From: Macrostomum lignano | Taxonomy: Eukaryota | Length of the DNA: 64,000 nucleotides | NCBI GenBank assembly: GCA_002269645.1 | Contig: NIVC01002518.1 | Location: 1 to 64,000, forward strand | Direction: 5' to 3' | In this document: positions 1 through 64,000 of the stretch, one piece after another | How positions within the stretch are numbered: position 1 is the first letter of the stretch | Layout of the letters: each line of letters begins with the position of its first letter | The notes under the pieces: generated by a model | The model's database searches: none | What the model was told of the DNA's origin: nothing | What the model saw: the letters and a program-made list of their open reading frames with translations, nothing else | Program-made: the position numbers and the translations under genes

Positions 1-429
1 ATGCAACTCTGCTGCTCACTGAAGAGCACCATTTTATACGCAAAGAAAAACACTCTTTCTCATTTGACGCTTTGTCGAGCTGGCTAAACGGAATACGAGT
101 AAGTCTGCAGCAGTTCTAATTGCACATGGAGTATTCCAGTCCATCTGCTGACAGAGGTTCTCCTACAGAAAACTGAAGTGCAGGTAAATTCGCTGAGTAC
201 TTGGGTCCTGAGCACACAGTGCAGCTATTCAAGCTAAGGCATGAGCAGTTGCTGATGCCAGACCAGCCTCAGAGCCGGCGCTGTCACCAATGAGAGAACG
301 GACACCAGGGCGGTCGGTCGGGTCACCGAGCTGCTCACAGAAACTGCCTCATCGCTGAGAAGCTTTGACCCTTTTATAGAAAAGTATACGTCTCGCATTT
401 GGATCTCCGTATTCCCAATAGTCGCCCCT

Positions 430-878
430 GTTGTTGCACAGGTCGGTGTGGCAGCGGCGGCAACTTTCCCAGCCAAGTTGCTCGGCAGTCCTCCCCGCAG
501 CCAACCATTATTGCCTGAAACTGGAGCAGGGTGTGGAAGATCGAATAGCTTTGTTGGGATCAATGCGAAAGCTGCGATTCTGACAGCTCAGCTCAGAACA
601 GACGCAAAGAGTTTGAGTAAACTCGACAACTTACAGTGTCGTAAACAAGACCAGTGGAACAAGCCATGTTTTCTGGGACACTGCATCGCAACCGGATGAA
701 TAACCTCTCCATCTTCAAAGTTCTGTGTTGCGTAGCAGTGATTAAATTCGGAAGTTCCGGTACCAGTTCCTTGGCGAATTTTGTCGTTGCACAAATTTGT
801 GGTGCATTCGCGACAATCGAACACGCTCGGATCCCTGATATACCACTCTGGACAGTGTCCGCAGCGCACAAGCAATTG
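430..878 (-). CDS. Fragment of a Cys-rich protein with tandem Ly6/uPAR (three-finger)-like domains; exon ~878-635 plus a downstream segment ~514-430; possibly disrupted
   Basis: Exon 878-635 is bounded by ttcag (acceptor) and GTAAGT (donor) and reads ...RCGHC...CRECTTNLCN...HCY...C...C. The downstream segment reads MVGCGEDC...CRRCHTDLCN but needs a one-base shift in GGGAAAG. CxxCxxxxCN is the C-terminal motif of LU-like domains. Confidence 0.45.
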
Positions 879-2039
879 CTGAAGTGTAAGATATTTTAAA
901 ATGCCTGTTTGTAGCCATTAAATATTCGCCTGATAAGATCATCGCCTGTTTCGTAATGGTTTTAGCTATGGGGCTAGAATTCCACGATATTACTTGGGAC
1001 TAAGCGGTCTTATTCTAGATAGTTTCGACTAATTCTATTTGCAAACTTATTCTATTTGCAAATCGGTGCAAGTAGATGCCGCGAACTGCCCGTGGGGAAC
1101 TCGAAGAGCCGCCGCTTAACTGCTGCGCCAACAGCGGCAAGACCAAGCGAGGGCAGCGAAGCGAGCGCTCGCGAGTTGAACGTCGGCGTGAGCGAAACCG
1201 GCGAGGTCAGCAATGCGGTTCCGCCCCTCGAGCTGCTGCCATCCTTGGCCAATCGGATCTTCTGGGTGGCGCCGGGGACCGTGAGGCTCACTGTCATCGA
1301 GCCCCAGCGGTATCACAGGGACGCTTCAGGTCAGGACGTTGAACTTCCGCCCTCTCAACGCCGCCTGGCGGAGAGGACTGTTGGCGCATCCACCGCTCGA
1401 CTTAAGCTGTGACGTCATCGCGCTGCAAGAGGTTCCATCAGGGCCCACTGAGGAACTCATTGTGAGGAACTGGGCGCCAGTCGAACCCTCTGGTACACAT
1501 GTCGGCGGACCAATAAAGCCGTGGAGAGTTGGGAACCTGATCGGAGAAAGGCTGCAGCAGAGTTGTCGCTAGCATCTCCCTGTCTGACTGGCTGCTTCGG
1601 GTCAACGTCCGGCTTCGTGGTCGGAACGCTCATCTGTTCTGCGCCTAAGCGCCTCCTGCTATCCGACCTGACGAGGCTCAAGTCTTTTTCAAACAGCTCT
1701 CGACGCAGGTGGAGGAGAGGGCGCAGTGTGACACAGTGGTCTTTATAAAGACTTTGCCACTGTTGACTTGCTTGACTCGCTGACAACTTTGTTGTTGTTC
1801 GAGCTGGTTCTGTCGTCTGTCTACTGTTGTATAAATCCTAAGCACTCAACAAAATTTCTCTTTTGAAAACGCATCTCTCTAATACGCTCGTAGCTCTTCC
1901 TATTCTTTAGTAGAGTTGCTCGCTTAATTAATAGCAAATAAATAAAGCTTAAAATCAACAGTTACGGCAAAAACCACTTTTGTCGTTTGTTACCCTCCCG
2001 TTTTCAATTTGACACTTTCAGCAGTGGGCAGCAGTGGGC

Positions 2040-2325
2040 TACATAAAAACCAAGCAGCCTACAGCTATTAGCATTATAATCTATGGCCAAAACCGTTTGC
2101 AAGCTCTCACTGCCGAAAAAATACATTAGCGAGATGGGCAAAAACCTGTTTTCTGACAATTGAGAGGCCTCTTTAATTTGGATAGCTTATTAAAAATACG
2201 TGTACCGATTCCGGACAATTTGCCATCTAATGGTGCAAAAACGGAGAAAATCGGTCATTCCGTTCGCAAGATTTTCTGTTACAAGCAAACAAACAAACAA
2301 ACAAACTCAACTTTAGTATATAAGA
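2040..2325 (-). mobile_element. Partial Helitron-like element (5' part only)
   Basis: 5' end TCTTATATACTAAAG at 2325 followed by (TTTG)n; internal similarity to the ctatggcc...gctctcactgc segment of later units; no 3' hairpin/CTAG found. Confidence 0.55.
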
Positions 2326-2463
2326 CTAGCAATTTTCGCCCCCCGTTGGGGGACATCTGTATAGAATCTCTGTTCTCTACAAGGAATAAGAAGATAGCCA
2401 AATAAAGCTTTCACAAAGAAAACAGACAAACTACTCAAATGAAGTGCAATGCAAAAAGAAATC

Positions 2464-2580
2464 ATCCCAAGACAGCAAGCATCCCCCAGATAGCAAGCAT
2501 CCCCCAGATTGCAAGCATCCCCAAAATAGCAAGCATCCCCCAGATAGATAGCATCCCCAAATAGCAAACATCCACCAGAC
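2464..2580. repeat. 18-bp minisatellite (agcaagcatcccccagat), ~6 copies
   Basis: Direct tandem periodicity. Confidence 0.85.
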
Positions 2581-2671
2581 AATAAGTAGCTAGTGCGACA
2601 ATTTCCTTAGCATTATAGTGGCTCCTTCAAAATTCGCTCACTTTTACGTTTGAAATTGTGTATCTTTTATG

Positions 2672-4108
2672 TTCGACATGGTGGCTCCTTTATGTTCAAC
2701 ATGGTAGCTCTTTAATGTTCGACACGATGGCACTTTAATGTTTGACATGGTGGCTCTTTAATGATTGACATGGTAGCCCTTTAATGTTCAACATGGTGGC
2801 TCTTTAATGTTCGAAATGGTCGTTTTTATGTTTTACATTGTGGCTCTTTAATGCTCAACATGGTGGCTCTTTTATGTTTGAAATAAAGTCTCTTATATGT
2901 TTGACATGGTGGCTCTTTAATGTTCTACATGGTGGCTCTTTAATGTTCTACATGGTGGCTCTTTAATGTTCGACATGAAGTCATGTATATGTTTGATATA
3001 GAGTCACATATATGTTTTACATAGTGGCTCTTTTATGTTTGAAATGGTGGCTCTTTAATGTTCGATGTGGTGGCTCTTTAATGTTCGACATGGTGGCTCC
3101 TTAATGTTCGACACGATGGCTCTTTAATGTTTGACATGGTGGCTCTTTAATGTTTTACATGGTGGCTCTTTAATGTTTGACATGGTAGCTCTTTAATGTT
3201 TGACATGGTGGCTCTTTTCTGTTTGACATGATGGTTCTTTTATGTTTGAAATGAAGTCACTTATTTGTTTGACATGGTGAATCTTTTAAATGTTTTACAG
3301 GGCGGCTCTTTAATTTTCAACATGGTGGCTCTTTTATGTTCGACATAGTGGCTCCTTTATGTTCGACATGGTGGCTCTTTTATATTAGACATGGTGGCTC
3401 TTTAATGTTTGACATGGTGGCTCTTTAATGTTTGACATAGTGGCTCTTTAATATTCAACAAAGTGGCTCTTTAATGTTTGACATGGGGGGCATGGTAGCT
3501 GGCCAGGGATTGAGTATGGCTCTTTAATACTCAACAAAGTGGCTTTTTAATGTTTGACATGTTGACTCTCTAATGTTCAAAATGGTGGCTCTTTAATGTT
3601 TGACATGGTGGCTCTTTAATGTTCAACATAGTGGCTCTTTTATGTTTGACATGGTGGCTTCTTTATGTTTGACATGGTGGCTCTTTAATGTTCGACACGA
3701 TGGCACTTTAATGTTTGACATGGTGGCTCTTTTATATTAGACATGGTGGCTCTTTTATGTTCTACATGGTGGCTCTTTAATGTTTGACATGGTGACTCTT
3801 TAATGTTCAAAATGGGGGCTCTTTAATGTTTGACATGGTGGCTCTTAATGTTCAAAATGGTGGCTTTTTAATGTTCGACATGGTGGCTCTTTTAGGTTTG
3901 AAATGGGTGGCCTTATAATGTTTGACATTGTGGCTTGTTAATGTTCGACTTGGTGGCTCTTTTAGGTTTGAAATGGTGGCTCTTTAATATTTGACATGGT
4001 GGCTCTTTAATGTTTGACAAGGTGGCTCTTTAATATTTGACATGGTGGCTCTTTAATGTTTGACATGGTGGCTCTTTTATGTTCGACATGGTGGCTCTTC
4101 TATATTTG
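2672..4108. repeat. 23-bp minisatellite (catggtggctctttaatgtttga), ~60 copies
   Basis: Direct tandem periodicity with point variants. Confidence 0.95.
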
Positions 4109-4173
4109 ACATTGCGCTTCTTTTATGATTAGCAATTTTTTCTTTTCAAAGTGTTTTAATAAAAAATCATTTT

Positions 4174-4240
4174 GCGCTACTAAGATTCGAACCCAGGTCG
4201 CTACATTAGCAGTCCAGTCTGTTCGCATCTAGGCTATCTC
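4174..4240 (-). pseudogene. Degenerate tRNA-like sequence (tRNA pseudogene or SINE head)
   Basis: Minus strand has an A-box-like TAGCCTAGATGCG, an anticodon-loop-like CTGCTAA and a B-box GGTTCGAATC; stems are imperfect and there is no long variable arm. Confidence 0.55.
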
Positions 4241-5239
4241 TTTTTAATTGGAGAACATGAATTGTGGCCCTTATAATTCAATTCTTACAGCAAGTCAATT
4301 GGAGTAAAAAGTTATGACATAATCAATTTCTCAGTCAGCCAGTATCAGTCTCAATTCAAGTTAGCAATATGGTTACGCAATTTTAACCAAGTTGTGTGTG
4401 CATTTCTTCGACACTGTTTTCAATTTGTTGTGATGCAATCTTTATCAGAATTGAAATTCAGCCAGTCAGTTTTTTCTCTAGCATTCTTACAATGCATTTC
4501 AAGTCGAAAATTTTGCTTGACCTTTGCAAAAAAGCATGTTTTTCGAATATTTAATCCCTTTAACATTGAGCAATTTCTTAGCCAAGATGCATGTACCGTC
4601 CCAGGAAAATTTCTGATTGAATGGTACAAGTTTGAAGAAAATCGGTTGAGACAATTTTTCTGAAATCTATCGCATAGCTAGATACAGACAACTCATTTTT
4701 AGTATATAGGACTAGCCATTTAGCCCCCGCTGGGGAGCCTTGAAAATGACACCAATTGGTTTTTATTTTGGCACAAGAGTAACCTCACTATAATCATCCA
4801 AAATTTTGATTTCCAATAATCAAAAATTACCTTTTCTCATTTTGGCAGAAATAAATTGTCGTCAATCCGAATTTTATTAGCCAAAAAAGTTTCGTTCATC
4901 AGCTCAAAACCCTTTCTAAATCGGCAAATAGTGCTTATCCTTTCAAGCACAAACTCTTGATGCATATCGTCACTGGCCGGGGCATATTCTGATCCGCAGC
5001 AGGAGCTCAATATGCAAATCCCTGACGCCCTTAGACCCTCTCTCTAGATTAGCCTAAATCAAAGGATCAAACCAGCGCAAAGGATTAAATGCGCTGGTAT
5101 TTCCTATTAGCAGAAATCAGCATCACTTGTGTGTAATTTTTCATTATCTGAATTACATGAGCTACTTGAGCCGTACTACCTGACTATCTGACAATCGCCC
5201 AACAACCTAACACCCCCCAAAAAAATTTAGGCATCGTCC

Positions 5240-6050
5240 ATGAGCCTTGACGTCTCAGCAATTTCCACAGTAAGCCTTGAGATCTCAGAAATTATCCCAG
5301 TAAGCCTTGAGATCTCAGCAATTCCCCCAGTAAGCCTTGACATCTCAGCAATACCCCCAGTAAGCCTTGACGTCTGAGGAATTCCCCGAGTAAGCCTTGA
5401 AATCTCAGCATTCCACCAGTAAGCCTTGAGATCTCAGAAATTATCCCAGTATGCCTTGACATCTCAGCAATTCCCCCAGTAAGCCTTGACATCTCAGCAA
5501 TTCCCCCAGTAAGCCTTGACATCTCAGCAATTCCCCCAGTAAGCCTTGACATCTCAGAAATTCCCCAAGTAAGCCTTGAGATCTCAGCAATTCCCCCAGT
5601 AAGCCTTGACATCTCAGCAATACCCCCAGTAAGCCTTGACGTCTGAGGAATTCCCCGAGTAAGCCTTGAAATCTCAGCATTCCCCCAGTAAGCTCTGAGA
5701 TCTCAGCAATTCCCCCAGCAAGCCTTGACATCTCAGCAATTCCCCCAGTAAGCCTTGACATCTCAGTAAGCATAGAAATCTTAGCAATTCCCAGTAGGAC
5801 TTGACATTTTAGCAATTCCCAGTAGGACTTGACATTTTAGCAATTCCCAGAAAGCCTTGACATCTCAGCAATTCTTAGTAGGACTTGACATCTCAGCAAT
5901 TCCCCCATTAAGCCTCGACATTGCAGCAATTCTCCCAGCGCAGTATTTAGCCTTGACATCCCAACAGCCCAACTCCCCTCTCCCAAGAATTCAGCAATCC
6001 CCTTATAAGCCTTGACAACTCAGCTATTCCCCCCATGAGCTTAGATATCT
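5240..6050. repeat. 30-bp minisatellite (agtaagccttgacatctcagcaattccccc), array in unit B
   Basis: Tandem 30-bp period; gives spurious MSRLTGGIAE / LLRCQGLLGE ORFs. Confidence 0.95.
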
Positions 6051-7073
6051 TAGCAAGTCTTTAATTGATTGTTGACAGTGGTTAGTCTATGATTGAACCA
6101 AAACTGACCCTAAGCCCCCAAACCTACCCATAAGTGAGTCTTGGCAAAAAATTGCATGAATCCTTATAGGAAACAATGATTATTGTCACAAAGATAAATT
6201 CGCTGCTTCAATACAGACTCGAACTGCCGACCTTCTGCTAAAAGCCTTATACTATTCAAGAAGTTTAGTAACTTCGGCAGTTTGAAGTTAACCCCCCCCC
6301 CTGAAATCGGCAGTTATCTCCACAACATCCTGAAATTAGCTATCACTTCTAATCCCACAAACAGACTGCAGTCATACTCTTAGCAGCCTGCAGATATCCA
6401 CTGTGCCGTCTAAAACTTTCATTAACATCAGCAAACTACAATACTTCACTCAGCAGTCCGCAGTTATCCACTCAACAACTTGCACTTAATTCTTCACAGC
6501 TATTATCCACTTTAAACTCTGTAGATAGTTATCCCCTCAACAGTTTGCTGCTATGCACTCATAAGTGTGGAGGAACTACCTCAGCAGTTTGTTCCATTTT
6601 TCCCTTTGCAGTCTGCATGAATGATCCCTTTGACAATCTGCAGTTCCCCTCAGCATCTTCTGTTCTCCTTGCCAATAATCTTCCAATCTTCCAATAATCT
6701 AAAAATGTGCTCAGCATTTTACGGCTCACTAAACAATGTTCAGTACATATCGGCATTCTTTAAAAAACTCAAAATTTAGCAATACCTTTAAGCAATTTTA
6801 ACAGCATGGTGTGCAGTTAAATAGCAATTTCATACTTTCATGGTGCGAGGCAGTACTCGTTGATGGGATCAGTAATACACGAAGCAGTTTTTAAAAATCA
6901 AATTTAATAAGTGGCTTGTGCCAAGTAGCAAAAATTATTTGCTAATTAATAAAAAGTGTTGCAATTAAAATTAATAAAAAATATGTTATATTTAGTCGAG
7001 TCACAAGCTACAAATGAATGAATTTACTTATTTTAATTATCCACCGGGGAGGCGGACTCGAACCTTGTACCTT

Positions 7074-7433
7074 TTTTTATTATTAGAGGCAGGGGGGTTG
7101 TGTGCACCCTGGCGCACTTTAGGCGACATAGGCACACAACCGGCGAGAGGCATTGCTGCCCATTCCGCCGACTCCCCTGAGCAGGCATACAAGCGCGCGG
7201 ATACGTTACGCAGGCACACACTCACACAGGAGTGTACAGCGGCCCTAACTTTATCAATTGTTAGGCATGTACACTTCACTGCGCCTTGGGGGGTTGGCTC
7301 TCAAGGCCGTTAATTGCACAAGCGAGCCAAGCCGAAATTCCAATTCAGCCCCAAATTAATGTGACTGCACTTGGAATCGAGCCTGGGTCGCGGCACACCA
7401 GAGCAGCTGCGCTACCGCTGGGCTACGGCCCCC
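7074..7433 (-). mobile_element. Full-length tRNA-derived SINE (~360 bp) with 15-bp TSD
   Basis: Head GGGGGCCGTAGCCCAGCGGTAGCGC...GGCTCGATTCC (A and B boxes); A-rich tail TAATAATAAAAA; flanking direct repeat cgaaccttgtacctt at 7059-7073 and 7434-7448. Confidence 0.85.
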
Positions 7434-8611
7434 CGAACCTTGTACCTTACGCCTAGCCTAAACCTAGTCCTAGTGCCTACACTGCGGCTATTCCGCCTAC
7501 TAATGGAAGGGCGCAAAAATCAGACATATATGCTTCGGCACTGCAGTCAAATACATAGCAGTGATAGCCTGCTCAGTGTGCACAGTTTTGGTGCTGGCAG
7601 AGCCATTGCACAGTTAAGTAAATCTGTCAATTTCAATACTTTTAAAATGCACTGGCTGATTTCTCTCTCCCTCCAGAGTGCCTGCGCAATGCTTGGCACA
7701 CTGCCTCCTGCTGAAAAGCTCAGAGTCAGTTTATAGCGAGAATATGCAGTACGCAGTTGTGGCGCAATCATTTAGAATTGGAATTCAGCCAGTCAAGAAT
7801 TCAACGCTGCTTGGCCTTCCATTAAAAGCATTTAGATAAACTTGTTTTTCGAATATTTAATACCTTTAGCATTGAAGCAGATTAAAGAAATTTTAGCTGT
7901 CCTCTTTCCAGATAATTCAAAACTTTTGGCGAAAACGCGATCAAAATTGGTCAAGAATTGCAGTCTGTAGAGCGTTACGAAAAACAGATCTTTGACGCTT
8001 AAAGAGCTCGCTGCTAGCCTCCAGAATAATTTTATTTTTGACCCCTGGTATGGTTGCGCAATTTAAATAGAGTAATTATCTGGGCAGTGGGGCCCATGAG
8101 TTTTCTTATCAGTTGGCTCTGGCGCAATCATTAAAATTGGCTGTGAAGTTTTTCGCTGATAAAATTTTGCATTGAAAAAGCCCATTTAAAACAGTTTTTC
8201 GAATATTTAATCCCTTTAGCATTGAAGCAGATACAAGAAATTTTAACTGTCTTCTTTCCAGACAATTTTGAATCTTTTGGCGAAAACGCGATCAAAATCG
8301 GTGAAGAATTGCAATCTGTAGAGCGTTATGGACATACAAACCTTAGAGATTTAGTATATTTAGACTAGCCATTTAGCCCCCCTCCGGGTGGCTTCTTAGC
8401 AGTTTAGCGCTTGTCCATAAGCAGTTTTGCACAGTCGCTGAGCAAATCTCACTAATCTCCGAGAAGTTCTGCAGTAGCAAATCTCTAAGCAGTTGTACAC
8501 CAATTTTACTGAGACTAAAAAGTTCTAAAAAGTTACATTTCTTAATGTTTGAAACTTTGCAACGTCAATTCATTTATAGTTCTTTTATGATTATTCGTTA
8601 TATTCAAATCC

Positions 8612-9125
8612 TCACCAGATTAGCGCTATACTCCCATATTAGCCCTACACCTCCAGATTAGCCCCACTTCCCCCAGATTAGCACTACTCCCCCCATATTA
8701 GCCGCACACCCCCAGATTAGCCCCACTTCCCCCAGATTAGCACTACACCCAGATTAGCACTGCGCCCAGATTAGCACTCAGCCCAGATTAGCACTCAGCC
8801 CAGATTAGCACTCAGCCCAGATTAGCACTCAGCCCAGATTAGCACTCAGCCTAGATTAGCACTCAGCCCAGATTAGCACTCAGCCTAGATTAGCACTCAG
8901 CCCAGATTAGCACTCAGCCTAGATTAGCACCGCTCCACAGATTACCGCCGCTTCCCAGATAGTTTCACCTTCCCAGATTAGCACTACTTCTCCAGATTTG
9001 CACTACTCCGCAAAAATTTGCACCGCTACTTCCTCCAGATTAGCCCCAATCCCCCAGATTAGCCCCCCACTCCTTTATATTAGCCCCACTCCCTTAGATA
9101 GCACCGCTCCCCAGATTAGCACCAC
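8612..9125. repeat. 17-bp core minisatellite (gcccagattagcactca) with longer degenerate variants
   Basis: Near-perfect 17-bp period at 8764-8930; degenerate ccagattagc units on the flanks. Confidence 0.9.
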
Positions 9126-10117
9126 TCCCAAACTGCTAAAAGGTGACTACTATTATCGCCTCAGAAGTTTAAAGTTAAACCCTCCCCAGAAATTGGGAGT
9201 TATCCCCACAACAACCTGAAATTATCCCTTCTAATTCCGCAAAACAGACTGCAGTCATACAGCTCATTTGCACTCTACAACTTTTATTATTATTATTCAT
9301 TTATCCCTCAGGGACCCAGAATTGTCCCTTCTGCAAGCTACAATTATTCACAGTTAGATATCCGCCTCAGAAGTCTGCCATTATTATCCTAGTCTGCCAT
9401 TATTATCCTAGCAGTCTGCAGCTATCCACTCGGCAGTTTGCAGTTTGTCCCCTTTGCAGTCTGCAATGATCCTTTCAACAATCTGCAGTTCCCCTCAGTA
9501 GTCTGCAGTCAATTCATTTGCAGTCAGCAAGTGTTTCCTTAATAATTCTCATTTATCCCCTCAGCAGTCTGCAGTTCTCTCAGCTGGCCCCTCAGTATTT
9601 TCAGCAAACTGCAATGATCTTTTCAATTATTTAAAAATTTGCTCAGCATTTACGACGGCGCACTAATCAATTTTCGATACATATAGGCAGTCTTGCGCAA
9701 CTCAGCATTTAGCAATACCTCAGCAGTTTAGCAGCATCGTCTACTGCAATGATCCTTTCAACAATGTAGAAATTAGCTCAGCATTTTATGGCTCACTAAT
9801 CGATTTTCGATACATATCGGCAATCTCTTGCACCACTCAGCATTTAGCAATACCTCAGCAGTTTAGCAGCATCGTCTGCAGCTTAGTAATTTAATCCCCT
9901 GCAGTTTAGTAATATCTACTTCTATAGACCTAGATAATAACAATTAATGGGATCTTAGGATTTTACAAATCAAATCAAATTTGCTTAGTGGCTTGTGCGA
10001 GTAGCAAAAATAAATTATTGTAATTAATAAAAAAATTTAATTACAATTAATTAAAAAATGTTCAAAATAGTCGAGGCAGAAGCTACTAATGAATGAATTT
10101 ATTTAATTTTAAGTATC

Positions 10118-10205
10118 CGCTGGGGAGGCGGACTCGAACCTTGGACCTTATGCCTAGCCTAAACCTAGTCCTAGTGCCTACACTGCGGCTATTCCGCCTA
10201 CTGAT
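10118..10205 (-). other. tRNA-derived Pol III promoter-like segment inside Helitron units (other copies ~33612-33700, and 7041-7510 split by the SINE)
   Basis: Minus strand TAGCCGCAGTGTAGG (A-box-like) ... GGTTCGAGTCC (B-box); no complete cloverleaf. Confidence 0.55.
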
Positions 10206-10685
10206 CGGAGGGCGCAAAAATCAGCCATATATGCTTCGGCACAGCAGTCAAATACATAGCAGTGATAGGCTGCTCAGTGTGCACAAGTTGTGCAGGCAGA
10301 GCCAATGCAGAGTTGAGTGAAATCTATTAATAGCAATTGTCTATGCAGTCCGCCAGTCAGCCAGGGTCAGAATGTACACACGCAGCCACTGAGCATTATT
10401 TTCCTCTCCCTTATTGCAGCCAGTATTGAGGCGTACACAGTGAACAGAGAAAAGTTGTGGCGCAATCTTAATTGGAATTGAAATTCAGTTAGTGAGATTT
10501 TGACCTTTTCTAGCCTCCCATTGAAAGCATAGGGAAAACTCGTTTTTCGAATATTTAACCATCTTCCCATTCGAATTTTTTAAATGCAATTACACCCACA
10601 CAATCTCACAAGAATTTGCAATTGAATGAAGCAAGTTTGAAAAAAATCGGTTCAGGCATTCGGGCTGTGGACTGGAATACCGGTC

Positions 10686-10717
<32 letters not shown>

Positions 10718-10873
10718 CTTAGAGATTTAGTATATTGTGATTGCAGTCTCTAGAGCGTTATGGACATTCATTCATTCAAGCATACAAACCTTAGAGATTT
10801 AGTATATTTAGATAGAAGATTTAGAAGATAGAAGAAGATTAGAAGATTAGATTAGATAGAAGATAGATTTAGA

Positions 10874-11311
10874 CTAGCAATCTACGCCCCCCGTTGGGGA
10901 GCCAAAGAAATGCAATACACGTTTTTTTAATAAGCTACATGTATCCTTGAAATCTTAAAAAATCTCCTGTCAAACCTTGTAAGCCTTGACATGTCAGTTA
11001 TCCCCCCCCACAAGCTTTAACATATCAACTCCCCCCCTTGACATCTCAGCAATGCCCCAATAAGCCTTGGAAATCTAAAAATATTTGTCAACCTTCTAAC
11101 CCTAACCCTAGCCTAACCCTAACCCTAACCCTAACCCTAAAGCATTGAAATTTCAGTAATTCTCTCTAAGAGTCATTATAGCACTACTACAGCATTACAG
11201 GGGCGTAGCCAGAGGGGGGCAAGGGGGGCCGTGGCCCCCCCATAATCACCAACTCTGGCCTTGGCGCCCCCCCCTAAAAGAATATAGACATCACATTTTT
11301 AGTATATAGGA
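10874..11311 (-). mobile_element. Short chimeric Helitron-like unit D (438 bp)
   Basis: Hairpin + CTAG at 10874; unit-A-type 5' end TCCTATATACTAAAAATG at 11311; contains degenerate 30-bp repeats and (CCCTAA)n. Confidence 0.7.
11096..11140. repeat. Interstitial telomere-like (CCCTAA)n, ~7 copies
   Basis: ctaaccctaaccctagcctaaccctaaccctaaccctaaccctaa. Confidence 0.8.
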
Positions 11312-11320
11312 TTAGATAGA

Positions 11321-12871
11321 CTAGCTAATTAGAGCTGGCTGCCAGCATCCAGAATAATTTTTATTGCCCCCCTTTAAGTGGGGTCCAGTGAGTTTTCTTA
11401 TCAGTTGGCTCTGGCGCAATCAATTAAAATTGGCAGTGAAGTTTCTCGCTGATAAAATTTGCATTGAAAAAGGCCATTTAAAACAGTTTTTCGAATATTT
11501 AATCCCTTTAGCATTAAAGCAGATACAAGAAATTTTAACTGTCTTCTTTCCAGACAATTTTGAATATTTTGGCGAAAACGCGATGAAAATCGGTGAAGAA
11601 TTGCAATCTCTAGAGCGTTATGGACATTCAAGCATACAAACCTTAGAGATTTAGTATATTTAGAAGATAGACTAGCTAATTAGAGCTGGCTGCCAGCATC
11701 CAGAATAATTTTTATTGCCCCCCTTTAAGTGGAGCGGAGTGAGTTTTCTTATCAGTTGGCTCTGGCGCAATCAATTAAAATTGGCAGTGAAGTTTCTGGC
11801 TGATAAAATTTGCATTGAAAAAGGCCATTTAAAACAGTTTTTCGAATATTTAATCCCTTTAGCATTGGAGCAGATTAAAGAATTTTAACTGTCTTCTTTC
11901 CAGACAATTTTGAATCTTTTGGCGAAAACGCGATCAAAATCGGTGAAGAATTGCAATCTCTAGAGCGTTATGGACATACAAACCTTAGAGATTTAGTATA
12001 TTTATTTAGTATATTTAGATAGAGATTTAGTATATTTAGATTACTAGAGCGTTATGGACAAACATACAAACAAACAAACCTTAGAGATTTAGTATATTTA
12101 GATTTACTAGCTAATTAGAGCTGGCTGCCAGCATCCAGAATAATTTTTATTGCCCCCCCCTTTAAGTGGGGCCCAGTGAGTTTTCTTATCAGTTGGCTCT
12201 GGCGCAATCAATTAAAATTGACTGTGAAGTTTCTCGCTGATAAAATTTGCATTGAAAAAGGTCATTTAAAACAGTTTTTCGAATATTTAATCCCTTAAGC
12301 ATTGAAGCAGATACAAGGAATTTTAACCATACAATCCCAGGCTGATTACAAATCTTTTGGCGAAAACGCGATCAAAATCGGTGAAGAATTGCAATCTCTA
12401 GAGCGTTATGGACATACAAACCTTAGAGATTTAGTATATTTATAGAGATTTAGTATATTTAGATTACTAGAGCGTTATGGACAAACATACAAACAAACAA
12501 ACCTTAGAGATTTAGTATATTTAGATTTACTAGCTAATTAGAGCTGGCTGCCAGCATCCAGAATAATTTTTATTGCCCCCCCCTTTAAGTGGGGCCCAGT
12601 GAGTTTTCTTATCAGTTGGCTCTGGCGCAATCAATTAAAATTGACTGTGAAGTTTCTCGCTGATAAAATTTGCATTGAAAAAGGCCATTTAAAACAGTTT
12701 TTCGAATATTTAATCCCTTTAGCATTGAAGCAGATACAAGAAATTTTAACTGTCTTCTTTCCAGACAATTTTGAATCTTTTGGCGAAAACGCGATGAAAA
12801 TCGGTGAAGAATTGCAATCTGTAGAGCGTTATGGACAAGCATACAAACCTTAGAGAATTAGTATATTTAGA
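11321..12871 (-). mobile_element. Four tandem ~345-bp mini-Helitrons (3' CTAG at 11321, 11672, 12107, 12530)
   Basis: Each has a GCTGGCAGCCAGC hairpin ~9 nt before CTAG and the TCTAAATATACTAAATCTC 5' end; copies are nearly identical and separated by 5'-end fragments. Confidence 0.85.
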
Positions 12872-12899
12872 AGATAGAATAAGATTTAGTATATTTAGA

Positions 12900-15800
12900 C
12901 TAGCAATTTAAGCCCCCCGTTGGGGGACGCAAGAATGACGCCAAATGGTTTTTATTTTGGCCTATGAGTAATAACCTTACCCCCAGTAAGCCTTGACATC
13001 TCAGTGATTCCCCCAGTAAGCCTTGACATCTCAGCAATTCCCCCAAATAAGCCTTAACAACTCAGCAATTCTCCCCAAGCCTTGACATCCCAGCAATTCC
13101 CCCAAATAAGCCTTGACAATTCAACAATTCCCCCAGTAGGCCTTGACAACTCAACAATTCTTCCAGTTGCAATGAATCAAAACCTTCACCAGCCAAAGTT
13201 TCCTTCATCAGCCCAAAAGCCTTTCTCATTCAGCAAATAGTACTTATCCTTTCAAGCACAAACTCTTAGTGCATATCGTCATTGGCCTGGGCGTATTCTG
13301 GTCCACACCAGGAGCTCAATATGCCATAAGCCTTGATGACATCTCATTAATTTCCCCAGTAAGCCATGACATCTCAGAAATTCCCTTAGTAGGCCTTGAC
13401 AACTCAGCAATTCCCCCAAGTAAGCTTTGACATCTCAGAAATTCTTTTAGTAGGCCTTGACATCTCAGCAATTCCCTTAGTAAGCGTTGAAATCTCAGAA
13501 ATTCCATTAGTAAGCCTTGAAATATTAGCAATTCCCCCAGTAAGCCTTGAAGTCTCAGCAATTCCCCCAGTAAGCCTTGGAATCTCAGCGATTCCCCCAG
13601 TAATCCTTGACAACTCAGCAATTCCCCCAGTTGCCATAAATCAAAACCTTCACCAGCCAAAGTTTCCTTCAAAACCCTTCCAAAACCCTTTCTCAATCAG
13701 CAAATAGTACTTATCCTTTCAAGCACAAACTCTTTGGGCATATCGTCATTGGCCTGGGCATATTCTGGTCCGCAGCAGGAGCTCAATATGCCATAAGCCT
13801 TGATGACATCTCATTAATTTCCCCAGTAAGCCTTGACATCTCAGCAATTCCCCCAGTAAACCTTGACAATTCAGCAATTCCCCAGTAAGTCTCGAATCTC
13901 AGTAATTCTTCCAGTAAGTCTCGAATCTCAGTAATTCCCCAGTAAGTCTCGAATCTCAGTAATTCCTCCAGTAAGTCTTGAAGTCTAAGCAATTCCCCCA
14001 GTAAGCCTTGACATCTCAGCAATTCCCCCAGTAAGCCTTGACATCTCAGCAATTCCCCCAGCAAGCCTTGACATCTCAGCAATTCCCCCCCAGCAAGCCT
14101 TGAAATCTCAGCAATTCCCCGAGTAAGCCTTGAAATCTCAGAAATTCCCCCAGTAAGCCTTGAAGTCTCAGCGATTTCCCCAAGTAAGCCTTGACATCTC
14201 AGCAATTCCCCCAGTAAACCTTGACAATTCAGCAATTCCCCCAGTAAGCCTTGACAACTCAACAATTCCCCCAGTTGCCATGAATCAAAACCTTCATCAG
14301 CCAAAGTTTCCTTCATCAGCCCAAAACCCTTTCTCATTCAGCAAATAGTACTTATCCTTTCAAGCACAAACTCTTAGTGCATATCGTCATTGGCCTGGGC
14401 GTATTCTGGTCTGCAGCAGGAGCTCAATATGCCATAAGCCTTGATGACATCTCAGCAATTCCCCCAGTAAGCCTTGACATCTCAGCAATTCCCCCAGTAA
14501 GCCTTGACATCTCAGCAATTCCCCGAGTAAGCCTTGAAATCTCAGAAATTCCATTAGTAAGCCTTGAAATATAGCAATTCCCCCAGTAAGCCTTGAAGTC
14601 TCAGCAATTCCCCCAGTAAGCCTTGGAATCTCAGCGATTCCCCCAGTAATCCTTGACAACTCAGCAATTCCCCCAGTTGCCATAAATCAAAACCTTCACC
14701 AGCCAAAGTTTCCTTCAAAACCCTTCCAAAACCCTTTCTCAATCAGCAAATAGTACTTATCCTTTCAAGCACAAACTCTTTGGGCATATCGTCATTGGCC
14801 TGGGCATATTCTGGTCCGCAGCAGGAGCTCAATATGCCATAAGCCTTGATGACATCTCATTAATTTCCCCAGTAAGCCTTGACATCTCAGCAATTCCCCC
14901 AGTAAACCTTGACAATTCAGCAATTCCCCAGTAAGTCTCGAATCTCAGTAATTCTTCCAGTAAGTCTCGAATCTCAGTAATTCCCCAGTAAGTCTCGAAT
15001 CTCAGTAATTCCTCCAGTAAGTCTTGAAGTCTAAGCAATTCCCCCAGTAAGCCTTGACATCTCAGCAATTCCTCCTAGTAAGCCTTGACATCTCAGCGAT
15101 TCCCCCCAGCAAGCCTTGACATCTCAGCAATTCCCCCCAGCAAGCCTTGAAATCTCAGCAATTCCCCGAGTAAGCCTTGAAATCTCAGAAATTCCCCCAG
15201 TAAGCCTTGAAGTCTCAGCGATTTCCCCAAGTAAGCCTTGACATCTCAGTGATTCCCCCAGTAAGCCTTGAAATCTCAGCAATACCCTCAGTAAGCCTTG
15301 ACATCTCAGTAATTCCCCCCAGTAAGCCTTGACATCTCAGCAATTCCTCCTAGTAAGCCTTGACATCTCAGCAATTCCCCCCAGCAAGCCTTGAAATCTC
15401 AGCAATTCCCCGATTAAGCCTTGAAATCTCAGCAATTCCCCCAGTAAGCCTTGACAACTCAGCACTTCCCCCCAGTAAGCGTTGACATTTCGGCAATTCC
15501 CCCAGTTAGCCTTGACATCTCAGCAATTCCCCAGTAAGCCTTGACATCTCAGTAATTCCCCCAGTTAGCCTTGACATCTCAGCTATTCCCCCAGTTAGCC
15601 TTGACATCTCAGTAATTCCCCCAGTTAGCCTTGACATCTCAGTAATTCCCCCAGTTAGTTTTGACATCTCAGAATTCCCCCAGTAAGCCTTGAAATCTCG
15701 GAAATTCCCCCAATTAGCCTTGAAGTCGCAGCAATTCCCCCAAGTAAGCCTTGACATCTCAGCAATTCCTCCTAGTAAGCCTTGACATCTCAGCAATTCC

Positions 15801-17852
15801 CCCAGCAAGCCTTGAAATCTCAGCAATTCCCGAGTAAGCCTTGACATCTCAGCAATTCCCCGCAGCAAGCCTTGAAGTCGCAGCAATTCCCCAAGTAAGC
15901 CTTGACATCTCAGCAATTCCTCCTAGTAAGCCTTGACATCTCAGCAATTCCCCCCAGCAAGCCTTGAAATCTCAGCAATTCCCCGAGTAAGCCTTGACAT
16001 CTCAACAATTCCCCGCAGCAAGCCTTGAAATCTCAGCAATTCCCCCAAATAAGCCTTAACAACTCAGCAATTCTCCCCAAGCCTTGACATCCCAGCAATT
16101 CCCCCAGTAAGCCTTGACATCTCAGCAATCCCCCAGTAAGCCTTGAAATCTCAGAAATTCCCCCAGTAAGCCTTGAAGTCGCAGCAATTCCCCCAGTAAG
16201 CCTTGACATCTCAGCAATTCCTCCTAGTAAGCCTTGACATCTCAGCAATTCCCCCCAGCAAGCCTTGAAATCTCAGCAATTCCCCGAGTAAGCCTTGACA
16301 TCTCAGCAATTCCCCGCAGCAAGCCTTGAAGTCGCAGCAATTCCCCCAAGTAAGCCTTGACATCTCAGCAATTCCTCCTAGTAAGCCTTGACATCTCAGC
16401 AATTCCCCCCAGCAAGCCTTGAAATCTCAGCAATTCCCCGAGTAAGCCTTGACATCTCAGCAATTCCCCGCAGCAAGCCTTGAAATCTCAGCAATTCCCC
16501 CAAATAAGCCTTAACAACTCAGCAATTCTCCCCAAGCCTTGACATCCCAGCAATTCCCCCAGTAAGCCTTGACATCTCAGCAATCCCCCCAGTAAGCCTT
16601 GAAATCTCAGAAATTCCCCCAGTAAGCCTTGAAGTCGCAGCAATTCCCCCAGTAAGCCTTGACAACTCAGCACTTCCCCCCAGTAAGCGTTGACATTTCA
16701 GAAATTCCCCCAGTTAGCCTTGAAGTCGCAGCAATTCCCCCAGTAAGCCTTGACAACTCAGCACTTCCCCCCAGTAAGCGTTGACATTTCAGAAATTCCC
16801 CCAGTTAGCCTTGACATCTCAGCAATTCCCCCAGTTAGCCTTGACATCTCAGTAATTCCCCCAGTTAGCCTTGACATCTCAGAATTCCCCCAGTAAGCCT
16901 TGAAATCTCGGAAATTCCCCCAGTAAGCCTTGTCATCTCAGCAATTCCCCCAGTTACCATGAATCAAAACCTTCACTAAGCAGTCTGCAGTTATCCCCTC
17001 AACAAGTTGCACTCAATCATTCACAGTTATTATCCACTTAAACTCTGTAGATAGTTATCCCGGAAGTTTGCACCTATACACTCATAAGTCTGGAGGAACT
17101 ACCTCAGCAGTTTTTCGTTTTTCAACTTTGCAGTCTAAATGAATGATCCCTTTGACAATCTGCAGTTCTCCTCAGCAACCTGTGGTCATTCCATTTGCAG
17201 TCTACAACAATTCTCATTCTCAGCAGTCTGCAGTTTTCCTCTTTGCTGGCCCCTCAGTATTCTCAGGAAGCTACAGTGATGCTTTCAATAATGTAGAAAT
17301 TTACTCAGCATTGTACGGCTCACTATATAATCAATTTTCGATAGATATTGGCAGTCTTTTGCACATCAATGCAACGAAGATTTTGCATCGTCTGCAATTT
17401 AGCGATTAGTCCAGGCAGGTACAAGCTACAAATAAATGAAAATTTTATTTCATTTTATCTTATCTCCTACGTGCATAAACTGAAGCTTGCGAATATTTAA
17501 TTATTTATAGCTCGCAGCATCAGCTCAAGAAGTTAAAGTTTAGTCTATGGCCATAGACGTATTATTATTTTTCGAGCTCTCACTGCGAGAAAAATACACT
17601 AATTAGATAGGGAAAATACAGTTTTTTGAATATTTAAGACCTTTAGAATTGAAGCAGATAAAAGAGATGTTAACCATACAATCCTTGGTTGAGTAGCAAC
17701 TGTTTGGTGAAAACGCGATCGAAATTGGTCAAGAATTGCAGTCTGTAGAGCGTTTTACACGGACAGACAGACAGACATAGATTAGAGATTTAGTATATAA
17801 GAAGAAGACAAGCAAGCAAGCATACAAATATTAGAGATTTAGTATATTTAGA
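12900..17852 (-). mobile_element. Helitron-like unit I with an expanded 30-bp satellite
   Basis: Hairpin + CTAG at 12900; stacked 5' ends at 17802 and 17852. Confidence 0.8.
12980..16960. repeat. 30-bp satellite arrays interspersed with a ~170-bp spacer module (higher-order repeat)
   Basis: 30-bp period; module gccatgaatcaaaaccttc...ggagctcaatatgcc at ~13170, 13630, 14277 and 14678. Confidence 0.95.
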
Positions 17853-17861
17853 AGAAGAAGA

Positions 17862-20800
17862 CTAGCAATTTAAGCCCCCCGTTGGGGGACGCAAGAATGA
17901 CGCCAAATGGTTTTTATTTTGGCCTATGAGTAAAAACCTTACTTATTATTCAAAATCCATTAGTCAAAACTTACTTTTTCTCATTTTTGGCAAAAATAAA
18001 TTGCCATGAATCAAAACCTTAACCAGCCAAAGTTTCCTTCATCAGCCCAAAAGCCTTTCTCATTCAGCAAATAGTACTTATCCTTTCAAGCACAAACTCT
18101 TAGTGCATATCGTCATTGGCCTGAGCATATTCTGGTCCGCAGCAGGAGCTCAATATGCCATAAGCCTTGATGACATCTCAGCAATTCCCCCAGTTAGCCT
18201 TGACATCTCAGCAATACCCCCATGCAGTAAGCCTTGAAATCTCAGCAATTCCCCCAGTAAGCCTTGAAATCTCAGAAATTCTCCAGTAAGCCTTGAAGTC
18301 TCAGCATTTCCCCCAGTAAGCCTTGACAACTCAGTAATTCCTCCCAGTAAGCCTTGACATCTCAGCAATTCCCCCAGTTGCCATGAATCAAAACCTTCAC
18401 CAGCCAAAGTTTCCTTCATCAGCCCAAAACCCTTTCTCATTCAGCAAATAGTACTTATCCTTTCAAGCACAAACTCTTAGGGCATATCGTCATTGGCCTG
18501 GGCATATTCTGGTCCGCAGCAGGAGCTCAATATGCCATAAGCTTTGATGACATCTCAATAATTTCCCCAGTAAGCCTTGACATCTCAGCAATTCCCCCAG
18601 TGAACCTTGACAATTCAGCAATTCCCCCAGTGAGCCTTGAAATCTCAGTAATTCCCCAGTAAGTCTCGAATCTCAGTAATTCTTCCAGTAAGTCTTGAAG
18701 TCTAAGCAATTCCCCCAGTAAGCCTTGACATCTCAGCAATTCATCCAAGAAAGCCTTGAAATCTCAGCAATTTCCTGAGTAAGCCTTGAAATCTCAGAAA
18801 TTCCCCCAGTAAGCCTTGAAGTCTCAGCAATTCCCCCAGTAAGCCTTGATATCTCAGGAATAACCCCATTAAGCCTCGACATCGCAGCAATTAAACTCCA
18901 GCCTCGACATCTATGCAATTCTCCCAGCGCAGTATTTAGCCTTGACATCCCAACAACCCAACTCCCCTCTCCCAAGAATTCAGCAATCCCCTTATAAGCC
19001 TTGATAACTCAGCAATCCCCTTATAAGCCTTGACAACTCAGCTATTCCCCGATGAGCTTAGATATCTTAGCAAGTCTTTAATTGATGGTTGACAGCGGTT
19101 AATCTATGATTGAACCAAAACTGACCCTAAGCCCCCAAACCTACCCATAAGTGAGTCTTGGCATGTTAGCAATTTCGACAATGAGCCTTGAGCCTCAGCA
19201 TTAAAGTAACTTCCTCATAAGCTTTTGAATCTAAATTTCACCGGAAGCCTTGACCTGTCAGCAATTCCCCGTAGAGCCAAAGCATTTAAGTAATTCGCCC
19301 AAAGAGCATTTAATCTTAGCAATTCCTCGATGGATCATTAATGATTGACACGACGATCGCGCTATAATTGAACCCTAAGCCTACCCTTAACCTGCAGCAG
19401 AATTTCAGCAATTCCCCAATGAGCTTTGGAAATTTTAGTAATTTCCCCATGAGCCTGAAAATTGAGTGACTTTTGATACCTTTTGATATCTTGGCACTTG
19501 CATTTCAACAATTTATTTCTGCAATTTCACAAATGAACCTTGAAATCAAAGCAATTCTCAACAGAATGACAATTATAGCAATTCCCCTTGTGCCTTGAGA
19601 TCTTATAAATCCTCCCATGAGTATTTATTGATATATCATCATGATATATCAAATTTATATATCACAGCAATTTTCCATACCAGCATTATGCTCGTAGCAA
19701 TAGTCTTAGCAGTCTTAACAATCTTAGCAATTCCCAATGAGACTTTTACTTTCGACAGGGCGCATCTTTTATAATTGACATGATGATTCTTGTTCGTTTT
19801 TTCTTGCCTTTGCGTTTTCTTCTCTTTAAAAGAAGTTTTTAATAAAAAAACAATATTTCACTATAGCTTTCTGCAGTTTAGCAATATAGTTTAGCAATGC
19901 AGTTTAGCAATGCTTCACCAGAAGTTTAGCAATGCTTCACCAGCAGTTTAGCAATGCTTCACCAGCAGTTTAGCAATGCTTCACCAGCAGTTTAGCAATG
20001 GTTCACCAGCAGTTTAGCAATGGTTCACCAGCAGTTTAGCAATGGTTCACCAGCAGTTTAGCAATGCTTCACCAGCAGTTTAGCAATGCTTCACCAGAAG
20101 TTTAGCAATGCTTCACCAGCAGTTTAGCAATGGTTCACCAGCAGTTTAGCAATGGTTCACCAGCAGTTTAGCAATGCTTCACCAGCAGTTTAGCAATGCT
20201 TCACCAGCAGTTTAGCAATGCTTCACCAGTACTTTTTCACTCAATGAGTGTGCATATGGCTCAATAATTCCAGATTAGCACTGCTCTCCCCAATTTAGCA
20301 GTCTGCAGTTCTACTCTCGGCCGGCTTTTTAGTCTCCTTAGCAAACTGCAATGATCCTTTTATTAGTCTAAAAAATTGCTCAGCATTTATAGTACGGCAC
20401 ACTAATCAATCGGCAGTTGTTTGCGCAACTCAGAATTTAGCAATACCTTCAGGAGTTTAGCCGAATAGCAAAAATAACACAGCCACTGAGTATTTTTCTC
20501 TCCGTTGTGCAAATATACACCTAGTTGCGCAATACTTCAATACTTTTAAAATGCACTGGCTGATTTCTCTCAATCATGCAAAAAGCATTTTTTCGAATAT
20601 TTAACTATTTATAGCTCGATTGTACGAGCGTAGCATCAGGTCAAGAAATTAAAGTTTAGTCTATGGCCATAGACGTATTATTATTTTTCGAGCTCTCACT
20701 GCGAGAAAAATACACTAATTAGATAGGGAAAATACAGTTTTTTGAATATTTAAGACCTTTAGAATTGAAGCAGATAAAAGAAATGTTAACCATACAATCC

Positions 20801-20927
20801 TTGGTTGAGTTGCAACTTTTTGGCGAAAACGCGATCAAAATCGGTGAAGAATTGCAGTCTCTAGAGCGTTATGGACATTCAAGCATACAAACAAACAAAC
20901 AAATATTAGAGATTTAGTATATTTAGA
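17862..20927 (-). mobile_element. Helitron-like unit J
   Basis: Hairpin + CTAG at 17862; 5' end at 20927; contains a 30-bp array (18165-19045) and a 22-bp array. Confidence 0.8.
19896..20228. repeat. 22-bp minisatellite (gcaatgcttcaccagcagttta), ~15 copies; shorter arrays at ~28070-28197 and ~32143-32287
   Basis: Direct tandem periodicity. Confidence 0.95.
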
Positions 20928-23559
20928 CTAGCCATTTAAGCCCCCCGTTGGGGGACGCAAGAATGACGCTAAATGGTTTTTATTTTGGCCTATGAGTAAT
21001 AACCTTACCCCCAGTAAGCCTTGACATCTCAGTGATTCCCCCAGTAAGCCTTGAAATCTCAGCAATACCCTCAGTAAGCCTTGACATCTCAGTAATTCCC
21101 CCCAGTAAGCCTTGACATCTCAGCAATTCCTCCTAGTAAGCCTTGACATCTCAGCAATTCCCCCCAGCAAGCCTTGAAATCTCAGCAATTCCCCGATTAA
21201 GCCTTGAAATCTCAGCAATTCCCCCAGTAAGCCTTGACAACTCAGCACTTCCCCCCAGTAAGCGTTGACATTTCGGCAATTCCCCCAGTTAGCCTTGACA
21301 TCTCAGCAATTCCCCAGTAAGCCTTGACATCTCAGTAATTCCCCCAGTTAGCCTTGACATCTCAGCTATTCCCCCAGTTAGCCTTGACATCTCAGTAATT
21401 CCCCCAGTTAGCCTTGACATCTCAGTAATTCCCCCAGTTAGTTTTGACATCTCAGAATTCCCCCAGTAAGCCTTGAAATCTCGGAAATTCCCCCAATTAG
21501 CCTTGAAGTCGCAGCAATTCCCCCAAGTAAGCCTTGACATCTCAGCAATTCCTCCTAGTAAGCCTTGACATCTCAGCAATTCCCCCCAGCAAGCCTTGAA
21601 ATCTCAGCAATTCCCCGAGTAAGCCTTGACATCTCAGCAATTCCCCGCAGCAAGCCTTGAAGTCGCAGCAATTCCCCCAAGTAAGCCTTGACATCTCAGC
21701 AATTCCTCCTAGTAAGCCTTGACATCTCAGCAATTCCCCCCAGCAAGCCTTGAAATCTCAGCAATTCCCCGAGTAAGCCTTGACATCTCAGCAATTCCCC
21801 GCAGCAAGCCTTGAAATCTCAGCAATTCCCCCAAATAAGCCTTAACAACTCAGCAATTCTCCCCAAGCCTTGACATCCCAGCAATTCCCCCAGTAAGCCT
21901 TGACATCTCAGCAATCCCCCCAGTAAGCCTTGAAATCTCAGAAATTCCCCCAGTAAGCCTTGAAGTCGCAGCAATTCCCCCAGTAAGCCTTGACATCTCA
22001 GCAATTCCTCCTAGTAAGCCTTGACATCTCAGCAATTCCCCCCAGCAAGCCTTGAAATCTCAGCAATTCCCCGAGTAAGCCTTGACATCTCAGCAATTCC
22101 CGCAGCAAGCCTTGAAGTCGCAGCAATTCCCCCAAGTAAGCCTTGACATCTCAGCAATTCCTCCTAGTAAGCCTTGACATCTCAGCAATTCCCCCCAGCA
22201 AGCCTTGAAATCTCAGCAATTCCCCGAGTAAGCCTTGACATCTCAGCAATTCCCCGCAGCAAGCCTTGAAATCTCAGCAATTCCCCCAAATAAGCCTTAA
22301 CAACTCAGCAATTCTCCCCAAGCCTTGACATCCCAGCAATTCCCCCAGTAAGCCTTGACATCTCAGCAATCCCCCCAGTAAGCCTTGAAGTCGCAGCAAT
22401 TCCCCCAGTAAGCCTTGACAACTCAGCACTTCCCCCCAGTAAGCGTTGACATTTCAGAAATTCCCCCAGTTAGCCTTGAAGTCGCAGCAATTCCCCCAGT
22501 AAGCCTTGACAACTCAGCACTTCCCCCCAGTAAGCGTTGACATTTCAGAAATTCCCCCAGTTAGCCTTGACATCTCAGCAATTCCCCCAGTTAGCCTTGA
22601 CATCTCAGTAATTCCCCCAGTTAGCCTTGACATCTCAGAATTCCCCCAGTAAGCCTTGAAATCTCGGAAATTCCCCCAGTAAGCCTTGTCATCTCAGCAA
22701 TTCCCCCAGTTACCATGAATCAAAACCTTCACTAAGCAGTCTGCAGTTATCCCCTCAACAAGTTGCACTCAATCATTCACAGTTATTATCCACTTAAACT
22801 CTGTAGATAGTTATCCCGGAAGTTTGCACCTATACACTCATAAGTCTGGAGGAACTACCTCAGCAGTTTTTCGTTTTTCAACTTTGCAGTCTAAATGAAT
22901 GATCCCTTTGACAATCTGCAGTTCTCCTCAGCAACCTGCGGTCATTCCATTTGCAGTCTACAACAATTCTCATTCTCAGCAGTCTGCAGTTTTCCTCTTT
23001 GCTGGCCCCTCAGTATTCTCAGGAAGCTACAGTGATGCTTTCAATAATGTAGAAATTTACTCAGCATTGTACGGCTCACTATATAATCAATTTTCGATAG
23101 ATATTGGCAGTCTTTTGCACATCAATGCAACGAAGATTTTGCATCGTCTGCAATTTAGCGATTAGTCCAGGCAGGCACAAGCTACAAATAAATGAAAATT
23201 TTATTTCATTTTATCTTATCTCCTACGTGCATAAACTGAAGCTTGCGAATATTTAATTATTTATAGCTCGCAGCATCAGCTCAAGAAGTTAAAGTTTAGT
23301 CTATGGCCATAGACGTATTATTATTTTTCGAGCTCTCACTGCGAGAAAAATACACTAATTAGATAGGGAAAATACAGTTTTTTGAATATTTAAGACCTTT
23401 AGAATTGAAGCAGATAAAAGAAATGTTAACCATACAATCCTTGGTTGAGTAGCAACTGTTTGGTGAAAACGCGATCGAAATTGGTCAAGAATTGCAGTCT
23501 GTAGAGCGTTTTACACGGACAGACAGACAGACATAGATTAGAGATTTAGTATATATATA
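20928..23559 (-). mobile_element. Helitron-like unit K (near-identical to 15.2-17.8 kb of unit I); 30-bp array 21010-22710
   Basis: Hairpin + CTAG at 20928; its 5' end is TATATATATACTAAATCTC (no TC); repeat-derived ORFs 17143-17409 and 22899-23165 differ by one residue. Confidence 0.8.
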
Positions 23560-26252
23560 CTAGCAATTTAAGCCCCCGTTGGGGGGCGCAAAAATGACGC
23601 AAGTGGTTTTTATTTTGGCCAATGAGTAATAACCTTACTTATTATTCAAAATCCAATCAAAACTTACTTTTTCAAATTTTTGGCAAAAATAAATTGCCAT
23701 GAATCAAAACCTTCACCAGCCAAAGTTTCCTTCATCAGCCCAAAACCCTTTCTCATTCAGCAAATAGTACTTATCCTTTCAAGCACAAACTCTTAGTGCA
23801 TATCGTCATTGGCCTGGGCATATTCTGGTCCGCAGCAGGAGCTCAATATGCCATAAGCCTTGATAACATCTCAATAATTTCCCCAGTAAGCTTTGTCATC
23901 GCAGAAATCCCCCCAGTAAGCCTTGATATCGCAGCAATTCCCTCAATAAGCCTTGACATCGCAGCAACGCAAAGGCGAGCCTTGGCATCAACGCAATTCT
24001 CCCAGCCCAGTAAGCCTTGACATCTCAGAAATTTCCCCAGTAAGCCTCGAAATCGCAGCAATTACCCCGGTAAGCCTTGACATCTCAGAAATTTCCCCAG
24101 TAAGCCTCGACATCGCAGCAATTACCCCATTAAGCCTTGAAATCTCAGAAATCCCCCCAGTAAGCCTTGACATCTCAGCAATTCCCCAGTAAGCCTTGAC
24201 ATATCAGTAATTCCCCCCAGTAAGCCTTGACATCTCAGCAATTCCCCCAGTAAGCCTTGAAATCTTATAAATTCCCCCAGTAAGCCTTGAAGTCTCAGTA
24301 ATTCCCTCAGTAAGCCTTGACATCTCAGTAATTCCCCAGTAAGTCTCGAATCTCAGTAATTCCCCAGTAAGTCTCGAATCTCAGTAATTCCTCCAGTAAG
24401 TCTTGACATCTCACAATTCCCCCAGTAGGCCCTGAAATCTCAGCAATTCCCCCCAAGTAAGCCTTGATATCTCAGTAATTCCCCCAGTAAGCCTTAACAT
24501 CTCAGCAATTCCCCCATTAAGCCTTGAAATCTCAGAAATTCACCCAGTAAGCCTTGGCATCTCAGTAATTCCCCCAGTAAGCCTAGAAATCTCAGCAATT
24601 CCCCCAGTAAGCCTTGACATTTCAGCAATTCCCCCAGTTAGCCTTGACCTCTCAGTAATTCCCCCAGTAAGCCTAGAAATCTCAGCAATTCCCCCAGTAA
24701 GCCTTGACATTTCAGCAATTCCCCAAGTTAGCCTTGACCTCTCAGCAATTCCCCCAGTAAGCCTTGACATCTCAGCAATTCCCCCAGTAAGCCTTGAAAT
24801 CTTATAAATTCCCCCAGTAAGCCTTGAAGTCTCAGTAATTCCCCCAGTAAGCCTTGACAACTCAGCAATTCCCTCAGTAAGCCTTGACATCTCAGTAATT
24901 CCCCAGTAAGTCTCGAATCTCAGTAATTCCCCAGTAAGTCTCGAATCTCAGTAATTCCTCCAGTAAGTCTTGACATCTCACAATTCCCCCAGTAGGCCCT
25001 GAAATCTCAGCAATTCCCCCCAAGTAAGCCTTGATATCTCAGTAATTCCCCCAGTAAGCCTTAACATCTCAGCAATTCCCCCATTAAGCCTTGAAATCTC
25101 AGCAATTCCCCCAGTAAGCCTTGACATTTCAGCAATTCCCCCAGTTAGCCTTGACCTCTCAGTAATTCCCCCAGTAAGCCTAGAAATCTCAGCAATTCCC
25201 CCAGTAAGCCTTGACATTTCAGCAATTCCCCAAGTTAGCCTTGACCTCTCAGCAATTCCCCCAGTAAGCCTTGACATCTCAGCAATTCCCCCAGTAAGCC
25301 TTGACATCTCAGCAATTCCCCCAGTAAGCCTTGACCTCTCAGCAATTCCCCCAGTAAGCCTCGACATCGCAGCAATTACCCCATTAAGCCTTGAAATCTC
25401 AGAAATCCCCCCAGTAAGCCTTGACATTGCAGCAATTAAACTCGAGCCTCGGCATCTACGCAATTCTCCCAGTCCAGTAAGCCTCGAGATCGCAGCAATT
25501 ACCCCAGTAAGCCTTGACATCTCAGCAATTCCCCCAGTAAGCCTTGAAATCTCAGCAATTCCCCCCACCCCCAGTAAGCCTTGACATCTCAGTAATTTCC
25601 TCAGTAAGCCTTGACATCTCAGTATTTCCCCCAGTAAGCCTTGACATCTCAGCAATTCCTCCCAGTTAGCCTTTGGCTGGTGAAGGTTTTGATTCATGGC
25701 AATTTATTTTTGCCAAAAATGAGAAAAAGTAAGTTTTGATTAATGAATTTTGAATAATAAGTAAGGTTATTACTCATTGGCCAAAATAAAAACCACTTGG
25801 CGTCATTCTTGCGTCCCCCAACGGGGGCTTAAATTGCTAGTAGTTGCTTTTAATCAAAAAATGTTCGATTAGTCCAGGCACAAGCTAAAAATAAATGAAA
25901 ATTAAAAATTTAATATATTTTTATCTCCCACGTGCATACTCTGAAGCTTGCGAATAATTTAATTATTTATAGCTCGTAGCATCAGCTCAAGAAGTTAAAG
26001 TTTAGTCTATGGCCATAGACGTATTATTATTTTTCGAGCTCTCACTGCGAGAAAAATACACTAATTAGATAGGGAAAATACAGTTTTTTGAATATTTAAG
26101 ACCTTTAGAAGTGAAGCAGATAAAAGAAATTTTGAACCATACAATCCTTGGCTGAGTTGCAATTTTTTGGTGAAAACGCTATCAAAATTGGTCAAGAATT
26201 GCAGTCTGTGGAGCGTTTTACACGGACATAGATTAGAGATTTAGTATATATA
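23560..26252 (-). mobile_element. Helitron-like unit L with an internal inverted copy of its own 3' end (25673-25840); 30-bp array 23860-25670
   Basis: Hairpin + CTAG at 23560; a plus-strand cccccaacggggg-cttaaattg-CTAG|T ends at 25840. Confidence 0.8.
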
Positions 26253-29200
26253 CTAGCAATTTAAGCCCCCCATTGGGGGACGCAAGAATGACGCCAAATG
26301 GTTTTTATTTTGGCCTATGAGTAATAACCTTACCCCCAGTAAGCCTTGACATCTCAGTGATTCCCCCAGTAAGCCTTGACATCTCAGCAATTCCCCCAAA
26401 TAAGCCTTGACATCTCAGCGATACCCCCAGTAAGCCTTGTCATCTCAGCAATTCCCCCAGTTGCCATGAATCAAAACCTTCACCAGCCAAAGTTTCCTTC
26501 ATCAGCCCACAAGCCTTTCTCATTCAGCAAATAGTACTTATCCTTTCAAGCACAAACTCTTAGTGCATATCGTCATTGGCCTGGGCGTATTCTGGTCCAC
26601 AGCAGGAGCTCAATATGCCATAAGCCTTGATGACATCTCATCAATTTCCCCAGTAAGCCTTGACATCTCAGAAATTCCCTTAGTAGGCCTTGACATCTCA
26701 CCAATTCCCCCAAGTAAGCCTTGACATTTCAGTAATTCCCCCAGTAAGCCTTGACAACTCAGCAATTCCCCCAGTAAGCCTTGACATCTCAGTAATTCCC
26801 CCAGTAAGCCTTGACATCTCAGCAATCCCCCAGTAAGCCTTGAAATCTCAGAAATTCCCCCAGTAAGCCTTGAAGTCGCAGCAATTCCCCCAGTAAGCCT
26901 TGACAACTCAGCACTTCCCCCAGTTAGCCTTGACATCTCAGCAATTCCCCAGTAGGCCTTGACATCTCAGCAATTCCCCCAGTAAGCTTTGACATCTCAG
27001 AAATTCCCTTAGTAGGCCTTGACATCTCAGCAATTCCCCCAGTAAGCTTTGACATCTCAGAGATTCCCTTAGTAAGCCTTGAAATCTCAGCAATTCCTTT
27101 CAGTAAGCCTTGACAATTCAGCAATTCCCCCCAGTAAACCTTGACAATTCAGCAATTCCCCCAGTAAGCCTTGACATCTCAGCAATTCCCCCCAGTAAGC
27201 CTTGAAATCTCAGTATCTCCCCAGTAAGTCTCGAATCTCAGTAATTCCTCCAGTAAGTCTTGACTTCTCACAATTCCCCCAGTAGGCCTTGACAACTCAG
27301 CAATTCCCCCAGTAAACCTTGAAATCTCAGAAATTCCCCCAGTAAGCCTTGAAGTCTCAGCAATTCCCCCAGTAAGCCTTGTCATCTCAGCAATTCCCCC
27401 AGTTGCCATGAATCAAAACCTTCACCAGCCAAAGTTTCCTTCATCAGCCCAAAAGCCTTTCTCATTCAGCAAATAGTACTTATCCTTTCAAGCACAAACT
27501 CTTAGTGCATATCGTCATTGGCCTGGGCGTATTCTGGTCCACAGCAGGAGCTCAATATGCCATAAGCCTTGATGACATCTCATCAATTTCCCCAGTAAGC
27601 CTTGACATCTCAGAAATTCCCTTAGTAGGCCTTGACATCTCACCAATTCCCCCAGTAAGCCTTGATATCTCAGAAATTCCTTTAGTAAGCCTTGATATTT
27701 CAGAAATTCCTTTAGTAAGCCTTGATATCTCAGAAATTCCTTTAGTAAGCCTTGATATCTCAGAAATTCCTTTAGTAAGCCTTGACATCTCACCAATTCC
27801 CCCAGTAGGCTTTGAAATCTCAGAAATTCCCTTAGTAGGCCTTGACATCTCAGCAATTCCCCCAGTAAGCTTTGACATCTCAGAAATTCCCTTAGTAGGC
27901 CTTGACATCTCAGCAATTCCCCCAGTAAGCTTTGACATCTCAGAGATTCCCTTAGTAAGCCTTGAAATCTCAGCAATTCCCCCAGTAAGCCTTGACAACT
28001 CAGAAATCCCCCCCAGTGAGCCTTGACATCTCAGCAATCCCCCCCCCCCCAGTATGCCTTAATATCTCAGATGCTTCACCAGCAGTTTAGCAATGCATCG
28101 TCACCAGAAGTTTAGCAATTTGTTCACCAGAAGTTTAGCAATTTGTTCACCAGCAGTTAGCAATGGTTCACCACCAGTTTAGCAATGGCTCACCAGCACT
28201 GTTTTGCACAATCAGGGCCACTAATCGCCATATGCATCGCAATAATCGAAACCATTTGAAATGTATACAACTTGCAGTTGAAATTAGATTTGCAATCTCC
28301 TAAATTTTTAATACTTTATTGTATGCGTCAGATTAGCACTGCTCTCTCAGATTACTAATACATGTACCCTATGCAAATGAACACTTACAGCAGATTAGCA
28401 ATGCCGCTCGAACTGCCGACCTTCTACTAAAAGCCTTATACTATTCAAGAAGTTTAGTAACTTCAGCAGTTTGAAGTTAACCCTTCCCCCAGAAATTGGT
28501 AGTTATCGCCACAACAATCTGAAAAGCTATCCCTTCTAATCCCGCAAACAAACTGCAGTCAAACTATTAGCAGCCTGCAGATTAAACAATTATCCACTCA
28601 GTGGCCTAGAATTGTCTTCTCAGCAAACTTAGCAGTCCGCAGGAATCAACTCAACAATCCACTCAAAACTCTGAAGATAATTATCCACTCAATAGTTTGC
28701 AGCTATACGCTCTTAAGTCTGGAAGATCTATATGATTCATGAACGATCTCTTTGACAATCTGCAGTTCCCCTCAGAAGTCTACAGTCAATCCATTTGCAG
28801 TCAGCAAGAGTTTCCTTAATTGTTGAGTTGATTCCTGCGGACTGCTAAGTTTGCTGAGAAGACAATTGGCAGTCTTTTGCACATCAATGCAACGAAGATT
28901 TTGCATCGTCTGCAATTTAGCGATTAGTCCAGGTAGGCACAAGCTACAAATAAATGAAAATTTTATTTCATTTTATCTTATCTCCCACGTGCATACTCTG
29001 AAGCTTGCGAATATTTAATTATTTATAGCTTGTAGCATCAGCTCAAGAAGTTAAAGTTTAGTCTATGGCCATAGACGTATTATTATTTTTCGAGCTCTCA
29101 CTGCGAGAAAAATACACTAATTAGATAGGGAAAATACAGTTTTTTGAATATTTAAGACCTTTAGCATTGAAGCAGATAAAAGAAATGTTAACCATACAAT

Positions 29201-29381
29201 CCTTGGTTGAGTTGCAACTTTTTGGTGAAAACGCGATCGAAATTGGTCATGAATTGCAGTCTGTAGAGCGTTTTACACGGACAGACAGACAGACATAGAT
29301 TAGAGATTTAGTATATAGAAGATTATGGACAAGCAAGCAAGCAAGCAAGCATACAAATATTAGAGATTTAGTATATTTAGA
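26253..29381 (-). mobile_element. Helitron-like unit M; 30-bp arrays 26330-28065
   Basis: Hairpin + CTAG at 26253; stacked 5' ends at 29319 and 29381. Confidence 0.8.
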
Positions 29382-29393
29382 AGATTAGATAGA

Positions 29394-32300
29394 CTAGCCA
29401 TTTAGCCCCCCGCTGGGGAGCCATAAAATGAAACCAATTGGTTTTTATTTTGACCCAAGAGTAACCTTACTATAATTATCCAAAATGTTGATTTCCATTA
29501 TTCAAAAATTACCTTTTCTCATTTTAGCAAAAATAAATCGCCATGAATCAGAACTTTCATCAGCCATAGTTTCCTTCATCAGCCCAAAACCCTTTCTCAA
29601 TCAGCAAATAGTGCTGATCCTTTCAAGCACAAACTCTTAGTGCATATCGTCGCTGGCCGGGGCATATTCTTATCCGCAGCAAATATGCAAATGATTGACG
29701 GCCTTAGACCCTCTCTCTTAATTAGCCTAAATCAAAGAATGAAACCTTAAATAAATGCGCTGGTATTTCCTATTAGCAGAAATCAGCATCACTTGTGTGT
29801 ACTATTTCACTATCTGAATTACATGAGCTACTTCAGCCGTACTACCTGACTATCTGACAATCGCCCAACAACCTAACACCCCCAACAATTCAGCCATCGT
29901 CCATGAGCCTTGTCATCTTAGCAATTCCCCCAGTAAGCCTTGACATATCAGCAATTCCCCCCAGTAAGTCTTGACATCTCAGCAATTCCCCCAGTAAGCC
30001 TTGAAATCTCAGCAATTACCCCCCGTAAGCCTTGACAAAAATTGCTAAGAATTGCTAAGAATATGCAACTTAGCTAACAATTGCTAATACTTGCTAAGAA
30101 TTGCTGAGAAGCCTTGAGATCTCAGCAATTCCCCCAGTAAGCATTGACATCTCAGTGATTCTCCCAGTAAGCCTTGAAATATTAGCGATTCCCCCACAAA
30201 GACTTCACATCTTAGCAATTGCCGCAGTAAGCCTTGAAATCTCTGCAATTCCCCCAGTAAGCCTTAACATCTCAGCAATTCCCCAATAAGCCTTGACATC
30301 TGAGGAATCCCCCAGTAAGCCTTGAAATCTAAGCATTTCCCCAGTAAGCCTTGAAATCTCAGCATTCCCCAGAAAGCCTTCACATTTTAGCAATTCCCAG
30401 TAAAACTTGACATCTTAGCAATTCCCAGTAAGACTTGACATCTCAGCAGTTCCCCCATTAAGCATCGAAATCGCAGCAATTAAACTCGAGCCTTGACATC
30501 TACGCAGTTCTCTCAGCTGAGTAAGCCTTGACATCCCAACAACCCAACTCCCCTCCCCCAAGAATTCAGCAATCCCCTTATGAGCCTTGATACCTCAGCA
30601 ATTTCTTCATAAGCCTTGTCAACTCAGCGATTCCATTCATGAGCTTTGATATCTTAGCAACTCCCATCTTAGCAAGTCTTTAGTTGATGGTTAACAGAGT
30701 GGTTATTCTATGATTGAACCAAAACTGACCCTAAGCCCCTAACCCTAACCCATAAGTGAGTCTTGGCATGTTAGCAATCTCCCCCGTGAGCCTTGAGCCT
30801 GAGCATTTAAGTAACTTCCTCATAAGCTTTGAAATATAAATTTCACCGAAAGCCTTGAACTGTCAGCAATTCCCGAAGAGCCAAAGCATATAACTAATTC
30901 GCCCCAAGAGCCTTTAATCTTAGAAATTCCTTAATGAATCATTTATGATTGACACGACGATCGCTCTAATTAAACTCAAACCCTAACCCTTAACCTGCAG
31001 CCGAGTCACAGCATTTCAGCAACTCCCTCTCTCAGCCCAAGAATTTCAGCAATTCCCCAATGAGCTTTTGAAATCTTAGCAATTTTCCCATGAGCATGAA
31101 ACTTTAGCGACTAACCTTTTGATATCTTGGCACTTTCACATGAGTCTTATGGCTGAAAACTAACCCTGCCAAGTCACAGCATTTCAACAAATACCCAATG
31201 AACCTTGACATTTCCTGAATTTCAGCTATTCGCTTTAGGAGCCTTTGAAATCTCAGTCATTCCCCCGTGAATCTTAGCATCTCAGCAATACCCAAGAGTC
31301 ACAGCCTACAGCATTACAGGGATCCCCCGTGAGCTTTGAAATCTCAGCTATTCCCCAATGAGCCTTGATATCTCAGCAACTCCTATTTGAGCCACAAAAT
31401 TTCGGCAATATGAGCAGGTACTGCAATCACAACAATCCCCCTGAGCATTGAGCCACATTATAATTCGGATATCCCCCCCAAGAGCCTTTACAACTTAGCA
31501 ATTCCCCAATGAGTATTTAATGTTAGACAGGCCTATTTATTTATATGGTTTACGTCTTACTCTTACCCTAACATTGTCGGCAATTCCCTCAAGAGCCACA
31601 GCATTCCAGAAATTATTTCCATGAGCCTTGACAGCAAATAATTTTAATGAGCCTTGATACCTCAGAAAATTCTCAAATGAAATTTGTAATCAAAGCAATT
31701 CTGCCTAGAATCACATCAGTATAGGAATTTCCCTCTGAGACTTGACAAGACATCTCAGAATTTCTCTCATGGGCCTTGATCTGGCCCATGGCCCAGTAAG
31801 CCTTGAAATCTCAATAATTCCCCAGTAAGCCTTGACATCTCAGAAATTCCCTCATTAAGATCGACATCGCAGCAATTGAACTCAAGCTTTGAAATCAAAG
31901 CAATTCTCCCCAGAATCACATCATTATAGCAATTACCGCTGAGCCTTGAGATCTTAGAAATTCTCCCATGAGTCTTGATATCACAGAAATTTTCCATACC
32001 AGCCTTGACATCTTAGCAATTCACATTGAGTATTTTATTCTCGACAGACCGCTTCTTTTATGGTTGACATGATGATTCTTTTGTCGCTTTTTCTTGTGTT
32101 GAGTTTTCTTCTGTTTAAAGTAGCATTTATTAAAAACTTACAGTGGTTTACCATCACTTTAGCAATGGTTTACCATCACTTTAGCGATGGTTCACCAGCA
32201 GTTTAGCAATGGTTCACCAGCAGTTTAGCAATGGTTCACCAGCAGTTTAGCAATGATTCACCAGCAGTTTAGCAATGGTTCACCGGCACTGTTCCGCAAA

Positions 32301-34631
32301 ATCTGGGAGCAGATGGCTACTGATCTCCATATGCTTCTCAATAATCGAAACCATTTGAAATGTTTGCAACTTGCAGTTTAAAATTGATTTGCAATTCTCT
32401 TGCATATTTATTAATTCATTGTACGTCAGATTAGCACTGCTCACCCAGATTAGACCCTTTGCAAATTAGCACTTACAGCAGATTAGCACTGCTCTAGAAG
32501 ACTAACGCAGCCCCAGCAAAAGTATCTTTAAATTTAAGTGTTTACCATCTCCATGAATCTGCATAGTATGCAATCATTATTGTCACAGGTCATAAAGATA
32601 AATTCGCTGCTTCAATGCAGGCTCGAACTGCTGACATCAAAGCATTCTGTTTGCTTCTGCTTGATACTGCCTGCCTACTGCGGCTATTGTGCCTATTGAC
32701 ATGTGGTCGAAATAATCTAGTTTAGCAACTTCAGCCGTTTGAAGTTAACCCCCGGAAATCGGCATTTATCCCCACAACAACCTGAAATTATCCCTTCATC
32801 TAATCCCGCAAAAAGACTGCAGTTATTTCTTAGCAGCCGGCATTTATCATCCACTTTGCATTTTAAAACTTTTATTAAAATTAAGAATGCATACCCTCAG
32901 CGGCATAGAATTGTCCCCTTAGCCAAAAATATTTCACTTAGCAGCCGCAGAAATCCCCTAAACAACTTGTACTTAGTCTTCCACAGTAAATATCCACTCA
33001 AAACTCAATAGTTAGTTATAAGCCTCAGAAGTCTGCCATTATCCTCTAATTAGTCCGCAGTTTTCCCTCTCAGCAGTCTGCAGCTATACGCTCATACGTC
33101 TGGAGGAACTACCTCAGCAGTTTGCAGTTGTTTCCCCTTTGCAATCTGCAATGATCCCTTCGACAGTCTGCAGTTCCCCTCAGCAGTCTGCAGTCATTTC
33201 ATTTTCAGTCTACAACTGTACCATTAACGATTTTCATTCATTCTCTCAGCAGCCTGCAGTTCTCCTCTCGGCCGGCTCCTCAGTCTCCTCTGCAAACTGC
33301 AATTTGCTCAGAATTGTACGGCTCACTAATCAATTTTCGATACATATCGGCAGTCTTGAAAAGCTCAGCATTTAGCAGCATTTTCTGCAGTTTAGTAGTT
33401 TCGTACTTTTATGGAGCTAGACAATACCCATTGATGGGATCAGTTATACTCGAAGCAGTTTTTACAAATCAAATTTGATTAGTGGCTTGTGCCGAGTAGC
33501 AAAAAATGAATTGCTAATTAATAAAAAAATGTTTCAATTGAAATTAAATAAAAATGTTTCAATTAGTCCAGGCACAATCTATAAATTATTGAATTATTTG
33601 AATTTTTATTATCCGCCGGGGAGGCAGACTCGAACCTTGGACCTTACGTCTAGCCTAAACCTAGTCCTAAGTGCCTACACTGCGGCTACTCCGCCTATTG
33701 ATGGGAGGACAACAAAATCAGCCATATATGCTTCAGAACTGCATTTAAATACATAGCAGTGATAGGCTGCTCAGTGTGTAGGCGTGCAGGCGGAGCCAAT
33801 GCACAGTTGATTGAGTGAAATCTATAAATAGCAATTTTCTATGGAGTCCGCCAGTCAGAGCCAGGGTCAGAATGTACACACGCAGCCACTGAGCATTTTT
33901 TCTCCTTGCACACTGCAACCAGTATTGAAGCTTACACAGTGGAGAGAGAAAAGTTATGGCGCAATCATAATTGGAATTGGAATTCAGCCAGTCCAGTCAA
34001 GAATTCAACCTTGCTTGGCCTTCCATTAAAAGCATTGGGAAAACTCGTTTTTCGAATATTTGATACCTTTAGCATTAAAGCCAATTAAAGAAATTTTAAC
34101 TGTCTTCTTTCCAGTTAATTACAAATCTTTTCGTAAAAACGCGATTAAAATTGGTCAATTGGTTCTATCTCTAGAACGTTATGCAAATACTAACACAAAT
34201 TCTCTTCGAGTGAAAGTCACACGAAGCAGCTATGACATAATCAAATACTCAGGCAGTCAGCATCAGTCTCAATTAAAGTTAGCAATATGGTTACGCAATT
34301 TCTGTCTTTCAACTTGGCACAGTGTTTTCAACTTGTTGTGATGCAATCTTTATCAAAATCAGAATTCAGTCAGTCGGTTTTTCTCTAGCATTCTTACAGC
34401 GCATTTCAAGTCGAAAGAGCTGCTTGACCTTTGCAAAAAAGCATGTTTTTCGAATATTTAATCCCTTAAGCATTGAAGCAGATACAGGAAATTTTAACTG
34501 TCTTCTTTCCAGACAATTTTGAATCTTTTGGCGAAAACGCGATCAAAATCGGTGAAGAATTGCAATCTCTAGAGCGTTATGGACAAGCAAGCATTCAAAC
34601 ATACAAAGCTTAGAGATTTAGTATATTTAGA
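29394..34631 (-). mobile_element. Composite Helitron-like unit N (related to unit B)
   Basis: CCCCAGCGGGGG hairpin + CTAG at 29394; 5' end at 34631; 30-bp array at 29905-30660 decaying rightwards; two 5'-region copies. Confidence 0.75.
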
Positions 34632-34707
34632 TTAGAAGAAGACTAGAGCGTTATGGACAAGCAAGCAAGCAAGCATACAAACCTTAGAGATTTAGTATAT
34701 TTAGATT

Positions 34708-34898
34708 TGTAAGACCAGAATTGCGAGAAAATCAGTACGAGGGCTCAAAGGCCAAGTTAGTCGATATATATATTTGTCATTCACTATGTACGCGCGTACA
34801 TTTCGATCGATATAGGTTCAGGTGAATAAAAGCGTGCCCAACCCCCCAGCGCAGGCCAACCCCCAAAACAGCCAACACAACGAACACCAAAACTCACA
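34708..34898 (-). repeat. 3' LTR (191 bp)
   Basis: tgtaagacc...aaaactcaca; matches 39485-39675. Confidence 0.97.
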
Positions 34899-34911
34899 CC
34901 ACTTTCCCCCC
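34899..34911 (-). promoter_or_regulatory. Polypurine tract
   Basis: GGGGGGAAAGTGG immediately upstream of the 3' LTR on the minus strand. Confidence 0.85.
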
Positions 34912-34955
34912 AAGCACGAGGAATAAAACTCTATGGCAAAAGTTCAAAAAAAGGT

Positions 34956-37900
34956 TCACTCAGGGCGATAAAAATCAGGAGGCCTCCGCTGTCGTACCGA
35001 ACGTCTTAGCGCTGGTGGGACGACCGGGTCGATTGCTGCTTCGGTGTCACCGTCGTCATCGTCATTGCCGCCTGACAGCTGAGCCCAGGCGTCAGGCACA
35101 CCCAGCTGCTCAGGACTGGTGCTGGTAGCCGGAGCCGGCTGCTGCTCATCGGTCAGTTGCAGAGAGCCGCGCCGCTTCACGAATGGCTTGAGGCGGTCAT
35201 GGTGCACCACGAGCTTGCGACGCCGCCGAACCGCTAGGCCAGGTGCCAGCCGCACTCGATAGTTGACCTCACCCAGCCGCTTGAGAACGACGTAGGGCCC
35301 CGTCCAGCGGTTGCTGAGGCTCTTGGAGCGACCAGGCTTCACCGTCTTGCAGCTTAGCATGACCAGATCGCCTTGGTTGTAGGGCTGAAACCGCACGTCC
35401 TTGTTGTATCGTTCGTTTCTATCAGTCTGCGCGCTCTGAAGCTTCTGGTGGACGAGCCTCCGACTCTGCAAAAGCCGTTTCTGAACATCCTCGACGTACT
35501 CCAGAGTATCCGAAGCGCCGCTGTTGGTGTGCGGCAGCTTGACATCAAGCGGCAGTCTTGGTGGCCAACCGTGTAGCACTTGAAACGGAGACAGACCAGT
35601 CGTACAGTGCGCAGAGCTGTTGAATGCCCATGTGACAAAAGGCAGCTGTACATCCCAGTCGTCCTGGCTTTCCGCTACGACCGTCGCCAACATGTTACCG
35701 AGAGTGCGGTTTCCGCGCTCCACCAGGCCGTTGCCACTCGGATGAAACGGGGAAGTTCGAGTCTTCCGCATACCGAGCTGCTCACACAGAGACTGAAACA
35801 GCTGGCTCTCAAATTGCCGGCCCTGGTCACTGTGAATCGTGTCCGGAACTCCGTGACGTAGGGCTACTTGATGGACCAGAACATCAGCAACTCGCTCGGC
35901 TTCGATACTTGGTAGAGCACGGGTTTCCATCCATTTGGAGAAGCAGTCGCAGATGCTCAGAATGTAGCTGTTGTCTCGAGGCGTCCTTGGCAACGGCCCC
36001 TTAATGTCGATTTGCACGGTCTCCCACGGTCGCGCCGGCTGTGCTGTACTCTGCAGTGGAGCTCGCTGAGGGCGACTATTGTTCTTGCGCCGAAGGCATG
36101 CTGCACAGCTGGCCACCCAGTTCTGGACATCCTGCTGCATTTTTGGCCACCAGCAGCGCTCACGCAACTTCTGTAGTGTTCTGTCCGCGCCGAGGTGACC
36201 GCTAGCGGCTGCATCGTGGGCGTCGGCCAGGAACTCGGCTCGCAGATGGCTCGGAACGACCGGCTTTCCTTGCCTGACCAGCGCGCCATGCGGTCCGATC
36301 TCAATTCCGTCATCGCCCAAGAACTCCTCGACCTTCTGCTGACCGCTGTTGGACAGGTGCTCGCGTCCCTCGGTGAGCGCCTTGAAGACACTCTGCAGAA
36401 GCGCATCGCGCTGCTGTTCCTCTAGGAAGTCTTGATCCCTGCTGCTGTCGAGCTGAGTGGTGGCGGTTCGACTCAACATGTCCGGGACGACATTCTCTCG
36501 ACCAGGCCGATAGCAGAGCGTGAAGTTGAACTGCTGAATCGTGTCAAGCCAGCGCGCCAGACGCCCTTCAGGTTCCTTAGTCTGTAGCAGGCCCTTCAGT
36601 GGCTGATGATCGGTGAACGCGGTGAAGTGCTTTACGTTACACAGGTATGACCTGAAATGTTTTAGGCTCCAGACTAAGGCGAGCAGTTCTCTGTCGGTAG
36701 CTGAGTAGTTCCTTTCTGCCTTATTCAGAGTTCTTGAGGCAAAAGCGACTGGCAGTTCCGAATCTCCGTGTGCCTGACTGAGAACCGCGCCGACTGCAAA
36801 TGCGCTTGCATCGCAACTCAGGATGAAGGGCCGGCTAAAATCTGGGAGTCTAAGCACGGGAGCCTGGCAGATCATTTCCCTTAGTTTGGTGAAAGCGCTC
36901 TCACACTCATCCGTCCAGGTGAAGCCGGTCTTTTGCGTTGCTGCATGCAGAGGCGCGGCTATCCTGCTGAAGTCTTGGATGAATCGCCGGTAAAATCCAA
37001 GCATGCCGATGAATCGCCTCACTTCCTCAGCTGAACTCAGCGTCTTAATCTTCGATAAAGCTTCCACCTTACTGGGGTCTGGCTGAATTCCCTCGCTGCT
37101 GACCACATGGCCCAGGTACTTGACACTACGGTACGCAAACACGGACTTATCCTTGTTCAGTTTCAGACCAGCGCTTCGAAGCCGTTCAAAAACCCGTCGT
37201 AGGCTGACTAGATGCTGATCAAAGCTCTTACTGAACAATATTAGATCATCCACGTAGACCAGGACCTCCTCCCATGTGAGGCCAGACATGATCAGCTCCA
37301 TTAGTCGTTGGAACGTAGCCGGCGAGTTGCACATTCCAAATCCCATTTTCTTGAACTGCATGAGTCCTCTGGTAGAGTAAAACGCCGTCTTGTAGCGGTC
37401 GGCTTCCTCAACTTCCACTTGATTGAAACCCTGCTTGCAATCGATTGTCGTGAACCAAGAGCAGCCTGAGAGCGCGTCCATGGACTGTTGTAGGTGTGGG
37501 AGCGGATAGGCGTCCTTTACCGTAGCGGCATTCAGCTGGCGCCAGTCAGTGCAGATGCGGATGTCTCCGTTCTTTTTCTTGACCACGATCAAATTGCTGG
37601 CCCATGGAGAGCTAGACGGCTCAATGATGTCGTGCGCAAGCATCTGGCCAATCTTGTCGTCGACTCGGTCTCTCAGCGGCAGGGGGAGCGGGCGCTGGCG
37701 CTGCCTGAATGGCCGTGCTCCGGGCTCGAGCTCGATGTGGTGCTTTAGTACGCTTGTGGAGCCGAGGTCAAACTCGTGAGTGCTGAACAGGTCGTCGTTG
37801 GCTTTCAAGATGGTCATCAGCTTGTCTCTTTCTAGCTCTGTCAGTTCGGGGTTCACGTCCCAGTTCTTCAGTTTCTCCTTCACGTTCCCAACCGGTTCGA

Positions 37901-38620
37901 GTACATCAGCAGCTTCGAATTCACCGACTGCTTTGTTGGCATACAGTGTTACTGCCTCGGATCCCAGATTGCACATGAGAACGGGAATCCTCTGATCGGC
38001 GGACAAGGCGAGAACTCGGGATGCCAGCAGACCGGTCTCTTGCGTAAACTCCGCATTCGGCTCGAAAACGCCCTGCTCATCTTTTGACTTCACTCGCAGC
38101 CAGACCAGCTTCTCACTCCTGGCGGGGACGTTGATGTTGCACTCAATGCGGGCCACCAGGGTCCCGGTCACCATTTGAATTTTTGAGCTGTTGGTGAAAA
38201 ACGGCACGGCCTCATCATTAAAGAAGACAGTCTTGTTGTTGATGTTAATCCGTAGCTCGTTGGTTGCCCGACCGATAAAGTCCATCCCTAGGATAAGGTC
38301 TACGCTTATTCCCTCTACGACGTTGAATACATGGTCCAATCGAGTCGTCTCTCCAACTTGAACTGTTCCCCGGGCTGTTCCGAGGCACTGCAGGCGACTA
38401 CCGTCTACTGACGTTGGACAGCAGCTGCTCCCGGACTCGAGCTGCAGGCCGCATGACCGCATGAGGCTGTGGCTGATGAGGGATGTCTGCGCACCAGTGT
38501 CGAGCAGGAAGCAGACCGGCTTTTCTTGCAGCAGGGCACGCACAAAAACAGAATGAGCAGTCTGGGCACTTACTTGGCGGGTTGGGGCTGGCCCGTCGCC
38601 TCCAACCCTCAGAAGTTTCC
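34956..38620 (-). CDS. pol: Pol polyprotein (aspartic protease, RT, RNase H, integrase), in the -1 frame relative to gag
   Basis: LLDTGA protease, YVDD RT, RNase H (CDASAFAVG...RELLA), HHCC, DIKGP/DQGRQF/VERGN integrase and GPY motif; the frame stays open upstream of the track start (38543) to the gag slippery site. Confidence 0.97.
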
Positions 38621-38621
38621 C
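38579..38621 (-). promoter_or_regulatory. Putative -1 programmed ribosomal frameshift signal
   Basis: G GGA AAC heptamer (38621-38615), 6-nt spacer TTCTGA, then hairpin GGGTTGG-A-GGC/GCC-CCAACCC (38608-38579); pol is in the -1 frame. Confidence 0.8.
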
Positions 38622-39445
38622 GCCGGCCGGGCTTTACTTGGGCAGACCGCTGCATTGTGGCCCCAACCGGAGCAGTTGAAGCACCGACCTTGCTTGTGGG
38701 CACCTTTAGTTGGACATCTGCGCGCGATGTGACCGTCTTTGCCGCACTGGTAGCAACCGGATGTTCTCTGGGCCTGCCGACGGTCACCTGGTCCAGCGCG
38801 GCCTCCTCTAGCGGCGCCGCTTGTCACGGCAGCTGTCAGTGTCTCCAGCTGCTGCTCGAGTCGGGACAGCCGGTCGTCAACCACGGAGACCATAGACGAA
38901 CTTGCGGGCGTGTTCTTGCTCATCACCTGCTCTAGTCTGGTGGCTCTCTCGACCAGCGTGCCCAGCGTGCATGTATCCGAGTCGCTCTCCTTGAGCAGGG
39001 CTTCGCGTATCCCTGCGCTTAATAGCTGGATAATTCTAAACTTGACCTCCCGATCACGGAGCGTTGATGGGTCATCCGGGCGGGCTCCCATGTACAGCAG
39101 CCTGAGAGCGAATGAGAGCTCCCTGATTGACTCGCCATTCTTGCGTTGTCGACCTTGGAACTCCTGCATGGCGCGGTGCTGATTGGCAGAGCCGCCGTAC
39201 TGCTGGAGAAGAAGTGCCTTGATTTTCTCATAACTCTTTTTATCGGCATCTGACATGTCCCAAACACAGACCTGGGCCTCCCCTCTCAGCAGGAGCTTCA
39301 CTTTGGAGGCACGCTTTGCATCGTCCCAATTCTTGTCTTCGGCGAAGTCTTCAAAGATGCTCAGCCAAAAGTGCACGTTTGATTGGCCACTAAACTTGGG
39401 CGGTAGCAAACTGGCGTCGTTGCTCTTCTCATCTCGCTCTTCCAT
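38609..39445 (-). CDS. gag: Gag (278 aa from the first ATG) with two CCHC zinc knuckles
   Basis: CYQCGKDGHIARRC and CFNCSGWGHNAAVC; located between the PBS and pol. Confidence 0.93.
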   Translation of the reverse strand: MEERDEKSNDASLLPPKFSGQSNVHFWLSIFEDFAEDKNWDDAKRASKVKLLLRGEAQVCVWDMSDADKKSYEKIKALLLQQYGGSANQHRAMQEFQGRQRKNGESIRELSFALRLLYMGARPDDPSTLRDREVKFRIIQLLSAGIREALLKESDSDTCTLGTLVERATRLEQVMSKNTPASSSMVSVVDDRLSRLEQQLETLTAAVTSGAARGGRAGPGDRRQAQRTSGCYQCGKDGHIARRCPTKGAHKQGRCFNCSGWGHNAAVCPSKARPAGNF

Positions 39446-39472
39446 TCTGATCTGCCAACTTGAATTGGGCTT

Positions 39473-39483
39473 CGCTGCCACCA
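39473..39483 (-). promoter_or_regulatory. Primer-binding site, tRNA-Leu type
   Basis: TGGTGGCAGCG lies 1 nt after the 5' LTR and is complementary to the ...CGCTGCCACCA 3' end of eukaryotic tRNA-Leu(AAG/TAG). Confidence 0.85.
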
Positions 39484-39484
39484 G

Positions 39485-39675
39485 TGTAAGACCAGAATTG
39501 CGAGAAAATCAGTACGAGGGCTCAAAGGCCAAGTTAGTCGATATATATATTTGTCATTCACTATGTACGCGCGTACATTTCGATCGATATAGGTTCAGGT
39601 GAATAAAAGCGTGCCCAACCCCCCAGCGCAGGCCAACCCCCAAAACAGCCAACACAACGAACACCAAAACTCACA
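39485..39675 (-). repeat. 5' LTR (191 bp)
   Basis: Matches 34708-34898. Confidence 0.97.
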
Positions 39676-40008
39676 GATTAGAAGATTTAGTATATTTAGA
39701 TTATGGACAAACATACAAACAAACCTTAGAGATTTAGTATATTTAGATTTTAACCATACAATCCTGGGCTGATTACAAATCTTTTGGCGAAAACGCGATA
39801 AAAATCGGTGAAGAATTGCAATCTCTAGAGCGTTATGGACAAGCAAGCATACAAATATTAGAGATTTAGTATATTTAGAAGATTAGATAGAAGATAGAAG
39901 ATGAGTAAAATATGAAAGAGATCCATATAAAAGATAAAATGGGCTACACATTAAGTCTGATGTAACTTCGTTTTGAGCGCGCAGGATGGCCAGGTGGATG
40001 GATGCGCT

Positions 40009-40128
40009 CTCTGGTGTCCTCTGGTGTCCTCTGGTGTCCTCTGGTGTCCTCTGGTGTCCTCTGGTGTCCTCTGGTGTCCTCTGGTGTCCTCTGGTGTCCT
40101 CTGGTGTCCTCTGGTGTCCTCTGGTGTC
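40009..40128. repeat. 10-bp tandem repeat (ctggtgtcct) x12
   Basis: Perfect periodicity. Confidence 0.97.
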
Positions 40129-40194
40129 TTATGTGCTTAGCGGTTTGTGCTCAGAGGGCCTTGCTGCACTGCCCATGCATTCGGTCGAGCTCTC

Positions 40195-41192
40195 TTAAGC
40201 AATGAAGGCTCTGAGGCTGGCTAAGATGCCGGCGCCACATTTCGGACAGCTGGCCCTGTGCGACAAGCAACCTGTGCACAGCAGGAAGTGGGCACACGGC
40301 AGGGTCACGTGGGAGCGGCGCGCGGACTGGCAGGAGACGCATTGGTCTGATGACGCGACCTCAGCGGAGCTGGCTGCCTTGGAGCTGCAGCTGTCGGTGG
40401 CTGGTGAGTTATTTTGCTCCTGCAACTGCTGCTGCTGCTGCTGCTGCTGCAGCGGACTGGGAGCCTGCGACCTGGCCGGCAGTGCTGCTGCTGCTGCCGA
40501 CAACATCGGCGTCTCCAGCTGTTGTTCGTCGCGCGGCTGGCAAGCCTCAGTCAGAGCCAGCTCGATGTCAATCACGGCGTCGCTGTGCAGCAGAGCGTCC
40601 AGTGTGGCTTCGGACTGGTGCAGCAGCTGGATGATGTCTCCCGGCCGGCTGCCGCTGAGCACCCTGCCGTCCCGGCTGCGCATGAACTCCCGGCACACCG
40701 CGAAGGCAACCTGGCGACGGTCGAAGCCGTAGGAGGTCACGTGACCCAGCAGCTCGGAGCGGACGAAGAAGTCTTTGAACAGTTTGGCGCAGGCCCGGCG
40801 CAGCTTTGCAGCGTCTTCGACGGGCACCGCGCCGCTGTCGGCCGCCTGCAGGAGGCGCGCGAGCTGGCAAGCCGGGCTGCTGCTCAGGTGCAGCCGCAGG
40901 GCATCCGCAGCGGCGTCAGGCAGCTGCTGACAGCGAAGGCCGCAGTGGAAGCAGGTCGCCAATAGTTTGCCTTTGTTCCGAACGTCCTCGTCGTCAGCAG
41001 CCTGAAAGTAAAATCCGGCATCGCTCCAGCCGGCTGCTTGCGTCTGGTCTCTGTTCTCAGAGTCTTTGTTGCTGTTATTGTTGTGGTCTCTGCCGCAGTT
41101 GCGGCTCTCGTCGAGCAGCAGAGAGCGAATTCGAGTTTGAGACGCCAGAAACTCCGGGTGCCGAGCGGCGGTGGCCACGAATATCAAACAGC
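40195..41192 (-). CDS. IAP-like protein, main exon: divergent BIR, UBA-like segment, C-terminal IAP-type RING
   Basis: AGFYF...CFHC-x17-H-x6-C (BIR-like); YGF motif (UBA-like); C-x2-C-x11-C-x-H-x3-C-x2-C-x6-C-x2-C RING; the ORF has no ATG but has an acceptor ttaccgttag at 41193. Confidence 0.85.
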
Positions 41193-41620
41193 CTAACGGT
41201 AAATTTGTAATTAGCGGTAATAAGATTGGATTGTATTGTGTGAAGTACTATACAGTGTACATTGAAAACCGCCACTACAGAGACTGGCAGAGTGATTGAT
41301 TTCAGCTCACTATCACTGCAAATGACGTCAAGTTTTCCAACTCGCTCTGCGCACTGCGTCTTTGATGGCGATTGTCAACGTACGCTACGCTACTATTGTG
41401 CAATTCTGTGATTACTACTGTAAATAGTAGTATTGGGCTATTTCTCGACCTATCAAATTGGATCTTAGAATTGTACATCATCGCACGGTGGCAGGGTGGA
41501 ACCGGCAGCGCACTGCGACAGTCAGTCAAGCTCGGGGCCACGCTGCTCTGCAAGATGCAGGTGCGGTGGGCACCTTAATAATCTATTGGCAGGGAAACAA
41601 GCTCAGCAATGGAGACTTAC

Positions 41621-41795
41621 ATAGGCAGTAGACCATCGCCTCAGCGCTTTGGCGACTAAACCGATCGAGTTTGGCAGCTGAACTTCCGCTGAACATCACG
41701 GACGCCAGCTGAGCAGCTGCTGAGCCGCATTTGCGGCTGAAACTCCCCAGCTGCTGCTGATGATGCTGGCTGGAATGGCTGGCTGTGCTAAACAT
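41621..41795 (-). CDS. Probable first coding exon of the IAP-like gene
   Basis: ATG at 41795 and GTAAGT donor after 41621 in phase 1, matching the phase-1 acceptor at 41192 (T|GC = Cys). Confidence 0.65.
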
Positions 41796-43509
41796 TTTTA
41801 TTGCGATTCTGTAAAATGCTTTTTCTGTAAAAAAATGTTTCTAATAGATTCTCGTAAGTTTAAGTCTGATGAATGCGTCCAAAAAGCTAGGGCTGCATAT
41901 ATATAAGTTAGACAAAACTTCTAGAAAGTTCCAAGTACTCGTACAGCCTATTTTTAGCAGTCTGACTCACGGAATAGCTGTAGCTACGCCAGTGCAAATG
42001 CTAGCAGTGTACAGCACAAGTGTTGCACGCCGTGTGGTACCTTGTTGTTTGTATAACTTTTCCAAGCATTGCTTCTATGGATTAAGTGTTCATGCCTAAC
42101 TTCTCCAGTCATTTTATTGCTGTTTATCTATGTTTTAAAATAATTGCGTCAGTAAGTAGGCCCATATCTGCATTGCTATTTAGTATATTTGGATTATTTC
42201 AATATGTGGTTGATGATATTACAGAGAAAAAAATTACTTTTACACGAGCTAGTTTGCTAAATTTTCCAGTTTTGTCTTTCTGTCGTTCTCAGAGAGCAGG
42301 CTGAATCTGAGAGTTGCAAGACTCAGTCTAGCATTAGTCAATGATCACTTGCGCTTTGGATATTATAGGTTTTTTTAAGTTTGTGACATTGTGGGAAAAT
42401 CATCTGCTTTAAATTTTTCTGAGAAATTTTTACTTGCAACAGTAACAAGAAACTCCTAATGACCTTCAGTTATCCACGCACAGTTGAAGCTTCATGACCT
42501 TGGTGTTCGATCTTCACATTTATGAGAATTTCAAGGTGAGCTCTTTAATTATCTTCGCGTGTCCATGTTCTGTGCAGTGCATACAGTGTACAGTGTATGG
42601 ATGTACAGTGGTCCAGTGTACAAATGTATGTGTACTACTTATACACAGTTACATTTTGGTCTCAATGTCTTAACCATTTGATTTCTCTTCCACTGTGGAC
42701 TCGTGTATATCACGCGCCTCTGCCGTGCTGCATGACCTGCTAGAATCGCGAAATATGCGCAGTATAGAGTGAGCTGTGAGCATGATCGTAATTTGCTCTT
42801 CGAGAATGATTTTTCCAGCACAGAGCTTTCCTATGCTGCACTACCTGACTTAGCAATGTGCTTGCCAATTATATGACAGGCTTCTTTGTGGGGCATAGCC
42901 AGAATTTTCCTGACCTGCTGGGGTGTGCAACTCAGTCAGGTGGCTGTTGCACACTGGCGCTCTTGCACTATATGGAGTTGAGTACTGTAGCTGGAAAGTT
43001 CCCAGGCATTTTCGGAGGCTCTGCTGCTCAAGAGTCGTGCACTTGTACGAGCTGTGTGCTCAGGAGTCAGCGGAATATGGGCAGAATTGCATCAGCGTTT
43101 TGGGATGATGTCGCCGAAGGCGGTGCGCCAGGGTGTCCACAGACCTCCTGCAGATATTATTTTAACAGCGCCAAAGCCAAGATCACCAAACAGTGTAATA
43201 CACCTGACGTGATGCGCCAGGACAAGTAAAGAGTAATAATGAGAAGCAATATCTGATTGAAGCTATAGCTGAATAAAACATTAACTTGAATGAATCGGCT
43301 ATGCTCAGCAAGAGTCAAAAGTTCCACCCTCTAAGCGATATCAAAGTTCTCTCACTTATTGCTACAACTTCTCACTGACAATTCAACCCTCAAGTTTACG
43401 CAACTAAGCAGCAGTGAGGAAGGGAAAATTGATTGGATCAGTAATAGACGTCAGTCGCACAAAATCATAGCTTACTTTTTTAGTAATCAGTCAGTTAGAG
43501 TGGCAATGC

Positions 43510-43825
43510 TTAATAACGCGTGTGGGATGCCCTCGCACGCAGAAGTGCGGCCACTCTGCGGGGCATCCCCAGGATGAGGCAGTGCAGAAAGTCCTGGGGA
43601 AGCTGCTGCCAAGCGTTTTCAATGGCATGACGCAGCTCCGCAACATTCTGTGGTGGATTCTCTTTTCGAATGCTGCGTTTTATCGGAAGTCCCAGACATG
43701 CTCGATGGAATTAAAATGTCTGGGGACCGGAAAGGCCAGCGCAGAGTGCGCAGCTGTAGCTGTTCTTTCAGTCGACTAACAGCATCGGCTCAATGTGGCG
43801 GCGCGTTGTCATCCTGGACAACCCT
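43510..43825 (-). pseudogene. Degraded Tc1-family (DD34E) transposase C-terminal fragment
   Basis: QDDNAPPH*...WPFRSPD(fs)NSIEHVW...NVAELRHAIENAWQQLP...MPRRVAALLRAR..TRY*; 34 residues between D and E; contains a stop and frameshifts; no TIRs identified. Confidence 0.85.
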
Positions 43826-44267
43826 CTCAAGTGGCAATATAAGCTTTGCGTCACTCGCATTAAGTTAGAAAAATTCATCTCGCTAATTGGAAGGTGGAAC
43901 TTTTGACTGTTTTTGAATATATTCTGCACCAGGAATACTAGTTCACTGCACAGATACTAAATATTATCTGTGGGTCACTGGGCTTCTAGAAAAACCACAG
44001 TACTATTGACTTTAAGAACAACGATTAAGGTTTGTTTTTTCTTTTGTCCAGCACCAAAGCATTAACAATAGGGCACCGTTCAAAAAGATGGCTTTTTGGG
44101 TATATAACTTTTTTAAATTCATTCGTATTAAAAAATCGTTAAAAATTTGCTTTAATCAATCAAGGAGTGTATTGTCAAGTTCTTCCCATTTCCGAACCAA
44201 TGCTCAAATCTGCAGCACTTCACGAAGAGCCAGCGTTCCAGACCATGTACCTGTCATCTCGTGTCTC

Positions 44268-44850
44268 TCAGAAGGAAAATCTTCCGTTATACAAGCCTCC
44301 ATATCCACCAGTTCTTGAGCACGATCCGGAATATCCGTCCTGGTCCCTGTCTATCGTGGAAAACTGCCATATCCATTTTGGTAATCCCAATCATCCCAGG
44401 GGAAGCTGAACCCGTTCCTCAGCATCTCTTGGTACATGTACGTCATCCGATACCCATCGCTGGCGTTTTTCACCTCGAATCTGTCGTTCTACGCGTGTGC
44501 AGCTCGGAGCCGTCCCAAATCTTCATCTCCCACTCTCATTGTGGTGATGCCGCGGCTGAGAGAGTGGATATTGGAGAGACCTGCGGAAAGAAAGGGAGAA
44601 CGCTGAGACAATTCTGCCCATTCTGCTGACTCCTGAGTCTTGTGTGAGCTCGAGCTTTCTTGCCAAGCTCACACAAGGTGTACAGTGGGCCTGACTTTCT
44701 AATCGTCAGGCATGTACAGTCTCTGTGCCTTATCGTAAAGCTAATCATGTACGGTAAACATCCCCAGATCCAGTTTTGGTTGCTTCTGATCCTCCAAAGG
44801 AAACCGCTGAGTCCAAGCAAATTTTGAAGCCCGTTTGCAGTAGGACGTAC
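44268..44850 (-). pseudogene. Degraded fibrinogen-related domain (FReD) gene
   Basis: Acceptor ccgcag at 44581, then GLSNIHSLS..MRV..WDG..F.V..ASDGYRM..FSTIDRDQD..SCS..GG; upstream YC..WT.QR..GGS..NQNW; several frameshifts and an in-frame TAG. Confidence 0.65.
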
Positions 44851-45979
44851 CTACGAGCTACAAAGTAACTACTATGCAATAAAGTTATTTAAAAAGGACA
44901 CACTTCAGACTCGCACAACTTGCAATTATCGAGCACAGCAGCAGAGCCAGCGCTGCTGCAACCGGGATAGAGGAGAGCTGCATCTTAGCAAACTCCATGG
45001 CAAATCAGTTCAACGGCTTACTCTTCTTAAGGTGTCGTACAAGCCTTGGAATTATCTTTCCGAAATGTTGGCTCTTTTTAGAATCCATGCATTGCTGTAG
45101 AAAAAAACTCAACGCAACTGCGATGCGGGTCGTGGCCCTACAGACACGGTTTGATTGACATGATTAAGACTCTTTAAGAATTGAAGAATTATACGGCTCG
45201 AAAGACTTTTGCAGCATTGCAGAGCGAGGCAGGTCGGATGCGGATGAGTATCGCAGTCTGATAATTTAGGGTTTTTCTTGCCAAAATCTCATTGCATTTG
45301 TAATGCAAATATAATTGATTGTATGAGCATTGAAATCCGTAATAAACCGCAAATCCAGGGGGGGGGGGGAAATGCACCTGAAATGAAGGTAGATTATTAA
45401 ATACTTTTGCAAAACTGCATGGCTAATAATCCTGATAGAAAGTGTAACTTACATGTAGATAAAAACGCACAGCTACATTTGTCCTAAGATGTATAAAACG
45501 CAGGCGCTAAGTTTGAAAACCGTATGTATATTACATGTACGCTCGTATGTCCTGACCTGTATTGATTTATATCTTGATAACTTTTCAGATTTTAGTTATA
45601 TAGATTAATCCACTTTACTGACTGGCAAGACATGATGGCTCGTAAGCGCGCGTTTAAACCTACTGTCAGTGCTTTAAGCGTTTACTAGCTGTCACAAGAG
45701 CGCAGTTTGATTGGCACACAACACACACTGTCACAAGCGCGCAGTTTGATTTACACACTGTCACAAGCGCGCAGTTTGATTGACACACGCTGTTCAGTGT
45801 GACCACTGCAGTTCGCAAGCTTAGAATTCACAGCTCGGTTATCTCATCTGATCATGCAGACATTACACCTACGTACCATGCGCCCTAACGTCATGCGCGC
45901 TTATAATCAGCCCTCACCAGCTCATCTTCCCAGTCTGCGGCGTCAAACTTGGAATCCTAAGTCTAAATCAGATACTTAC

Positions 45980-46059
45980 CTGGCTTGCAGCACAGAAAAC
46001 TTGCTTGCATAAAGCATTATGAGAGAGAGAAGGCAGAGCAGCAGGGCTAACATGTACAT
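45980..46059 (-). CDS. Possible signal-peptide-encoding first exon of a secreted-protein gene
   Basis: MYMLALLLCLLSLIMLYASKFSVLQA followed by an AG|GTAAGT donor; downstream exons not resolved. Confidence 0.35.
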
Positions 46060-46921
46060 ATAAACGCGCGTCTGATCGCTGTCGCTGACGACGATCGCTG
46101 ACGACCCCTGATTTGATTCCGTGCGCGCAGGCGCATTCATTTGGGGCTTGTGCGTGAAAGTTGGCCGGCGGGTTTGTCGTTTCGTGCAATTCACACCCAA
46201 GAGGACAACCCCTTAAAGTCAGGGCCATTACTAGCAGTACCTGTACATGTCGTACGTGAGCCTATAATAGCTGCAACACTGTCGATAACATAGCTCGTAC
46301 AAAATGCACTAGCGGTTTGGCAATAGGCGTTTTTCCAGACCTTGAGATTATTTCTAAGAAAAGGTCAGCTATTCTGCGGTCGTCTACTTCGGCAATATGA
46401 TTTTGCTGCGTTGCCGTTGGTGCTACATGTATAATATAATTGTGACTCACATATGTCAGTTGGCAGGGGCCCAGACAGTGGAGAGCCGTAATCTCGATTA
46501 TGTTCATAAATCGAATAGTGCAGAGCGAAAAGAAAGCACATGCACAGCTGTCTTTGAGGCAATATGTTATGCATGTACAGTTGCGATTCATAGGGCACCG
46601 AAAGTTTCTAACCTGAAAAATAATAAGGCAGAGATGTAGGCACTACGGTTGAAATTATAAATAAAATTTTTAAACTAAAATTTCGGTTTATTTTAAGATT
46701 CGTTTAAATCGACTAATTTCCTTAGTAAGCTAAAGTTTTGTTTAAGTAAGCTTTTTGAGCAAATGTTACGGAATCTTTCTTGCTTGGTTTGATGAATTTG
46801 CAACATGAAATTCAAATTAGCGAATTCCATTATTGCGACGCGGTAGTTTTTCTTTACTGCTAAAGTAAAATAGTAGATAAGTTTTAGAGTATTCGAAGTA
46901 ACGCTTTATTTAAATCTTACT

Positions 46922-46991
46922 ATGGCCCACCAGGACAGAGAAGATCAGGTTTACTTCGCAAAATTGTCTGAGCAGGCTGAGCGCTATGATG
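46922..46991 (+). CDS. YWHAE: 14-3-3 epsilon-like, exon 1
   Basis: MAHQDREDQVYFAKLSEQAERYD + G|GTATGT, phase 1, matching exon 2. Confidence 0.92.
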
Positions 46992-48885
46992 GTATGTAAC
47001 AAAAGTTGAAATGTATAAATGTACTGTCAATGTCCCCAATTTTTAACTATAGTATAGTGTCACTGTTGTCATCATTTGCAAACCTAATCACTTAGCCATG
47101 AAATAAAGCACTTTCTAGGCTTGTTTTTTAATAAATTTTCATTGTTTAATAATAATATTTATTAGATCATTTATTAGATTTGTTTAGATTTGTTTAATTT
47201 ATTAGATTAGATAAAAATTTATATTATAATTAATATAAACAATGTGGGCTCATTAAAGTAGGGACTTAGGCACTAGTTTAGTGATGGTCTTGTAACTTGT
47301 AAGTGTTTTTTATTGAGTGCTATATATTATTATTATACCTGGTATTAGTAATATAATAAAATAAAATAATTTTGTTGAAATTTTACAATTTTTAATTATA
47401 GGCCTAGTGCTTAATTTTTCTATAAACTGCCTCTGAACCGAAGTAGTAGTAGCTACTTATATTCTTGCCATACTCTGGATCATGCTGGGTGCATGCCCAA
47501 AAAAAATTGAATATTGTGGTGGCCAGACTATGCAACTGGCAGCACCAGCAGCACCATTGGCCTTCCACCTCAATAGGTACAAATGCATGCCCACTCGGGC
47601 ATTTCTGCCAATTAATTCTCTTTGATTCATGAAAAAAACACATTAAACTTTGTTAAAAACATTCCTTTTCGTCACAACACCTGCAAGAAGTCATTGATTC
47701 TTGTCAGTTTTCTTGCTATACCAAAAATTATAAACGGTAAGTTTTTGTATCATTTGTACTCATGTTGTACCCTCTCATTTACTCATAAGGCTTTCAATCT
47801 ACATGTTTTTTAGCTTAAATGAAGGAAAACATCTTTGCGATGATGTATCAGTATATTTTTTAGCAATAGAATTTGCTTAATACATTTTTCTAAGACATTA
47901 ATTTTTTTTCGATGTGACATCTTAACCACAAGATTGTACTCATGTTGTACCCAATAATTTTTTTAGTGCTTTTTATTAGCTGAAAACGATATATTTATGG
48001 ATTGCTGACATACAGAGCTTCACAAAAAGTGGTCTGCTGAACCTTAATCTGTCAAAATACCTTAAATATTAACATTTAAATGTAGTAAGCACACTACTTA
48101 CACGAGATGTATTTTCATGTTGTACCCTTTATTTTATTTTTTGCTAGTTTTTTTCTCAAAATCAGTCTTACAAGACTATCATTAAGTATAAAAGCTGGAA
48201 AATAAAACAGTTTCACATTAATTTCTTGTTTATTTATCAATAAAAATGTAATTTACATTTTGCACTATAGTATGTAGATATTAATTTACATAGTACTAAA
48301 TCAATTTTCCCCACATTTACTTGTAATATTGCTTCAGAAAAACTTTCTCTAGATTGTGGAAGCATATGCATTTCTTGCTGCTTGCAAAGTTGCACTGGAA
48401 CTTCTGAATAATTACGGTGATCGGCTAGTTACTGAAAAGTAAAATTAGAGATTTATGTTCGGTATATCGCGCAGAAAAAAAACATTTTGACAAAGTTAAA
48501 AAATATCGTATGAACTTATGCGCAAAATAACAAAATCTGAATTAAAAAGTTGATTAAAAGCATTAAGAAACAATTAAAAAATTATTGACTGAAAGAAAAT
48601 TAATTATAAGCAAGCAATTACGCCTCAATATAAAATTTTATTCTCCTACGGTATTAATCGTCTTCTTAGATCAGTATAACTTTTATCGGCAACTTTTTAT
48701 TGTTACCAGAGAATTTCTTGTGCTTCTACAAGATAAAAAAAGAAATTTAATAACAAATTCTAGTTAGATTTCCTGTTTTCAACATTTTTCTTCTTCTTTG
48801 CACACTCGGACACAATTTGTGTCCCTATTTGGCGGAAATGCCCACTCTCAAATCTACAGTGGTGTTGCAATAATAAACACCATGA

Positions 48886-49103
48886 CTAGGGACACGGTGG
48901 CCATGCCTCTAACTCTATGTCTAAGGACATGGCCGCCATGTCCCTAGCTACCACGCTACTCTGTGCCTAGAGCCACGGCGGCTGTGTCTTTAGCTGTGTG
49001 GACTCGCGGCACAGCCGCTGTGTCCCTAGCTCTGTGTATAGGGACATGGCGGCCGTGTTCCTAGTAATCTACCACTCACATGCCTAGGGGCACGGCGGTT
49101 GTC
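48886..49103. repeat. Degenerate array of ~6 27-bp palindromic units (CTAGGGACAYGG-N3-CCRTGTCCCTAG) in 14-3-3 intron 1
   Basis: Example: CTAAGGACATGG-CCG-CCATGTCCCTAG at 48921-48947; spacers are about 8-19 nt. Confidence 0.7.
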
Positions 49104-50604
49104 TATGAACAATAGGCTTTAAATGCAACATGGTAGCTCGAATGTTGCTGGTAGTGTCCATAAAGACGGTCAAATATTGTGTCAATCTAATATACTAAAA
49201 CTTCTATACTAAAAAACCCAGAAAGCTTGATATTTAGGCTTAAAAATGAACTTGTTTTATCTTTTCCTATTTTACATTAGGCTTTATCTCTTTTGTGTGA
49301 TTCTATCAAGTGCACGCTAGGTTTGCATGCACACAGGAATGATGCACACCAACTATACATGCCTAGTTTTGGCATGCAAGGCCAATGCATGCCCAAATTT
49401 TTGGGCATTTACTACATGATCCAGAGTGTAGTATTTTTGCATCCCCCTTGTGAGAAATTCCTAGCTACACCCCTGTGTGTCATATTTGCTAGACATTTAA
49501 TGCATATTGACACATTTTTAAAACTTATTCCAATGGAAATTATAGTCAAAAAGAATTTCTAAATTATCTTTTAATTTAAAAAATAGATTTATCAAATCAA
49601 GGTTAATCCGTGTAATATAGACCATGTTTATTGAAGATCAGGGCATGGAATGGGCTAAGGAGTTTTTGAGTGGGGGGTTCTTCAAGGAGATTGATTTTAT
49701 TAACACAAACTTGAATATCACAGACACTTATAGTATTATTAATTAATTACTTCCATCATTAAATCATTCAAAAAGAGATGTTAATGTAGAACACAATTGC
49801 AAAGGTTGCATGGTTAATATTACTTGTAATTTCTAAATTTTATATTTATGTTCATTTATAAATACAGAATTCTTTGAAATAATTTTTATTAAATTTGCAT
49901 TGACACCATAGCAGATTAATAAACCTTAAACTTAAACTTCTGAACTTCTAAGTCTTAACTTATTAGGCAATAGCAACTTTGATGCCTATTTGGAGGAGTA
50001 TATGTATGTAGCAGCAACTCTATCCCAACAATCCTTTTGAAGCATTACCAGGGTCTAGTTTGTGTAGTAGTGCACACCAGAACAAAAATCCTATCTAAGC
50101 TATATATATGTATATATATATATATGCCTGAGTGCACTAGGAACTAGAATAACTAGAATTACTACTTTCAGTTCAGTAGCAAACAAGAATACACCAGCTA
50201 TTTTATAAAATAAAGGCAGCTGAAATGAACTTTGATAAGTTTAGAAGCCCACAAGCTTGCAGGCATAAACAACTTGCTAATTGGTTCAGCAGTAATGTAC
50301 ATTGGCTAGTCCACTGAAATGTACATGGCAGCTTTAGGCTGGAATTCTGAGAAAGGCAATTAAAATTGGGGCTGTGCGGGGGTTAGTGTGGAAAGGCACG
50401 GTTGGAGGGTTTAAGCTTGGGGGGATAAAGGACATTAAAATGCTTGAGTTTAAGTTACTACTGAACTGAAAGTAGTTTACACGCAAATGTGCTGAGTGGC
50501 CCAACTAGTCATCCCAGTGTCTATCTGTGGAGTGCACCAAAAAACGAAATGAAACGAAATGACTATCATTTAAAAATATCAATAACCTTCCACACTGTGT
50601 GCAG

Positions 50605-51258
50605 AGATGGTGGACGCCATGAAGGCCGTCGCCGTGATGGACGTGGAGCTGACGGTGGAGGAGCGCAACCTGCTGTCCGTGGCCTACAAGAACGTCATCG
50701 GCGCCCGCCGGGCCTCCTGGCGCATCATGAGCAGCATCGAGCAGAAGGAGGAAAGCAAGCCGGGCTCCGACAAAGTCGAATTGGTGAAGAAATACCGCAG
50801 CCAAGTTGAGAAGGAGCTCAAGCAGATCTGCGAGGACATTCTGGACGTGCTGGACAGCCACCTGATCCCCAGCGCCACCGTGGACGAGTCCCGGGTGTTC
50901 TTCTACAAGATGAAGGGCGACTACCTGCGCTACATGGCCGAGTTCGCCACCGGCGCCGAGCGCAAGGAGGCCGCCGAGAACAGCCTGTCGGCCTACAAGA
51001 ACGCCACGGACATCGCCAACGCCCACCTGCCGCCCACGCATCCCATCCGGCTGGGCCTGGCTCTCAACTTCTCCGTGTTCTATTATGAGATTCTCAACTC
51101 GGCTGAGAGGGCCTGCCAGCTGGCCAAGACCTCCTTTGACGAGGCCATCGCCGAGCTGGACACTCTGTCCGAGGAGTCCTACAAGGACAGCACCCTGATC
51201 ATGCAGCTGCTGCGTGACAACCTCACTCTGTGGACCTCCGACATGCAGACTGGGGACG
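50605..51258 (+). CDS. YWHAE: 14-3-3 epsilon-like, exon 2
   Basis: [71 protein letters not shown]; tgcag acceptor and GTGAGT donor. Confidence 0.97.
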
Positions 51259-51370
51259 GTGAGTCTTACAGAACCTCTGACTGCTGACCCCCTGCACTTC
51301 ATTGCTACTGGAAATCTTACTGGATCATCTGACCCCTGTTCACCTTTAACCCTTGGCCAGTGACCTTTTT

Positions 51371-51690
51371 TGGATCCCGTGACCTCGGTTGACCTTTTAT
51401 AGTTCCTTGGCCAATTGCCTCTTCTGGATCCCGTGACCTCGGTTGACCTATTATTCCCTTAGCCAATGGTCTCTTCTGGATCCCGTGACCTCGTTTGACC
51501 TTTTATTCCCTTAGCCAATGGTCTTCTGGATCCCGTGACCTCGGTTGACCTTTTATTCCCTTAGCCAATGGTCTCTTCTGGATCCCATGACCTCGGTTGA
51601 CCTTTTATTCCCTTAGCCAATGGTCTCTTCTGGATCCCGTGACCTCGGTTGACATTTTAGTCTCTTAGCCAATGGCTTCTGGATCCAGAA
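51371..51690. repeat. ~52-bp tandem repeat, ~6-7 copies, in 14-3-3 intron 2
   Basis: ggatcccgtgacctcggttgaccttttattcccttagccaatggtctcttct periodicity. Confidence 0.9.
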
Positions 51691-51802
51691 ATCTCTTTAA
51701 CTCCACATCCAATGACCTGTATTTGATCTTTAATAACCTTTGAACCCTTAGCCAATGGCCTCTTCGTTGACTTAATTAAATTTTTTGAACCGGTAATTGC
51801 AG

Positions 51803-51837
51803 AAGAGAAGGAGGGCGACAAAGACTCGGGTAACTAA
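51803..51837 (+). CDS. YWHAE: 14-3-3 epsilon-like, exon 3 (acidic tail; full protein 252 aa)
   Basis: ttgcag acceptor in phase 1, EEKEGDKDSGN*; AATAAA downstream near 52518. Confidence 0.8.
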
Positions 51838-52877
51838 GACACTGCGCGGAGTCCGCTTTGGCCAGCAAGTTGAAGATGTGAGCGACTCAGACCAGATGAA
51901 ATTTGTGTGAAAACACAGTAAAGTTCTGTTTGTTTAAACTGTGGTTTTGTTTGTTTTTTGCTGCTTCTGGCCAAGAGTTTTGCTCGCGATTCTGCGTCGG
52001 TTTTGTCCGGACAAATTTATGCTACTTATACTACTTACCGTACAGTAGGACTCGCGTATATTCTAAATGTTTCTATTGTGTAATGTCTTATGTTTTTTCT
52101 CTCTATAGCCGACAAATTTTCAGCTTGAGGTCCCCATTATCGAGGCCTATTGAGGCTTATCCATCCACAGGGCTGGAAACAAAATTGCAAGAAAGCACAG
52201 CACCCACGGTAAGCAGGTCCTTTCGTGTGGGATCAGGCGGGTGATTTCAGCCTAATTGGCTGAGGCGAAAATTCTAAAATCAGTTCCCCCTCCGTCGGCC
52301 TGTGTCGTGTTCTCAAGCTCCCCCTAGCGCTTTTAATATTTAATAATTCCGGAAGTTCTAAGGGTACTGCTAATACTTGGCACACATTTTTCTAATTTTA
52401 TTATCTATCTAAGCTATCTGTTGTTTAACTGTCGTTCGATCCCAGTGCGTTCGTCGCTTAACTCTTTGTTTCCAAAATTATTTGAAACATTTTTTATTAG
52501 CTAAATTTTTTTCTGTAATAAATTTTTTCGGCTGGTTAAAGAGTTGCTGGGGGAGCAGGAGAGATCGGTCTGATCTACTTTAGTTATTGTTGAGTTTTTT
52601 ATTCAACCGTGGCGAACTTCAACTGTGTTGTTTCTGACTGTTCAATTTTCTATTACTAAGACCCCAGCTAGCTAGGAGTGAAACAAAACTGCTAAGCGTC
52701 AGCTTGTTGACTCTCCAATACGACATCAGCTTTATCGCTACGCTACTGTCAAAAACAATAAAATTATCTTTTTATCGACAAAACAAACGGCACTGGCTGT
52801 CTTCAATTAGGCTTTGTTATTTTCGATTACCCTGAGCACACTTTGGGCATTTTGCTTTTTCGCTTTGTAAGAGTTTC

Positions 52878-53033
52878 AATTCCAATGAACATGCACTGCA
52901 AACAGATGCTCATGCAGACGAGATATGCCGGTTGTAAGCTATCAATGAGTCCGAATTCCAACGAACATGCACTGCAAACAGATGCTCATGCAGACGAGAT
53001 ATGCCGGTTGTAAGCTATCAATGAGTCCGAATT
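52878..53033. repeat. 76-bp tandem duplication (2 copies)
   Basis: gaacatgcactgc...gagtccgaatt starts at 52887 and 52963. Confidence 0.9.
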
Positions 53034-54002
53034 TTGGCTCGGACATTTTCGGCCACTTGCTGTCAACTAACAACCGGCCACTTTATCTACTTTTAACATG
53101 TAATGGTGCAGACTGATCGCAAATTTCTTTTAGTGACTCAAAAAATTCGGCACCTGATCGCCACGGCCACTGCTCACACGGGTGTACAGCGGCAATCACT
53201 TGCTGTAAGGGGTATGTACATGTACAATATGGAGTTGACTATTTTTTGGCCTACAAGGGTTGTTCAATGTATTTCTTAAATTAAATTAAATTAAATTAAT
53301 TTCTTAAATTAAAAGCAAAATCTTGGCACATCTCAAAAGCAACTCTCAACAGCCAGTTTATCTGCTTCATGAACTCGATAGTGCATGTGTCTGTGGCCCG
53401 GGGCCGCTGGGGCGTTGTCCTTGTTGGTGGAGTTGGTGCCCCCGATGTCGCTCAGGCGTTTCTCAGCAACAGGTTGCAGCACCGGAGACAGACTAGAATA
53501 GAATGATAGAATGAAGTGCCGACTTCAGTGGCAACGGCTGCACCGGTGAGCGTGGATCCTTGTTGATCAGTGCCTGCACTGCGTCAGTTGTCCAGCTCCA
53601 CTGTCTTCAACCGATGCGATCGGCCTCGATGAAATTCGCCAAACCAATGGTCGAAAATGCAACGAATGGCTGGTTCTCGAAAGCGCAGTATTCTCAACGG
53701 CTTGGCGAAGCCGCTCAAGGTTTACACCTACTGTAAATTTGCAATCATAATCAAGACTTGTGAAACAAATGCTGGTAAAAAAGGCTTCATTTCCTACTGA
53801 TCAGTAGAGTGTCGCGGTAATAAATGTCGAGCGATGATCGAGTCAGCAGGCAGGGCTGCGTTTGTTTTTCCCATTTTTTTTATTTTGCTTCCCCTGCCCC
53901 GGTCTAACGAATGCCTTGCTGAATTGTTTAGCAAAGATAGGAGAGGCTGCAGCATAGTCTTCCGCTTTTAGTCAGTACTGTTTGCACTTTCTTGCCTGTC
54001 TG

Positions 54003-55295
54003 TAGGGGTGTTCGGGTCGGCCATTTTTTCGGGGTTCGGGGTTTACCCCGAACCCGGTACCCCTACCCCGAACCCCGAACCCCGTCCCGAACATTTCTTC
54101 CAACCCCGAACCCCGAACCCGGTACCAAAACCCGACCCGACCCCGAACGTAACACCGAACATTTTCACGCTTATTTTGGTCAATCATTTTAATAAATTCA
54201 GTTTTCAGTTTTCAATTTTTCAGTTTTCAGTTTTGAATTTCAGTTTTAAATTCAGTTTTATATATTGAGATGTGCCTTAACAGCTTCAACCACTTAGCCT
54301 TGTGGTTTTATTTCCCTTAGCTACTCTACAACTAGGAAAAGAAATATGAAACACTTCTTGCAATGGGATTGGGATTGAGATGGAAGGAATACCAAGACCC
54401 AAGATCTAATAGTAAGATACATGAAAGGTCACAACTAAAATCAGGACCATTTCGTACCTATACTTACAACGAAATTGCTTTCATAGTAATATTACATCTA
54501 TGAGTTTATTTAAGCTGCAAAAATAGAGTACAATAAAATTAGATTATACCCTGTAGTGTAGATATCAGTAGAGATAGAACTAGAGCGATAAAGAGATAGC
54601 ACAGATAAAACAATGAAACAATGAAACAGGAGAGTTAATCACAAATATATATTTATTTTTACTTTTGACTACAGTTAACAGTAAGTCAGTAGTGGTATAA
54701 CAGAATTGCTTTGTAAAAACTAAAGTGACGTCTTTACATAAAATTGTATGCTGATATGAGTAGGTAATCATTGTGATAATTGATTATTGGCGACTGATGC
54801 GTGGAGAATAATAGTGTATTTATAAATTTTAGGCTTCCTCATCCAATCCAGAAGTTCAGACCATGTTACACGTAGCACATGTAAAATTAGTACTGAACGT
54901 AATTTTTTAAATCATCAACTGCAAGACTGAATGGGTCGAAAAACGACAATCGTTATTTACCAGAAAGTGTAAATGAATCCATGGTTCTATTTGCTATTTC
55001 TGTTTCAAATTGTATGTAAAATATAACTTAAGTTGTACCTGAAACTCAATGCATATCTTTCGCAATGTGGATTTTGCATAAGGAGTAAAAAGTGCTTGAA
55101 AATACTCTTGAGAATGATAATTGTTCAAAACCCCGAAAACCCCGAAAACCCGGTGGCCAAACCCGACCCGAACCCCGAACCCGGTACCCCTACCCCGAAC
55201 CCCGAACCCGACCCGGAACACCTACCCCGAACCCCGAACCCGGTACCAAAACCCGACCCGAAACCCGACCCGACCCCGAACCCCGAACACCCCTA
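54003..55295. mobile_element. Non-autonomous hAT-superfamily DNA transposon (1,293 bp)
   Basis: 14-bp TIR TAGGGGTGTTCGGG; perfect 8-bp TSD CCTGTCTG (53995-54002 and 55296-55303); clustered subterminal CCCGAA/ACCCG motifs; AT-rich non-coding interior. Confidence 0.92.
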
Positions 55296-55748
55296 CCTGT
55301 CTGGGAGGGTTTGACTAATGCATGGGAAAACAGGGGAGCCCTGCGCTATTGGGGACCGAATATGAATCGATATTTACGCCTCTCAGCTGCGACCGCGAGC
55401 CCGGCTGCGCCGGTAAAAATTCGATACTTGCCCTGACGTAAATGCTGAATACACAGCTGTAGGTGCAGCTGAACTTGCTGCAGTTCAGCTTTTGGCTTTG
55501 CTCTGTTAATCATCAGCACTGATCGTGGCCACCGCTGCCCAGGTTTTATGGCGCTGCAGAATTCCGTGTGGCTAAATATGGCTGAATTGGTCACAGAGTG
55601 CCTGGGGCCTTATGCAAGCTGCTCTTGGGTTGACCTCGGCTGACCCCGTGTGTGTGTGTGAACTTTCTAAATTAGGTCGTACTTTATAACTTTGCATACC
55701 TGCGTGAATTCCTTTCATGTAGCTGAGAGCTCGCACAAAAATGAATAT

Positions 55749-56287
55749 CACCGATCTTGTGTGATTTGGCGCCATCACCGATCTTGTCTGATTTGGCGCC
55801 ATCACCGATCTTGTCTGTTTTGGCGCCATCACCGATCTTGTCTGATTTGGCGCCATCACCGATCTTGTCTGATTTGGCGCCATCACCGATCTTGTCTGAT
55901 TTGGCGCCATCACCGATCTTGTCTGATTTGGCGCCATCACCGATCTTGTCTGATTTGGCGCCATCACCGATCTTGTCTGATTTGGCGCCATCACCGATCT
56001 TGTCTGATTTGGCGCCATCACCGATCTTGTCTGATTTGGCGCCATCACCGATCTTGTCTGATTTGGCGCCATCACCGATCTTGTCTGATTTGGCGCCATC
56101 ACCGATCTTGTCTGATTTGGCGCCATCACCGATCTTGTCTGATTTGGCGCCATCACCGATCTTGTCTGATTTGGCGCCATCACCGATCTTGTCTGATTTG
56201 GCGCCATCACCGATCTTGTCTGATTTGGCGCCATCACCGATCTTGTCTGATTTGGCGCCATCACCGATCTTGTCTGTTTTGGCGCCG
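55749..56287. repeat. 27-bp minisatellite (atcaccgatcttgtctgatttggcgcc), ~20 copies
   Basis: Almost invariant periodicity. Confidence 0.98.
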
Positions 56288-56750
56288 ATATTAGCCATCA
56301 CAACTATGGCTGGCTAAGCGCATAGCGCATCAATCGATTCGCATAGAAGCATCACAAATGCCTTCACCTCAGTTCAGTTTGACTCCATGACTTCAGTTCA
56401 CACAAATTCCGCATTGTTTGCTGCTGCAACAGGCAGACGTATCTTACTTTTGAAAAAGCAGCAAGACCAAAAAGTCAAGCGCCAAGCTCAATTAAAAGCT
56501 ACAGACGTCCTTTTTAAGCGTAGATTTCTTCTTTAATGAAAATTGCTACTTCTCCCGCTGCTTCTCCTGCTGCTTCGAGTTCATTTCCTGCAGATTGAAA
56601 GAGAAGTTTGACTTGCCTCCCCCAGCGCATGCAAGTAGCGAATTTGGCTTGCCTCGGCTTTGGGGCTTCTGTGCAGTTCTGGGCTGCAATTGGGAGGCCC
56701 GCGATTCACTGAAATGTCTGAATTTGGGCTGGGGGTAAGATAGGTGAGAT

Positions 56751-56962
<212 letters not shown>

Positions 56963-57897
56963 GATGCAGGTGGCTCCCCAAAATCCGGGGGTCAGTCCTG
57001 CTGTCCCTCATCGAATGCGGCACAGAGACATTGGGCGCGGGTATCGAATAGAGTTCATAAAGGATGAGGCGCAGAGGCTGCAGTCACCAGCAGGCCAAAT
57101 GGCAGGAGCGCAGCAGTAGCATGGCCCTCACCGCTCCAGGCGGATGCTGGGTGCAGTGATGAAGCGGGCAGGCGGCTGCAGGCAGCAGCAGCAGCGTTGG
57201 AGGCTTTACAGCCGGCCCCTCATCCCCCCCTCGCCTTTCTCCCCTTTCCCCTCTGCCTTCCCATTCGGAATTCGCAGTTTGGATTCCGGCAGGGCATCGG
57301 CAGCGGTGTGCGGCAGTTTGTGGGTGTGCAGGGCGCTTCGCCCGCAATCGCTGGGCCGCCCCCACCCCAGCCGACCTTGCATCCAAATTGGGCAGCGGCA
57401 GGCCCGCATCGCATCCGTGTTGCTGCCGGTTTGCGGGGAACTTACAGTTTCCTGTGTGTGCCAGCGCGTCGGACTCGGCCGAGCCTCCTTCAGCATCGAC
57501 AGCGGCCGGGAGGACCTGCGGGCAGTTGAGCTAATTGAGTGGGCGGGAGAATTCGCTCACCTGGCCTGACTGAACAATGCATGTTGAAATCGGCTCCAAC
57601 AGGTAAGCGTGAGGCAGTTGGCTTGCTCAAGTGAAATTTCAGCATAGCAGATTTGCCATGCCGCTTCTCCACCTGGCCTCCCCATCCGCTCCCAGATTCC
57701 ACTGGACTGCATTCCTGCTCGCGGCAACGCTGTTGGTTGTTAGGGCGACAGCACAGGTGAATGGGAGATTTGTTTGACCTCATGCTTGACCTTCAGTGTT
57801 ATTATTTAATATGATATGACGGATTTCTTTTATTTGTTTAATTTTTTAATTGGACTGAAAGACTGAGTGGGAAGAATCTCCGTGGGCAAATATCTTA

Positions 57898-58180
57898 GTG
57901 CCTGTGTGTCAGTGCCAGTGTGTCAGTGCCAGTGTGTCAGTGCCAGTGTGTCAGAGCCAGTGTGTCAGAGCCATTGTGTCAGTGTGTCAGTGCCTGTGTG
58001 TCAGTGCCTGTGTGTCAGTGCCAGTGTGTCAGTGCCTGTGTCAGAGCCAGTGCCAGTGTGTCAGTGCCAGTGTGTCAGTACCAGTGTGTCAGTACCAGTG
58101 TGTCAGAGCCAGTGTGTCAGAGCCAGTGCCAGTGTGTCAGTGCCTGTGTCAGTGCCTGTGTCAGAGCCAGTGCCAGTCAC
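57898..58180. repeat. Degenerate 12-bp-core repeat (gtgtcagtgcca)
   Basis: Direct; lies just upstream of the collagen acceptor at 58207. Confidence 0.9.
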
Positions 58181-58207
58181 TCTCTCCTCTCTCCTCCGCA
58201 ATTTCAG

Positions 58208-63912
<5,705 letters not shown>

Positions 63913-64000
63913 GTATTAAATTTGATGATTTTCGAAACATACGAGCCGTAAAGCCATTGTCAGAATGTTTCCAATTATGCAACTTTGGTTCTGTTTTATT

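What the first reader, a model, noticed from the sequence alone, without database searches (positions are those of the whole stretch)
2040..39901. ~38-kb unidirectional Helitron stack: different subfamilies joined CTAG|TC, suggesting targeted insertion at resident 5' ends
Seen: at least 13 units of very different length (0.34-5.2 kb) and sequence, all on the minus strand. Direct 3'-CTAG|TC-5' junctions occur at 2325/6, 4711/2, 8364/5 and 20927/8; near-direct ones occur elsewhere. Established: Helitrons normally insert between host A and T, and rolling-circle concatemers repeat the same element. Inference: because neighbours are often different subfamilies, the pattern fits the transposase reusing the nick site at a resident 5' TC as its preferred target, building a self-targeting landing pad.
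Basis: partly seen in the sequence, partly recalled or inferred. Interest (0 to 1): 0.85.

Follow-up and report, generated by a model that had tools for sequence, protein, structure and literature searches.

The report
Head-to-tail Helitron array in a flatworm
A 38-kb stretch of the flatworm Macrostomum lignano genome is a one-directional pile of at least 17 non-coding rolling-circle transposons (Helitrons) joined end to start; it is a large, clear example of a known Helitron habit and fits, but does not prove, the idea that these elements insert at each other's ends.

Summary
Window 2,326-39,901 is a minus-strand array of non-autonomous canonical Helitrons (5' TC, G/C hairpin 13 nt before 3' CTAG) from Macrostomum lignano. 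All 17 intact 3' CTAG ends are followed by T and, within 66 nt, by a Helitron 5' core. Five junctions are exact CTAG|TC: the four reported plus 12899/12900.

Corrections:
- 34,708-39,675 is a young Ty3/gypsy retrotransposon, not a Helitron.
- One 172-bp 3' fragment is inverted.
- Many neighbours are the same family (U9-U13 93-99.6% identical; U5-U8 form a 423-bp tandem).
- The 3' limit near 2040 cannot be defined.

New points:
- 5' termini outnumber 3' ends, with stubs of 15-155 nt.
- Non-direct junctions are filled with (TCT/TCTA/TCTAA/TCTAAA)n, the reiterated first 3-6 nt of the 5' end. These tracts occur only upstream of 5' cores.
- Two 99.6%-identical copies have similarity ending exactly at the unit termini, and each has its CTAG directly on an intact resident 5' end.

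This favours insertion at resident terminal nick sites. The idea is not new (maize 2008, Fusarium 2016). The resident 3' nick, remobilised chimeras and local duplication remain open. No genome-wide test was possible.

The parts
39757..39901 (-). 5' boundary of the array. Host ...ACTCA| is followed by a 22-nt filler (TCT TCTA TCT TCTA TCTAA TCT). Then comes a 123-nt 5' stub of an A-type Helitron that breaks off at GGTTAAAA|T.
39676..39756 (-). Two further 5' stubs (47 nt ending TCCATAA, and 18 nt) plus TCT/TCTAA units. This is the upstream half of the leader that the gypsy insertion split.
34708..39675 (-). Ty3/gypsy LTR retrotransposon, not a Helitron. LTRs at 39485-39675 and 34708-34898 are 100% identical. 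The target duplication is AATC. The gag (zf-CCHC) and pol (1195 aa) reading frames are open.
34643..34705 (-). A 63-nt mini-element. It is the first 63 nt of an A-type 5' end, ending at the internal CTAG and followed by T. Copies of about 59 nt sit at 12044-12102 and 12467-12525.
29394..34642 (-). U14, 5.2 kb. It has an A-type 5' end behind filler TCT TCT TCTAA, and a class-b 3' hairpin-CTAG at 29394. It is related to U2 (87%).
26253..29393 (-). U13, B family. Its 5' end is filler, then a 66-nt A-type stub, then TCT and a B-type terminus.
23560..26252 (-). U12, B family. Its 5' junction is CTAG|TATA-TATAC, with no TC. It contains an inverted copy of the 3'-terminal 172 bp at 25671-25841 (plus strand).
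20928..23559 (-). U11, B family. It is 99.6% identical to U9 over 845 bp. Its 3' CTAG sits directly on the intact 5' terminus of U10.
17862..20927 (-). U10, with an A-type 5' terminus (direct junction 20927/8) and a class-a 3' end.
12900..17861 (-). U9, B family, with a 3.6-kb 30-bp minisatellite. Its 5' end is TCTTCTTCT, a 44-nt A-type stub, TCTTCTTCT, then the B-type core. Its 3' CTAG sits directly on a TCTAAATATAC terminus (12899/900).
11321..12899 (-). U5-U8: four short elements (351-435 bp) with a class-c hairpin (GCTGGCAGCCAGC), arranged as a 423-bp tandem repeat with mini-elements and 15-19-nt 5' stubs.
10874..11320 (-). U4, 447 bp. It has a C-type 5' end (TCCTATATAC) behind filler TCTA TCTAA, and it carries telomere-type (TTAGGG)n. 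A solitary relative lies at L003:15007-15305.
8365..10873 (-). U3. Its 5' complex is a 61-nt filler of 15 units, then a roughly 80-nt A-type stub, then a 5'-truncated terminus with (GTCT)n.
4712..8364 (-). U2. It is a short class-c element with a decayed 3' end (about 8003-8364) followed by a 5'-truncated larger element (4712-8002). The larger element carries a nested 363-bp dispersed repeat at 7072-7434.
2326..4711 (-). U1. It has a C-type 5' terminus (direct junction 4711/2) and a 1.5-kb 23-bp tandem repeat. A 90% relative lies at L004:1727-2321.
2040..2325 (-). U0. It has a 5' terminus TCTTATATACTAAAG (direct junction 2325/6). No hairpin-CTAG 3' end could be found, so the lower boundary is uncertain.

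Best explanation
What it is. This is a nest of non-autonomous canonical Helitrons. A RepHel transposase encoded elsewhere in the genome mobilises them.

How it grew. The array grew mainly by repeated same-strand integration at the terminal nick sites of copies already there. I favour the 5' boundary (x|TC of the left terminal sequence) as the target. The transposase is built to recognise and nick that boundary on that strand. With a host A in front it is a legal A|T target, and it is followed by 82% A+T DNA.

The proposed reaction. The 3' G of the incoming element is joined to the resident 5' T, which gives CTAG|TC. The upstream flank is joined to the newcomer's 5' TC. The newcomer ends up directly upstream in the same orientation.

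Other processes on top of this:
(1) Insertions a few to about 150 nt inside a resident 5' region, followed by remobilisation from the outer 5' end, produce elements with several 5' termini (stubs).
(2) The first 3-6 nt of the 5' end are reiterated: (TCTA0-3)n.
(3) Local tandem duplication (U5-U8) and growth of minisatellites and microsatellites.
(4) A very recent Ty3/gypsy insertion.

Shown here: the sequences, the orientation, the unit-sized young copies and the clean 3' junctions. Inferred: the chemistry, the direction of growth, and the choice of 5' over 3' boundary. No host function is implied.
For: - Termini are far above chance and share one strand. There are 21 5' termini (0.01 expected) and 14 hairpin-CTAG ends on the minus strand.
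- All 17 intact 3' ends are followed by T and by a 5' core within 4-66 nt. Five are exact.
- Exact junctions join unrelated bodies: U1/U0, U2/U1, U3/U2a.
- U9 and U11 are 99.6% identical over 845 bp and about 97% through the minisatellite. Identity falls to 95% just beyond the 5' core and to about 82% beyond CTAG. The copied segment is therefore exactly one Helitron unit.
- Both young copies have their CTAG directly on an intact resident TCTAAATATAC.
- The array's upstream edge is host A|TC.
- Heterogeneous (TCTA0-3)n tracts occur only directly upstream of Helitron 5' cores (10 tracts) and do not arise from shuffling.
- The family is rare outside arrays. About 165 kb of other M. lignano DNA holds one 3' end and one 5' locus.
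- Literature. Helraiser cleaves single-stranded left terminal sequence exactly at flank|TC, prefers AT targets with AT-rich DNA on the 3' side, and joins CTAG to TC precisely in circles (PMC4778049). Insertion at host-A plus resident-T was proposed for maize (PMC2267711). Helitrons insert near or inside other Helitrons.
Against: - This is one locus, and it was picked because it looks like this.
- The only termini sampled without that bias do not abut the opposite end of another Helitron. L003 has a 3' end on host DNA. L004 has a 5' end with host DNA upstream.
- The resident 3' boundary CTAG|T is also a natural nick site and gives the same junction.
- Two junctions lack TC (CTAG|TATA...). Four have a TAA or TAAA spacer.
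- The remainder of the interrupted top stub is absent from the window. At least some blocks therefore arrived as chimeras rather than as single units.
- U5-U8 look like local duplication.
- No RepHel gene was found, no empty or filled site pair was available, and there are no read-level data.
- The origin of the (TCTA0-3)n filler is unexplained. This genome also carries long pure (TCTA)n microsatellites (56.7 kb).
Confidence: 0.5

Rival explanations
1. Same chemistry, other end. Newcomers are joined at the resident 3' boundary (CTAG|T), so the array grows downstream rather than upstream.
For: The transposase also cleaves exactly at the end of the right terminal sequence (PMC4778049). Du et al. 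listed this order as one of two options. Ten of 14 hairpin ends are followed by TC, which would then be clean 5' ends of newcomers.
Against: - It needs a G|T target rather than A|T.
- The two youngest copies (U9, U11) have clean 3' junctions onto intact resident 5' termini. Their own 5' sides are irregular: (TA)n without TC, or a stub plus filler.
- The most decayed unit (U0, with no 3' end left) lies at the 3' extreme. That fits upstream growth.
Confidence: 0.15
2. Composite elements. Units were joined elsewhere and arrived here in a few events as multi-unit blocks. Joining could be by 3'-end bypass, by nested insertion followed by remobilisation from an outer 5' end, or by joining the ends of two elements processed together.
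For: - 5' termini outnumber 3' ends, and stubs end at A|T-type breakpoints with no remainder in the window.
- The same 'A-type stub plus B-type element' design recurs in U9 and U13.
- L004 shows a 155-nt stub followed by a full 5' end at a site that is not an array.
- The Fusarium and maize models predict exactly this.
Against: - It explains extra 5' termini but not 14 complete end-to-start junctions in one place.
- It does not explain two unit-sized 99.6% copies sitting 5.7 kb apart in the same array.
- No second copy of any multi-unit block was seen in the other loci.
Confidence: 0.2
3. Local amplification. A small initial cluster expanded by unequal crossing-over, replication slippage or gene conversion, without further transposition.
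For: U5-U8 form a 423-bp tandem with near-identical junctions. The U12-U11 pair resembles the U10-U9 pair (96% and 99.6%). Minisatellites and microsatellites in the units are clearly unstable.
Against: - Identity changes abruptly at unit termini (99.6% to 95% to 82%), not at arbitrary breakpoints.
- Neighbouring units have unrelated bodies and different hairpin classes.
- Junction fillers differ between otherwise similar pairs.
Confidence: 0.1
4. Assembly artefact. The array is a chimera or mis-join of long noisy reads across dispersed Helitron copies.
For: The source is a repeat-rich long-read assembly. The window differs from the deposited contig NIVC01000455.1 by indels in its right-hand part.
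Against: - Units differ in length, body and junction filler, which collapse or mis-join would not create.
- A gypsy element with perfect LTRs and a target duplication sits cleanly inside a leader.
- Junctions obey the CTAG|T rule 17 times out of 17.
Confidence: 0.05

Closest known systems
Adjacent head-to-tail Helitrons No.1/No.2 in the maize r1 region (Du et al. 2008, PMC2267711)
   Same: Two different Helitrons are joined CTAG|TC with no host A between them. The authors showed independent insertions by presence/absence among inbred lines. They proposed insertion at the AT made of host A plus the resident 5' T, or at the G|T after a resident 3' end.
   Different: That case is two units in a plant. 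This one is at least 17 units plus stubs in a flatworm, with oligonucleotide filler at many junctions and no polymorphism data.
Helibat tandem arrays in Myotis lucifugus and centromeric Helitron arrays in plants (Pritham & Feschotte 2007; Xiong et al. 2016; as cited)
   Same: Perfect head-to-tail junctions and arrays in one orientation, attributed to rolling-circle replication.
   Different: Those arrays repeat the same (often truncated) element. Here many neighbours have unrelated bodies and different 3' hairpins. Only U5-U8 behave like such an array.
Fusarium oxysporum FoHeli elements with multiple 5' termini, and three tandem copies in Metarhizium acridum (Chellapan et al. 2016, PMC5148889)
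   Same: Duplicated short 5' pieces (31-85 nt there, 15-155 nt here). The explanation offered is self-insertion near a 5' end followed by remobilisation from the outer terminus. [quoted passage not shown]
   Different: FoHelis are Helitron2-type, with asymmetric terminal inverted repeats. The elements here are canonical TC...hairpin-CTAG. The 3-6-nt prefix reiteration is not mentioned in the passages of that paper that I read.
Maize Helitron preference for inserting near or inside other Helitrons (Yang & Bennetzen 2009, cited in PMC12477314 and PMC3288121)
   Same: Clustering of Helitrons with Helitrons, and elements with multiple termini (28.7% of maize helA elements).
   Different: I could not read the original paper. 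It reports a regional preference. Here the junctions are nucleotide-exact.
Prokaryotic HUH transposons IS608 and IS91 (background in PMC5876387, and my own knowledge)
   Same: Single-strand HUH transposition with site-specific integration and no target duplication. For IS608 the target sequence is the same as the sequence at the left-end cleavage site. The proposal here uses the same logic.
   Different: Those are bacterial elements with no helicase fusion (IS608). Target choice by base pairing with the transposon end is shown for IS608 and is not shown for any Helitron.
Telomere-targeting Helitrons of Paramecium aurelia (PMC13085455)
   Same: A Helitron clade with strand-specific, sequence-specific targeting that forces a single orientation and builds stacked, satellite-rich non-autonomous copies.
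   Different: [quoted passage not shown] Here the apparent target is another Helitron's terminus at an interstitial locus.

Membership tests
Canonical Helitron (Helitron1 / HLE1 type), non-autonomous | 5' terminus begins with TC | tested here: met
   Termini are TCTAAATATAC, TCCTATATAC, TCTTATATAC or TCTATATAC in 15 of 17 unit starts. U11 and U12 begin TATATA with no TC.
Canonical Helitron (Helitron1 / HLE1 type), non-autonomous | 3' terminus CTRR | tested here: met
   CTAG is present at all 14 hairpin-bearing ends and at 3 mini-element ends.
Canonical Helitron (Helitron1 / HLE1 type), non-autonomous | Short G/C hairpin 10-15 nt upstream of the 3' end | tested here: met
   A 5-7-bp stem ends 13 nt before the terminus in all classes. 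The stem sequence differs between classes (CCCCC/GGGGG versus GCTGG/CCAGC) but the position is kept. Folding z-scores alone are weak (-0.2 to -2.1).
Canonical Helitron (Helitron1 / HLE1 type), non-autonomous | Insertion between host A and T without target-site duplication | tested here: inconclusive
   The array's 5' edge is host A|TC. The solitary L003 3' end is CTAG|T. The L004 5' end is preceded by T, not A. No single element has both host flanks visible, and no empty site was available.
Canonical Helitron (Helitron1 / HLE1 type), non-autonomous | A RepHel-encoding autonomous partner in the same genome | not tested
   There is no RepHel reading frame in the window, and Pfam finds nothing in the internal ORFs.
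Helitron2 / Helentron | Asymmetric terminal inverted repeats, hairpins at both ends, TT or T(T/C) target | tested here: not met
   In the aligned 3' terminal 70 nt I saw no inverted copy of the 5' terminus (by eye, no dedicated search). There is a single 3' hairpin and TC...CTAG ends.
Rolling-circle concatemer of one element | Consecutive units are copies of the same element with identical junctions | tested here: not met
   This holds only for U5-U8 (423-bp period, 90-96% identity). Elsewhere neighbours share only their termini.
Site-specific (self-targeting) transposon | Genome-wide excess of insertions at the proposed target over other sites | not testable with these tools
   The M. lignano genome could be reached only in eight 18-28-kb pieces. 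The public metagenome and viral collections gave only chance matches.
Ty3/gypsy LTR retrotransposon (the 34,708-39,675 insert) | LTRs with TG...CA ends, a short target duplication, and gag with a zinc knuckle plus pol with RT, RNase H and integrase | tested here: met
   The LTRs are 191 bp and 100% identical, with TG...CA ends and an AATC duplication. Gag has zf-CCHC. Pol is 98% identical to an M. lignano protein carrying RVT_1, RNase H and rve domains.

The most novel reading that the evidence does not exclude
The M. lignano Helitron transposase may truly target its own left-end nick site, as IS608 targets the sequence at its left-end cleavage site. Arrays like this one would then be self-renewing landing pads that soak up most new insertions and spare genes. 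The (TCT/TCTA/TCTAA/TCTAAA)n tracts would be molecular scars of repeated nicking, short resynthesis and rejoining, or of repeated insertion within the first six bases. That would give a readable record of individual transposition attempts. A further reading that is not excluded: the one-directional stack (Helitrons plus a same-strand gypsy) acts as a uni-strand small-RNA source locus.
Probability: 0.25. Interest if true: 0.65.

Novelty: new member of a known kind. Interest (0 to 1): 0.4.

Why it matters
How Helitrons choose targets is still poorly understood beyond 'A|T in AT-rich DNA'. Heterologous head-to-tail neighbours have been reported as isolated cases since 2008, without a decisive test between the possible insertion orders.

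This locus packs about 17 junctions into one place. It includes very young copies and a graded series of 5' stubs and prefix repeats. That makes it a good natural substrate for deciding which terminus is used as a target, and for designing in vitro assays with defined oligonucleotides.

If end-targeting is real, it would explain why Helitrons cluster and acquire multiple termini, and how they can amplify while limiting damage to host genes. If it is not, the locus is still a well-resolved example of how Helitron nests seed minisatellites and tandem arrays in an animal genome.

Tried and rejected
1. I tried to find other Helitron loci through proteins.
   - The minisatellite-encoded ORF gave no scored hit. 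This wasted one of three protein searches.
   - Twenty window ORFs, including ones at the array edges, are not in the protein collection as exact sequences. They could not be used to fetch other haplotypes or lines.
2. I scanned the metagenome and viral collections for the 17-nt 5' core. All 120+ and 19 matches are chance hits in unrelated AT-rich DNA, and none continues into the Helitron sequence.
3. I sampled the M. lignano genome through gypsy and 14-3-3 relatives: seven further loci of 18-28 kb, about 165 kb. Only one solitary 3' end and one 5' locus turned up. This is too few for any enrichment statistic.
4. I tested simple nested insertion. The remainder of the interrupted top stub (TTCCTTGTATC...) is nowhere in the window after any CTAG. 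Plain nesting is rejected for that stub.
5. I considered whether the filler is an ordinary microsatellite. It is not a pure repeat, it cannot be reproduced by shuffling, and it is confined to 5' termini. Slippage as a contributor cannot be excluded.
6. I considered captured genes or RepHel remnants inside units. There are no Pfam domains.
7. I considered tRNA-derived parts. ARAGORN found none.
8. I could not read Yang & Bennetzen 2009 or Pritham & Feschotte 2007. Their findings are cited second-hand.

Full report
SOURCE AND SETTING

The window is animal DNA from the free-living flatworm Macrostomum lignano. Its 14-3-3 reading frame (50,607-51,287) is 100% identical to BOX15_Mlig012117g1. That gene lies on contig NIVC01000455.1 of assembly GCA_002269645.1.

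The deposited contig is a close variant of the window, not a copy of it. It is 99.8% identical over window 40,866-47,614 and 98.8% over 47,611-51,686. Beyond that there are indels, including a 366-bp repeat present in the contig but absent from the window.

To the right of the finding lie a RING-finger reading frame (40,195-41,187, minus strand), the 14-3-3 gene and collagen-like sequence.

WHAT IS THERE

From about 39,901 down to 2,326 the minus strand is a continuous series of non-autonomous Helitrons.

- 3' ends. Each consists of a short G/C hairpin ending 13 nt before a terminal CTAG. Ten ends are of the type CCCCCAACGGGGGG-CTTAAATTG-CTAG. Four carry a different stem, GCTGGCAGCCAGC.
- 5' ends. 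They read TCTAAATATACTAAATCTCTAA, followed by a variable tetranucleotide microsatellite and then a conserved box (TCCATAACGCTCTAGAGATTGCAATTCTTCACCGATTTTGATCGCG). Related variants begin TCTATATAC, TCTTATATAC or TCCTATATAC.
- Counts. The 22-nt 5' terminus occurs 21 times with up to 3 mismatches, always on the minus strand, against 0.01 expected. The 3' pattern occurs 11 times against 0.19 expected.
- Coding capacity. There is no RepHel reading frame in the window. The internal reading frames have no Pfam domain. The units are filled with a 30-bp minisatellite (up to 3.6 kb), a 23-bp repeat and other short arrays.
- Type. The elements are canonical (Helitron1-type), not Helitron2 or Helentron. 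Their ends are TC...CTAG with a single 3' hairpin, and in the aligned 3' termini I saw no inverted copy of the 5' terminus (checked by eye only).

CHECK OF THE OBSERVATION

The four exact junctions reported (2325/6, 4711/2, 8364/5, 20927/8) are correct. There is a fifth at 12899/900.

I counted the 14 hairpin ends plus three 59-63-nt mini-elements that end at an internal CTAG, which makes 17 ends. All 17 are followed by T, and all 17 are followed by a 5' core (TATACTAA) within 4-66 nt.

| Junction type | Number |
|---|---|
| Exact CTAG\|TC onto a 5' terminus | 5 |
| (TCTA0-3)n filler | 6 |
| TAA or TAAA spacer | 4 |
| (TA)2-3 spacer, no TC | 2 |

The four TAA/TAAA junctions amount to two independent events, because they sit in a duplicated 423-bp unit.

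The units measure 351-5,366 bp.

Four corrections are needed:

1. 34,708-39,675 is a Ty3/gypsy retrotransposon. It has 191-bp LTRs that are 100% identical, TG...CA ends, an AATC target duplication, and open gag and pol frames. It sits in a Helitron 5' leader and is very young.
2. A 172-bp copy of a 3' terminus lies inverted at 25,671-25,841.
3. Many neighbours are not different subfamilies. U9-U13 are one family (93-99.6% identical). U5-U8 are a 423-bp tandem. Almost all units share a related 130-150-nt 5' region, so one transposase or closely related ones could serve them all.
4. The unit at about 2040-2325 has a 5' terminus but no identifiable 3' end.

(a) More 5' termini than 3' termini. 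Short 5' stubs of 15-19, 44-66, about 80 and 123-155 nt sit in front of full 5' ends. Two stubs break at A|T positions of the family sequence: GGTTAAAA|T in the window and GAAA|T at L004. The remainder of the interrupted top copy is not in the window.

(b) Prefix-repeat filler. Every filler parses completely as a string of TCT, TCTA, TCTAA and TCTAAA, which are the first 3-6 nt of the 5' terminus.
- The longest tract is 61 nt and 15 units, at 10,813-10,873.
- The two longest tracts are never reproduced in 100,000 shuffles.
- Heterogeneous tracts of this grammar occur only directly upstream of Helitron 5' cores (10 tracts). One of them sits at the host/array boundary at 39,874-39,901.
- The only other matches are one pure (TCTA)n microsatellite and one trivial TCTTCTTCT.
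- The tracts therefore belong to 5' ends, not to the preceding 3' ends.

(c) A young pair.
- U9 and U11 are 99.6% identical over the 845-bp unique 5' part and about 97% identical through the minisatellite.
- Similarity starts at the 5' core and ends at CTAG. Beyond the 5' core it drops to 95%, and beyond CTAG to about 82%.
- The copied segment is therefore exactly one Helitron unit, which points to transposition rather than arbitrary segmental duplication.
- In both copies the 3' CTAG sits directly on an intact resident TCTAAATATAC (20927/8 and 12899/900).
- Their own 5' sides differ sharply: (TA)n in U11, stub plus TCT repeats in U9. The 5' leader therefore changes much faster than the body.

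HOW COMMON IS THIS IN THE GENOME?

I could sample only about 165 kb of other M. lignano DNA, through relatives of the gypsy pol and 14-3-3 proteins.

- That DNA contains no match to the A-type 5' core.
- It holds one solitary 3' end whose CTAG is followed by ordinary host sequence (L003:15,303/4, a relative of U4).
- It holds one relative of U1 whose 5' end has host DNA upstream and a 155-nt 5' stub in front of the full terminus (L004).

The family is therefore strongly clustered. Solitary copies exist, and stubs are not peculiar to this array.

The metagenome and viral collections hold no relatives.

MECHANISM

Established background:
- The bat Helitron transposase Helraiser cleaves single-stranded left-end DNA exactly between flank and TC, and cleaves exactly at the right end.
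- It forms circles in which CTAG is joined precisely to TC.
- It can end at cryptic sites when the hairpin fails (PMC4778049; PMC5876387).

Best reading. A resident 5' boundary is a site the enzyme recognises and nicks on the right strand. It is followed by 82% A+T sequence. With a host A in front, it is a legal A|T target.
- Using that nick as the target nick joins the incoming 3' G to the resident 5' T. The newcomer is placed directly upstream in the same orientation, and a fresh 5' boundary is recreated.
- This explains the exact junctions between unrelated units, the single orientation, the clean 3' junctions of the two youngest copies, the host A at the upstream edge, and the most decayed unit lying at the 3' extreme.
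- Stubs follow from insertions slightly inside a resident 5' region, followed by remobilisation from the outer terminus. This is the model drawn for Fusarium (PMC5148889) and for maize (PMC3288121).
- The mini-elements fit premature termination at the internal CTAG, 59-63 nt from the start.
- The (TA)n at two junctions recalls the variable TA-repeat footprints reported at maize Helitron excision sites (cited in PMC10095026). This is only a lead.
- The origin of the prefix repeats is unexplained. Possibilities are repeated insertion within the first six bases, abortive nick-and-resynthesis cycles, or slippage.

Rivals.
- The resident 3' boundary is an equally natural nick site. Junction sequence alone cannot exclude it. 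I rate it lower because it needs a G|T target and fits the young copies less well.
- Composite elements certainly contribute.
- Local duplication certainly contributes for U5-U8.
- Mis-assembly is unlikely. The junctions are regular but diverse, and a cleanly inserted gypsy element sits inside the array. Read-level confirmation is still missing.
- A further possibility is that local orientation bias stems from strand-specific access to single-stranded DNA during replication, as in bacterial IS200/IS605 elements (my own knowledge). That would explain the orientation but not the exact junctions.

COMPARISON WITH WHAT IS KNOWN

- Head-to-tail Helitron junctions and arrays have been reported in bat, maize, rice, Drosophila and plant centromeres.
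- Two different maize Helitrons joined CTAG|TC were shown to be independent insertions. Both possible insertion orders were spelled out, including the AT formed by host A and the resident 5' T.
- Maize Helitrons are reported to insert near or inside other Helitrons, and 28.7% of helA elements have multiple termini.
- Strand-specific, sequence-specific Helitron targeting that forces one orientation is documented for telomeric repeats in Paramecium.
- I found no paper describing Helitrons in M. lignano.

The finding is therefore a new, unusually large and informative member of a known kind, not a new kind. The prefix-repeat tracts are the one feature I did not find described.

VERDICT

- Confidence that this is a real heterogeneous head-to-tail Helitron array: about 0.9.
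- Confidence that it grew mainly by integration at resident terminal nick sites, with the 5' boundary favoured: about 0.5.
- Interest: 0.4.

Noticed in passing
window 34708-39675 (minus strand): A Ty3/gypsy LTR retrotransposon with 100% identical 191-bp LTRs, an AATC target duplication, and open gag (zf-CCHC) and pol (1195 aa) frames. It looks like a very recent, possibly active copy. Its pol is 98% identical to BOX15_Mlig029272g4 on another contig. It has the same orientation as the Helitrons.
   Followed up: partly
window 25671-25841 (plus strand): An inverted copy (95-96% identical) of the 3'-terminal 172 bp of the B-family Helitron, lying inside U12 between its minisatellite and its 5' region. 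It ends CTAG|T. Its origin is unclear: a 5'-truncated opposite-strand insertion or an inverted duplication.
   Followed up: partly
window 10807-10873, 39874-39901, 29376-29393, 34626-34642, 17847-17861, 12866-12878, 11659-11671: Heterogeneous tracts made only of TCT, TCTA, TCTAA and TCTAAA, which are prefixes of the Helitron 5' end. They occur only immediately upstream of 5' cores, including at the host boundary. I did not find this described in the papers read.
   Followed up: partly
window 11108-11150 (inside U4); L003 about 15070-15090: Telomere-type repeats, (CCCTAA)n on the plus strand and so (TTAGGG)n on the Helitron strand, are carried inside the 447-bp U4 element. Degenerate copies appear in its solitary relative on another contig.
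   Followed up: no
window 7072-7434; L001 13602-13965; L004 8156-8402; L003 5887-5976: A dispersed repeat of about 365 bp is nested in U2. A 96.7% copy, in inverted orientation, is present in the deposited contig NIVC01000455.1 at a position (between window-equivalent 55,660 and 56,240) where the window has none. This is a presence/absence difference between two versions of the locus.
   Followed up: partly
window 40866-57000 versus L001: The window is not identical to the public contig that carries the same 14-3-3 gene (99.8% identity, then 98.8%, then indels). It is another haplotype, duplicate or assembly version. This makes a direct comparison of the array between versions feasible for anyone with the full assembly.
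   Followed up: partly
window 34643-34705, 12044-12102, 12467-12525: Mini-elements of 59-63 nt. Each is a Helitron 5' end that stops at an internal CTAG and is followed by T, as if transposition had terminated at a cryptic 3' end without a hairpin.
   Followed up: partly
window 40009-40128, 55747-56286, 56738-56965, 59779-60230, 63599-63788: Very regular tandem repeats lie outside the array: (CTCTGGTGTC)12 perfect, about 100 bp from the array edge; a 27-bp unit x20 at 99%; (AGAT)57; (CAGA)113; (AGTA)47. The genome is unusually rich in tetranucleotide microsatellites, which bears on the filler question.
   Followed up: no
window 4000-32000: There is strong negative GC skew on the plus strand (-0.2 to -0.38), caused by the C-rich strand of the 30-bp minisatellite. 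The Helitron sense strand carries one GGGGG run per repeat.
   Followed up: no

What the first reader, a model, noticed from the sequence alone, without database searches (positions are those of the whole stretch)
10813..10873. 5'-end stutter: junctions filled with nested prefixes of the Helitron 5' terminus
Seen: on the minus strand this spacer parses entirely as TCTAAA, TCTA, TCT, TCTA, TCTAA, TCTAA, TCT, TCTAA, TCT, TCT, TCTA, TCT, TCTAAA, TCT, TCTA, and every piece is a prefix of TCTAAATATACTAAATCTC. The same pattern occurs at 11312-11320, 11665-11671, 12872-12899, 17803-17861, 29320-29393, 34632-34642 and 39676-39901. Longer prefixes also occur: 18, 21, ~44-47, ~59, ~75 and ~130 nt. Slippage would give one repeated unit, not variable-length prefixes all anchored at base 1. 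Inference: a record of abortive rolling-circle initiation or strand transfer, where short nascent 5' pieces are repeatedly ligated at the resident nick site. I do not know of a description of this pattern.
Basis: partly seen in the sequence, partly recalled or inferred. Interest (0 to 1): 0.85.

Follow-up and report, generated by a model that had tools for sequence, protein, structure and literature searches.

The report
Helitron 5'-end prefix stutter at junctions
In a flatworm (Macrostomum lignano) array of head-to-tail Helitron transposons, the gaps between elements are filled with many partial copies of the element's first bases, nearly all starting at base 1, which looks like a scar of repeated cutting and re-copying at the transposase nick site and not like an ordinary microsatellite.

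Summary
On the minus strand, 10813-10873 parses completely into 15 pieces TCT/TCTA/TCTAA/TCTAAA, each a prefix of the Helitron 5' terminus TCTAAATATACTAAATCTC. Ten further segments parse the same way, giving 40 units (length 3:20, 4:10, 5:8, 6:2). Eleven longer 5'-anchored pieces of 15-132 nt also occur.

The window is M. lignano contig NIVC01002518.1:1-64000. Positions ~2.3-34.6 kb are one same-orientation array of at least 17 non-autonomous Helitron units. A run of prefix-only pieces, split by a gypsy element, continues it to 39.9 kb.

Ordinary (TCTA)n microsatellites in 296 kb of the same genome are regular: 997 of 999 units have length 4. No other mixed-length run of 4 or more units occurs away from a TCTAAATATAC terminus.

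The "abortive rolling-circle" reading is plausible but not proven. Base-1 anchoring, A-runs never above 3, decay of frequency with length and the absence of 3'-anchored pieces favour a process tied to the RepHel nick. However, long prefixes end non-randomly in TCT/CTA/TAA/AAA/CTAG and differ from both neighbours. That also fits host microhomology-mediated template switching.

Exceptions to base-1 anchoring exist. The evidence is one locus in one PacBio assembly.

The parts
10813..10873 (-). 61-nt junction fill of 15 nested prefixes (lengths 6,4,3,4,5,5,3,5,3,3,4,3,6,3,4) of the 5' terminus
   Evidence: the single strand is unstructured
10741..10812 (-). 72-nt 5'-anchored prefix (ends ...GAGACTGCAA), followed by another unit's terminus TCACAATATAC
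10874..10899 (-). 3' end (short GC hairpin, then ~12 nt, then CTAG) of the upstream unit that abuts the fill
10874..11311 (-). Unit with terminus TCCTATATAC that sits inside a stutter: TCTA TCTAA on its 5' side, the 61-nt fill on its 3' side. This is an A|T insertion into pre-existing fill. It carries TTAGGG repeats at 11096-11140.
11312..11320 (-). Fill TCTA TCTAA
11321..11664 (-). Reference 344-bp non-autonomous Helitron: 5' TCTAAATATAC..., hairpin GCTGGC-A-GCCAGC, 3' ...TAATTAGCTAG
11665..11671 (-). Fill TCTA TCT
12005..12106 (-). Junction fill TAAA + 59-nt prefix ending CTCTAG + TAA + 21-nt prefix + 15-nt prefix
12443..12529 (-). Paralogous junction fill TAAA + 59-nt prefix + TAA + 21-nt prefix. 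It is identical to 12005-12106 except that the 15-nt prefix TCTAAATATACTAAA is absent.
12872..12899 (-). 18-nt prefix + TAT (not a prefix) + TCTA TCT
17803..17861 (-). TCT x3 + 44-nt prefix (TAATATTTG subfamily) + TCT x2, ahead of a unit starting TCTTATATAC
29320..29393 (-). TCTA TCTAA TCT + 59-nt prefix (ends TCCATAA) + TCT, ahead of a unit starting TCTATATAC
34632..34705 (-). 63-nt prefix ending at the internal CTCTAG, followed by TCT TCT TCTAA and then a full unit starting at 34631
34708..39675 (-). Ty3/gypsy element with identical 191-nt LTRs and target duplication AATC. It is a later insertion that splits the prefix array and is not part of the phenomenon.
39676..39901 (-). Host flank ...ACTCA, then TCT TCTA TCT TCTA TCTAA TCT, then prefixes of 132, 47 and 18 nt, then TCTAA. 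This unit continues across the gypsy element into 34705.
2300..34631 (-). Same-orientation head-to-tail array of at least 17 heterogeneous Helitron units. 3' ends lie at 29394, 26253, 23560, 20928, 17862, 12900, 12530, 12107, 11672, 11321, 10874, 8365, 4712 and 2326.
56753..56944 (-). Ordinary regular (TCTA)n microsatellite, used as an in-window control

Best explanation
The fill is a mutational scar of repeated use of the Helitron 5' (LTS) nick site.

Proposed steps (all inferred):
1. RepHel nicks N|TC and stays covalently bound to the 5' T.
2. The flank's 3'-OH is extended, re-copying the first k bases of an LTS. Usually k = 3-6, rarely 15-130.
3. A RepHel-held 5'-TC end is then joined behind the extended 3' end. 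This end belongs either to the same element or to another family member.
4. The result is flank + prefix(k) + TCTAAAT....

Repeated cycles stack prefixes upstream of the functional terminus. Each A|TCT in the fill mimics the nick/target site, so the fill also attracts new Helitron insertions and helps to build the same-orientation array.

Shown here: the anatomy, the anchoring, the length spectrum, the specificity to the terminus and the difference from microsatellites.

Not resolved: whether the final join is made by RepHel or by a host end-joining polymerase and ligase.
For: - The elements meet the sequence definition of canonical Helitrons, and base 1 is the known RepHel cleavage site (PMC4778049).
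- 40 of 40 short units and 11 long pieces start with TCT... as base 1. A-runs never exceed the 3 A's of the native terminus.
- Frequency falls with length (20, 10, 8, 2; then 4 pieces of 15-21 nt, 6 of 44-72 and 1 of 132). This fits aborted copying. It does not fit deletion remnants, which should mostly be long.
- Neighbouring units are not alike (6 of 29 identical against 979 of 982 in ordinary (TCTA)n).
- The best pure repeat is 13 edits away. 0 of 183 substitutions keep the grammar, and only 16 of 61 deletions and 23 of 248 insertions do. Unanchored 3-6 nt tandem duplications keep it only ~15-25% of the time.
- The fill is specific to this terminus in 296 kb of the genome.
- There is a 5'/3' asymmetry: no 3'-anchored partial copies.
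- Two independent long prefixes stop at the internal CTCTAG, which resembles the CTAG terminator.
- A single 15-nt piece, TCTAAATATACTAAA, is the only difference between two otherwise identical paralogous junctions.
- Published background: the Helraiser donor site is nicked at the LTS, resynthesised from the nick and reused repeatedly, and ~50% of circles have aberrant junctions (PMC5876387). pT181-type Rep proteins end up carrying a 10-12 nt oligonucleotide copied just past the nick (PMC4797284). Maize Helitron excision leaves variable (TA)n footprints (PMC10095026, PMC4683698).
Against: - No biochemical link: no RepHel gene in the window and no read-level or population data.
- Long prefixes differ from both neighbours, so simple local re-copying cannot explain them.
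- Their ends are enriched for TCT/CTA/TAA/AAA/CTAG, as microhomology-driven host template switching predicts.
- Exceptions are anchored at base 3 or are not prefixes (TAAA, TAA, TAT, the 19-nt duplication of positions 3-21).
- 8 of 17 junctions and the solitary 5' ends at 49187(+) and 42193(-) have no fill.
- Fill shared between loci (TCTA TCTAA TCT plus the same subfamily at 29393 and 39890) suggests inheritance, so independent events may be few.
- The absence of 1-2 nt units is unexplained.
- This is one locus in one PacBio assembly.
Confidence: 0.5

Rival explanations
1. Host-only origin. This would be replication slippage, or microhomology-mediated template switching (of the Pol theta / MMBIR type), among closely spaced related LTS copies in a tandem array. 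The nascent 3' end re-anneals by 3-5 nt to the end of a fill unit or to CTAG just upstream of another LTS and copies it again. The transposase plays no part.
For: - Long-prefix ends: 7 of 11 end in TCT/CTA/TAA/AAA (background 18 of 124, P = 2.6e-4), and 9 of 11 if CTAG is counted (P = 1.9e-6).
- The prefixes come from other subfamilies.
- The 59-nt piece at 29381 could be a templated patch flanked by TAA on both sides, copied from a sequence like the one at 39880.
- Units are mosaics.
- The same elements carry slippage-prone NNTG arrays, a 19-nt duplication and (TA)n variation.
Against: - It cannot create TCT, TCTA and TCTAA units from TCTAAA without A-run changes. Such changes should also give runs of 4 or more A's, and none occur in 40 units.
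- The first unit after CTAG has no microhomology with it.
- Slippage should give runs of like units (observed 6 of 29).
- Nothing similar occurs elsewhere in 296 kb of a very microsatellite-rich genome.
- There are no 3'-anchored pieces.
Confidence: 0.3
2. The fill is pre-existing host low-complexity DNA that this family prefers as a target. The A|TCT steps resemble its own nick site, so the spacers are leftovers of the target and not copies of the element.
For: - The unit at 10874-11311 clearly inserted into existing fill at A|T.
- All units share one orientation.
- (TCTA)n is very common in this genome.
Against: - Host (TCTA)n tracts are regular (997 of 999 units of length 4).
- No irregular tract exists without a Helitron.
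- The idea does not explain the 15-132 nt prefixes.
Confidence: 0.07
3. Assembly or consensus artefact of PacBio reads in low-complexity sequence.
For: Single assembly (GCA_002269645.1). Errors in A-run length are typical of this type of read.
Against: - Long (TCTA)n tracts in the same assembly come out perfectly regular.
- Two paralogous 161-nt junctions are identical but for one clean 15-nt indel.
- The long prefixes are not homopolymer errors.
Confidence: 0.05
4. Selected feature: reiterated LTS starts act like iterons or spare initiation sites that raise transposition.
For: Fill may have been carried along with the element (same three units plus the same subfamily at 29393 and 39890).
Against: - No conserved number, order or spacing.
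- Absent from half of the junctions.
- Many adjoining termini are defective.
Confidence: 0.05

Closest known systems
Head-to-tail Helitron pairs and arrays (bat Helibat, maize, plant centromeric Helitrons)
   Same: The CTAG of one element directly abuts the TC of the next. Heterogeneous neighbours are explained by consecutive insertion at a resident end, or by rolling-circle concatemers (PMC2267711, PMC4778049, PMC5876387, PMC11934779).
   Different: The published junctions I could read are described as precise, or as deleted/aberrant. None is described as filled with nested 5' prefixes.
Helraiser 3'-end bypass and premature truncation
   Same: The transposase can stop early or late at cryptic ends (CTTG, CTAC, AATG). 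Read-through occurs in ~12% of events (PMC4778049). Two long prefixes here stop at an internal CTAG.
   Different: Those products are whole transposed copies at new sites. They are not 3-130 nt 5' stubs stacked at a resident 5' end.
pT181/pC221 Rep* adduct in rolling-circle plasmids
   Same: Synthesis runs 9-12 nt past the nick, and that short copy of the sequence just 3' of the nick stays covalently on Rep (PMC4797284). This is a nick-anchored nascent prefix.
   Different: It is bacterial and belongs to a different Rep family. The oligonucleotide inactivates Rep and is not known to be ligated back into DNA.
Maize Helitron excision footprints (Li and Dooner 2009, as cited in PMC10095026 and PMC4683698)
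   Same: Variable numbers of a short repeat, (TA)n, are left exactly at a Helitron end junction.
   Different: That repeat is built from the host A|T and appears at empty donor sites, not from element prefixes at occupied sites.
Polymerase-theta templated insertions / T-DNA filler DNA
   Same: Iterated short copies of sequence next to a break. The T-DNA strand also carries a covalently bound relaxase at its 5' end (own knowledge; PMC5068794 and PMC8395108 were listed but not read).
   Different: Those inserts start at varied positions and in both orientations. Here nearly all start at one base and in one orientation.

Membership tests
Canonical Helitron (non-autonomous) | 5' terminus TC | tested here: met
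   Most units start TC (TCTAAATATAC, TCCTATATAC, TCTTATATAC, TCACAATATAC). Two start TATATATAC. The termini resemble maize TCTATACTAC-type ends (table in PMC10095026).
Canonical Helitron (non-autonomous) | 3' terminus CTRR | tested here: met
   CTAG at all 14 array 3' ends, 13 of them found by the scan and the one at 8365 seen.
Canonical Helitron (non-autonomous) | Short hairpin about 10-15 nt before the 3' end | tested here: met
   GCTGGC-A-GCCAGC or C5-N4-G5/6, 12-13 nt before the CTAG. They fold at -4.3 to -5.4 kcal/mol, but are too short to differ significantly from shuffles.
Canonical Helitron (non-autonomous) | Insertion between host A and T without target duplication | tested here: inconclusive
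   Host flank ...ACTCA| at 39902. The unit at 10874-11311 lies between ...TCTAA| and |TCT. The plus-strand 3' end at 25840 is followed by T. No empty site was available.
Canonical Helitron (autonomous partner) | RepHel (HUH nuclease plus Pif1-like helicase) ORF | tested here: not met
   None among 15 ORFs of 150 aa or more in the window. The elements here are non-autonomous. The rest of the genome was not searched.
Helentron / HINE (DINE-1-like) | Insertion between T and T, subterminal inverted repeats, no 5'-TC...CTRR-3' ends (own knowledge) | tested here: not met
   The ends are TC...CTAG with A and T flanks. Subterminal inverted repeats were not examined.
Ordinary microsatellite | One unit repeated; flaws are mostly substitutions or whole-unit changes | tested here: not met
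   Four unit lengths are mixed, with 6 of 29 neighbours alike. Genomic (TCTA)n shows 979 of 982 alike and 997 of 999 units of length 4. Edit distance to the best pure repeat is 13.
Rolling-circle concatemer of one element | Near-identical units joined precisely head to tail | tested here: not met
   Units range from 344 bp to ~5 kb, belong to several subfamilies, and are 92-98% identical among the four short ones, with mosaic blocks. Half of the junctions are filled.
Polymerase-theta templated insertion | Inserts copied from nearby flanks with microhomology at the switch points, in varied start positions and orientations | tested here: inconclusive
   The end 3-mers of long pieces fit microhomology. 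Start position and orientation are nearly invariant, and the right-hand junction overlap is only 0-2 nt (read from the sequences).

The most novel reading that the evidence does not exclude
The fill is a genomic fossil record of abortive or mis-terminated RepHel reactions. The proposed steps are a nick at the LTS, a few bases of strand-displacement synthesis, and RepHel-catalysed joining of its covalently held 5' end to the extended 3'-OH. The protein-blocked 5' flap would resist normal flap removal. This would be the eukaryotic counterpart of the pT181 Rep* oligonucleotide, written into DNA. The resulting A|TCT ladder would then seed same-orientation Helitron arrays.
Probability: 0.3. Interest if true: 0.8.

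Novelty: new variant of a known kind. Interest (0 to 1): 0.6.

Why it matters
Helitron initiation, termination and donor-site reuse have been studied directly almost only with the reconstructed bat element Helraiser. A natural sequence signature that records failed or imprecise events at the 5' nick would give a way to read transposase behaviour from genomes. It would also give a concrete thing to look for in junction sequencing. In addition, it suggests how a Helitron end can create its own landing pad and nucleate long same-orientation arrays, a step towards satellite-like DNA. If the host-repair reading is right instead, the locus is a clear natural example of iterated templated insertion anchored at a fixed break point.

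Tried and rejected
- Protein search with an ORF from the internal 30-bp satellite, meant to fish out other copies: no hit.
- Same-locus comparison through the RING gene: the contig returned is the window itself, so no second assembly or haplotype was available.
- Ten other M. lignano loci (232 kb) fetched through retrotransposon proteins: no copy of this family and only one related precise CTAG|TCCAATATAC junction in L125. They served as controls.
- The 14-3-3 gene model for a paralogue look-up: my two-exon prediction is 250 aa against 252 aa annotated, so I dropped it.
- Nested-insertion model (prefix + new element + remainder): rejected, because no remainders follow the 3' ends and most prefix ends are not at A|T.
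- Deletion-remnant model: disfavoured, because all pieces are 132 nt or less although the elements are 344 nt or more.
- 'Prefix matches the upstream element's own 5' end' (overshoot on its own circle) and 'prefix matches the downstream element' (local duplication): neither holds consistently.
- Literature searches and reading of nine papers found no description of such fill. This is not an exhaustive search.

Full report
**What the window is.** The Ty3/gypsy pol ORF at 34956-38543(-) is 98% identical to Macrostomum lignano BOX15_Mlig029272g4. The RING-finger gene BOX15_Mlig002214g1 lies at record positions 40195-41795 of GCA_002269645.1 contig NIVC01002518.1, the same coordinates as in the window. 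The window is therefore bases 1-64000 of that PacBio contig from the flatworm M. lignano.

**The elements.** All relevant features are on the minus strand.
- The 14-mer ATATACTAAATCTC occurs 21 times with no mismatch.
- Full units begin TCTAAATATACTAAATCTC... or with a variant: TCCTATATAC, TCTTATATAC, TCTATATAC or TCACAATATAC.
- Units end in a short GC hairpin followed 12-13 nt later by CTAG.
- The one visible host flank ends in A (39902). One unit sits between ...A and T....
- No RepHel ORF was found among 15 ORFs of 150 aa or more.

These are non-autonomous canonical Helitrons. From about 34.6 kb down to 2.3 kb at least 17 units follow one another in the same orientation. They include 344-bp units and 2.6-5 kb units that carry 22- and 30-bp satellites. 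A run of prefix-only pieces continues the structure to 39.9 kb. A gypsy element with identical 191-nt LTRs and an AATC target duplication (34708-39675) was inserted later. Removing it rejoins an 18-nt prefix, TCTAA and a 63-nt prefix.

**Check of the observation.**
- Eleven segments parse fully and hold 40 units: TCT 20, TCTA 10, TCTAA 8, TCTAAA 2.
- Eleven longer pieces start at base 1 and stop after 15 to 132 nt.
- Nine of 17 junctions carry fill and eight are direct CTAG|T... joins.
- Exceptions: TAT at 12879-12881; TAAA and TAA after CTAG in the 12.0-12.5 kb junctions; a perfect 19-nt duplication of positions 3-21; two units that start TATATATAC; and fill at 11312-11320 that precedes a TCC-type terminus.
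- The two 12 kb junctions are copies of each other. They are 100% identical over 161 nt except for one 15-nt piece, TCTAAATATACTAAA. Pieces are therefore not all independent events. That single clean difference also shows that a prefix-sized piece is gained or lost in one step.

**Is it an ordinary microsatellite?** No.
- In 295,553 bases of M. lignano DNA (the window plus ten other loci), the 17 ordinary (TCTA)n tracts of 10 or more units have 997 of 999 units of length 4. Of neighbouring unit pairs, 979 of 982 are identical. In the fill only 6 of 29 neighbours are identical, against 35% expected if units were independent.
- The 61-nt spacer is 13 edits from the best pure repeat. None of 183 possible substitutions keeps the grammar, and only 16 of 61 deletions and 23 of 248 insertions do.
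- Random 3-6 nt tandem duplications keep the grammar only about 15-25% of the time. At a naive junction only 4 of 44 such duplications create a prefix unit.
- Across 240 'trinucleotide plus 0-3 of one base' motif families in 198 kb, no other long heterogeneous run exists.
- A caution: a second-order Markov chain trained on the spacer reproduces the grammar in a third of trials. The parse alone is weak evidence.
- Inside the same elements, positions ~24-45 form an NNTG array (TTTG, TATG, CTTG, AATG, TCTG). It expands as runs of like units, which is normal slippage and serves as an internal contrast.

**What constrains the mechanism.**
1. Anchoring. Base 1 is where RepHel cuts, according to Helraiser work (PMC4778049, PMC5876387).
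2. Length spectrum. Frequency falls with length and no piece exceeds 132 nt, although the elements are 344 nt or longer. Deletion remnants would mostly be long, whereas aborted copying or small duplications fit.
3. Asymmetry. There are no 3'-anchored partial copies.
4. Origin of the long pieces. They belong to subfamilies (TAATATTTG, TAAGGTTTG, different NNTG states) that match neither the upstream nor the downstream unit consistently. At least the long ones were therefore templated or transferred from other copies.
5. Ends of the long pieces. Seven of 11 end in TCT, CTA, TAA or AAA (background 18 of 124 positions, P = 2.6e-4). Two more end at the internal CTCTAG, which brings P to 1.9e-6. The 3-mer set was chosen after seeing the data. 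This fits either a sequence preference of the cutting and joining enzyme (CTAG is the natural terminator) or 3-5 nt microhomology with fill units or with CTAG upstream of another LTS.
6. The TCC-type unit at 10874-11311 lies inside fill, at an A|T step. Fill therefore also serves as a target.
7. The four 344-bp units are mosaics of each other, so recombination or template switching is active in the array.

**Most likely explanation (confidence about 0.5).** The fill records repeated use of the LTS nick. Published work shows that the Helraiser donor site is nicked at the LTS, that a fork is set up at the nick, that the site is resynthesised and reused many times, and that about half of the circles have aberrant junctions (PMC5876387). 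I infer the following steps:
- In a fraction of cycles the flank's 3'-OH is extended by a few bases.
- A RepHel-linked 5'-TC end is then joined behind it, which inserts a prefix.
- The covalently blocked 5' flap would resist normal flap removal (my inference).
- Longer pieces would arise from longer synthesis, from premature termination at cryptic ends such as the internal CTAG, or from joining in trans.

A precedent for a nick-anchored nascent oligonucleotide exists in pT181-type plasmids, where Rep retains a 10-12 nt copy of the sequence just past the nick (PMC4797284). Short-repeat footprints at Helitron ends are known in maize as (TA)n (PMC10095026, PMC4683698). No step of this chemistry is shown here.

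**Main rival (about 0.3).** This is host-only slippage or microhomology-mediated template switching. It explains the end 3-mers, the foreign subfamilies and the mosaics. It has four difficulties:
- It cannot easily generate four unit lengths capped at three A's.
- It lacks microhomology at CTAG|TCT.
- It predicts runs of like units.
- It leaves the restriction to this terminus unexplained.

A hybrid, with a RepHel nick repaired by a host polymerase of the Pol theta type, is compatible with everything seen. Minor rivals are a pre-existing target tract, an assembly artefact and a selected iteron-like function.

**Comparison with what is known.** Head-to-tail Helitrons formed by consecutive insertion or by rolling-circle copying are known (PMC2267711, PMC4778049, PMC11934779). 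So are 3'-end bypass and truncation. In the papers I could search and read, junctions are described as precise, deleted or aberrant. None is described as stacks of nested 5' prefixes. I file this as a new variant of a known kind.

**Limits.**
- One locus, one assembly, no reads.
- No other copy of this family in the 232 kb of other M. lignano DNA I could fetch.
- Few truly independent events.
- The enrichment test is post hoc.

Noticed in passing
window 2300-34631 (-): One same-orientation head-to-tail array of at least 17 heterogeneous Helitron units at the start of the contig. The large units carry long 30-bp (AGCCTTGACATCTCAGCAATTCCCCCAGTA) and 22-bp satellites, and the region has a strongly negative GC skew.
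   Followed up: partly
positions ~24-45 of each 5' region, e.g. window 10765-10790, 12480-12505, 29330-29360 (-): A hypervariable mosaic of NNTG tetranucleotides (TTTG, TATG, CTTG, AATG, TCTG) lies between two conserved blocks. It differs in almost every copy and expands as runs of like units.
   Followed up: partly
window 34708-39675: Ty3/gypsy element with 100% identical 191-nt LTRs, intact gag-like and pol ORFs and target duplication AATC. It looks like a very recent insertion into the prefix array.
   Followed up: yes
window 11096-11140 and 30737-30748 (-): Short TTAGGG telomere-type repeats inside Helitron units, together with G- and C-runs.
   Followed up: no
window 12005-12019 versus 12443: A 15-nt indel, TCTAAATATACTAAA, is the only difference in 161 nt between two paralogous junctions whose unit bodies are only ~92% identical. 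This suggests gene conversion or very recent change at the junction.
   Followed up: yes
window 11672-12871 (-): The 344-bp units are mosaics: a block at ~100-125 and 3' variants are shared in different combinations. This points to recombination or template switching among neighbours.
   Followed up: partly
window 49187-49220 (+): A solitary Helitron-like 5' end of another family reads caa|TCTAATATACTAAAACT TCTATACTAAAAAACCC. It may be a 17-nt prefix followed by a second start. There is no short-unit fill.
   Followed up: no
window 42193 (-) and L125:19380-19400 (+): Related 5' ends without fill: aataa|TCCAAATATACTAAATAG in the window, and a precise CTAG|TCCAATATACTAAAATG junction in another contig.
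   Followed up: no
window 25815-25840 (+): A Helitron 3' end (C5-AACG-G5...CTAG|T) in the opposite orientation inside one large unit, followed by non-Helitron sequence and no fill.
   Followed up: no
window 56753-56944; L123 4891-5195; L124 4666-5216; L128 ~15100-16011; L129 ~15255-17413; L130 449-709: (TCTA)n is a very abundant and strikingly regular microsatellite in this genome, reaching more than 200 units.
   Followed up: partly
window 40009-40128; 55747-56286; 58339-58701; 62453-63237: Many perfect or near-perfect minisatellites: a 10-mer x12 at 100% identity, a 27-mer x20 at 99% and a 34-mer x10.7. There is also a collagen-repeat ORF (Pfam PF01391, E = 3.8e-25).
   Followed up: no
window 46922-51290 (+) and 40195-41795 (-): Host genes next to the array: a two-exon 14-3-3 gene (my model gives 250 aa, the annotation 252 aa) and a RING-finger gene whose 3' end lies ~290 bp from the first fill.
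   Followed up: partly
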